The position numbers and the translations under genes were made by a program. The notes beneath the pieces were generated by a model. The model did no database searches. It was not told where the DNA came from and saw only the letters and a program-made list of their open reading frames with translations. 58,161 nucleotides of DNA from Chiloscyllium plagiosum. Taxonomy: Eukaryota. The stretch lies in contig NC_057718.1 in the NCBI RefSeq assembly GCF_004010195.1, positions 46,792,878 to 46,851,038 of the forward strand, read 5' to 3'. Shown here in pieces: positions 1 through 58,161 of the stretch (its first letter is position 1; each line of letters starts with the position of its first letter).

Positions 1-655
1 CCCCTTCAACCCACCCTCCCATCCTGGCACCCTCCCCTGCCACCGCAGGAATTGCAAAACCTGCGCCCACACCTCCTCCCTCACCTCTATCCAAGGCCCT
101 AAAGGAGCTTTCCACATCCATCAAAGTTTTACCTGCACATCCACCAATATCATTTATTGTATCCGTTGCTCCTAGTGCGGTCTCCTCTACATTGGGGAGA
201 CTGGATGCCTCCTAGCAGAGCGCTTTAGGGAACATCTCTGGGACAGCCGCACCAATCAACCATACCGCCCTGTGGCCCAACATTTTAACTCCCCCTCGCA
301 CTCTGCTGAAGACATGGAGGTCCTGGGCCTCCCTCACCACCAGACGCCTGGATGAAGAACGCCTCATCTTCCGCCTCTGAACACTTCAACCCCAGGGCAT
401 CAATGTGGACTTCAACAAGTTCCTCATTTCCCCTTACCCCACCTCACTCCAGTTCCAAACTTCCTGCTCAGCACTGTCCCCATGACTTGTCCTACCTGCC
501 TATCTTCTTTTCCACCCTCCTCTCATTTATCTCTTCACTCTTCAGGCTCTCTGCCTGTATTCCTGATGAAGGGCTTTTGCCCGAAATGTCGATTTTACTG
601 CTCCTCAGATGCTGCCTGAACTGCTGTGCTCTTCCAGCACCACTAATCCAGAATA
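1..655 (+). mobile_element. Penelope-like element 3' part (GIY-YIG endonuclease, Neptune-like Cys linker) with hammerhead-bearing terminus; pseudogenised
   Basis: Translates to PCHRRNCKTC...FTCTSTNIIYCIRCS*CGLLYIGETG..LAERFREH...PVAQHFN, with an in-frame stop. The terminus carries CTGATGA...GAAA at 563-590. Confidence 0.85.
563..590 (+). ncRNA. Minimal hammerhead ribozyme motif
   Basis: CTGATGA-A-GGGC-tttt-GCCC-GAAA-TGTC, with a CpG-decayed ACGT palindrome. Confidence 0.7.
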
Positions 656-717
656 TAATTTGCAGCACTTATCCTGACAATGTACTGACAGCATTGCATT
701 GTCATCTGGATTCTATT

Positions 718-1195
718 CATAGAAACATAGAAGATATGAGCATGATTAGGCTACTCAACCCCTCAAGCCTGTTCTGCCATTCCATATAATCATGGCTGAT
801 CACTGAGCTCAATCCCCTAAGCCCACCCAACCTCATATCTCTAGATCCCATTAGCCACAAGAGTTACATCCACCTCCTTCTTGAAAACATAATGTTTGGC
901 CTCAACCACAATCTGTGGTAGTGAAATCCAGAGGTTTACCCCTCTTTGAGTGAAGAAATTTCTCCTCATCTCAGACCTAAAAGGTTTGCCCCTTATCCTT
1001 AAATTATGACCTCATTCTTGGCTCCCCTACGATTAAGAATCTAACCTAAGTCCTGTTAGAATTTAGTAAGTTTCTATAAGATCCACCCTCATTCTTCTAA
1101 ACTCTGGTGAATACAATCCTAACTGACTCAATCTCTCCTTTTATGTCAGTTCTGCCATCCCAGGAATCAATGTGGTAAACCTTCGCTGAATTCCC
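718..1195 (-). mobile_element. CR1-type LINE 3' fragment
   Basis: CATAGAAACATAGAA tail repeat followed by decayed reverse-strand RT C-terminus (RRNFFTQR.V-like). Confidence 0.7.
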
Positions 1196-1474
1196 CTGAA
1201 ATGACCTCTCTAAACCACTCATACTTTTAACCTCCTTCACCTCTTCTAAGATCCTTCTGCAAAATTACTTTACATCAATGCCTCACCTCCAATCCTGCCC
1301 AATCCTGAATCCTTCCAATGTTAAAGGTACTGTGTCATCAAAGTTGCTGTGACAGAGAATCAATTTATTGTTTCCAGAAAATAATTTGCACAATGCAGGT
1401 AACCAGTTTATTAAGTTGTTGACATAGATTACTTGATTGAAGGGAAATTTCATAATTTTCATTGTTAGGTTTCC

Positions 1475-1630
1475 TGGAATTCCCTCCCTAAGGGCATTGT
1501 AGGTCCACTTTCAGTATGGGAACTGCAGCGGTTCAAGAAGGCAGGTTCCCACCACCCTCAAGGGTAACTAGCGACGGGTAATAAATACTGGCCAGGCAGC
1601 GACACCCATACCCCAGAAGTGAATTTAAAA
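1475..1630 (+). mobile_element. LINE/SINE 3' tail fragment (same family lies on the minus strand at about 11910-12580 and 56545-57035)
   Basis: Shared block CTGCAGCGGTTCAAGAAG...AATAAAT.CTGGCC ending in an A-rich tail. Confidence 0.6.
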
Positions 1631-3334
1631 AGTTATTGATAATGTCCAAAAAACCAAGTCTCCATGTTTATTCATCACTAAGTGGAGGACAAAAATAATC
1701 CTTTAAAACAACCCAATTCAGGCCTTAAAGCTTTAGCTATATTTTCTGTATTCCTTCTTGTGGTCAGTGACAAAACTAGACTGAAAATAAAATCTCTGGT
1801 GCAATTGTTCTCAAATTAACCACTGGACTTGTTGAGTCAAGAGACAGAAACAAATGCTATCAGGAGACACGGACGTGATAATACAAGCATGAAATAAATA
1901 CTGGTGTTTTGAAGTTATAAACAAAGCCTTGGAAACAATGGAGTAATTTAAGATTAAACACAGTGTTATAGACAAAAGAACCTTTTCTGAAAAACTGACA
2001 ATAACAGACTTTACAGAAGGAATTTTACTGGAGAAAGCTAAAGGGAGACAGCTTTCTGGGTGGATTCAAATTATGTGTTGGAATTTAGTTTCTGTAACAA
2101 ACATCATTAATTGAAGGAGCAGAGGGGGAGCCCACTTTGTTTCTGCTTGGGAGACCTGACACCATTTAAGCAAAATCAGGACAGCATCGGGCCTCCCCTT
2201 GACCAAGGCCAGGCTAGGGCAGAAATCTGGTCAGCCAGCCATTGCCAGCAGCACCATAGAGAGTGGTGGCTGCTGCTGATAATCTTCAGTGGCCTTCACA
2301 TGGCACTATCGCTGGATCCTGAGAGAGACACATAAGTGGGGTGGGTTTGGGGCACTGGGGAGGATACACCTGGCAAGAGGGAGGGCAAAGGGGTCAGATG
2401 TAAGGGCAAGGAGTGGCTTTCAGCAACCATTGTATTCCCTGACCCAGGCCCCTCAGTTGGGCATGTCGGCTTTCAGGAGGTTAGGGAGACTCATGCAAAT
2501 TCCTTATATCCACATCTCTCTCTCTTACACACACACGTGGTCACTCACTCAGTCTCTGACACTGGGAATGGCAGGTACTTCTGCCTGATTCCCACGGTCC
2601 TCCTGCCAAAATGCAGCTCCGCCAGGCACGACTAAATCTCACTTATTGTTTGAAACAAGAGTGCAGAATGCAGTCGGGTATTGTACTTGTAAAAGAAGGT
2701 TACTGTGGTCTGACTATGTAGTAAACTGGCCCTGAGATCTGAAAAAGGGTTAGAGAAAGAAACATGGTGGAGATTTTGGCTGTATCATGGAGTTAGCAGC
2801 ACTGCAGTCCAGGGAAGGAGACCCCAGAGAATTGTTTGGCCATCTTATAGAGAAGGAACCCAATTGATCGATGGTGTTAATAATTATCGTCATAATGTAC
2901 TCGAGCTCAACACTGGTAAAGCATTTACTTGCTGGGAAGAAATAACAAAGCTGCTACTGTTTCTTAATGATTACTTTCTTTCTCCTTCTCATGTTTTAAA
3001 ACTGTAACTATTTCCTGTCATAGTTTCAAACCAACCATAATCCCGTTAAGTACAACAACTTTTTGTGTGAGTCATCAATTTGTTTTCTTGTAATTTGCAA
3101 GTGAACTATAAATTTGATTGAGTGTTTTCAATCCTTATTGAGAAACTGCTCCAAGTGGAACAGTACAATTACTGACAATGAGACATTCATATGATTACCA
3201 TACAGAAGGTCACATTCTTTCACATGGTATTCAATGCTAACCATATGATTCTACAGCAGAGTAGCTTAATTGCCACTTCTGAGAATTTGATGACAGTACC
3301 CTTCTTGTCCTCCTCTATGGTGACATAAGTAGTG

Positions 3335-3649
3335 GGACTGGGACAACACATCTATCCTGGGACAGGCTAAGCAAAGACATGCCAGAGAATTCCTAGAGGC
3401 CTGGCACTCCAACCATGCCATAAACAAACACATAGATCTAGATGCCATCTATCAACCCCTCAGAAAATGAACAGGAAATGACATCACTACAAACCCCAAG
3501 AACCCCATCCAGGAGAAAGATATAAATAGAAAGCAGGAGACAACAACTTCACTTCACTTGGAGGTCGCCACTGATGATGTTACCTAGCCAGGTAATGAAA
3601 CGTCTGGATATCAAACCTACAGCTCAGCGAGCAAACCTATACCCTAAAT
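3335..3649 (+). mobile_element. 5'-truncated Penelope-like element (second family, Poseidon-like C-terminus) with 10-bp TSD
   Basis: Encodes DWDNTSILGQAKQRHAREFLEAWHS..AINKHIDLDAIYQPL. Flanked by ATAAGTAGTG at 3325-3334 and 3650-3659. Confidence 0.8.
3571..3604 (+). ncRNA. Hammerhead ribozyme motif, intact core
   Basis: cca-CTGATGA-T-GTTACCT-agcc-AGGTAAT-GAAA-CGTC-tgg: 7-bp stem II, GUC cleavage triplet and cca/tgg stem I. Confidence 0.8.
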
Positions 3650-3929
3650 ATAAGTAGTGTTCAGTTCAAAAAGGTTACTCTGTAGCATTGTTTGCAAGAG
3701 TAGATAATTATACACTGTAAATACGATTGCACAAGATAAAGTTAGTTCCAGGAACCGATAAATGTAGGACAGTAATGTATTATTGGACTGTAAAAACTTG
3801 GTAGCATAAAGTTTGAGTGCACCTCCACATCCAATAGGCTCACAAATATATCTTATCATAGGAGAAGGGAAGAGACATACTCAGAGCCAGGACTTAGGTG
3901 CAGGTGAGAAACATTCGACAGGGAAGAAA

Positions 3930-4372
3930 AATGTTGCTTATATGGCACTTTTCATTACCTTAAACTGTCCCAAATGTGTTTTGCAGCTTATGGGAAATTC
4001 TATAAAGTAGTCAGTGTTGTAATATAGGAAACATGGCAGCCAATTTGCACATAGCACAGTCTCAGAAACAGAATTGCAATAATGATCAAGTAATTTGTTT
4101 TAGTAATACCAATTCAAGAATTGACTAGATCATCGGGGAGAGCTCTCTAAAGCTTTTCTTCCAAATAGTGTCGTGGGATCTTTAATGTCCAGCTGAGGGC
4201 AGACAGTGCTTCAGTTTCAACACCTTATCCGAAAGACAGCAGTGTGTCAGACTCTCTCAGTAATATGCTGAAAGATCAGTGTAAAACTTTCTGCTGAGGT
4301 TTTTGGAGTGAGAATGAGATCACACAGCCTTCTGGCTCTGAGGTCAGAGTGCTACCATGGAGCCACAGTCAA
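3930..4372 (-). mobile_element. Deu-domain tRNA-derived SINE (SacSINE1/AmnSINE-related)
   Basis: The minus strand has a tRNA-like head, then GCTGTCTTTCGGATAAGGTGTTGAAACTGA...GGACATTAAAGATCCCACGACACTATTTGGAAGAA, resembling the Deu domain. Confidence 0.7.
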
Positions 4373-5547
4373 CATTAGGAGAAAGGGTTGGGAAATTGCT
4401 CGGGGAGCTAGCCAAGCTATTCAAGAGCAGAACAGACTGAAACTGTTCGTCCTGACTCCCTTGGAATGGTCTCTGGCATTTGGCAACACAAACTTTTGAA
4501 AACAACGATTTAACTTTTTGGTCTTTACTCGTTCCAAAATTTTTGTGTCATAACAAACTCTCATACAATACTTGAACCTTTCATTTTCATTTTTTGAAAA
4601 GCCTGTTTTGCATATTAATTTAATGGTTTTCAGAATATTTGAGGACACTGAGTAACCTCTAATTTTCAAGGTAGTGGTTTAGAACAAGGAGTTGGGATGA
4701 AAACCGTTACAAAGTGGTGATTTAAGAACACTGTGGGAGCCTTGGGTTTGTCATTCCTCAAAAGGAAGCTATAATTTTGAAGTTATAAATACCAACCTCT
4801 CTTCATAAAAGGGGTTGAAAATTTCCTTTGAAGGTTTAAAAGGAGCTGTATGTATGTCAGCCTAATTGAAGATTGTGTAGTGATCACAAAGAATGTCTGT
4901 GTCAGTTTGCCCTCCTCTAGCCTCTACCACATTATCTGAACTGTGCTAATCAATTGCAAACAACTTTATCGAAAATAGGTTTGTTTCTCACAAACAAACA
5001 AGCGCCTTGTGTTTGTGTGATTGGTTGCTGCCTAATTCTCTTATAATGCAGATATAACAGGACTTCCCAATGTGGGAGTCAAGATCCCAGGTGGGCCATA
5101 AGCTGAAGTGTTTGGGCCCCACGCTCGAAGGCAGCAATTGGCCACTACGATCTCCGAAAGAGTTATAACAGCTGTGCTCCACTCGAACAGTAACACCTTC
5201 CCAATTCTCAAGAGAGATCGCAGCAATTTTCAAGCCTCAAAACAGGGTCACACTAGGAAACAGATTGGGAAACATCAAGATAACATCTTAGAAGCAGTTT
5301 GTTAGAAGCATCTATGTGTAGCAAGATTGATGGAGATGTTCACTTTTGGCTCTTAATAAGCACAAAGTCACCAATCAGCAAATCAAAAGATCTGAAATAT
5401 TTTCACATGCAGACTGCATAATTCTAGACACCGTAGTCACTAAATAAGCAATCTTCTACAGTTCAGCAGTTCTGGATGGTGGAAAATTGGCCAGTTTTTT
5501 TTAACAGTGTGTGGATGATGATATAACTATGATATGAACATTCATTA

Positions 5548-5680
5548 GGAGATAGTGAGAACTGCAGATGCTGGAGAAGTCAGAGTCGATAAAGTGTTGT
5601 GCTGGAAAAACCACTGCAGGTCAGACAGCATCTGAAGAGCAAGATAGTCAATGTTTCGGGCTTAACCCTTCATCAGTCCT
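5548..5680 (-). mobile_element. Short Penelope-terminus insertion with degenerate hammerhead (5650-5676)
   Basis: The minus strand reads CTGATGA-A-GGGT-taa-GCCC-GAAA-CATT, followed by the GATGCTGTCTGACCTGC...TCCAGCATCTGCAG block shared with other copies. Confidence 0.7.
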
Positions 5681-6402
5681 GACCTGATATAGAAAGTCAT
5701 TTGTCTGAGAAGGGAGATGTGAGTCTGTACAAGTGGAGGTGTACTTAGCAGAAAATGTAGAATGTGCCATAAATAAAAGTGTTTTGATTAAACAACTGGG
5801 GTTGGACCTTGGTCACTCGTGGATAGGGAAAACTTGCCATGATCCAGAACATGCCACAATGAGGGACCCAAATATTATCCAAAGTGGAACCAAATCATAA
5901 AGGATGGTAGCAGCAGTGATGACACTAATCCAACAACAAATTGGGGCCACCAACAGAAACCCATGGCAAGAAACTGAAAATCTTCTTTAAAGATCAGAAA
6001 CCATACCTAGGTGAGAGGTATATAGCACCAGAGGAGTCTCTGCTTCTTGTAATATTGTTGGAAAACCCAAAGGTCCACAGAGAGGCCCATATTAGGAGTT
6101 GTGTTAAAAGCAATTCCAAAGGTATCAAACAGCATCTGGTTTGTACACTCAAGAGCAGATACACAAGCATGGTATATTCCTGTATGCGGTGGGATCCATT
6201 GTTGGTGGTATGTTTATGAGACAGGAGGGATTTCTCTGCAGATTTTCAAGCAATCCTAAAAGCATTCGATGAAGGACACAATTTGTGATCTCCTCAAGGG
6301 CTCCCAGAGAGTTACTTTTTGGTTTTCAGGGGCTCCCTTTGTATTCTCACCAATTTCTTTATGAGGTGATGCAGTCACATAATAACATAACATTCTGTAT
6401 TT

Positions 6403-7136
6403 TGTTATGGACCAGACCAGACCAGAACCGCTCAAAATATAGCTAGCCTAAATCCTAGCTTTTTCTTACTTTAAAGGTATATATGAGGTGTTGTGTTTCA
6501 GATGCAATTTGATTGGTCAAACTACTTGACATTAAGCAAATGTTGAGAGTGTGGTGCTGGAAAAGCACAGCAGGTCAGGCAGCATCCAAGGAGCAGGAAA
6601 ATCAACATTTTGGGCCGGAGCCCTTCATCCAATGTTAAGCAAAAGACAATTTATTCAAACACTATATTTAAAATACAACAAAAGAAAGGGGAACTTAGAA
6701 TAATCTAACTCGATTGGAAAACTTAACAGAATAATCGATATAGTAACTATTATGAATTAACTGTTCCAATATAGTAACATCCCATAAATACACCCTTGGT
6801 AAAAAGGCAAATTCAGAAAACAGATTGTTTCATGTGCTACTCCCATAGCAGAGAACCCCCAGCTTTTGGCTGTAACTGAGGGAGGGACAAAAAATAGCTT
6901 CCACCTCTTCAAGACCCCAACAGCAATTGCTAAAAGCTAAACTTAAAATCTCTGGTTCTGTGGGTGAGAACTTGACCACACCCATTCAGGCTGCTTCTAT
7001 TGTTCCAGCTTTTGAAAAAACACCCAAGTCTTCACAAGTTGTTTATTTTCTTGTAGACTGCTCATCTCCTGTTCCCAATCTCTTTCTAAAAGAAACAGGC
7101 CAAATATATATCTCTTAAAGCCACAGGATTGTCACA
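6403..7136 (-). mobile_element. Solo LTR with 4-bp TSD; contains a nested short Penelope-terminus copy at about 6543-6630
   Basis: Starts TGTTA and ends TCACA. ATTT lies on both sides (6399-6402, 7137-7140). The terminus CTGGTCCATAACA is shared with 22686-23342. Confidence 0.75.
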
Positions 7137-8024
7137 ATTTGTGTTGTCAGGGGGTATCAGGACTCTCATAGAAGGAGAATTAGAAAAATAGAGCAATATC
7201 TTTAGTAATATCAACTCCATTAATCCTAAAGCCACAAAGAAAATATTAATTCCCTAGTTACCACAGTATCTAAATTGATACGAGAAAAGAAACAAAAGTT
7301 AGCATAATTTTTTTTTCCTAAATTTAACTGTCACATACTTCTACACACGAAAAACCATCACACCAATCATGCCTTCCACAGACTAGTCACATCATGGCTA
7401 ATGCATTGCCACCCCAACATACAAAGCTGATATTTTAATTAGACAATTATCATCCTTTTTACTCTATCCTTGATTTTGAACTTTATTAAAATTTAAATTT
7501 AACAACTGACATAGCATTAATTGCAATAGCATCCACTATAGTATTCCCTGCAGGGTAGCTCCTGATCATATGTAGTATTAAGCAAGAGAAACCAAATTTA
7601 TTTGCAAATAATTCACCACCTCAGCGATTTCTGGTTTTCCTAGCTCCTAGTTAGCTGAGTGTTCCTTTATTGGCAGATTTGAAACAGTTCTCTCAACTTT
7701 TCCTCTCCCACCATGTTGCAGCCTTTTCCTCTCACTCAGCTCGTTGCAAGCTTCATATATATCTCTGATCCCTTTGCTGCCTTTTCATATATCCTGTTGT
7801 CCCCTTAATAACCTTCTTTAATAAATTTATAAGCCTCTATGAGATTGCTTTTTATTCTTCTAAACGAGAGAAAAAACAGAAAATCTCTCATCACAGGAAA
7901 AAACCTACCAGGAATCTGATTTGATGAAGAGGACTCAAAAGGTTAACTCTGCTTTCTTCCCACAGATGCTGCCAGACCTGCTGAGTTTCTCCAGCAATTT
8001 CTGTTTTTTTCTACCTGAAAACAG

Positions 8025-9410
8025 CCTGGTGAACCTCCACTGCAGACCCTCCATTGCAAGTATACCCTTCCTTATGGCAAGGGGACTAGAACTGCACATA
8101 ATACTCCAGATGTGGTCTCACTATTGCTCTATACAATTGATGCAAGGCTTATTTGCTCCTGTACTCAAATCCTCTTGTGACAAAGGCAGACACACAATAC
8201 AATATAATAGCTTTCAGTGATTTATGTATAAGGACACCTCAGTCCCTTTGGACATCAACACTTTCTGATCTCTCACAATTTAGGAACTACTTTGCACCTT
8301 TCTAGCTCCTGATATGATTTGAATTGTTTTGATTTATTGTCGCAAGTATCGAGATACAGTGAAAAGTTTTGTTTTGTGTGCTCTACAGGCTGATTGGACA
8401 TATAAAATGCATCAGATAGCAGAACAGAATGCAGAATATGGTGTTAAAGCCACAGAGAAGACACAGAGAGATAGATCAACATTTACATTGGAGAGGTCTG
8501 TTCAAAAGTCTAATAACTGTGGGGAACAAGCTGTTCTTGAATCTGTTGGTATGTGTATTCAAACCATTACATCTGCCTGACGGAAGAGGGTGGGAGAAAG
8601 TGTAACTGGGGTGGAAAAGATCTTTGATTATGTTGGTTGCTTTCCTGAGGCAGTGGGAAGTATAGTTGGAGTCAATGGATGGAAGGCTAGGATGGACTAG
8701 GCTGCGTTCACGACTCTCTGCAGTTTCTTGCAGTCTTGGAACGAGCAGTTGCTGAACCAAGCTGTGATGCATCAGGATGCTTTCTATAGTGCATCTATAA
8801 AAATTGGTAAGAGTCTTTGTGGACATGCTGAATTTCCTCAGCCTCCTGAAGAAGCAGAGATGTTGTTGTGCTTTCTCTACTGTCGTATCAACGTGGGTTG
8901 ACCAGGAAAGACTGGTGATCAACACTCCCAGGCACTTGATGCTTATGACCATCTCCACCTCAGTCTCACAGTTACCTACATTATACTTCAGCTTTTGCAC
9001 TCTTGTCCACTCATTTAATCTGTCTAAATCCCCTTCAAGTCTCCTTGCATTCTCCTCACAACTCACATTCCACTTTTTTTAGTATCATCTGCAAATATGG
9101 AAATATTACAAATGGCTTCCACATTCAAATCATTGATATCAATTGTAAACAGCTTAGGCCAAGCACTGGTCATTACAGTATGCCACTGGTCACTGCTTGC
9201 CAACTTGCGAAGGACCCATCTATTCCTACTTTCTCCTCACTACTAGTTGATCAATTCTTAATCTATGATAGCAAATTATTCCCAGTCCCATTCATTTTAA
9301 TTTTGTTTACTAACCTCCTCTTTGGGACTTTATCAAAACCCCCTGTGAAAATCCCAGTACCTCACATCCATTGGTTTCCCCTTACTGATTCTGTTAGTGA
9401 CATCCTCAAT
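8025..9410 (-). mobile_element. Old CR1-type LINE fragment interrupted by a Rex1/Babar fragment
   Basis: RLEGDLDRLNEW in ORF 8476-9066. A FADD-like region lies near 9085-9095. Confidence 0.65.
8318..8962 (-). mobile_element. Rex1/Babar-clade LINE 3' fragment
   Basis: LGV.I..LSWSTHV...KAQQHLCFFRRLRKF...LTNFYRCTIESIL...PLPSGR...TNRFKNSLFP. Homologous to 53966-55365. Confidence 0.75.
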
Positions 9411-9509
9411 GCCATACTGTTAAGGGCTTGGATGGGGAGGAATTTGTTAAATTGTGCCTACTGCTATTTGTCATTTATAGAAATGATGAGAATGAGAATT
9501 AAGGAGGCA

Positions 9510-10405
9510 AATTAGTAAGTTTGTGGATGATACCAAAATTGGTGGTATAGTAAAAAATGAAGGAGGTTATCTAAGATTGCAAAGAGATCTTGATCAATTG
9601 GGCCAATGGGCTGAGGAGTGGCAGATGGAGTTGGATAAACATAAGGAATTGCATTTTGGTAAAACAAACAAGGGCAGGACTCATACAATTAATGGTGCAG
9701 CCCTGGGTAAAGTTGTCAAACAGAGACCGAGAGATGCAGGTACACAGTTCTTTGAAAGTTTCATCACAGGTAAACAGGGTGATTAACAAGGCATTTAGCA
9801 TGCTTGCTTTCATTGCTCAAACCATTCAGTATCGGAATTGGGATATTATGTTGAGATTATACAGGATGTTGGTGAGGCCATTTTTGGAATACTGTGTACA
9901 GTTCTGGTCATCCCGCTATAGGAAGGACATTATTAAATTGGAGAGGGTTCGGAAAAGGGTGTTGCCGTGACTGGGAAGTTTGAGTTGTAAGGAGAGGCTG
10001 GATAAGCTGGGACCTTTTTCACTGGAGCATGTGAGGTTGACGGGTGACATTATAGAAGTTTAGAAAATCATGAGGGGCACAGATAAGGTCTTTCCCCCAG
10101 GGAAGGGGAGTTCAAAACTAGAGGATCTATTTTTAAGATGAGAAGAGAAAGATTTAAAAGGGACCTGAGGGGCAACATTTTCACGCAGAGAGTGGTTCGC
10201 ATGTGGAATGAACTGCCAGAGGAAGTGGTAGATGCACATGCAGTTACAAAATTTAGAAAACATTTAGGTAAGTACATGAATAGGAAAGATATAGAGGGAT
10301 ATGGGCTAAATGCAGGCAAGTGGGACTAGGTTAGTATGGGAAACTTGATTGGCATGAACAAGTTGGACTGAAGGGTCTGTTATCCTGCTATATGACTCTA
10401 TGATT
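9510..10405 (+). mobile_element. CR1/HER1 LINE 3' fragment
   Basis: KFVDDTKIGG, LVRPFLEYCVQFWS and DLRGNIFTQRVVRMWNELP motifs with frameshifts, ending in a TATGACTCTATGA tail. Confidence 0.85.
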
Positions 10406-10469
10406 ATAATGGTTCACCATTGTGCAAATCATTATCTTTTAAGATGGAATCTATACTCCAGTGGGGGTT

Positions 10470-10857
10470 TGAAGAATAATAGGTGATCTATTGGAACGCA
10501 TTATCTTCAGAGGGGATTTAAAAGGGTAGATGCTGAGACAATGTTTCCCCTTGTGAGGAAATCTATGTCTTGGGGGTACAGTTTCAAACAAAGAGGTTGC
10601 TGTTCAAGATGGAGATGAGGAGGAATTTCTCCTCTCAGATGGTCAAAAGTGTTTGGAATTCACTTTGTCAGCAAGCAATGGAGATAGGGTTCATGAATGT
10701 AATCAAGGCTGAGTTAGACAGATATTTGATGGACAAAGGAGCCATGAGGTGGAGGCAAGATAGAGGGGTTAAGATCTCAAGCAGGTCCATGACAATTGAA
10801 TGATGGAGCAAGCTCAAGCAGTCAAAAAACCTATTCCTGCTCCTATTTCTTACATTC
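10470..10857 (+). mobile_element. CR1-type LINE 3' fragment
   Basis: FKMEMRRNFSSQMV.SVWNSL...KAELDRYL followed by the conserved 3' UTR. Confidence 0.7.
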
Positions 10858-11907
10858 TTAAGCTGCTAATCATCTCTATCAAAACCAATTGTGATTCAAA
10901 AGCTTGGCCAATGTGTCTGTCATAAAGATTAGCACAAAATTGAAAGTGAAAATGGCACAATCCATGCTACTTATTTTAATGATTATCCATAACCTACTCT
11001 GCATATAGCTTCACAGCTGGAGACAAGAATACTTCATATTCCCTTTGAGCTAAGAAAGGCTTCTCATCAGATGCCATTTTTAAACCAAGTGCTTATAGTA
11101 TTGTACCACCAGCTGCATTTCAGTAAAAAGTGAATTTAAATTAAATTTCTTTCTTTGTACTGTCCCACCTTCCACATCTAACAATATATCACATAATCTG
11201 GGTTCCAAGCATGCAAAGATACTTGTTCTCCAAGAGGAAAAATAAGCTGAATTTCAGCAGCTAAAATAATGTTTTGAAATTCTGTTCATAAAAAGAACTT
11301 CCTGAGGGCTATGACTACCAAATACTGAAACTGAACATTCCATCTGAGCAACCTGTTAGATTCACTAATATTCCTTTCAGATGCAGTTTGTGCCCACAAT
11401 GAGGATGGATATAAGCTCCAATTAGTACTGATTAAACAACAAACTATCCTTTGTTAGCCTCTTGCATTTGGAATCCTGCAGCAACTGAATCTGGGGTGTA
11501 CTTAACGTGAGAATTTCACGTACATGCAATCATGTCTGTATTCTTCCAAACTGTTCAAAATTTAAGTGCATTCAGCTGTCAATTTGACTATATTCAGAAA
11601 TTCAAGCTGCTAATTCTTGCCAGGACCCTTAACACGCTTCTTACACTTCCTGTGCAGATGGGTTGAACAAAGACTTTGGGAAATTAAATTTGAGAACCCT
11701 CCAAAATGGGCAATGTGAATACCCTCTGCCCATTAATTACACTGTCGGCAGGATTCCAGTTGTATTGCCTGCTCACTTCAGTGGTTCCAGTGTCCAATTA
11801 ATGCTAACTGCAATGCAAATCAGTCAGGTGCATCAGCAGACAGCAAAAACTATGATTGACTATAACATTGCTCAAAGATAGCCTGCATTGCTTAAAACTG
11901 GCCTGTA

Positions 11908-12580
11908 TTTTTTTAAATTTGTTCTTGGAATGCCAGTGTCATTGGCTAGGCCAGCATTTATTGCCCGCCCTCTGACTGCCATTGAGAACATGCTGGTGAG
12001 CATCCTTCTTGAACCACTGCAGACCTTCAGGTGTAAGAACACCTGCTTGGGAGGATGGTAGAGGCATGAAACCTCACAACCTTTAAAAAGTATGTGGATG
12101 GGCACCTGAAATGTTAAAACATTCAAGGCTTTGGATCATGTGTTAGAAAATGCAATTGGTATCGATAGGTCAGAGCAGATTTGACGGGCCGCAAGGCCTC
12201 CTCTATGCTGTATGGCTCAGTGACCCCGTATGACTATGGCTGTTAGGAAGAGAAGTCCAGGAATTTGACCCAGCGACAGTGAAGGAACAGCAATATACTT
12301 CCAAATCAGGATGATGAGTGGCTTTCCCATGTAACTGCTGCACTTATGCTTCCAGGTTATAGATTGTTTAGAAGGTACTTTTGAAGGAGGATTGATGAGC
12401 TAATGTAGTGTGCTTTCTTTATGGGACACGCTGCTGCCACTGTGCATTGGTGGTAAAGGAAGTGAATTTTAAAGATGGTGGATGCAGTGCTACTTAAGCA
12501 GGATGCTTTGTTCTGACTGGTGTTAAACTTCCTGAGTGTTTTTGGGGAGCTGCATCCAATTCAGGGAAGTGGATTGTCAA
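11908..12580 (-). mobile_element. LINE/SINE tail family element with a plus-strand CR1 3' end nested at about 12045-12240
   Basis: Reverse complement of the 1475-1630 block, interrupted by a fragment ending in a TATGACTATG tail. Confidence 0.55.
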
Positions 12581-13699
12581 GGGAAATCACTTCTCCCTTA
12601 CCGACTGAAATCAGCTCTTGTTAGGGCCAAGGTTGTATTGAGGTTAAAACCACGAACAACTATCATACACAGCAATTCATGAACATCTGCTATGGATTCT
12701 CCTAACCAGTCCCTCAGCTTCCTTACAAAACTGATTGCGCTTCTCAATATTCTTTCAATAGTAGGAACTCAATTAACAAGGGTGCCCATTATTAAATGTA
12801 AGCAAATGGTGAGGATGTTCAGCTTAGTACTAGAACAGTCACATGACCAGAGTAGCAGGTAACTTCATTCTGTAGCAAGGATTCAATGTTAAGCAAAGGC
12901 CCACAATATTTTCATTATGGGAACATAATTAAGATTTGGACAGTAAATGTAATTCATTAGAGTTTTTAAAATTTGTCCGGAAAAGGAGAAGTGCACATAA
13001 AAATTGAATCCAACGCCATAAAACAAATCTTTCCTTTTTTTAAGCACTCTTCATATAAGTATAAAATAAAGAAGATTTCTGGCACTAAAGAAGGCCAGTC
13101 AGCCCAACGTGCCTGGACTAGCCAGAGAGTTGTCCAGTCTAAATTCCCACTTAGACCATAACACCATAAGAAATAGGAATAGAAGTAGGCCATTTGACCC
13201 CTCAAGCCTGTTCCAATATTCAATAGGATCATGCCCGATCTGGCAGTCAGCCTTAAATATACACAACAACTCTATCCCCACAGCTTCTTCATTTGTAGTC
13301 CTGTAGGTTATGCCATTGCAAGTCAAAATCTATTATTTTTAAAAGATACAATGAGCGGTTGTGCATCTACCAAATCAGTGAGTTCCAAAATACCCCATTA
13401 CTCTCTGGTTGAAAGAAATTCTCCTCGACTCGCCTTTAGCTCAATTATTTCAAATCAATGCTCCTCGGTTATTTATCTCTCTGATTATGGAAATATATTT
13501 TCCCCATCCACCTGATAATTTTATATATGCTGACTAAACCTCTTCCCTCAGCTTTTTATGCACTGCAGAAAGCATCCCCAGCTTGTACAATTGTTCTCCA
13601 TTTTCAGGATTAGAGGCTTTTAGCAATGTCCTTGTAAATCTCTTCTACACCGTCTCAGTCACATCCTTCCTGTACTGTAGTAACCACAAATGCACAAAG

Positions 13700-14023
13700 C
13701 AGCCTTGTGGTCCCTCAAGGAGTATGGCATCGGCTGGGGGCCTGAGTTGGGGCTTTGGTGGTCAGCAGCAAGGTGGCTGGTGAGCCCAATGAGCAGTGTC
13801 AGTGAGATCAGGCAGCCCCAGTTCTCCCAGCATCTAAAGGGGGAGATTGAGGCAGCACAGAGAGCGAGCCTGACATTGCTGAACTTTTAAGAAGGACCTT
13901 AGTTTTGAACTTTGAACATTATTTCTTTATTTTCCTATCTTGTCCCTAAGATGGCACTGAGAATGGTGACTTTGTACACTTTTCACTGTACTTGAGTACA
14001 TGAGACAATAAAATCTAATTCTA
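13700..14023 (+). mobile_element. Non-coding SINE-like repeat with Rex1-like 3' tail (related copy at about 55600-56143)
   Basis: CCTAAGATGGCAC...GGTGACTT.GTA...TCACTGTACTT...GACAATAAA plus a short repeat tail occurs in both copies. Embedded in CR1 debris at about 13080-14160. Confidence 0.55.
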
Positions 14024-14859
14024 ATGTTCTAGTTGCAGTCCAAGTCATTGTTAAAACAGTTAAAGTGTAAATATTTATACTCTGCCTCAACAAATAATGG
14101 ACAATATCCCAATGCCTTCTTAACCACTTTATCCGACTTTCACGATGTTAGGATATCCCATTATGCTTCATAGTGACTTTCTGTTATTTTAATGTAGAAG
14201 AAATGAAAGAGCAGGAGACTGTTAATGAGAAAAGAAACACATTTTCAGACCAGCTTCTTTACTGCCTCAAGCTGTAAACCACTGTCACTTTCTTTCTTAG
14301 CTTATTCCCCAGCTTTAAATAATCCCACTGACAAAATTAACCACGAACCACTTCAAACAGAATACTTATGTTTGTTTTTTTTAATGCTTTCTTGTACTCA
14401 GAATTATTTTTGTTTACTTTGTAACGTTTTGAATTGTGGCCATTATGACAGCATGTGTTGCTCAACTTGTTTTTCAATGGGTGGTGATCTGGTATCACTG
14501 CTACATTGGGCGTCCTCCCAATCTAATGTCTGGTAAAGAATAAACAGAACAGAATTCTGAAATGCAGGAAAGCAAAGTCAGGTACAATGATCCCAATGCT
14601 ATTGGCAAGGGTTTATGCGTGTTTGATTCGGTTTAGGTAATGTACACATTTTCATAAAACTATTTTAGCTCAAATTACTCTACTTTTCAAGTGGTACAGG
14701 TCACATTTCATGGAGTTTCTAATCATTTTCTACAGAAAGTGTTTGATTAAAAAAGTTACTTTTAGTGGAGCTTTAGAAAGCACAGGCCAGAAATTTGTAA
14801 ATGGCATTCCTGTTTTTAAGTTCATGAAATAAGATTTTAAGTTGTAGATACCTTCCTGG

Positions 14860-15345
14860 AAATATCTCAGGAAACATATTATTGCCATAGAGGGGGTGCG
14901 ACAAAGGCTCACCGGACTTGATCCTTTGATGGTGGGACTGTCCTATGAAGAGAGATTGGGCAAAATGGGCCTGTATCCTCTACAGTTTTGAAGAATGAGA
15001 GGTGATATCATTGAAACAAACAAAGACTTAAAGGAATAGACTTGGGAGATCTCGACAAGACTAAATCTCTGGTTGGGGAGTCTAGAACCGGGGGAGACAA
15101 AATTTAAAAACAAGAGGATGCTAATAGATGAGTAGGAATTATTTTACTGAAAAGGTTGTGAACCTGTAGAATTCTCCATCAGGGCTGGGGAGACCCAGTC
15201 TTTGAGTATGTTTACAGTAGAGATTGATAGATTTCTGATTACCAGGGCTTACGGGGTTATAGGGATAGAGTGCGTAAAAAGCATTAAAGTATTCAATCAA
15301 TCATGATCATATTGAATGGCAGGACAAACTTGATGGGCTGAATGG
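14860..15345 (+). mobile_element. CR1-type LINE 3' fragment
   Basis: Decayed GLSYEERL...RMRGDIIE and the 3' UTR GATGGGCTGAATGGC. Confidence 0.7.
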
Positions 15346-18300
15346 CATAACCACCAAATTGAAACTCCTTGTATCAAAGGAAGATTCCCCATTTAAATGT
15401 ATTTAATATCGGAGATGTGGTCCTTGTCATACTTTCAGATATCACATTATGTATCTTCCTGTAATCAACCACTGCTGGCTTGTGGGTGGCTGGGATAGTT
15501 TGTTACCGTCAAAGTCTATGGGAATGTCTAATATCAATGGTAGAAGAGAACTGCTATAGAGTCTTAACAAGAAGAGGCAAATGTCTCACAAAACAAGGCA
15601 TCATTTATTGCATGCTAGCAATAGGTACAATTAACATTAACGAGTTAAGCATATCTCTCACACCTGTCTCCATTAGAAAATCATGTAAGATTCCCTGTTT
15701 CTTCACCTCGAGGCTGTGTGACATCAACAGATTGAGTGAATCTAATGCCAATTCAACATTAACTCTTGCAGAACCATTACCTCATACAACATACTCAACC
15801 CATAATCTCCCATTCAGAAATGAAAGGAAGAAAGGACAATGCAAATACCAGAACAGCAATGTGGGAAAGAACCAAAAAGAATAGGTTTTGTTTTTCCTGT
15901 TTGCTCTCAAATAAAGCTACATTTCGAAAATAGTCAGTTGATTTTTGCAAGATCAATTGCCACGTACTCACTCATGTTTCCTGCCTTAAAATGGCCAGCT
16001 TGTCTTTCCTAACTTTCCTCGTGTTTCACACAGCCGTTAACTATCCAAACAATTACAAAACAACTTTTATACCGGGTTTCCAACTACTTTATAACACAGT
16101 GGGTAGCACTTAAAGAAATGGGTCATAATTTTTCCACAGCTAAATAATGAAACAATTTTATTTGGGTGTACTTAAAATTGGGTGTAGCTCGATAACCATA
16201 CGTAAAATGAAGCAATAATTACTTAGCAAAACAGCATCACTGTATTGATGTTTTCATAATTTCTTAGGGCTGCATTTAGTTTAAGCTTACATGGAACACA
16301 CAAGTCTTTCATCAAAATGATCCTGTTGGGAACTGAGAATTCTGCTTTTAAAAAACATATTCCAAACTATGTGAGGACCAACACGTATGCGCACATCCAC
16401 AAAAACACACAGTACCTTCCGAGAGCCCAAGGTTTATAACTATGTTTAGTCTAAGCTAGATATTTGATTTAAAAAGTAGTCATTTGTCACTGGAATGCCA
16501 AGACTGCTCAATTTCAGCTTCACCAAACCCTCACAACAGCTGTTAAAGTTATGGAATTGACAATCACTGCATTCCATGCATTCATGAAATAACCGTAATT
16601 CAAAGTCAGACAAAGGAAACCACAATAAAGTGGATATCTAAGTTACTTGCTCTAGTGTTCTAACAGTGGTAGCAATGAACAACGAGGTTTATTGATATCT
16701 AATAGAAAGATCTTTGCTTCTGACCTGTCAATACACTGTACCAAGCAATGAGTGCACTATGTTCAGTTCTGGGTTCTGTCCCTCAGGAAGGATATGTTTT
16801 CTTTCGATGGAATACACTGCAGAATTTCGATTTAGTGATTCATGAATTGTAACCAGGTTATTATTATTTGTAAAGGGAAGTTGCTTAATTGAAGAATAGG
16901 TGGATGTTGTAGTACACCTTTAAGTGGATGTAATTATGTTTATCGTATGCATCATTAGAGGGGAAATGATGCAATGTATCATGTGATTCAGACTTAGTTT
17001 TAGGTTGTTCTAAGGAAGCTACCAACTTGACATGTGTACAAGTTCTCCAACAGTGTAATACTGCTCCAACTTCCCAAATTCTTCATAAACAAACTTCCAT
17101 ATTTTTATTTTAACCACTCCTTTTTGCATGGTTGGTGCCTCGATGTTTCTCTACTAAATTAACACAAGGAAAAGACAAGCACAACAGCCCTGTCACAGAT
17201 ATTAATGGACATTCAGAGATGCAGATACAGAAGTTTAGGATGGTAAAGTCAGAGATTCAATAAGAAGTGGGTTGTATATGATAGAGGTGATTGGCATTTT
17301 GGGTGTAGGCTGGAAACTCTTTATTGCTTGGTATTGCCACTGAGGAAGCACTGGCTGCTACAGGTGCTATACCCACCTGAGACTTAGGATCACCGATGGA
17401 GCCAAGCAGAATGGAGTGACAAAATGGGTGGAGGGGGGGCATTGGGACAGCAGTCACCGGGGAGTAGGGAGTCAGCAGCAAGGCCATGGGTAGCTGTCAA
17501 CAGGCTTTAATCAGAATGCCTTTGAATGGAGGACTCCTCTACCCCCAGCCGCTGGGTAAGTAACAGCGACAGTGGAATCAGGCCCAGGATCTCGACTAGT
17601 AGCAGAAGGGCAAGGTCATCTATGAGTTTTCCCACTGCAGAGTTTATCAATGCAATGGGAGCAAGGCGGGGGGGCCCTACCCATCATTCTTCCTGCCCAA
17701 CCCCTAAACCCACCAGGTGGAACAGCATTTCATTTTACCCAACCATGAAAAAAAGAGTTGGGAATATGAAGCAACATCAATCAACCATTCTTCAAGGTCA
17801 GAGTGAACTGGGAAGCAGTTGCCTTTGACCATAATTTTTCTTCAACCATTTTATACAAGACAGAGTTGAGAGAGAAGTTGACAATTCAGGAGCAGAATTG
17901 CTGGCAGATTTTTGTCTTTGGCTTAGAAGCCCTAAATTCATGGGCATTGTGCCCTCACCCGAGACACTTTGGAGGCCATATCAAAACACAAAACAGAAAC
18001 GGAATATGGTACTTTTACAACGTGCATGTATCTGTATTACATTAGACGGTATATTTACCACTGTCTATTGAATCATTGAGACCTCAAATAGCCAACATTG
18101 TAACGGTAAAGTCCATCAGCCTTTTCTTTAACTGGAAATTTAAGAGACAACATAGTGGGACATCAAAACCTTTTTCAGCTTAAAACATTTAAAAAGTCAA
18201 ATTTACATCAGACATTTAGTGCAGCTAATGTGCAGAAGCTGCGGTGGAAGATCATTGCTTGTAGGTGATATTGTTTGCTGACAGTACACAGCACAGAGCA

Positions 18301-18423
18301 ATAGACATACACACCCATTGGGCACAATAAACTTTCCAATTTGGACATTATATCATCCACCGTTCTCCATGTCATATACAGAGCAAGTTATTGGTGTCAG
18401 TTTTTTTCCAATCTCCATGTCAT

Positions 18424-18865
18424 ACAGTCATAGAGTCATAGCGATGTACAGCACAGAAACAGACCCTTCAATCCAACTCATCCATACCAACCAGATATCT
18501 CAACATAATCTAGTCCCATTTGCTAGCACTTGGCCCATATCCCTCTAAACCCTTCCTATTCATATACCCATCTAGATGCCTTTTAAATGCTATAATTGTA
18601 CCAGCCTCCACCACTTCATCTGGCAGCTCATTCCATACACGCACCACCCTCTGCGTGAAAACGTTGCCCCTTAGGTCTCTTTTATATCTTTCCCCTCTCA
18701 CCCTAAACCTATGCCCCCTGGTTCTGGACTCCCACACTCTAGGGAAGAGACCTTGATTATTTATCCTATCCATGCCCCTCCATGATTTTATAAACCTCTA
18801 TAAGGTCACACGCCAGCCTCTGACGCACCAGGGAAAACAGCACCAGCCTATTCAGCCTCTCCCTA
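18424..18865 (-). mobile_element. CR1/HER1 LINE 3' end (young)
   Basis: ORF 18510-18773 RTRGHRFRVRGERYKRDLRGNVFTQRVVRVWNELP, with a GTCATAGA tail repeat. Confidence 0.9.
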
Positions 18866-19250
18866 TATATGTCAAACTCCTAAATTTGGTGATCAGCTTT
18901 ATTTTAAATATTTTACCACACACACTAAAATAATACCATTCATAATACCTAAACTCAAGGTGACTTATGTGCACTTGTACTATTCATTATAAATTTTCCA
19001 ATTTTTAGTTCACTATGAATTAAAAACTGCAATGGGACTGCAGATTTGTCTCAGATCCACATATCCCATTGGCTGTGAGTCCATTGGAGACAGTGGTCTT
19101 GCAACATTGGAGGAAAGAAAAGGTTCCACAACAACCGTAACTATTGCAAATCTTAATTTGAAAACATTAAATGTTAATGTTTGAAAAGGGTCTACTGTCC
19201 TTCCTAAAAATACCAAGCCGGAGCTGGGTAGTGAGACATGCAAATCACTG

Positions 19251-19738
19251 TGACAGAAGTGGGGACTGCGGATGCTAGAGATTAGAGTCAAGATTAGAGT
19301 AGTGCTGGAAAAGGACAGCAAGTCAGACAGCATCCGCAGAGCAGGAAAAATCGACATTTCAAGGTGCAGTGGGGAAAGACCACCATGTAACGTCTGCCTG
19401 CCAAAGAAGAACAGGGGGCCCACTCAGTAAGTGGGCTCTGCTGAAGCCTAAACTAAATATATGGATGGTAAACGTACAGACCTGTATATATGAATGATTA
19501 ATTCCGATCTCTGTATGTAAAGAAATGCAAGGTGCGCCTATGAATGGCACCACCAATTGTACAGATCATCAACATATTTTATGAATAAAGTATAGTTTTG
19601 AAATAAATAAAAAATCCGACGTTTTGGGCAAAAGCCCTTCATCAGGAATGAAGAAGGGCTTTTGCCCAAAACATCGCTTTACCTGCTCCTCTGATGCTGC
19701 CTGACCTGCTGTGCTTTTCCAGCACCCCGCTAATCTTG
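19251..19738 (-). mobile_element. Inverted (fold-back) Penelope-terminus element with 13-bp TSD, containing a nested Tx1 3' end
   Basis: ATGCAAATCACTG at 19238-19250 and 19739-19751. Two opposed decayed hammerhead motifs lie at 19618-19675. Confidence 0.8.
19361..19614 (+). mobile_element. Tx1-like LINE 3' end (last codons, 3' UTR, AATAAA, A tail)
   Basis: Clear similarity to 39257-39509 (AAGG.GCAGTGGGGAAAGACCACC.TGTAA...ATGAATAAAGTATA). Confidence 0.8.
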
Positions 19739-20924
19739 ATGCAAATCACTGCTCCCATTCACAAGCCAATGGAAATTTTCTGTCGAATGACAATTACACT
19801 GTGAAGAATAATTACAATTGCTAATTAGTTTTGCATCACACATACAATAGAGAGCTATTGACACTAACCAAAGTCATGAATTTCATAATCAAAATTTCAT
19901 CTCATCAATAATGACTGGAAGTGACCCATGTCCCACTACTGAAACAACAATACAATGGGGCATCATAGCCGTTTACAAATTAGAAGTTACATTTTAAAGA
20001 TTAATTAAACATTAAAAAGTCAGCTTTTCATTAGCTATTTTATACTGCACCAGTTCCCATGTAACGTTTTGACCAGGAACTCTTTATCTTCCCCTCCTGT
20101 GAGAATTCACAACATACTAGAACAGATGTTATAAATTTTGAATCCAACACTGAGTTTCATGGACTGCAAAGTGTGTGTTGACAACCCTAGCAGAGGTGAG
20201 TAAGCCCTGTGGGATTTTCCATGCATTCAGCTCAAAGGGAAAGAAAATCCTGAAAAGTCCACTGAACTCCCAATCTGAATTCCCAGCAGATCCCACGGTT
20301 TGCAAGGTTACACGTTGGAAGTGAAAATTCTTCGAATCTATGCTTCAACATCCAGTAAAATATCAGAATGCATTAGCATCAGCAGCAACGGGAAAACAAA
20401 GCCCGATCCAAGATGATTGACCTTGGCTTACAATGCTACAGAGGTTAAAGATATCCTTTAACAAAACAAAGTCAAATCATGTTTGAACATATGAACCTCA
20501 GTGGGTGAAACATTCAGTGCTCAAATGAAGCCCAGTTCCTGTGGTTTCTTCAAATGCTGTGCACATGCTTGTCTTAGCTGATTGCATAAACCACAATGGG
20601 ACTCATGAAGTCTCGCGACCCTTTATCTCACAGTTTTGCACATGGAGATTACAATGAATGAAACCTCTTCTGCAAATGGGATGAGATGAAATAGTGAATA
20701 AATATTACCACATCTAACTGGTGTGGATTCGTCCACTTCATTGGTCACAGACTCTAATTCCTTTGTTAGGTCACCAAGAGGTTAACTAAATCATAATGTG
20801 AGGTTTCTTTTCCACACCCACTCCCATAAATTATTTAGGGGTAAATCTTTGAAGCTGACTTCTGAGTAATGGTGACTAAATATATCAGCGTTGTTGTAAT
20901 TCTTACCAGTACAGAATGAGAAAT

Positions 20925-21285
20925 GTACAGAATACTGACCAGCCTGGACAGAGTGGACATTGAGCAGAGGTTTCCATTTGCAGGAGATACCCAAGGGCAC
21001 AGCCTAGGAGTAAAGGTAATACCCTTTAGAACAGAGATAAGGAGAAACATCTTTAGCCGGAATGTGGTGAATCCTGGAATTCATTGCTAACAGAAGGCTG
21101 TGGAGGCCAGGTCATTAAGTATATTTAAAACAGAGATAGATAAGTTCTTGATTGCCAAGGGGATCAAAGGTTAGAGGGAGAAAGCGGGAAAATGGGGTTG
21201 AAAAACTTCTCATCCATGATTGAATGGCGGAGTAGACTTGATGGGCTGAATGGCTTATTTTCTGCTCCTATGTCTTATGGTCTCA
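20925..21285 (+). mobile_element. CR1-type LINE 3' fragment
   Basis: GHSLGVK..PFRTEIRRN-like sequence, ending in a TCCTATGTCTTATGGTC tail. Confidence 0.75.
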
Positions 21286-21765
21286 TGGAGAAAGGTCAAT
21301 TCATAATTCAACTCAGGAAATGTGGATTGAAAGTAATGCATTTTACTTTAGGGGAATCAAATTGCCAAACAAAGCATTAGATCATCCAATATTTTGTAGA
21401 TTATGTGTCACTCCTTGTGAATATTGAATCTTTTTCTCTCTTGCCTTTTATGTATAAATAAAATAAATTGTAGTAAGTCAAGAGTTAAAACTTTAATCTA
21501 TCCAGCTTTTTCAAGCAGCTGGCAGTTGACCCAATTTAAATGACTTGATGATAATCGATGGAACAAAATGAACTCTTGCGTAAATATTTCATATTCCTGG
21601 CTTCTTGCACAGGAATTCTCCTTTGGTTTCCTAGCAACAGGACTGCCTGACATGACCTTCCTTGGAGCTTAATATCAATTTTCATAGACCTAGTGCATGG
21701 ATTATTCCATTTAATGAATATTTAGCAAACAAAATGGCTCAGAAAAGCTAAGTAAACCGATCAAA

Positions 21766-21774
21766 TAAGGATAC
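21766..21774 (-). promoter_or_regulatory. U12-type (minor spliceosome) 5' splice site GTATCCTTA
   Basis: Immediately follows the exon, exactly where vasohibin similarity ends. Matches the U12 consensus RTATCCTT rather than U2 GTRAGT. Confidence 0.85.
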
Positions 21775-21849
21775 ATTCCAAGAATCACAGCTTCAAGGCA
21801 TTTAATTGGCAATGATTCACGCGTCATTTCTCTGGCTGTGTCCATTAAC
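21775..21849 (-). CDS. VASH2: Internal 75-nt coding exon of a vasohibin (tubulin detyrosinase), VASH2-like, containing the catalytic Cys
   Basis: The minus strand reads ...ttttcctcttcctgtactcctcag|G TTA ATG GAC ACA GCC AGA GAA ATG ACG CGT GAA TCA TTG CCA ATT AAA TGC CTT GAA GCT GTG ATT CTT GGA AT|gtatcctt = (G)LMDTAREMTRESLPIKCLEAVILG(I). This matches the vasohibin LPIKCLEAVILG motif. TA.EMTRES fits VASH2 better than VASH1 (LAKEMTKEA), but paralog assignment rests on only 24 aa. The Cys codon is at 21798-21800. Confidence 0.9.
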
Positions 21850-21900
21850 CTGAGGAGTACAGGAAGAGGAAAATAATTAGCATCAGTAAAAATAAACAAA
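21850..21900 (-). promoter_or_regulatory. U2-type 3' splice site (branch-like TACTGAT/TGCTAAT, polypyrimidine tract, CAG)
   Basis: The minus strand reads tttgtttatttttactgatgctaattattttcctcttcctgtactcctcag directly before the exon. Confidence 0.8.
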
Positions 21901-22094
21901 TTCTTCAAATAGGCAGCAAACAAAAAGAAACTAAGCATTATCTGCAATTTTGGCATTTTCTCCTTTCTTTACAAGAGACTAAAACTGGTGCAAAATAGCA
22001 AACTGAATAGATAAACGGCATTCAGTTCAGTTCCAAGAGTAACTGCTAATGGAAAACAATAATTCCTGTACGGTTATGAATAAAACAGAAAATA

Positions 22095-22447
22095 ACTTGG
22101 ATTTATACCACATCTTCAACCTCAGCAAGATGTTCCAAAGTGTTTTACAGCCAATTTGTTAGTTATGAAATGTCATCACTCCTGCTATAGAGGGAAGCAT
22201 GGCTGTTAATTTACACAGCAAGATCCCACAAAAAACAGCAAGATAAAAACAGTTTATCTGTTCTTAGGGTACTGGTTGAGATATAAATGTTATTCAGGAT
22301 GTCTCTTCAAATTATACCTCCAAAAGACAGCACCCACAACATTCTCTCTGTCCTGTACCCATTGTCAGCCGAAGAATTGTACTCAAGCCCTGGAATGGGG
22401 CTAGAAACTTCCAGAATTCAGGCCAATCTACCAAGCTACACTGACAT
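22095..22447 (-). mobile_element. Deu-domain SINE, second decayed copy
   Basis: Shares GCATGGCTG..AATTT.CACAGCAAGATCCCACAAA and AAAGACAGCA blocks with 3930-4372. Confidence 0.55.
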
Positions 22448-22685
22448 AATGTGCTTGTTTTACAATTTGCTCAAGGTTTCTTTCCATTAAAATCAGGCAA
22501 GATGAAACTTGGGTGTTGGCCAGCTAATGCCTGTCTGATGGTAGATTGGTACTTTTATGCCATGGCTCCATGTCAATATTTAAGACCAAACTGGATTGGT
22601 ACACAGCGAATAGGACTAAGAGAATGAGAAGGCAAATGTGTTTAGGATTATTTTCATATGGGATGGTAAACACTGAGAGAGAGAG

Positions 22686-23342
22686 AGTGATGATGCTGTT
22701 CCTTTAACAAGGTTATGCTGTCCTTGGTTTTTTTCCCGGGAGGTCGTAAAAACATAGGTTCTGGAAAATCTGGGCTAGGATGGGTTCTAGGCCAATTTGA
22801 TTATAGCTAACAGATACTGCCTCAGGAAAAAGGCTTTCACGTTTTTTTTCGAAACACTTGTACAATGAAAGGGGAGTGGCCAGTTCTCCCAGCTCAGCTT
22901 TTCTCTGGTTTGGTTTGGTTTTGGCAGTCTGGCTATTCACTGAAAGCAGTTTTGAGGCTGCTGATCCAAGGAACAGGTACATGGAAGAGGGTGTTCCATG
23001 CTGTCATCTCTCTCTCTCTCTCTCCTGTAAGACCCTGTGTTTGCTTCTACCTTTTGTGCCAAGGGGTGTTTATGGGGATTGTTGCAAGTATTTGAAATAG
23101 CATCATTAAATTAGGATCATCTATTGGGATTTGGGATAGGTTAAGTTATTCGGTATTCTGTTCTCTTTTGATTGTGTTTCATTTTGTAATATTGTAAATA
23201 AATTCTGTTTTGTTTAAAACTAAGTGGTTTGACCAGCTGCTCCTGGAGTATCGGCATTACACCTGCTTAAGACAACTGGCAAAGTTAGGGTTTGGGCTAA
23301 TTTTTTGACATGTTTTGAGGGGGTCTAGCCTGGTCCATAACA
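22686..23342 (+). mobile_element. Solo LTR related to 6403-7136
   Basis: Ends CTGGTCCATAACA, with an internal AATAAA near 23197. The 5' end is eroded next to a (GA)n tract and no TSD is evident. Confidence 0.6.
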
Positions 23343-24059
23343 GAAGGGTTGGGCTGAATGACCCAGTTCTCTTGTCTAACATCAATATATTTCTCTGCAT
23401 CTGAGGGCAAATTGGATTTGAACTGTCACGGAACTGATTTAATGACAAGAGTGGCATAAATCCAATTACTTATCTGAAATCAATAATCAACATTTGCCAT
23501 AAGTTTCTTGATTGATTAAAACAAGGCCAGCAGATAGGGACTACATGTGTCAATCCCAGTTCAGTTCATCTATTTTGAGAAGATGGATTAACTGACTCAG
23601 GCTGGAGTGATTTGCACAGCGACCCGAATGTAACACTCTAAAAGTAACAATGTCAGGATTCTATTTACAGGAGTCAGAGCTATTAAAAAATCCAGCAGAA
23701 CCATTGGGCCTTGCCATCTTCCACCAAAACAGTGCATTATACAGGATTATCTTGGAATGCAAAAGTAGCTCATGATTCAGTTTGTCCAGATGAATGATAA
23801 CCCATCTCCCCTAGCTCCTTCACCTCTAATATCAGGTGTGTCAAGCTTGTGGTCTTCTTTGTCATGAAGATCTGCCTTCCCCCTGGCTCACACAACCATA
23901 TTTATTCTAAAGAGTGCCCTGTTCTAGACCTAAACTCACATTAATCTCCATTTTCTCCTCCATTTCCCCTCACGCTCTCAACAAGCTCATCTTGCAATGA
24001 TAACCAGCTTCTTCTCCATCGAACACATTCAGGAATGCTCAGCATATCCTTCCATGACT

Positions 24060-26980
24060 AGGATGAGGGAAGTGAATGTACCGTCGCCTGATTTGGAATG
24101 GCACAAAAATAGATGGGAAGTCAAATAGTGAGGAATACACAAAGAAAGAGAGTCCAGAGGGATGTAAACTGTTTGAGTGAGTGAGCAAAAACTTGGCAGA
24201 TGTAATATAATTGAGGGAAATGTGAGATCATGCATTTTGCCAGGAAGAATAAAAGAGCTGAATATTATTTAAATGGAGACATACTGCAGAAAGCTGAAAC
24301 ATGGATTGAGGGAATTGGGGGTTCCTAATGCATGACTCACAAAAAGCTAGCATCCAAGTTTGGCAGGTACTGGGGAAGTCAAACGGACTATTGGCCTTTG
24401 TTTCAAAGGGAATGGAGTATAAGTGTAGAGACGTCCAACAGAGTCATAGAGTCATATAGAATGGAAATAGACTCTTCGGTCCAACCAAGCCAGGCTGACC
24501 ATGTTCCCAAACTAAATTAAGCCAACCTGCCTGTGCCTGGTTCACATCTCTCCAAACCTTTCCTATTCATGTACTTAGAGTCATAGAGATGTACGGCATG
24601 GAAACAGACCCTTCCGTCCAACCCGTCCATGCCGACCAGGTATCCCAACCCAATCTAGTCCCACCTGCCAGCGCCCGGCCCATATCCCTCCAAACCTTAC
24701 CTATTCATATCCCTATCCAAATGCCTCTTAAAAGCTGCAATTGTACCAGCCTCCACCACATCCTCTGGCAGCTCATTCCATACACGTACCATCGTCTGCG
24801 TGAAAAAGTTGCCCCTTAGGTCTCTTTTATATCTTTCCCCTCTCACCCTAAATCTATGCCCAATGTCCTGTACAGCCACAACATGACCTCCCAACTCCTG
24901 TACTCAACACACTGACCAATAAAGGAAAGCATACCAAACACCTTCTTCACTATCCTATCTACCTGCGACTCCACTTTCAAGGAGCTATGAACCTGCACTC
25001 CAAGGTCTCTTTGTTCAGCAATACTCCCTAGGACCTTACCATTAAGTGTATAAGTCCTGCTAAAATTTACTTTCCCAAAATGCAGCACCTGGCATTTATC
25101 TGAATTAAACTCCATCTGCCACTTCTCAGCCCATTGGCCCATCCGGTCCAGATCCTGTTGTAATCTGAGGTAACCCAAGATTTTTAAATGTTATAACTGT
25201 ACCTGCATCTATCACTTCCTCTGGCAGTTCATTCTACACACCAACCACTCTCTCTGTAAAAATGTTTCCCCTTTTCAAATCATTCTCTTCTCAACTTAAA
25301 AGTATGCCTCTCTAGTTTTGAACTGACCCACCTTTGGGAAAAGACCTTTGCTTTTCACCTTAAGATTTTATAAACTTCAATAATGTCACCCCTCAATCTC
25401 TGATGCTCAAGTGAAAAAAGTTCCAGGCACAAGAAAGGATTGCAGATGTTGGAGATTAGAGTCTAGATTAGAGTGGTACTGGAAAAGCACAGAAGGTCAG
25501 GCAGCCTCTGAGGAGCAGGAAATCAACGTTTCAGACAGGACTCCTTCATCAGCCTTTCCAGTACCGCTCTAATCTTGAAAAAAGTTCTAGCCTATTTTGA
25601 TAACTCAAACCGTCCACTTCCAGCAGCATCCTGATAAATCTTTTCTGTAACCTCTCCAGTTTCGTAATATTCTTCCTATAATAAGACAACCAGAGCTGCA
25701 CACAGCACTCCAGAAAGTCCTCACCAACGTCCTGTACAACCTCAACATGGCATCTCAAGTCCTTTTCTCAAGCATGCTAAATGCCTTCTTATACACACTA
25801 TCTACATGAGATGCAAATTTTAAAGATTTATGTATCTGAACCCCTAGGTCTTTCTGTCCTACAACACTACCCAGGGTCCTACCATGAATTGTAAATGTCC
25901 TGCTCTTGTTTGTTTTACCAAACGCAATTCCTCTCATTTATCCAAAATAAACTCCATCTGAAATTCCTCAGCCATTGACCCAATTGCTCAAGATCCCTTT
26001 GTATTCTTAGATAACATTAATGTCCATTCTACCACTAATTTTGGTGTCATCTGCAAACTTACAAACCATGCCTCCTATATTCTCATTCAAATCATTTATA
26101 AAAATGACAAATAAAAGTGGACCTAGTACCATTCCCTGTGGAATACTGCTAGTCACAACCCTCCAGTCTGAAAAACAACCTTCCACCACCATCTGTCTCC
26201 AATCATAAGCCAATATTGTATCTAATTAACAAGCTCACACTGAATCCCATGTGATCTAACTTTACTAATTATTCTACAATGCAAAACCTTATCAAAGGCT
26301 TTACAGAAGTCGAATTAAACAACATCTACTGCTCTGCTTATTTCCTCAAAAAACTCAATCAAGTTTGTGAGGTATCATTCCCTCACGTAAAACCTTGCTA
26401 GCTATCCTTAATCAGTCCTTCCCTCTCCAATGCATGTAAATCCTATCTTTCAGAATCACTTCCAACAACTTACTCACTACCGATGTCTCCCTCACAGATC
26501 TATTGTTCCCAGCCTTCTCCTTATTGCTTTACTTAAATAAAGGCACAACATTAGCCACCCACTGGTCCCCCAACACCTCACCAATGGTATAAATAATACA
26601 AAGTTTCTGCTGGGGGACCTGCAATTTCCTCCCTAACTTCCCATGTCGCCATGAGATGCACTTGATTGTGTAAAACTATGCAAGACACTAGTCAGGCCAC
26701 ACCTGGAATACTATGAACAGTTGAGATCCTCTTACATAAGGAGAAGGGTGTTGGCATTGAAGGCAGTCCAGAGAAGGCTCACTAGATTGGCCACAAGTAT
26801 GGAGGGATTTTCTTATGAGCAAAAGTTGAGTAATTTGGGCCTTTACTCACTGGAGTTTAGAATAATGAGAGAAGACCTTATTGAAATATTATAAGATTCT
26901 TAGGGGGTTTGACGCAAAAGATGCGGAGAGGTTGTTTTGTCTTGTGGAATACAGGATATAATCTCAGAGTAAGGGATTGC
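24060..26980. mobile_element. Nested CR1 cluster: plus-strand outer element (about 24060-24436 and 26668-26980), minus-strand element (about 24440-26666), younger HER1 piece (about 24577-25177) and a Penelope-terminus insertion (about 25428-25575)
   Basis: RT motifs [18 protein letters not shown]...KFADDTK (ORF 26007-26213) and two GAGTCATA tails. The outer reading resumes at LVRPHLEY after 26668. The small insertion is flanked by TGAAAAAAGTTC.AG. Confidence 0.8.
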
Positions 26981-27139
26981 AAAGTTACATCCAATTCCTG
27001 AAACTGATTTTCTCTCCATTAACACCTTGTCAACTCCCAAACCAAGTATTTTACAGAACTCTACATTTGAAACATTCAATAAGGTTCTGCTACTGCCCAG
27101 GCATCTTAACTAATCACACAAGACATGCCATGTGACTAC

Positions 27140-28232
27140 AACATAAGTAAATTTTCCCTCCTTGTCTTTCTTAATCAGTCTGCAGTCTTTCATATGCTTA
27201 GCCACATTACACTCCTCCAAGTCTTTGTATTATTGTCCAGCTGGCTGGGACTGCTTTCACCTGGTTCCATTCTTAGTGATCCAGACACTGCCAGAGAATC
27301 ACTTATAATGGCTTCTCTTCTAGCCTTAAACCATTATTACTGTATCCCTCAGGGAACTGTTCCTGGCCCCATCTTCTCATTTACATGATGTCTCTTGGCA
27401 TATCATCTGAAATCAATGTCTTGGGTTCCATATGGCTGCTGGCAACACCCAGCTCTACTTGACAAACTCCATCCTCAATCCCTCCACGGTCTGCAGATTA
27501 TGAAACTGCTTCTCCAACATGCAGTGATAGATGAGTTGAAGTGTACCCTATTTAAATATCACAAAAACCGAATCCGTGGTTTTCAGACTGCACTATAAAA
27601 TTCAGCAGCCACCATTCCATTCCTCTCCTTGGAATGGCCTGAGGTTGAATCGGTCTGTTCCTTGCACCTTGGCATCATATTTGATCCCGAGATAAGTTTC
27701 TGACCACACAGTCAATATCATCATAAGAACAACCTATTTCCACCACCATAACATCATCTGATTCTATCTCAGCCTTGGCTCATCTGCAGGCCAGCTCCCT
27801 CCATTTTAACCTCCATAAACTTGAAGTAATTAAGATCTGTCCACATCTTTACTCAAACCAATTTCCCACTGGCCTGTTTGCTGACCAACATTGATACTGG
27901 GTTAAGCAATACCTTGGTTTAAAACCAATTCTTCCTTTTCCAATTCTTCTTTTTATCTACCTCAATATTTATAACCTTCTCCTGCCCCATACACCTCTCA
28001 TATTTCTGTATTTCCTCTAATTCTGGCCTTCCATGTATTCCTAATTTAATCATCCCACAACTGCTAGCCATGCTTTCAGTTACCAAGGTTTTAAGATTTG
28101 GAATTCCTTAAAATCTGGCTTTTTCAACCACTGTCTCTGTGCTCAGTGTCATGTTTTGTTTGAAGACATTCATGTGAAGCATCTTGAGACACTTCATTAC
28201 ATGACATTTGTATATAAATACAAATTGTGATT
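27140..28232 (+). mobile_element. L2-clade LINE 3' fragment (old)
   Basis: Decayed LLV.L..SA.F....H..LL and .PQGTV.GP..F RT motifs, with an L2-like tail TGTGAAGCATCTTGAGAC...TATATAAATACAAATTG. Confidence 0.6.
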
Positions 28233-28291
28233 TTTGATATAATGCATTTTACAACTGGCTTCTTTCACAAAAGAATGCTCTTCTATAATGA

Positions 28292-28408
28292 CAAAGTTAA
28301 AAATCATGCAATACCAGGTTATAGTCCAACAGGTTTATTTGGAAGTAGTAGCTTTCGGAGTGCTGCTCCTTCATCAGGTAGCTGTGGAGCAGGATCATAA
28401 AACACAGA
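28292..28408 (-). mobile_element. Short Penelope-terminus insertion (third family) with 11-bp TSD and hammerhead motif at 28349-28377
   Basis: TTCTATAATGA at 28281-28291 and 28409-28419. The minus strand reads CTGATGA-A-GGAG-cagca-CTCC-GAAA-GCTA. A related copy lies at about 40157-40262. Confidence 0.75.
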
Positions 28409-28779
28409 TTCTATAATGAGGTGGGGCTGTTACATAAACTCAAGAACATTTATGGCAAGGACTCTTTTTAACTTCACTTCTGTAAACTTCCTGGCTTTGG
28501 TGCTAATTCCTTTGGTCAATCAAATCACAGGCTAATCTGGAATTAGCTGAACCTTCCTGGTTTTCTAGTTAAGGTGGAAGCAGAAATATGGGGTCCCACT
28601 TTGAGGTGAAAAAGTGAGGTATGCTTGTTTTTGGTTTGGTGTTGTTCCTTTAAGATTAGTCACTGCACAAAAGGACAAAATGCAACTCTATGCCAGCGTC
28701 AACCAATATAAACGTGGCAAGGATACGCTGGGGATCTAACAAGGCAGATTACTCAAAAGTAAGGGCAATCTATATTATA

Positions 28780-29352
28780 CCATAACATATAAGAGCAGAA
28801 TTAGGCCATTTGGTTCATGTCTGCTTCACCATTCATTCATAGCTAATATATTTCTTAACGTCATTCTCTTGCCTTCTCCTCATAACCATTGATATCCTTA
28901 CTAATCAGGTACCTATCTATCTCTATTTCAAAAACACTCAATGATTTAGCCTCCACTAATCTCTGTGGCAATGAGTTCCACAGATTAACCACCCTGTAGC
29001 TGAAGAAATTTCTCCTCATCTCACTTCTAAATGGTCGTCTCTTCATTCTGAGACTGTGCCCTCAGGTCCTAGTCTCACCTACTAATGGAAACATCTTCCC
29101 CACCTTCACTCTATGCAGGACTTTCAGTATTCTGCATGTTTCAATCTTCCTCATTCTTCTAAACTCCATTGAGTACAAACCCACAGTCCTCAATTGCTCT
29201 TCATATGACAAGCCTTTCATCCTCGGGATCTTTCTTGTAAACCTCCTCTGGACCTCTCAAAGGCCAGCACATCCTTCTTCAGATAACACAATCATCCAAA
29301 CGTGGTCTGACCAGAGCTTTATACAGCCTCAGCAGTACACCTCTGCTCTTGT
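28780..29352 (-). mobile_element. CR1-type LINE 3' fragment
   Basis: ORF 28861-29046 RPFRSEMRRNFFSYRVVNLWNSLP. Confidence 0.8.
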
Positions 29353-29534
29353 AGAATCGAATCTGCATATTTACCTGGGTTGGGGAATCGAGAACAAGAA
29401 GGCATCAGTTTAAAGTAAGAATAAATGGGAACTTGAGGGGCAACTTTTTCATAGAGGGTGGTATGCATATGGAATGAGTTGCCAGCAGAAGTGGTTAAGG
29501 CGGGTTATTAACAACGTATTAAAAGGCATTTGGA

Positions 29535-32500
29535 GGGGATCCGAGATGGCAGTGATCTAGGAGGATCGTGTTGCAGAGCTCAGCACCACAACACAAGAGG
29601 GATGGATTTCTAACCTGCCCAGCCCGGACCATTGTGATATCATGGGACTCTAGAAAGGTCGTGGAGTCCCAGCAAACTGTGAAAAGTTAACTTACCTGTG
29701 TTCCTTGCCATCCAGAGATGCTGAAGAAGGGAGGAGGAGCATCCGAGGCTGGATCCTCAAGATCCTCAGACTCGATTACTTACCAGGCCCTGATGAATGA
29801 GCTTGTGAAATCTCGTGAGATGCTGGCTAAACAGATAGAGGAGAAAATGGCCCTGATCTCTATCATGCTACAGAAGCATGAGCATCAGCTGAGAGACCTG
29901 GAAAAGAAGACAGATGAGGTTGAACACAGAGTCACAGTGGTGGAAGCTGATACCAGTTCCTCGGAGGATAGGATCCAAGCCCTGGAGATGCAGATCTGTA
30001 GTTTGCGTGACTAAGTGGATGATCTTGAGAACAGAGACAGGAGAAAGAATATTCAGATCGTCGGTCTGCCTGAGGGTAAGGAAGGTGAGCGGAATTTATT
30101 GAGGACGGGCTGCCGAAATTCCTTAACTTGGAGGTTGCATTCTGAGGCTTGAAGATCGAGAGGGTTCACCAGGCCACGGCACCGACATTATGTTTGGGCC
30201 AATGTCCTCGTCCTGTCCTGGTACAGTTCCATCACTGCAAAGATAAGGAGAGAGTCGTGGAAGCTTCCAGAATCCAGGGAAAGGATCAGAAAGCCCAAGT
30301 TTACGAGGGCTCTAAGATCATTTTCTTCCAGGACTTTTCAGCGGCAGTGATCCAGAAAAGAAAGTCCCATGTCGGCATCAACAGAAGACTGAGGGAGCTC
30401 GGGATCCAGTACGCTCTGAGGTATCCGACGGTGCTTCAGCCCACCTAAGATGGATCTGTACATCTCTTTGATACGTCAGAGAAGGCAAGAGACTTTGTGG
30501 ACAAATTAACCTAATCTAAACAATTTAGTATGTACAAACAGCAGTGTTGTTTGGATATATCTGTTTTTTTCAACAAAACAGAGAAAGTCTAGTTGGAGAT
30601 TTCTTTTCCTTTTTTTTATTGGTAATAATTTGGTTTAAACTATGTTTGGCAGCAGTTGAGATATGTACTTTTAATTTCTAAGTCACGTTATACCAGAGGA
30701 TGGGTGAGGTATTTACCCCTTTTTTCGTTAAAAAGTTTTTCTTTATTCATAGAGCTATTCCACGGTGTATTTACTTTCTTTTCTGCTTGTGTTGGCAATG
30801 CGGGTCTAGCTAGGAGGAGGGAAAATGGTTGGGATGGCTAGATGCCTACTTATGAACAGTTTGGGATGGGTAGTTGCCCCCTTCGGGCAGGGGGTAAGTT
30901 CCCCTATTCAGCACCATTGGTGCTTTATATGTTGGTTTGTTTTTTGGTTTTTATTGTTTTTAATCTTTGATAGTTTTGTAGGTTTGTTAAATATAGTGGT
31001 TTTAGTTTATGTAGCTTTTATGTTCGATGGATCTTGTGACACTAAGGCTTGGCGATTTGTGGTTCGAGTTCTTCCTCTCTGGAATCTAGATGTTACTGCA
31101 GAAGGTTATGGCTAATGGCATGATTAAATGGTGTACCTGGAATACCAAGGGGAGTCACTCACCAATAAGAAGAAGAAGGTACTTCTGAGTCTTAGAAAGG
31201 AGAAGGTGGATATTGCTTTGTTACAGGAGGCACATTTGGATGATAGGGAGCATTTGAAACTACAGCAGAATGGCTTGATAGGGGTTATTTTTCATCATTT
31301 AATACCAGAAGTGGGGGAGTGGCTATATTGGTTAGGAAGAATCTCCCATTTAAGTTAATAAAGTGTGTTAAAGACACATACGTGAGGTTTGTAATTCTTA
31401 AAGCCCTGATAAATGGGGAAGAATATGGTGTTTTACATGTTTATTGCCCTCCAGTTCATCCCCTCAAATTTTTGGTAGATGCATTTTCTAAACTGATCAA
31501 TCTCGAGTCCCAGCATATCATGATAGGGGGAGATTTCAACTGTCTCGTGGATCCCACAGTAGACAGGTTGCCCAAAGGCCCCTCGATAACCCTTGTACAA
31601 ACTAAACAATTAGTGGATCTGTGTGTGGATTTAAGCTTGGTGGATGTTTTGAGGCGTATCCACCTTACAGGCAGGGATTTTATTATTTTTTCTAATCTGC
31701 ACAGATGTCACACCAGGATTGATTTTTTTCTGAATCTCGTGGCAACCCTTGATTTGGTGGTATCTTGTACGATTGGTAATATTATAAGACCATAAGACCA
31801 TAATGCCTCTGCTATTTCCTCAGCCACCTCTCTCAGAACTCTAGGGTATCCCATCGGGGCCAGGAGATTTATCAATTTTAAGATTTTTTAACTTTTCTAG
31901 CATTATCATCTCTGATCACATTCCAGTGTATCTGATGTTTAAGATTAAGGACGTTAAGTGGGTTTGAGGTACTGGCAAGTAAATTCCTTTACCCTTAAGA
32001 ATAATAGGTTTGTGGAGTACTTTTCTAGGGAATTTCGGGTGTTCCTAAACATTAACTCAAGCTCGGTTAGTAGCCTATCCATCCTTTGGGAAACTGCCAA
32101 AGCCTATGCCAGGGGGTTAGTTATTTCTTACTCTGCCAGTAGGAAGCGGCGGAAGGGTGAGCAGCAGCATCTCCTCAAAGCACGATTGAAGGCAGCCGAG
32201 AAGGTCTACTTTGACAGATCCTCGGTGGTGAAGCTACAGAGGATTACGGCGCTGTGGTCTGTATTAAATTCCATGCTCACACAGACAACAAAGAAGGAGC
32301 TTACCTTTGCAAATCAAAGGTTATATGGGCGTGGTGACAAGCCAGGCAAATACTTAGCATATCTCGCCAGGAAAAGGAGTGCCCCTCAAACCATTATGTC
32401 GATTAGGGAGGGGTCTGGGAACCTAACATGTGACTCCAAAAAGATTAAGGTGGCATTCCAGAGATTCTACTCTAAGTTATACTAATCTGAGAGTTGTAAG

Positions 32501-35330
32501 GAGAGGCAGGCCAAAATGGAATCTTTCTTTAAGGATCTGGAGCTCCCTGGCGTGACCCCTGAACAAGAGTCCTTTCTCAATGCTCCCTTATCAGATCAAG
32601 AGATGCAGGAGGCTGTGAAGCAGCTTCAGAGTGGGAAGGCAGCTGGTCCTGATGGACATCCAAGTGAATTCTAGAAGGAATTTATAAACATATTGTCAGG
32701 CCCAATGCTTAATATGTTTAATGAATCATACAGCCATGATTGTCTCCAGCCATCTCTAAGAGAAGCCAATATTTTGCTTATTCTTAAAAAAGGTAAGGTC
32801 CCAGAGGACTGTGCTTCATACAGGCCCATTTCACTCTGAAATGTGGGCTTTAAAGTCCTCTCTAAGACTCTTGTGTTAAGGCTGGAGACTGTGTTACCTT
32901 CCACTGTTTAAGAGGATCAGACGGGCTTCATAAAGGGCCGCAGATCCTCCAATAATGTTAGGAGGCTGATTAATGTAATTCAAGCATGTTAACAGCAGTC
33001 AATACAGGGATTGGCGATTTCTCTAGATGCAGAGAAGGCATTTGACCAAGTTTAACGACCGTACCTTTTCTGAACTCTGGAGCAATTTGGTTTGGGCAAA
33101 GTGTTTATAAGATGTAAAGGTTCTCTCCAGTGAACCTCTCGCTGTGGTCATCACCAATGGGGTACGATCAAGCAATTTTAACATTTTTAGGGACAGTTGG
33201 CAGGGCTGTCCCCTTTCACCACTGCTTTTTACTTTGGTGATTGAACCATTGGTGGAGGCCATTCTTGGGGATCCTAATATATCAGCTCCAGAGGTAAGGT
33301 CAAAATTACATAAGATTTGGTTGTATGTGGATGATGTCCTAATTTTTTTTTGTCAAATCCAGCAGTTTCGGTGCCTTGCCTGATACAATGCATCAGCACG
33401 TTTGATGCCTTTTCGGGGTACAAGATTAATCTTGCAAAATCAGAGGCTGTGCCTATGGGTGGTCTTACGAAGGAGCTAGGACTTGAGGGTGAATATCAAT
33501 TCCCATTTAAGTGATCACAGGGAGGTTTTGTGTATTTGGGCATATTCATTACTCCAGTTTTGGATCGGTTGTTCAAAGCCAATTTTGTTCAAATATTTGA
33601 CAAAATCAAATAAGACCTTCAAAGATAGCAGGCGCTTCCGGTCTCATGATTGGGTCAGATACTGTTTATTAATATGAATATTCTCCCCCGTTTGCTATAC
33701 CCTAAATGGATGTTCCCCCGACTTTCAATAAGCAAACATTCAGGAGACTGAACGGATGGTTCAGCTCCTTTATTTGGCATTGTAAGTGGCCTCTCATTAA
33801 ATTAGCTAAACTGCAACCAATTCACAGATGGGGGAATGGTCCTTCCGGACATTAAAACCAGCAACTAAGCTTGCTTTTATCCTATGTGAGTGAGTGGGCC
33901 TGTGGGGACGCTTTTTAAATATGGTTAGATAGCTAAGTATCCCAGGCAGGGTGCGCCCATACTAGCTTGCTGTTTCTGGACAAAATGAGGACAGTTAGGG
34001 AATATTACCATAACGCAATAGTTATCAATTGCATGGAGGGCAATTCGGCACAGCAAAGGCAAAACTGACAAAACATCTTCTTTTACGCCTATAGTGGGTA
34101 TGCCGGGTTTTCAACCGGGATGATGGATTCAGGATTCAAATGTTGGGCAGCTAGTGGTGTGTCTTAGATGGGCAATTTATTTGAGGGAGACACAATGATG
34201 TCTTTCAATCAGTTAGCATGGAAATACGAGCTTTCTAACAGGGACCTCTTTTGCTTCTTTCAAGTTAGGAATTTTATTCAAAAAAAACTACACTTTTGAT
34301 TGATCCCTACAAATCCGACATGGAGAGGAGATTGCTCAGTGCTAAGAGTACACTTTCTGTTAGCACTTCATATCATCAATTGGGGAGTGCCCCCTCAGAT
34401 GAATTCGATCGACTCTGCAGGGTGTGGGAGAGAGAGCCAGGTGTTGAGTCTCTTCAGAGGCATGAGAAGATATTTGGGAAAACGCAATAAAGATATCAAT
34501 TTGCAATAGGACCCATGTTTACAGTTAAAGATTCACTATAGGGTCCACTTAGCTCTGGTCTGTCTGTCAAAATTTAAACCAGGGGCATCTTCAACTTGTC
34601 CCAAGTGCAAGGTTTGTATGGGCACTCTTACCCATTGTCTCTGGTCCTGTGGTAGGCTTCAAACATACTGGAGCGCTGTGGCAGGTGCAATGGAAGGGAT
34701 TTTGGGTGTAAGGGTGGAGGATTTTGGGTGTAAGGCTGTCTTCTTTTGGGCCTGCCCAGTGTGTTCCCTGTATTTGTGCATAAGAAAAAACTTTTCAATA
34801 TCCTCGCTTTCTGCGCAAGAAAGAATATCTTGTCAGGTTGGGTGTCTGAAATCCCATCAAGCCCCCACCCCCCGCGCCTGTTGGGTTGGCAGAAGATTGT
34901 TATGGAGCATATTCCCTTGCCCTTTCTCACAAATATGGTACACCACAAGATTGAGAATTTTTATAAGACATGGCAGCCCTTTTTGGAACACCTGGACACA
35001 GATTTATCTGCCATACTAAAAGGGATTTTATATAGACATAATTACTGTGTTTTACAAGTCCAATATCCAGGGAGGAGGAACTGTGAAGGTATGAGTGCTT
35101 GTTTGGCTGTGTTGAGTTATTACTATTTATTAGTTTGTTGTTGATTATTATTTAAATAGCTAATTGGATTTTTTATTATATATTTTTCTATGTACATTTA
35201 TATATTTGTACATGAGGGCGGGTTCGGTTTTTATCATTTTTTCTTACTTTCTTTGTACTGTTTTGAATTTTTTTTGTATTTGTTGTAATATTAAAAAATC
35301 TATTTTTTCAATAAAAATATATTTTAAAAC
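29535..35330 (+). mobile_element. Full-length (about 5.8 kb) degenerate L1-clade LINE inserted in a HER1 3' fragment (about 29370-29534 and 35331-35480)
   Basis: 12-bp TSD AAGGCATTTGGA at 29523-29534 and 35331-35342, and a 5' end GGGGATCCGAGATGGC. ORF1 remnants (coiled coil, LENR.RRKNI.IVGLPEG, PRPVLV.F, IFFQDFS) at about 29718-30513. ORF2 remnants include APE (LLQEAH, GGDFN, RIDFF, SDH), RT (QGCPLSPLLF, LYVDD) and CPKC..THCLWSC, with many stops and frameshifts. AATAAA near the end. Confidence 0.92.
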
Positions 35331-37777
35331 AAGGCATTTGGACAAATACATGGATAGGGAAGGTTTAGAAGGATATGGGCCAAGTGCAGAGAAATGGGGC
35401 TCGCGTAGATGGACATTTTGGTCGGCATGGACCAGTTTAGGTCGAAGGGCCTGTCACCAAGCTGTAGGACTCTATGACTATCTCTCCATAGCCCTTGCTC
35501 CACTGGCCAGAACGTACTCAGTTCAAACTTCCAGATTTTGATACAGTTTTACCCAAACGTGGATGAGATGATGACTTTACCTCGACTGCCATGTAAGACA
35601 TTAGTCAAAGATCTCAAACTAGAAATATAACACAACTACAGTATGAAAGTACCAGGAATTCTGAGCAACTGACTTCATGTTTTAAATATGAAATGGCGGA
35701 AGAATGTGTCTAATGTATTCTCTTCAATAAGAATGAGAAAGAACACTTGTTAAAGGTACAGCTGTAAATAGCAGCATGGATTATTAATACCAATGCAGAA
35801 TGCATTCTAAGGAAGAATGAATTCTAAGGAAGTTATATAAAATTTTCAGATGCTCACTTTTTACTACAGAAGCCGTGAGTTTCAAACTCCAAACCAGGTG
35901 TCATTTAGATTATTCAGCTACTTGAGTTTCTCTGGTAAGTTCTTATGAATCACTGCTTTGTGACTCCGCTGTTAACCTCGCTGTATAGCTGAGGGCAAGA
36001 GAACTCTTACCATGAAGTCCACACTGATACCAAAATCAAAAATTAAACAAAGAGTTAAAAATAGGTTGAAAATCTGGAACACATGCCATTTTCACATTGG
36101 AATTGTGAAGGTGAATAAAATCTCTGCAGCTTTTATTGGCAAAAATCATTGGAAACACAAGTTTCTGAACAGCTCATTGCAGTGAGAGATGGTCATTAAT
36201 CACATGTGCTGTAGTTCCAAGTGACTGAATAAAGTTGCAGTATCAAACACTGCGACATCGACTCTAAGCATTAAAGATACAGGTCTGCATTGCAGTACAA
36301 TTGCAACTCTATTATCACAGTGCAGATAGCAAATGATGTTCTCAGGTATCTTATAAGGCCACAATTAAATCTGCAATCACAATTTCACTTCATATTAATC
36401 AGAGGAATTTGGAAGTTCAGGTGTATATTTCATTAAGGCTGTCCACTGCCAGGTGGAGTATCTCACACACATACAAAAGACATCAGAGTGTTATCGTTAC
36501 ACTCTTACTAATTACAGCGGTTTAGAAATTAGCATGGTGAGAATGAAAACAGAGCAAGTTTTTCATCTTTATCTGATGACTTAATTTAATTGGATCATTT
36601 GTTTTGTCCATTGGCACATCTTGAACAATGATATGAAGGACCAGGAGTTTCCCAGTCGGCAGCATTGATTTTGTGATTAATTGCATAGAATCTGTTGCCT
36701 TCAGCATGGCCTCATCTGGATGACGATCTGGCAAAGGAAGAGTTGAAGCAAGTCAGTTCATGAATGTGTACAAAAAGCAGCGGTGGTTTGATGGAAAACA
36801 GGATTCACTAGATCACTTGCACGTGTGCATGAAACTGTCACTGCTTGGTGCAACTGTGTTGCAGGTGTTTCTGTGCACGTGCAGATGGACCATGGCAGCC
36901 ATCTTTGAGTTGGTACCTCACACTCCAATTTATTGAAGCTAGTGTACAGGAACAAAAGGCAAGCTAAAAAGGTGAATAGGATGTTGGCCTTTTACACAAG
37001 GACTCTGGAGTACAAAGGAGAGATAATCTCTGTTCAGATGGACAAAACCTTGGTCACTGCTATCTCCATTCAACTTTCACAAGAATATCAAGGGTTTTAA
37101 AGCAATTCAGCGGAAGGGTTGATTGGTAAGAGAGAGAGAGTCCCAAAGCACGTTTTGTGGTGATCTGAAGGTTTGAGAACCAGTAAGCCAAAGAATTGAG
37201 GAGTGGGAGAGGCAGCAAGTTGGTAACTGGGAGGATGTGATTGGAGAGGTGATGAGCTGGAAGTTAATAGTGAGTCAGTACATTTCCCTCTTTTAGAACT
37301 TATTGTATAAGTTATTTCTTTCATAAATATAGGAATTTGTAATAAAGGATACAAATAAAGGATTTGTAAAGACTGTAAATAAAGGATTTCAACTTATGAG
37401 GTACAATGTTTTAATATTTTTTCTAATGAGTAAGTTTCTACAGAATCTACAGCTGTCTCTGTGGTTGTAATGGGAAAAATTGATTCACTTAGCTTTGCTT
37501 CATTTAAAGTTGTACTTTTCAGGAATGCTACAACAATTTTAAGGGAGGATTTGCTCTGATGCCGTGTCCTGATGAAGAGAAAATAGATCTTTATTACTGT
37601 CGAACTCTTAACTTTGTATGTTTGACAATACAAATGTGCGTATGGAGTTTAAAATCTGAGGACACACTAAGAAAAGCCATCAGCTCAGTGCACAGCCAGG
37701 ATGACTGCAGTACAGTTTATGATATTGATCATATCACCCCTCAACTTTCTAAATCCAGGGAATAAAAGACACATTAA

Positions 37778-39509
37778 TAATCTCACTGCTGAATGCGGAT
37801 TACAAAATTCTGTCAAAGGTAATCGCCAACCGGGTCAGGTCTGCTCTGGGGTCGGTGATTCACCCTGACCAAACCTGTGCTGTACCAGGCAGGAAGATCG
37901 CTGAGAGTCTCGCACTCCTCAGGGAAACGATCGCCTATGTGCAGGACAGGGGGGTGGACACCTGCCTGATCAGCCTGGACCAGGAGAAAGCCTTTGACAG
38001 GATATCACACAGGTATATGAGAGATGTTCTCTCCAAAATGGGCTTTGGGGAGGGAATCTGCAATTGGATCAGACTGCTCTACACCAACATTGTCAGTGCA
38101 GTCTCAATCAATGGGTGGGAATCAGATAGCTTCCCAGTCAGATCTGGAGTCAGGCAGGGCTGCCCCCTCTCTCCTGCCTTGTTTGTGTGCTGCATACAGC
38201 CATTTGCCGAGTCCATCANNNNNNNNNNNNNNNNNNNNNNNNNNNNNNNNNNNNNNNNNNNNNNNNNNNNNNNNNNNNNNNNNNNNNNNNNNNNNNNNNN
38301 NNNNNNNNNNNNNNNNNNNNNNNNNNNNNNNNNNNNNNNNNNNNNNNNNNNNNNNNNNNNNNNNNNNNNNNNNNNNNNNNNNNNNNNNNNNNNNNNNNNN
38401 NNNNNNNNNNNNNNNNNNNNNNNNNNNNNNNNNNNNNNNNNNNNNNNNNNNNNNNNNNNNNNNNNNNNNNNNNNNNNNNNNNNNNNNNNNNNNNNNNNNN
38501 NNNNNNNNNNNNNNNNNNNNNNNNNNNNNNNNNNNNNNNNNNNNNNNNNNNNNNNNNNNNNNNNNNNNNNNNNNNNNNNNNNNNNNNNNNNNNNNNNNNN
38601 NNNNNNNNNNNNNNNNNNNNNNNNNNNNNNNNNNNNNNNNNNNNNNNNNNNNNNNNNNNNNNNNNNNNNNNNNNNNNNNNNNNNNNNNNNNNNNNNNNNN
38701 NNNNNNNNNNNNNNNNNNNNNNNNNNNNNNNNNNNNNNNNNNNNNNNNNNNNNNNNNNNNNNNNNNNNNNNNNNNNNNNNNNNNNNNNNNNNNNNNNNNN
38801 NNNNNNNNNNNNNNNNNNNNNNNNNNNNNNNNNNNNNNNNNNNNNNNNNNNNNNNNNNNNNNNNNNNNNNNNNNNNNNNNNNNNNNNNNNNNNNNNNNNN
38901 NNNNNNNNNNNNNNNNNNNNNNNNNNNNNNNNNNNNNNNNNNNNNNNNNNNNNNNNNNNNNNNNNNNNNNNNNNNNNNNNNNNNNNNNNNNNNNNNNNNN
39001 NNNNNNNNNNNNNNNNNNNNNNNNNNNNNNNNNNNNNNNNNNNNNNNNNNNNNNNNNNNNNNNNNNNNNNNNNNNNNNNNNNNNNNNNNNNNNNNNNNNN
39101 NNNNNNNNNNNNNNNNNNNNNNNNNNNNNNNNNNNNNNNNNNNNNNNNNNNNNNNNNNNNNNNNNNNNNNNNNNNNNNNNNNNTTGCAGACTGGCACATT
39201 CCATGGTCCAGGACTACGTGTTGAGGGACGCGCTGAAGCTTGGGGCAGCTGCCGCCAAGGCGCAGTGGGGAAAGACCACCGTGTAACATCTGCCTGCCTA
39301 AGAAGAACAGGGGGCCCACGCAGTCATTTGGGCTCTGCTGATGCCTCAGCTAAATATATGGATATATGATTGATAAACGTACAGACCTGTACATACAAAT
39401 GATAAATTCTGATCTCTGTATGTAAATGTTTATGTATGTATGGCATGACCAACTGTACAGACCATCAAATTATTTTATGAATAAAGTATATTTTTGAAAT
39501 AAAAAAAAA
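37778..39509 (+). mobile_element. 5'-truncated young Tx1-clade LINE spanning an assembly gap
   Basis: Open RT frame ISLLNADYKILSKVIANR...IHPDQTCAVPGRKI...SLDQEKAFDR...GVRQGCPLSP. After the gap come the C-terminus, 3' UTR, AATAAA and poly-A. Confidence 0.85.
38219..39183. other. Assembly gap (N run)
   Basis: Continuous N bases. All X-rich ORFs here are artefacts. Confidence 1.
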
Positions 39510-41056
39510 CTGTGGAGACTGAGAGTCTCAAACACCCAGGAGCAATACGAGTGTAATGTTGTAAATAGTTGTGCCTTAAGTGTCTACGTAGTTCAAAGAC
39601 AGCTGATTAGTATTTTTTCCTGGAAAAACGGTTTGTGTAATTAACATAACTTTGGAAAAACAATGCAGAGGAAGCCACTGTAAAGATCAGACTGCAGGCT
39701 TTCCTAGAATATCACTGAACACAACACACAGTGGTTTATACTTGTCTGCACCTGAGAGCGAGGCATCAGCTAGAGCCCAAAAATAGTCTCTATGGTTTGC
39801 CGCATGGCAATTTGGACGGAAACTCATACTCAGATTGAAAATACTAAAATTGCGGGGAGATAAAACATTTTGGAAGAGCTGCCCACAGGTGCTTTCAGAA
39901 AAAAAAAACCTCATGATGAAAGAAAGTCCCAAGATGGTAAATTACCAGGTTGAGAAAAGAACATAAATAAACAGAATCACTTTGGATTAGTTCTGGGAAA
40001 ACTGAATGTTTTCATTCATATGGAACATTGAAAAGTATATCTCTGAAGTGTTTTTTTTTAAAGTTAGGCTAGGAATAAGGAGAAAGGTATTCCATCCTGT
40101 GGTTTAAAATATTAAGGAGTATTATAAAGGTAGTTTTCAGCTAATCATCTTTTTATGTTAAAAAATACACACCAGGTTATCGTCCAACAGGTATATTTAG
40201 AAGCACTAGCAAAGATTTTTAACTTTGTGCACCCCAGTCCAACACCTGCTCCTCCACATCATAGCTACCATCTTTTTGCAGTCATTTGTTGTAGATATTT
40301 TAAAACGTGAAACCTTGACATGTCATTCTTTCAGCTACTGAATGGAAGGTTGAACTCCTTTTTAAAAATAGGCAGTCCCTAGAGGGAGCGTAACAATGAT
40401 TAAATGTTAGAAGAGGGCAATGCAAGGTTAGTTATGGGAGAATTAGTCCAGTGCAGTGCTCTTTTATCATGTGCTGTTGTATTGGTTGCTATAAGACAAC
40501 ACTTCAGAATGATTAGAGGCTGTCATTGTTGAGCTGCTGATGATAACATCAATGTCATTCCACAGAATAGACATGTTGTTCATCAGGACACGACGACTGG
40601 CATTGACACTGTGTTCTTTGGGCGACAGCTAATAACCATTCAGGTGACTGATTGTTATTCCTATCAGCTGGAGGAGTCAGCTGTGTTTCGCCTGCAGAGA
40701 ATCTCAAGCAGTTCCCAATGCAAATATGTTACTATGGTTACAGACTGCCCTCTCTGCTGCACCACACTGATTATTTTGGCCTGTCGCTGTCATACTTTTC
40801 TTGTGCTGCCTTGGTTGATCTTCCTATTTTCTATCTTGACTCCTCCTCTTCTGAATCTGGTCCTTTTGGCTCCACTATGTTAAGCTGTGGTATCTCGGCC
40901 ACATTCTCATTCTTCATGTATGAGCTCCAATTGTTGGAAAACATTCAATGGTGGCCAGATGATGGATATAAATTTACTGTACAATTTTATTTCATCCATT
41001 GTCCTGGCTGCTAGTCAGCTGCCTTCTTGAACTGCTACAATCCATCAGGTGTAACC

Positions 41057-41413
41057 CTTCTTCAGGACTGGGGTTGGATGTAACAGCAGCTGCGGATAAA
41101 GGGGTGGTGAGGGCAGAGTGGTGAAGTAGGGATAGGTGAAGACAGGCAGAGGGTACAACCTGGTTGGTCAATGGGAGAAATGAATCTGGTTGGTGGCAGG
41201 GAGGAGTGAAAGGTAAGGGGAGGAGCTAAGAAGGGAGTTGGGGGAAGAGAAAGGAGGTTATTTGAAAATGGAGAACTCTGCATTTTTTGTGTCAGGTGCA
41301 GGTACACTCATAGTTCAGGAATGTGATGAAGAGCTTATGCTCGAAACGTCGATTCTCCTGCTTCTCAGATGCTGCCTGACCAGCTGTGCTTTTCCAGCAC
41401 CACACTTTTTGAC
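41057..41413. mobile_element. Penelope-like 3' fragment (minus, about 41057-41280) and short terminus copy (plus, about 41318-41413) with hammerhead motif at 41323-41350
   Basis: gTGATGA-A-GAGC-ttat-GCTC-GAAA-CGTC-gatt, with a compensatory GAGC/GCTC stem II and the first core base altered. Confidence 0.7.
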
Positions 41414-42598
41414 TGCTTCTTGAATGCTGCTATTGTGTCTGCTTCCACCACCTCCTCTGGCTGCATGTTCCAGGCACTCACCACCCTTTGTGAGGAAAAT
41501 TTGCCTCACAGATCACTTTTAAACCTCCCCTCCCAATACCTTGAATCTGTGCGTCCCTAGTAATTGACTCCTCAACTCTAAAAAAAGTCTCATACTTTCC
41601 ACTTTATCCTGCCATTCACAATCTTCCAAACTTCTACCAGATCACTCTCAACCTCCTGTGTTACACTGAAAACAAACCCAGTCTACTCAACATTTCTTTG
41701 CAGATAAAATTCCCCATACCAGGCAACATCCTGGTAAACCTTTTCTGTACCCTCTCCAAAACATCCATAACTGTACGTAATACTCCAAGTGTGACCTGAC
41801 TAAAGTTTATAAAGTTGCAGCATAACTTGTCTATTCTTCTACTCAATGCCCGTTTCAATGAAGGAAAGCATGTCATAGGCCTTTTTTACTACTTTACCTA
41901 ACTGCATGGCCACCTTCAGTGATATATGGACCCGTACACCCAGATTCCTCTACATATCAATACTCCTAACAGTTCTGCCATTCACTGTATAACTTCCACT
42001 TGTACTTGACCTTCCAGAATGCATCTCCTCACATTGTCTGGATTAAACTCCATCTGCCACTTTCGGCCCATGCCTCCAACTGATCTGTAACCTGCTGTAT
42101 CCTCTGACAACCCTCCTCATTATCCACAACTCTACCAATCATTTTCCTCCAAATCATTTATGTAGATCACGAATAGCAAAGGTCCCAGCACTAATCCCTG
42201 TGGAACACCACTAGTCACAGCCCTCCATTCCAAAAAGCATCTTTCCACTGCTACCCTCTATCTCCTACGACTAAGCCAGTTCTATGTCCATCTTGCCAGT
42301 TCACCTCTGATAACATGTGACTTCACCTTTTGTACCAGTCTGCCAGGAAAGACCTCGTCAAAAGCTTTACTGAAGTCCATGTAGACAACATCCATCACTT
42401 GTCCCTCATCTTCGTCACCTCCTCAAAAAACTCTATCAAGTTAGTGAGGCACGGCCTTCCCCCATACAAAACCAGTTGTTCTATTACTTATAAATCCATT
42501 TGCTTCTAAATGTGTATGGATCTTGTCCCTGAGAAACTTTTCCAGTAATTTTTCTCCCATCACCATGAGGCTCACAGGCCTGTAATTTCCTGGATTAA
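41414..42598 (-). mobile_element. CR1-type LINE RT fragment
   Basis: NPGNYRPVSL and LERVQKRFTRMLPG motifs (ORFs 42441-42638 and 41661-41876). Confidence 0.8.
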
Positions 42599-43529
42599 AA
42601 CTTATTGAAATCATGAACGTTACATGGATGTTCTTCAAATTTAAATTTCACTTGCAAATATTTCACATTACATTCACATTTACTGGCGTCATTATTAACT
42701 GTTGAGACTTAGAGAGCGAAATGCACAGGAATGCCTCATGACTGGGATATTTTGTTGGCTATAGCAGAGTTATGGCTATGTTTGGTAGAAGAGGCAATGG
42801 TGGGTTTTTGCATTCACTCTTTACTGGACATCCATGTTAATGTCAACTATCGTGTTTGTCACTCTGTGGAACGTGACTGTGTTTGTATAGGCTCAGTTAA
42901 CCATTCCATGAATGGTGTAGGATATTGTGCGAGATGATTCTCGGTGAGGATAAATGAGATAATGTAAGTAAACACAAAACTCTGTAAGGAGTCTGCCAAT
43001 TAACACTGAGATGGACCCACATGTAGAAAACACCCTCATTTCCATACCTTGACTTACTGTTTCCTACACTCCAATCAAAAGCAGGACTCCAGGTTCTTTC
43101 ATCCAACACTGTCTCTGTGATCCCCGCTCTCTGTACTTGCTTAGATCCTACTTCAATTCTGCCATGCCCCTACTCCTTCTCCATATACCACTTGTCATGA
43201 ACTCACCCTTGCCTATCCCAAGCCTCCATGCAAATTACCATTCCCCTGTTCCATCACAGGCCTCAGATACAACAGCATGAAGCTGACTCATACACACCAC
43301 CTTTAAACAAAGGAGAACCAGGGGCAACAAAACTCTTGCGTGCCACTGATTTTTACTGGAAGTTAGTCAGAATTTCAACATTCTTATGCTCATGCTCACA
43401 ACAAACAAATATCTTACGAGGGAGCTCACCCAGGATAGTCCAAGGCTCAACACACCTCAAACATGACATCATCTTAATCACATCTTAATCCAATAAACCC
43501 CCAAACCCATCTTAAACACATCTTAATTA

Positions 43530-43605
43530 GTGGGCGGCACGGTGGCCCAGTGGTTAGCACTGCTGCCTCACAGCGCCTGTAGACCCGGGTTCAATTCCCG
43601 ACTCA
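43530..43605 (+). mobile_element. Isolated tRNA-derived SINE head (HE1-like) with Pol III A and B boxes
   Basis: GGGCGGCACGG-TGGCCCAGTGG-TTAGCACTGCTGCCTCACAGCGCC...GGTTCAATTCC. The body and tail are missing. Confidence 0.75.
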
Positions 43606-44230
43606 GCACACGCCAACGTAACCCACTCTTACAAACTCCAATAAACCCCCAAACCCACAACATCTGACAGCTTGATTACTTTCTCCACAGGGGTCAGATT
43701 ATTTCTAGCAGTTTCTGTCTTGACTTGATATTATCAATTGTATGCTAATTGACCTCCACCTTGTGATTACTGAACAATTAAGCTTTATGGCTTCTGAAGA
43801 CCTGCAGCTCTATCTCAATCCAATATATCCTAAACAGACTGTTTTTTTATCATTGCCATTCAACTTGACATAATAATCAGGCTCAAATCTTCCATCTACT
43901 CGTGACACCTTGCTTTCTAATGGATCCATGGCGCTTCCTGTCGTTCTCTGCATGCAAGTTCTTTCCTGTATTACTTGGGGTTTGATGTGGAAGGTCATAT
44001 CGATCAGGCTTCTATGTGATGTTCGGAACAGAAACACAAAGAGCTGGAAATGTTCTGCTGCTCTGGCAGCATCTGTGAAGAGAAAAACAGCGTTTATGTC
44101 GCGAGTCAAATGCAACTCTTGTTCAGTGCAATGGCTTTTGGAGCCTGGACGAGGGTATGCTCTTACTGGGCGAGAGGAGTTGTGGCACCTATCTGAAAGA
44201 CCACCATCCCACCTCAGTCTGCAGCTCCAG

Positions 44231-44397
44231 CTAACCTGGACATGTTTGGACTTTGGAAGGAAACCGGAGGCGCCTGGTAGAAATTCACACAGACACAGGG
44301 AGAATGTGCAAACTCCACACTGACACTCGCCTGAGGTTTGAAATGAATCTAAGTCCCTGGTGCTGTGGGGCAGCAGTACTTACAACTGTGCCACCCA
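44231..44397 (-). mobile_element. HE1-like V-SINE fragment
   Basis: The minus strand has a tRNA head GGGTGGCACAG..., then GTGTGGAGTTTGCACATTCTCCCTGTGTCTGTGTG...GGTTTCC (V-domain-like). Confidence 0.75.
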
Positions 44398-45167
44398 ATC
44401 AAGTAGACAGCTCAATTGCAGAGTCTTGTAAAAAATGCAGATGAGGTGGCTCACCCAATGATCTTAACCAGTGCCTTGATACTATCAATGTTGCCCTGGG
44501 ATAGGTCATGGACTCAACACTGGTGATATTCCAAGAGATTTGAAGTGTCTGCTGTACATTGTTTATATCTCTGACTCATATGGAAGAGCAGGAAAGACTG
44601 TAACCCTGGAGACCATAAGCTTGGTACAGGGTTTCAAGTCATTGTCATCAAACGCTCTTTTCCTCAGATGCTGTAAGGCATTGGTTAATTAAAGAAATTA
44701 CCAGGATTAATTTCCAGACCTATAGTATTAATCAAAAGAGAAGTTATTTTAAACTTCATATTAGCTTGCTTAAATCACACTTGGAATATAATGAACAGTA
44801 CTGCTCATGACAGGAAGAATTTTAGGATTCCTGAAAGTGGAAGCAGTTGTGGATTGTAAACTTCGCCAATTGCCTTTTCATCACCCTGGTGCCCACCTCA
44901 GACCTACCAGCAATTTTACAAGAACCTATCTCCCGTGAGGCCCTTATTTGGTCAATTCTAGTTGAGGGATAGTCTGGGAAGTTACCCTGCATAGGCCTCA
45001 AGACAGCAATTGGGGGTGGATTGGACATATTGGAAACGCTTCCACATGCAGGAGAAGCCAAAACACAGATGACAATCCCTCATAAATCCAAGAGAAATTT
45101 GGTAGAAAGGAGCATTTACGTAGCTGACTTCACTAACACGAAGAGTCAATGAGGTGTTTAGAATTGG

Positions 45168-45264
45168 TGTCGAAAAGTGTGGCGCTGGAAAAGCACAGCA
45201 AGTCAGGCAACATCTGAGGAGCAGCAGAATTGATGTTTTGGGCATAAGCTTTTCATCAGGAATG
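45168..45264 (-). mobile_element. Short Penelope-terminus copy with decayed hammerhead
   Basis: The minus strand reads CTGATGAAAAGCTTATGCCCAAAACATC, followed by the shared GATG.TGCCTGAC.TGCTGTGCTTTTCCAGC block. Confidence 0.7.
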
Positions 45265-45800
45265 ATTTGTGTCACTCCAGGGGAAGGACTACATTAACAG
45301 ATAAAGAGAGAAATAAAGAAATATGCCAACAGGGTTAGATGAAAAAGGGTGGGTGAAAGTTCATGCAGAACATAAGCACAAGCGAGAAATATGCGGCTAA
45401 ATGGCCTGTTTCTGAGCTTGAAATACCATCAAACAAGGCAACCGTGTAACCATATTCCAGATCCTGATAGATGTTAGTCAGTTTATATAATACTGCTCAC
45501 AATTTAAAATACAAGTTAAAAATTCAACAGAGTCAGAAGACTGATTTTTTCAACATTATGAAACTGCAAAATCATTGGCAAATCATACAGGTATTTTTCA
45601 GAATTGTAATGAATATTCATTGAGAACTCCTCCCTTGTTACTCTACAAATACGACATGAAATTTGAAGTTATCTATTATACAACTATATGCTAAATGATT
45701 TTGATGTAAATTTTGGAATCGGTCCATGTAATGCTCTTAGTGTTATTTGAGATTGTAACATAGGCCATCAGTGTAGCATTGTTACAGATTCCAATATCAG

Positions 45801-46289
45801 TGACTTTGTAAATGGCTATTTATCCTGAACATGTACATGGTGGTGACGCTGTATTCTTTGGGCTGAAAGCTAAATGACTATTATGGTGGTTAATTTTTTA
45901 CACCATGATAAACTGCAGTGAGGATCCATCATACAATAGTGAGCAATATCTTAGGGATATTTTGCATCTCTAATAAAATGCTTGTCTTTTTCCTGCTTCC
46001 TAGAAGTAGACAGTGTTGGAAAGATGTAATTATTGCTCGTCCACAGTTGGCCTGCAGAATAAAAGGAATCTGTGCGATGCAGTTGGGAGGACAGTCTGTA
46101 ACCATGGCAACATCCGGCCATTGAGAGCTGCTGCTTAATATTCTCAGGTGCCTGCAGCCCCAACATAACTCGCGCCTATACCTGATCGGCAAAAAAATTA
46201 ACCACCATAATAGTCATTTAGCTTTCAGCCAAAGAACACAATGTCACCAGCACATACATGTTCAGAATAAATAGCCATTTACAAAGACA
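45801..46289. repeat. Inverted repeat of about 99 bp (45801-45899 / 46192-46289) with a spacer of about 290 bp
   Basis: The arms are about 90% identical by eye and include a perfect GGCTGAAAGCTAAATGACTATTATGGTGGTTAATTTTTT stretch. Confidence 0.9.
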
Positions 46290-47402
46290 AGGTTAGATCT
46301 CATGGAATATAGCGAGATCGAGCCATTTGGATACAGATCTAGCTTTAAGGTAGAAGATAGAGGGTGGTGGTGGAGGGTTGTTTTTCAGACTGGAGGCCTG
46401 TGACCAGTGGAGTGCCACAAGGATCGGTGCTGGGTCCTCTACTTTTTGTCATTTACATAAATGATTTGGATGTGAGCATAAGAGGTATAGTTAGTAAATT
46501 TGCAGATGACACCAAAATTGGAGGTGCAGTGGACAGCGAAGAGGGTTACCTCAGATTACAATGGGATCTTGATCAGATGGGCTGAGAAGTGGCAGATGGA
46601 GTTTAATTCAGATCAATGCGAGGTGCTGCATTTTGGGAAAGTAAATCTTAGCAGGACTTATACACTTAATGGCAAGGTCCTAGGGAGTGTTGCTGAACAA
46701 AGAGACCTTGGAGTGCAGGTTCATAGCTCCTTGAAAGTGGAGTCACAGGTAGATAGGATAGTGAAGAAGGCATTTGATATGCTTTCCTTTATTGGTCAGA
46801 GTACTGAGTACAGGAGTTGGGAGGTCATGTTGCAGCTGTACAGGACATTGGTTAGGCCACTTTTCAAATATTCAAACATCCTATTGGAAAGATGTTGTGA
46901 AACTTGAAAGGGTTCAGAAAAGATTTACAAGAATGTTGCCAGGGTTGGAGGATTTGAGTTATAAGGAGAGGCTGAACAGGCTGGGGCTGTTTTCCCTGGA
47001 GCGTCGGAGGCTGAGGAGTGATCTTATAGAGGTTTATAAAATCACAAGGGGAATGAATAGGATAAATAGAAAAAGTCTCTTCCCCGCCGTGGGGGAGTTC
47101 AGTACCAGTTGGCATAGGTTTAAGGTGAGAGGGGAAACATACAAAAGAGACCTAAGGGGCAACTTTTTCACAGAGAGAGTGATACGTGTATGGAATGAGC
47201 TGCCAGAGGATGTGGTGGAGGCTGGTACAATTGCAACGTTTAAAAGGCATCTGGATGGGTATGTGAATAGGAAGGGTTTGGAGGGATATGGGCCGGGTGC
47301 TGGCAGGTGAGAGTAGATTGGGTTGGGATATCTGGTCAGGCTGGACGAGTTGGACCGAAGGGTCTGTTTCCATGTTGTACATCTCTATGACTCTATGACT
47401 CT
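46288..47402 (+). mobile_element. CR1/HER1 LINE 3' 1.1 kb (young)
   Basis: [22 protein letters not shown]...KFADDTKIGG through to the C-terminus, ending in a CTCTATGACTCTATGACTCT tail. Confidence 0.92.
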
Positions 47403-48127
47403 CAGGCTCTGAAAATTAAGCATTATTAATGTGGAGCATCCTTTCCTCAGGTTTTAATTGTTGTCAGGGATTTTAAAAATGGTTTAAAAAAACCCACTTC
47501 TTTTACTACTTGTATGTTGCTTTTAATCCAATGGGCACTCTGTTGTCCTGTCATATAATTTCTTTTGATAGTTTGAAAGCTGGCATTTTTCTTCATAGAG
47601 TGCAAGATGAACAACTACTGAAACATGTTTTCAGCAAAATACACTCCTTCCCTCTTTATTTCTCTTCCTGTACTTGCTGTAATGTTGAAGTCACTCATCC
47701 TAGTTTAGTTTTGTTTCCTGGCCACTGTACTGATAATTTCAAATTTCTGCAATCTGATTGGTTAAGGAGCTGTACAGTTGGTTTCTGCTGGCTGAGGATG
47801 TGGATCCCTGGTTTCTCTCTGTGATGGTACTTGCTCACATTTGTAGCACCAAGTAAAATTGCAATCAAACAAGCTAAATCTAACTAATTGTGGATGTCAT
47901 TCATTCACCTCAATCCCCAGCTGATTCCCAAATCTGTATCTGGAGATGTTGACTTTCACTTAGTGGGCCAGATTCCATATGTTTCACAGCATTCTGCAAG
48001 TTGTGGCTGCAGGGAATTGTAACCTAGGTCACAGCCTCTTCCTGACATGCACACTTTGGCTGGCCAAGAGACTCTGAGGAATCTGACGTGTCTGCCTTTC
48101 AGGCTAACTTGCAAACCTTCTGTCACA

Positions 48128-49046
48128 GATTAGAGTGGTGCTGGAAAAGCACAGCAGGTCAGGCAGCATCCGAGGAGTAGGAAAATCGACATTTCGGGCA
48201 TAAGCCCTTCATCAGGACTGAAGGCAGGGAGCCTCCAGGGTGGAGAGATAAATGGGAGGGGGTGGGCTGGGGAGAACGTAGCAAAGAGTACAATCGGTGG
48301 ATGGGGGTGGGGATGAAGGTGATAGGTCACAGAGGAAGGTGGAGTAGATAGGTGGGAAGGAAGATTGGCAGATAGGCTAGGTCATGAGGATGGTGCTGAG
48401 CTGGAAGGTTGGAACTGGGGTAAGGTGGGGGGAGGGGAAATGAGGAAACTGGTGAAGTCCACATTGATGGGAAAAAAGTGAGGACTGCAGATGCTGGAGA
48501 TCAGAGCTTAAAAATGTGTTGCTGGAAAAGTGCAGCAGGTCAGGCAGCATCAAAGGAGCAGGAGAATCGACGTTTTGGGCATAATTCATTCCTGAAGAAG
48601 GGCTTATGCCCGAAATGTCAATTCTCCTGCTCCTTTGATGCTGCCTGACCTGCTGCGCTTTTCCAGCAACACATTTTTAAGTCCACATTGATGCCCTGGG
48701 GTTGAAGTGTTCCGAGGCGGAAGATGAGGGGATGAAGATGATAGGTCAGAGAGGCCAGCCCCATCCACCTATTGTACTCTTTGCTACCTTCGCCCCTCTC
48801 TGACCTTTCACCTTAACCCCACCCCATACACCTATTGTACTCTTTGCTACCTTCTCCCCTGCCACAACCCCCTCCTATTTATCTCTCCACCCTGGAGGCT
48901 CCCTGCCTTCAGTCCTGTTGAAGGGCGTTTGCCCGAAACATCGATTTTCCTACTCCAAAGAATGCTGCCTGACCTGCTGTGCTTTTCCAGCACCACTCTA
49001 ATCTAGACTCTGATTTCCAGCATCTGCCGTCCTCACTATTGCCTAC
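48128..49046. mobile_element. Inverted Penelope-like element with 12-bp TSD (similar to 1-655)
   Basis: CCTTCTGTCACA at 48116-48127 and 49047-49058. The termini are opposed, with hammerhead motifs at 48188-48215 (minus) and about 48915-48942 (plus, core mutated). Confidence 0.8.
48470..48678. mobile_element. Fold-back Penelope-terminus mini-element nested in 48128-49046, 15-bp TSD
   Basis: AAGTCCACATTGATG at 48455-48469 and 48679-48693. Hammerhead CTGAAGA-A-GGGC-ttat-GCCC-GAAA-TGTC at 48592-48619. Confidence 0.85.
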
Positions 49047-49639
49047 CCTTCTGTCACATCCATCCATACACACGGCGCAAATGCACCAGGAAGGCCAGAG
49101 ATTTTTGGCCCATTGTATCCTGATGCAGATAAAATACTTGAATATGTACAATTATGGTAAACTGAAAATGTAAAGCCTTAAGAATGCATGGTCTCTCACA
49201 TATTCCGCCAGCAAACTGTGGAATGTACATCTTCAAGAAAGTAATGCTCAAAGCATTCACTGCCTCCCCCCAGAATAAATGATTTAATTATATTTCCGCA
49301 GTAAAATGTAGTATGTGTTTAATCAAAACTGAGGAACTGCAAAGTACCAGCTAATCATCAGTTCAAGAGATGTAAATGCACCACATATTTTAAAATAACA
49401 CTGATGCAATTTACAAGCAGACAAACTAACTGTTCCCTTATTTCACTCAAAAAGACTAACACTTGAATTTTGAGAAGAGTGATCATACATTATAAAGCTG
49501 TGGTATATCCACATTAAAATATTAATGAACAACTGTCTAATGTATCGTGTATTGAGTGAACCTTCTTCTTAAGAGAAATTAACACAGTACCCAGTCAAAT
49601 ACAAAATCACAAAATACTGGATCAGTAAGCTTTGCATGG

Positions 49640-52600
49640 TCAGGAAGGAGGGTCACATCTGGAGTCATGCATAGCCTGAGTGAATACATAGTTCGGAAAC
49701 TTTGGAGACAGCGTGGGAATTCAGTGCAGAGGGGAAAAGGTGCTTTTTGTTTGCTTTTTTGGTTCATAGTTTGTAACGTCTTTTTAAACAGGATAAATTG
49801 AAGCCCAGGATCGGGAGCCTGAGTAGAATGCAAACAGTAACATTACATGGAAACCATAAGTTCATTGGTTGGTAATAGCCGCTAATTTGATTCTCCGTTA
49901 TAGATTACTTTCCAATTTAAAGTAAATATAGGAAATTGGTTATAAACAGATTATAAACTAAAAGACCAGTAGGAAATTTCTAAAAAAAGACAAATTATGA
50001 AGCAAGTAAATAAAACAGAGATGCGGGGCCAGGCAATGTGTTGTACCTGCATGATGTGGGAGCAGGTGGATTCCATTGCAATTCATAGTGACCACATCTG
50101 GAGCAAGTATTGGTTGCTTGAGGAACTCTGGCTCAGGAGATAACAAGCTGGAGATGAGCTTCGAATAAGGCCACACGTCAGGAAGGAGCAGAGTTACCTG
50201 GATGCTCCGTTTCAGCAGGCAGTCACATGTTTTAGATTAACTTTGATTAACATGCTTTAGATCGAATTCAGTCAGTAGTCAGGGACAGGAGCGAGGGTGT
50301 AACAATGAGCGAGGAAGGTAGGGGGATCTGGGAGGTGGTGTTGAAGGAGCCTCAGCTCTTGAGCTTGTCTAACAGGTTTGAAATTCTTGCTCCCTGTGTG
50401 TTTGTTAGTTGGGGCTACAGGGAGGGTAAGCAAACTGACCATAGCACTGTGGTACAGGGAGCAATTTGAGGGGGGGGGGGGGGGGGGGGGAGTGGGAGGG
50501 TGAAGAAAGAAATACAATTGTAATCAGGGATAGTATAGTCAAGGGAATATATGGCCAGGATTGAGGGTCTTGAAGGCTGTGTTGCCTGCCTCATATCCAG
50601 GTTCAGGATATCCCATCTGAGCTGCAGAGGAACTTGTAGTGAGACCCAAGTGTCATGGTACATGTTAGGTACCAATGATAAAAGAGGAAAGAGGGAATAT
50701 AAACAGCTAAGGGCTAAATTGAAAAGCAGAACCAAAAAGGTATTAATCTCTGGAATACTACTTGAGCCATGAGCTAACTGGCACAGGGTCAACAACATTA
50801 AAGGAGGTAAATGCATATCTCAAAGATTGGTGTGGGAGAAACCGGTTCGAATTCATAGGATATTGGTACCAGTACTGGGGAAGGAGGAAGTTGTTCCATT
50901 GGGATAGGCTCCACTTGCTGGGACCAGAGTCTTGGTGAATCGCATTACTGCAGAAAGGGTTTTAAACTGAATAGTGGGGCAGTGGGTTCAGCTGCAATGG
51001 AAAATTATAAAATCAAAGCCAAAGGAGAATGTGGCATTGCTGATGAGTTGATTGTTATTAGAAAACAAAAGGTCAAATGTGTGAATGTCAAATTGTACCA
51101 AGGAACCATAGAAGTGTAGGGAAAGACAATAATAGAACAAACGTAAAGGTTTTGTACCTTAGTGAACACAGCATTTGGAATAAGGCAGACAAACTGATTG
51201 TGTAAATTGATGTCACAAGGACTTTAAACTAGTTAAGGTGAGGGGGTGCACAAAGGCTCAGGAAAGGTTATTAAAGTTTCCAGAACCAGTGACAGGACAT
51301 AGAGTATGGAACAGCTCGGAAATCAAATTTCAAGCACAGCAGATAAGGGGACAACTATGGGAAGGTAGTGTAATCAACACAGGACTGAGGGTGTTGGACT
51401 AAATTGCATGCAGAATACAAAATAAGATAATAATGAGCTGGTAGTGCAGATATAAATTGGTGGGCACAATGCTGTGGGTATCATTGTGACATGGCTGCAG
51501 GGGATCAGGGCTGGGATCTAAATATTCAAGGATGCACATCCTACTGAAAAGACAGCCAGATGGGGTGACGGGATGGAGTTGCCTTGTTAGTAAGAAATTT
51601 AGTTAAAGTGATAGCAAGAAGGAATATAGGGTTGAAAAGTGTAGAATTTGGGTTGGTAGAGTTGAGTATCCAGAAAGGGAAAAAGACCCTGATGGGAGTT
51701 AAATACAGGCCCACAGGTGTGGGCAGAAAATAAACCAGGAGATAGAAAAGGCATTTAAGAAAGACTAGTGGCTTACAATAATCATGGGGGACTTCAGATT
51801 GGGAAAATCTGGTTTGTAGAGGATCCCAGGAAGAGTAATTCATGGAATGTCTGAGATTTTTTTTGTGTGTGGCAGCCTGTGGTTGAACCCACTAGGGAAC
51901 AGGCAATTCTGGATTTAGTGTTCTGCATTGAAGCAGAGTTGATCTGGGAGCTTAAGGCAAAGGAACCCCTAGGTGGCAGTGACCATAATATAAGAGAATT
52001 CACTCTGCGGTTTGAGAGAGAGATGATGGAATCAAATGTAATGGTATTTCAGCTGAGTAAAGGTAGTTACAAAGACATGAAGGAGGAGTTGGCCAGCATT
52101 AATTGGAAGGGGAACCTAGCAGGCAAGACAGTGCAGCAGCAATAGCAGGAATTTCTGGGGGTGAATCGGGAGGCACAGCAGAAATTTATCCCAAGGAAGA
52201 AACATCCTGAGGGGAGGACAAGGTAATCATGGCTGACAAAGGAAGTCCAAGACAGCATAAAAAGCAAAGGGAAAAACGTACAATTTGATGAAGATTAGTG
52301 GAAGCCGACAGATTGGGAAACCTTTAAAAACCAGTCAAGGATAACTTTAAAAAAAAAGGAGGGTGAAGATGAAAAATGAGTAAGCTAGCTAGTAATATAA
52401 AAGTAGTTTGCAAGATTTCTTTAAAAGATAAGAGAGGCAAGACTGGACATAGAACTATTAGAAAATGAGGCTGAAGTAGTAGTGATGGGGAACAAAGAAA
52501 TAGCAGAGGAACTGAACAGGTCCATTCCATCAGTCTTCATGGTGGAAGCCAGAACTTGGAGAGTCAGAACAGAGGTTAGTGGTGGCCATCACGGAGACGT

Positions 52601-53388
52601 TGCTGGGGAAGCTGAAAAATCTGAAGGTGGATAAATCACATGGATGGACGGATTACACCCCAGAGTTCTTAAGGATATAGCCGAGGAGATTGTGGAGGTA
52701 TTGGTGGTGATCTTTCAAGAATTACTGAAGTCAGAGGGGTCCCAGAGGACTGGAAAATGGCTAATGTAACACTCCAGTTTAAGACAGGAAACTATAGGCC
52801 AGCTAATCTGGCCTCGGTCACTGGTAAAATTTTAGAGTCTAATATTAAGGATGAGATTGCACAGTACTTGGAAGTGGCTGATAAAAAATGGCTGAGTCAA
52901 CTTGGCTTCGTCAAGTGGAGGTCATGCTTGACTTATCTGTTAGAATACTTCAAGGAGGTAACAAGTAAGTTAGACAAAGGAGATCCAGTTGACGTGATCT
53001 ATTTGGATTTTCAGAAGGCCTCTGACAGGATGCTACACTGGAGGCTGAAAAATAAGAGAAGAGCCCATGGTGTTAGGTACTGGCTTGGATAGAGGATTGG
53101 ATGACTGGCAGAAGGCAGAAATTGGGGATCAAAGGGTCTTTTTCAGGATGGCAGCCAGTGGTGTTTCACAGGGGTCAGTGTTGGGATCACAAATAATCAC
53201 GTTATACATTTACGAACTGAGGGCATGGCTTCTAAGTTTGCAGATGACACAAAGGCAGGTGGAGGAACAGGTGGTGTTGAGGAAGCAGGGGGTTACAGGA
53301 AGAAGGCAGGAGAATGGAGTTGAGAAAGACATCAGTCATGATTGAATACTCAATAGGCTGAATGGCCTAATTCTGCTCTACATATTAA
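49640..53388 (+). mobile_element. Long, heavily decayed CR1 LINE (ORF1 zinc finger/esterase, APE and RT remnants, internal deletions)
   Basis: C.TCMMWE and VHV.TND (ORF1); IIMGDF, EPTREQAILDLV and LGGSDH (APE); NYRP.NL, YLDFQKA and VSQGSVLG (RT). CR1 3' UTR at about 53340-53385. Confidence 0.8.
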
Positions 53389-54780
53389 GGTGTACATACA
53401 CACAACCCTGAGAAGACAGATATCCTTTTCAAGAATTCAAAATCACATGGCCTTATTTATCAGGCAATAAAACATTTGGTTTCACTTGTTGCTCATGTTT
53501 CTCAATGAATAAGAATGGATTTGATTCAAAAAGCTGATAAAGTTATATCATCTAATTAGTAAGTAAATAAAATAATTACATTTACTACAAAGCATGTATT
53601 GTATCTTGTATAACACTGACAGACAGGAAAAACTACCAGACCGGTGACCTTGTGGATATGATGTGATCGTGACAAAGCATGGAGTCCTATGCTCACTTGC
53701 AGTGGATTGGCATTACAGCGAGCATTTAAATCAATGGGAACATGTTGGGGACAACATCACCTTCCAATCTCCATTCTGATTGAGTCTTTGGTGAGATAAT
53801 CTATGAATGACTTTCGATCTTCATTATCAATTGTGGTGGTGAAGTGGGCAACAAATGTCCAATTAAGAGCCTCCTCCTACCATGGCTGGTATTAGCGCAA
53901 TGTTGGGCAAGAGGGCTTGTCGTGCATATAGCACACGGGTGACTTGCAGGCCCACAGGAATGATACCTTGAATTGAATTGAATTTATTGTAACATGTACC
54001 GAGGCATAGTGAAAAGCTTTGTCTTGCGAGTTAAGTAGCATAGATAAGTTTAATAATAGGTAAACAGCAGCAAAAACAAAAACACAGGCACAGGCAAATG
54101 TTAAGAATTTGAGTCCATTCAGTATTCTAACTACAGTAGGGTAGAAACTGTTTTGATACCGGTTGGAGTGTGTGTTCAGGCTTCTGTACCTTCTCACCAA
54201 TGGTAGAGGCTGTTGAAAAGCATTGCCAGGGTGGGATGGATCTTTGAAAATGCTGGCAGCCTTTCCTTGACAGCGGGTCTGGTAGATGGATTCTATAGAT
54301 GGGAGGTTGGCCTTTGTAATTGTCCAGGCTGAGTTCACCACTCTCTAACTGTCTCTGATCTTGAATGGTACAGTTGCCATGCCAGGTAGTGATACACCCA
54401 GACAGAATGCTCTCGATGGCGCACCTATAAAAGTTGGCAAGGGTATTCGCTGTCATGCCAAATTTCCTCAGCTGCCTAAGGAAGAAGAGACATTGTTGGT
54501 TCTTTGTAACCAGTGCATCCACGTAGAGTCCAAGAAAGCTTGTTGTGGATGCCCACTCCCAGGAGCTTCACACTCTCCACTCGTTCCATCTCTGTGCTGT
54601 TTATGTGTAGGGGGGTCATGAGTAACATCCTGCCAAAAGTCAATAATGAGTTCCTTGGTTTTGCTGGCATTGAGGACTAGGTTGTTCTCAGTGACCATTC
54701 TTCCAGGTCTTCCACCTCCTGTCTATAGTCTGTTTCATCACCATCTGAGATTTGACCAACTATGGTGGTGTCATCAGCGA

Positions 54781-54995
54781 GGAGAAAGTGAGGTCTGCAG
54801 ACGCTGGAGATCAAAGCTGAAACTTTATTGCTGGAACAGCACAGCAGGTCAGGCAGCATCCAGGGAACAGAAGATTCGACGTTTCGGGCACATGCCCGAA
54901 ATTTCCTGAAGAAGGGCATGTGCCCGAAACGTCGAATCTTCTGTTCCCTGGATGCTGCCTGACCTGCTGTGCTGTTCCAGCAATAAAGTTTCAGC
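54781..54995. mobile_element. Very young fold-back Penelope-terminus mini-element with 15-bp TSD
   Basis: TGGTGTCATCAGCGA at 54766-54780 and 54996-55010. Perfect 83-bp inverted arms at 54815-54897 and 54914-54996. Confidence 0.9.
54906..54933 (+). ncRNA. Minimal hammerhead ribozyme motif, intact core
   Basis: ttc-CTGAAGA-A-GGGC-atgt-GCCC-GAAA-CGTC-gaa, with GUC triplet, ttc/gaa stem I and palindromic ACGT for a dimeric stem III. Confidence 0.8.
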
Positions 54996-55599
54996 TGGTG
55001 TCATCAGCGAACTTGTAAATGGCATTAGTCTGGTATTTGGCGACGCAGTCATGGGTATACAGTGATTACAGTAGGGGGCTGAGTACGCACCCCTAGGGGG
55101 CTCCAGTGTTAAAGGTTAGTGAGGATGAAATATTGTCCCCAATCTTCAATGATTGTGGCCTGTGAGTCAAGAAACTGAGGATCCAGTTGCAGAGAGTGGG
55201 GCTTAGTATGAGATCACTAAGTTTAGTAATCAGTCTTGAGGGGATAATAGTGTTGAGGGTTGAACTGTAGTCAATGAGTAGGATTCTTACGGAGCTGTTC
55301 TTGGTGCCAAGATGTTGTAGGGATGAGTGAAGGGCAAGTGATATGGCATTTGACGTGGATCTGTTGATCCGAGATTTGTTCATACCTCGGACATGGCATC
55401 ACGTCACTTCCCTGCCCTTTCTGCTGATTTCCCACCCTACAACCTCATCTGTGATCTATCCTCCCGCTGTCACACACCTCAGCCTGGGATCCAGCAGTAA
55501 TCCTAGACCTCAGGTCAGTCATACTCAGCAATGTGCACAGCCTTCCCAGTGGCACTGACGTTCAACAAAGCTACCAGCCTCTGCCTAGCCAACCTCAGT

Positions 55600-56143
55600 G
55601 GCCATGTTAAAGTCCTGCCACTGGAATGCTGAGTATCCATGTGGAATACGATTTGGCATGCCTTCCATTTTAGGCAACTTCGACAGTGACCTGGGATTCC
55701 TCTCTATGGCTTTGGTGTTGGTCTGGGTCTGCCTGCGACAGCTTCAGTCAGTCTGTGACTCCATACGGCGTTTTCTTCAGTATCGTGGTGGGTCCAGCCC
55801 GCGATTCCAACTGGGGGGAGGGGTTGGGTCTCGAGCCCTGAGCCGTGAAATGGCCGAAGTGAACTTTGTCTTAAATTCTCATTTTAAAAAAATGTTTATT
55901 ATTATATTATTAGGCAAGGACTGTTATTATGAACTTTTTTGTTCCTTTATTTTCCTAATTTATTGCTATGATTTGTAGATCTGTAATGCTGAGCTTCTTA
56001 TTTCTCTTTCTCTAATTTTTCCCTAAGAATTAGTACTCAAGAATCTGTACCAAGGTACCTTTTATACCTACGATGGCACCGTAACTGGTGACTTGTAAAT
56101 TTATCACTGTACTTATGACAATAAAACTAATTAAATTAAATAA
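55600..56143 (+). mobile_element. SINE-like repeat with Rex1-like tail (related to 13700-14023)
   Basis: Shared 3' block and GACAATAAA plus TAAAT repeats. The 5' boundary is uncertain. Confidence 0.5.
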
Positions 56144-57039
56144 AAGGGTGACCAGATGTCACCAGATCTCCAGCCCATGACCAAGGCCTCCATCACCTCC
56201 GCAAGCTTCCACCCAGTAACACAACTGAAATGATATTAGGCACAATTCTGTGATCCCAGTAGGAGGATGTGCCCACAGGACATACCAATAAGTGAATTAT
56301 CCCCCTCCCAGACCTTCTATTGTGCAGCTTCCCTGCTGGAGTTGTGGCATCACCATAATTTGATTTTCCTCGTAATAATCTTGGACGTTGAATGTTTGTA
56401 GATTTACTTTACATATTACTGTGAGGGAATATTGAATATTAACATTGCAAACTGGATAATAAGTGAGTATTACACTGTAAAATTGTACATTATTCTGTAA
56501 CATGATTAAAATTTTAATTGCAATAATCCAGTGACACATTCCTTTATTTAGTTATATCGATGTCACTGGTAAAGCCCAAGTTCATTACTCAATGCTAATT
56601 GCCCTCGAATGTAATGGTGAGCTCCTTATTGAAGCACTCAAGTTCATATAGTGCAAGTATACTCTCCATTCCATGAGATGATGCTTGAAATTCATCCTGA
56701 ATATTCACCCTGAAAGACAATTAAGTAATGGCAAAATATTTTACAAGTCAAGACTGCTAAGTAACTTGGAGGAGAATGTGTAGGTAGAGGCATTGGCATG
56801 CATCAACTGTCTTTGTCCTTCCAGGTGTAAACATTGTGGGTTTGGAAGGTACTCTTGCAAGAACCTTAGTGAGTGGCTGCAGTGTATTTTGTAGACGGTA
56901 ATGTGTCGGTGTGGAGGAACTGAATGTTTAATATAGTGGATGGGGATGTCAATCAAACAGCTACTATATCCTGGAGTTTGTCAGGCTTCTTGGATATTAT
57001 TATAACTGTACTCATCCAGGCAAGTGGCATATATTCAAT

Positions 57040-57436
57040 CACGCACATAAAGGTGGATAAATCTCTGGAACCTGATCAGATATATCCTAAAACTTTGTGG
57101 AGAAATAGGGAAGTGATTGCTGGGCCCCTTCCTAAGATATTTGGATCATTGGTAGCCACAAGCGAATTTCCAGAAGTCTGGAGGTTGGTTAATGTAGTGT
57201 CACTGTTTAAGAAAAGGTGATAAGGAAAAGCTAGGGAACTATAGACCAGTGAGCCTGACATCGATCGTGGGCAAGTTGTTGGAGGAGATCCTGAGGGACA
57301 GGATTTACATGTGTTTTGAAAGGCAAGGATTAGGATAATCAACATGGCTTTGTGCATGGGAAATCATGTCTCATGAACTTGATGATAGAGTTTTTGAAGA
57401 AGTAACGAAGAAGATTGATGACGGCAGAGTGGTGGA
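57040..57436 (+). mobile_element. CR1 RT fragment
   Basis: IKVDKSLEPDQIYP...WRL.NVV.LFKK and GNYRPVSLTS.VGK. Confidence 0.75.
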
Positions 57437-58161
57437 CATAGAACATAGAACATAGAAGAATACAGCGCAGTACAGGCCCTTTGGCCCTCGATGTTGCGCC
57501 GATCCAAGCCCACCTAGCCTACACTAGCCCACTATCCTCCATATGCCTATCCAATTATCCCCCTTCCAGACCTTCTATTGTGCAGCTTCCCTGCTGGAGT
57601 TGTGGCATCACCATAATTTGATTTTCCTCGTAATAATCTTGGACGTTGAATGTTTGTAGATTTGATCCTCCATATGCCTATCCAATGCCCGCTTAAATGC
57701 CCATAAAGAGGGAGAGTCCACCACTGCTACTGGCAGGGCATTCCATGAACTCACGACTCGCTGAGTAAAGAACCTACCCCTAACATCTGTCCTATACCTA
57801 CCACCCCTTAATTTAAAGCTATGCCCTCTCGTAATAGCTGACTCCATACGTGGAAAAAGGTTCTCACGGTCAACCCTATCTAAACCCCTAATCATCTTGT
57901 ACACCTCTATCAAGTTACCCCAAACCTTCTTTTCTCCAATGAAAACAACTCCAAGTGCCTCAGCCTTTCTTTATACAATCTTCCTACCATACCAGGCAAC
58001 ATTCTGGTAAACCTCCTCTGCACCCGTTCCAGTGCCTCCACATCCTTCCTATAGTATGGCGACCAAAACTGCACACAATACTCCAGATGCGGCCGCACCA
58101 GAGTCTTATACAACTGCAACACGACCTCAGTACTCCGGAACTCAATTCCTCGACCAATAAA
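57437..58161 (-). mobile_element. Young CR1-type LINE 3' end, running off the window
   Basis: LYKTLVRPHLEYCVQFWSPYYRKD...ITRGHSFKLRGGRYRTDVRGRFFTQRVV, with a (CATAGAA)3 tail and CpGs retained. Confidence 0.9.
57553..57663 (+). repeat. 111-bp direct copy of 56295-56405 inserted in the CR1, flanked by a 22-bp duplication
   Basis: One mismatch to the source. ATCCTCCATATGCCTATCCAAT at 57534-57555 and 57665-57686. Confidence 0.92.

Follow-up and report, generated by a model that had tools for sequence, protein, structure and literature searches.

Hammerhead motifs of a Chiloscyllium plagiosum window in truncated copies of Penelope-like elements

Hammerhead motifs in the window and in the genome

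The window, a stretch of 58,161 nucleotides of the Chiloscyllium plagiosum genome, is scattered with short motifs resembling hammerhead ribozymes, and the question it raises is what these motifs are and how so many copies came to be made. A first-pass annotation had listed 13 entries (14 positions, as 19618/19650 comprises two), and hammerhead-derived sequence was found at all 14. The minus-strand positions given there mark the cut-site end; the first core base lies at 5676, ~6631, 19645, 25552, 28377, 45259, and 48215, respectively. The motifs lie in copies of Penelope-like elements (PLEs) that are truncated and for the most part decayed and that come from three families, two Neptune-type and one Poseidon-type, and they belong to a known class, the minimal hammerheads (min-HHRs) in PLE pLTRs. 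The PLE insertions of the window and their hammerheads are as follows, including two (7922..8005 and 40157..40210) that were absent from the first-pass annotation.

1..654, plus strand: Neptune-type PLE of family A (subfamily A1), of which the window start leaves a 3′ fragment; holds a broken GIY-YIG end with a CxxxxCxxC linker and a pyrimidine-rich pLTR, and terminates at the tail-less site
559-594, plus strand: family-A1 hammerhead, core intact; predicted cut after 590
3335..3647, plus strand: family B, Poseidon-type PLE, of which a 3′ fragment with the ORF C-terminus and a TATA-like box is present
3568-3607, plus strand: family-B hammerhead, intact; predicted cut after 3604
3323-3334 and 3648-3659: TSD of the family-B fragment
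5546..5682, minus strand: old, tailed family-A stub; core letters unchanged, stems I and III disrupted, TSD not found
6541..6634, minus strand: tail-less family-A stub; core start and G12 lost, TSD of 9 bp
7922..8005, plus strand: decayed copy of a more diverged family-A relative
19251..19738, both strands: single head-to-head family-A insertion, TSD of 13 bp; minus arm with tail, interrupted by ~250 bp of unrelated sequence (19361-19611); G12 lost in both arms (sites 19618 and 19650)
25427..25575, minus strand: tailed family-A stub accompanied by a short inverted 3′-end stub; stem II decayed, TSD of 15 bp
28292..28408, minus strand: family-C (Neptune-type) stub; core (28377) and stem II intact, stem I broken, TSD of 11 bp
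40157..40210, minus strand: family-C 3′ fragment without a core
41324..41410, plus strand: family-A stub that lacks the first core base; belongs to the GAGC/GCTC subfamily
45173..45265, minus strand: family-A stub starting ~5 nt before the core; G12 lost
48128..49044, both strands: head-to-head family-A insertion, TSD of 14 bp
48128-48729, minus arm of the preceding: ORF end, pLTR, and intact hammerhead (core 48215), without tail
~48733-49044, plus arm of the same insertion: core 48915 with A6 lost, tail present
48470..48676, nested in 48128..49044: younger palindromic family-A (A2) insertion, TSD of 15-17 bp; the core (48592) is intact and the first pair of stem I is broken; one long hairpin is the predicted fold
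54781..54993, both strands: palindromic family-A (A3) insertion, TSD of 14-17 bp, tail solely on the minus arm
54903-54936: A3 hammerhead, intact; predicted cut after 54933; in the predicted fold it is enclosed by a 96-bp hairpin

Many of the copies had been described as TSD-flanked, and a TSD of 9-17 bp was found for eight of the 12 window insertions tested. A descriptor for the type I core of PLE min-HHRs (CUGANGA, zero or one extra base, a stem II of at least 4 bp, and GAAA-NN-UH) matched seven of the 14 sites (563, 3571, 5676, 28377, 48215, 48592, and 54906), and the earlier statement that the core is constant was therefore wrong. Three of these seven (3571, 48215, and 54906) have a paired stem III palindrome together with at least three contiguous stem I pairs; site 563 has a weak stem I, as is usual for its subfamily, and in all about four of the 14 sites keep all stems. 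The other seven are broken: G12 has become A at a CpG at 6605, 19618, 19650, and 45232, the core start is missing at 6605, 19650, and 41323, A6 has become U at 48915, and stem II has decayed at 25525. No intact partner of the same family and strand lies near any window copy.

In a genome sample of 1,285,576 non-N bases, the descriptor gave 119 hits, whereas the three shuffled controls yielded 0, 0, and 1 and the reversed sequence 2, and three exact patterns matched 112,772 times across the genome with no match for the reversed-pattern controls, indicating that the motif is not due to chance. An Rfam search returned no match to the hammerhead models at E up to 1, and the four Rfam hits obtained were discarded as palindrome artefacts. 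With 262 family-A copies in 1.29 Mb, or ~1 per 5 kb, the density in the window is typical of the genome, and the very high copy number that had been anticipated on this basis is supported, as extrapolation from the sampling suggests roughly a million copies. The same 1.29 Mb held 36 fully paired motifs (~100,000 when extrapolated) and 52 inverted pairs (~140,000 near-perfect hairpins of ~90 bp when extrapolated).

Families and layout of the elements

The assignment to minimal type I hammerheads of PLEs from three families was borne out, with 12 of the 14 window sites in family A, one in B (3571), and one in C (28377). Each family has its own stem II (GGGC/GCCC in A, GTTACCT/AGGTAAT in B, GGAG/CTCC in C), and the switch between ACGT and AGCT in stem III is likewise a difference between families. 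Covariation, as proposed earlier, is real between families, and GAGC/GCTC is a truly compensatory subfamily of A, with 298 double changes observed where the single changes (1,297 and 988) on 84,619 predict 15, but the other differences amount to a handful of evolutionary events. Stem I, on which the first-pass annotation had not remarked, also covaries (AUUC/GAAU, AGUC/GAUU, CCA/UGG, GCA/UGC, and CAC/GUG). A MAFFT alignment of 14 copies misplaced family C, so the evidence for covariation comes from the pattern counts, the descriptor hits, and the common haplotypes.

The common haplotypes have an unpaired base after A9, a G10.1-C11.1 pair, a palindromic 15.2-16.2, and a short end-closing helix I, the exceptions being B1, with G-U at 10.1-11.1, and the dominant subfamilies A1 and A2, in which stem I is weak and helix I holds a U-U mismatch. 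All of these features, along with the type I core, are shared with the metazoan PLE pLTR min-HHRs (Cervera and De la Pena 2014, PMC4209133), which also occur as many families per genome, mostly in single truncated copies, with occasional pairs on opposite strands separated by 100-700 bp. Stem II measures 4-5 bp in families A and C, compared to 7-8 bp in Schistosoma (PMC4209133), and is longest in B. The 112,772 exact matches in the shark compare with ~4,000 copies in coelacanth and ~9,000 in Xenopus, counted by another method (PMC4209133); the class is known, but its numbers here greatly exceed those of the genomes surveyed in 2014. In the one supplement of that study that was searched, no shark term occurs.

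Both A and C were assigned to Neptune from a CX2-5CxxC linker between RT and GIY-YIG. A single ORF with RT followed by GIY-YIG, as in EN+ PLEs, was read in broken copies of family A (L034 and L045) and of family C (L293, upstream of the motif), the window itself opens with a GIY-YIG end, and family-A loci gave weak Pfam matches to RVT_1 and GIY-YIG, below the gathering cut-offs. In family B, where GIY-YIG is the only part of the ORF that was read, a C-terminal GIY-YIG without the linker motif lies upstream of the hammerhead (loci L085 and L056), as in Penelope/Poseidon elements. We take the family-B C-terminus to resemble that of Poseidon.

Overlapping natural fragments were assembled into a common layout, no complete intact element having been recovered: pLTR, hammerhead, end site 1, tail, end site 2, ORF (RT, GIY-YIG), and pLTR again, with end site 1 at ~+92 and end site 2 at ~+127 to +135 from the first core base. 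The hammerhead is thus located in the pLTR, and in family A the pLTR at both ORF ends, the tail, and inverted 5′-truncated copies were all found. The tail followed by the ORF start, with a reach back into the hammerhead region, was seen at four of 30 loci, and in A1 the first ATG behind the tail comes ~40 nt after it. The available portions of Craig et al. (2021, PMC8557442) and Arkhipova et al. (2013, PMC3846280) describe the same C-terminal GIY-YIG, a linker confined to Neptune, heavy 5′ truncation, an inverted copy at the 5′ end, a 30-40-bp tail at one end, and TSDs.

Where the short copies begin and end

Copies terminate at one of the two end sites, and the short copies, which are exactly the hammerhead-to-tail stretch that precedes the ORF in coding elements, end before the sequence that follows the tail. 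Head-to-head pairs within 300 nt numbered 52 among the 262 family-A copies, with the tail on exactly one arm in 49 of the 52 and on both arms in none; a TSD of at least 9 bp flanked 27 of 39 pairs, compared to 0 of 115 shuffled pairings, and the TSDs of close pairs were mostly 12-17 bp. Inverted pairs were also present in families B and C. Among 41 lone stubs, most flanks were unlike those of other copies, and a TSD was found in nine, compared to one of 41 controls.

Two adjacent internal RT start sites also bracket the tail of the Anolis Poseidon element PAc, the sole PLE tested in vitro, for which both strands of the DNA undergo cutting and extension, reverse transcription depends on the sequence behind the tail, and RNA reads do not terminate at the cut site of the hammerhead (Frangieh et al. 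2024, PMC11167929). The PAc ORF starts in stem II, whereas in A1 it would begin behind the tail, and the rule of one tail per pair implies different sites for each strand, whereas PAc in vitro displays no strand difference (PMC11167929).

For the 5′ ends, 18 of the 262 family-A copies were dropped as lying beside N or block ends, and 117 of the other 244 passed a similarity filter for young copies. In 65 of these 117, the 5′ end fell at -10 to +10 of the core start, and the end rate at this hotspot was 4.4% per nt, compared to 0.5-0.7% on either side, with ends spread from -8 to +16 rather than placed at a single base. Tailed (28/59) and tail-less (37/58) copies ended at the hotspot alike, indicating that the stop is tied to position and not to length; a fixed-length (processivity) origin of the stubs was rejected on the same ground. 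A cleavage-site origin was rejected because the ends are not at +29 (3/117 at +25 to +34). A splice acceptor as the boundary was also discarded: some subfamilies have an AG at about -18 to -26, but only 1/117 ends fell at -16 to -30, and the RNA reads contained no splice joint. Family C has a similar pile-up (24/41 at -11 to +5) that is absent from family B (2/35 within 12 nt). Random 5′ truncation, which had been offered as the alternative to a separate family, does not quite fit either, since the 5′ ends in A and C pile up at the 5′ edge of the hammerhead.

Many of these ends carry an extra G. Just before the -3 A, which is the first base of stem I and sits inside an initiator-like TCATTC, the first 100 matches listed of 5,724 had 65 G, 20 A, and 15 T, with ~26% G expected. 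In a separate local set, G preceded -3 in 11/15, -2 in 4/20, and -4 in 3/12; it also preceded -3 in 10 of 17 loci without an inverted arm and was frequent before +1 (6/7). The G could alternatively come from the inverted arm in 5-6 of 21 cases and from the TSD in four of 21. Family C had an extra G at -5/-4 in four of its few junctions (4/5). A 5′ G would mark a copied cap, although no passage stating this was found in the literature searched. Taken together, the capped RNA of the Neptune-type elements likely begins at the first base of the ribozyme. In D. virilis, the start site is 46 bp before an intron and not at the hammerhead (PMC2377424), and no counterpart of a hotspot with extra G, confined here to the Neptune-type families, was found in the available portions of PMC8557442 and PMC3846280. 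In family B, which has a TATA-like box and also a TCACT motif ~14-17 nt ahead of the core, the pile-up is nonetheless lacking, indicating that running off at a start site is not the general rule.

The short copies are probably truncated or inverted insertions of coding PLEs, dead ends arising from internal RT starts (a status taken from one in-vitro study of a Poseidon element), with Neptune copies running off at a capped 5′ end at stem I. Reverse transcription would start at end site 1 or 2, and the endonuclease would nick both strands ~14 bp apart; both nicks may then prime, one per end site, giving palindromes. In families A and C, reverse transcription likely reaches the capped 5′ end of the RNA and runs off there, with the -3 A as putative transcription start and the extra G as the presumed copy of the cap, while long copies may derive from RNA that is read through, tandem, or circular. 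If the ribozyme is active, cutting would require a dimer or the help of a protein and would take off a capped leader of 32 nt, and the genomic stubs would afterwards decay neutrally.

The same elements could also give a pile-up if reverse transcriptase paused or fell off at the hammerhead, or at the start of a C/T-rich tract, rather than at an RNA 5′ end, which we regard as unlikely. The C-rich sequence upstream of the core in A and C, and not in B, fits the contrast between families, as the spread of ends over about 20 nt and the clustering of template jumps in the C/T-rich tract fit a pause, but the stop rate is back to 0.5% per nt inside the tract, the family with the longest stem II is the one without a pile-up, and G is enriched before -3 but not before -2 or -4. 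Furthermore, of eight second-round copies following a jump, two stop at the hotspot and six pass it (p ~0.025 vs a plain pause).

Other origins, template jumps, and RNA

The first-pass annotation had proposed that the 90-220-bp copies are an independent, non-autonomous ribozyme-bearing family copied by PLE proteins. Most copies are indeed short, with defined 3′ ends and often TSDs, A5 was represented by short copies alone (4/4 in the sample), and pLTRs can act in trans in rotifers according to the available part of PMC3846280. This proposal is not supported and is quite improbable, as A1, A1b, A2, A3, and A4 each contain both long copies (>100 nt upstream) and short ones, and the GIY-YIG end is present in long copies belonging to A1, A2, and A4-like subfamilies. 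Junctions and flanks also vary between copies, half of the window motifs have dead cores, and the stubs stop at RT start sites, without the downstream sequence that is needed in vitro.

Hammerhead-cut or circularised RNA as the main template, with the ribozyme shaping the stubs, has only a very slight probability. Long copies and tandems would be accounted for by a circle, as PMC4209133 suggested, and compensatory change between families keeps the stems, implying that the motif mattered in active elements. Against this, the cut site is not enriched for ends, uncut RNA is the main substrate in the Anolis element (PMC11167929), and successive jumps within one locus (L271/L272) have different junctions, unlike repeated passes of one circle. 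That the host kept many copies as working ribozymes cutting host transcripts is barely credible, for although fully paired motifs are abundant and reads of a public RNA run cover the motif, the catalytic G12 decays at the CpG rate (differing in 13% of 112 copies, compared to 11-25% at other CpG positions and 0-5% elsewhere), monomers of this type are silent in vitro (PMC4209133), and ~40% of family-A copies, in inverted pairs, are predicted to bury the motif in a hairpin. In that run, a single-cell polyA library, read depth was about equal on both strands, and no pile-up of molecule starts or ends was seen, the library type making this a weak test; a second raw run gave no reads. None of the listed sequence records holding the motif is on record as RNA.

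Micro-tandems produced by template jumps were found at 28 of 30 loci elsewhere in the genome. They are short, with the ORF deleted and unique junctions, and have no counterpart in the available portions of PMC8557442 and PMC3846280. Animal non-LTR retrozymes (Li et al. 2026, bioRxiv 10.64898/2026.07.22.740005) are pLTR-derived units of a few hundred bases with direct tandem type I hammerheads, a description that the micro-tandems fit, whereas the window copies are monomers or inverted pairs. Direct tandems of complete type I hammerheads were absent from the window and present, by a loose pattern, in at most five of the 30 tail-ORF loci elsewhere. The micro-tandems resemble nascent retrozymes; no amplification of them as families was seen.

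For the Neptune elements, we see an even chance that the hammerhead forms a capped mRNA leader whose cleavage acts as a decapping or circularisation switch, that twin priming from the two internal start sites on this leader made hundreds of thousands of stubs and long hairpins, and that jumps from the pLTR to the ORF start created ~150-620-nt direct tandems with two hammerheads and the protein-binding region, the birth of animal retrozymes. The ~140,000 extrapolated hairpins could, in addition, supply host transcripts with much double-stranded RNA. The value of these copies is mechanistic, bearing on the PLE copying cycle and the role of the hammerhead: the million or so insertions form a fossil record in which can be read two fixed start sites, a single tail in each inverted pair, a cut stagger of ~14 bp, an RNA that likely starts, capped, where the ribozyme has its first base, and tandems made by jumps.

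Hammerhead motifs and the elements that carry them

Hammerhead-derived sequence was found by a regular-expression scan and site-by-site inspection at all 14 window positions listed in the first-pass annotation, 12 belonging to family A and one each to families B (3571) and C (28377), three Penelope-like element (PLE) families. A structural descriptor retained 7 of the 14; three of these combined a paired stem III palindrome with at least three contiguous stem I pairs, and site 563 is a fourth, its weak stem I being normal for its subfamily. The remaining listed sites have lost G12, A6, the core start or stem II. Across 1,285,576 non-N bases in 19 blocks (the window's own block plus 18 at arbitrary places), the descriptor identified 119 cores, compared with 0, 0 and 1 in shuffles and 2 in reversed sequence. 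Rfam returned no hammerhead match.

The proposed Penelope derivation in three families held, with RT and GIY-YIG pieces upstream of A and C and GIY-YIG upstream of B, and the PLE identity of the hammerhead-bearing copies is close to certain. The window opens with a GIY-YIG domain end after a CxxxxCxxC motif; next come a pyrimidine-rich repeat and, at 563, the hammerhead. This GIY-YIG end is present in long copies of several A subfamilies. Walking upstream in the genome led to RT pieces and then to an ORF start immediately 3′ of a hammerhead and its tail (the short segment 3′ of the hammerhead); none of the elements met in these genome walks was both complete and intact. Family C has RT, linker motif and GIY-YIG upstream, and the GIY-YIG of family B lacks the linker; by the linker criterion presented in PMC8557442, A and C would be Neptune-type and B Poseidon-type. 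The suggestion of an independent non-autonomous family was unsupported. In subfamily A1 (window 560-654, L184, L186), one frame runs across hammerhead and tail and on into the ORF with no stop, and A2 has a stop in that frame. Families B and C have TATA-like boxes (TATAAA/GATAAA) 34-52 nt 5′ of the core, and family A subfamilies retain TTATCT about 30-36 nt 5′ of it (L286:1715-1815, L013:1855-1950, L052, L202).

Compensatory change in stem II was upheld in part: the variants originally listed are family traits, and one compensatory change occurs within family A, where both partners of a pair were changed in 298 copies against 15 expected from single changes, nearly all of the double changes listed sharing a single subfamily haplotype. 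Between families, covariation is seen in stem I as well. Inserted family-A copies show no sign of maintenance: among 112 chosen for reaching the core start, 13% have another base at G12, similar to other CpG positions.

Broken frames resembling non-LTR retrotransposons, presumably CR1/L2-like and L1/Tx1-like, occupy much of the window outside the PLE copies, and no host gene was identified in the window.

Other features of the window
8476-10400: broken frames, non-LTR-retrotransposon-like
18430-18780: broken frames, non-LTR-retrotransposon-like
24440-25430: broken frames, non-LTR-retrotransposon-like
29690-35150: broken frames, non-LTR-retrotransposon-like
37750-39370: broken frames, non-LTR-retrotransposon-like
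38219-39183: N gap
46490-47400: broken frames, non-LTR-retrotransposon-like
53890-55400: broken frames, non-LTR-retrotransposon-like

Abundance, transcripts and published hammerheads

Exact patterns matched the 3.56-Gb genome 84,619 times for A, 4,357 for B and 23,796 for C, with no matches for reversed-pattern controls genome-wide. Profile searches of the sampled blocks found 262 copies of A, 39 of B and 49 of C, and extrapolation from this 0.04% of the genome gives roughly a million copies, in line with the very high copy number predicted, the core being descriptor-intact in about 330,000 and every stem present in about 100,000. Family-A sequence also occurs at 90% identity or more in contigs from sequencing runs of two other organisms, indicating that the family is common to relatives. 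In about 2% of one single-cell polyA run, read depth over the region of the short truncated copies (stubs) was several hundred fold on each strand, compared with 3-7 fold at the ORF start. Those reads showed neither a pile-up of ends nor splice joints, which fits passive transcription of embedded copies.

Minimal PLE hammerheads are real here and of a kind already known: PMC4209133 describes them in PLE repeats, with dimer architecture, low in vitro activity and genome-wide spread, and shark terms were absent from the one supplement of that paper searched. PLE expansion in whale shark introns is described in bioRxiv 10.1101/443036; PMC2377424, PMC6155905 and PMC6765202 served for further comparison. 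Searches of openly accessible papers found neither shark hammerheads nor a hammerhead 5′-end hotspot.

Insertion anatomy and 5′ ends

Positions are numbered from the first C of CUGANGA (C3) as +1, with the preceding base as 0 and the A of ATTC as −3; the predicted family-A cut follows +28. Family-A copies end 3′ at about +92 or, after the tail, at about +127 to +135. Of the 262, 104 form 52 head-to-head pairs no more than 300 nt apart, with the tail on exactly one arm in 49, on neither in 3 and on both in none. Target-site duplications (TSDs) of 9-17 bp surround 27/39 pairs and 0/115 controls; consistent with the TSD flanking first noted, 8 of 12 window insertions tested have them. The pairs match the inverted PLE copies with a one-sided tail described in PMC8557442 and PMC3846280, and ends and pairs together agree with the in vitro results of PMC11167929, in which reverse transcription began at two internal sites and both strands were cut. 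We infer twin priming, with one nick per start site. Nested insertions were also seen, including a copy at 48470-48676 inside the PLE insertion 48128-49044 and PLEs within PLEs, tails included, at L066 and L061. Unrelated sequence of about 250 bp, A-rich at one end, interrupts a minus arm at 19361-19611, immediately past the cut site of its hammerhead, and no TSD was found around this insert.

After removal of 18 copies adjoining gaps, 117 family-A copies passed a similarity filter, and 65 of these end 5′ at −10 to +10 (4.4% per nt, versus 0.5-0.7% either side), with only 3/117 at +25 to +34. The pile-up was present in tailed and tail-less, paired and lone copies, and the flanks of lone stubs are mostly unrelated. 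Family C behaves the same way (24/41) and family B lacks the pile-up (2/35). Among the first 100 matches listed of 5,724 A2 copies with a −4 base other than the inherited C, G occurred in 65, A in 20 and T in 15, with about 26% G expected. In a local set, G stood at the junction in 11/15 copies ending at −3 versus 4/20 at −2 and 3/12 at −4, and in 10/17 loci without an inverted arm. Against this, several extra G's are explicable by the inverted arm or lie within the TSD, and G is common before +1 as well. Stem I begins with the −3 A, and this A lies within TCATTC or TCAGTC, which we take to match the initiator consensus. An added 5′ G may be a copied cap, a reading for which no passage was found in the literature searched. 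The −3 A would then be the RNA start and the added G a cap copy, a start-site mechanism that we consider fairly probable for Neptune-type 5′ ends.

Micro-tandems

An exact pattern spanning tail and ORF start matched the genome 867 times. In 28 of the first 30 matches listed (L253-L282), an ORF piece of 20-480 nt is joined directly to a same-strand piece of the PLE end repeat (pLTR) whose start lies anywhere from −245 to +62, in most cases at −30 to −90, every junction among the 28 loci being different. The tandem units are about 150-620 nt long, and two loosely defined cores lie no more than 700 nt apart in 5 of the first 30 matches listed. L271/L272 is a single locus with two different jumps, and in L282 a 34-nt ORF piece is repeated about ten times. 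We read the micro-tandems as probable template jumps between C/T-rich stretches. They may instead have arisen by deletion at the DNA level, and their excess may reflect assembly bias, as gaps may deplete full-length copies. Of 8 post-jump copies reaching the hammerhead edge, 2 end at it, a result that speaks mildly for two kinds of template rather than a plain pause. Micro-tandems are the sole arrangement seen that could form a cis dimer while keeping the region behind the tail, and they thus fit the retrozyme origin proposed in bioRxiv 10.64898/2026.07.22.740005, whose supplements include one chondrichthyan genome.
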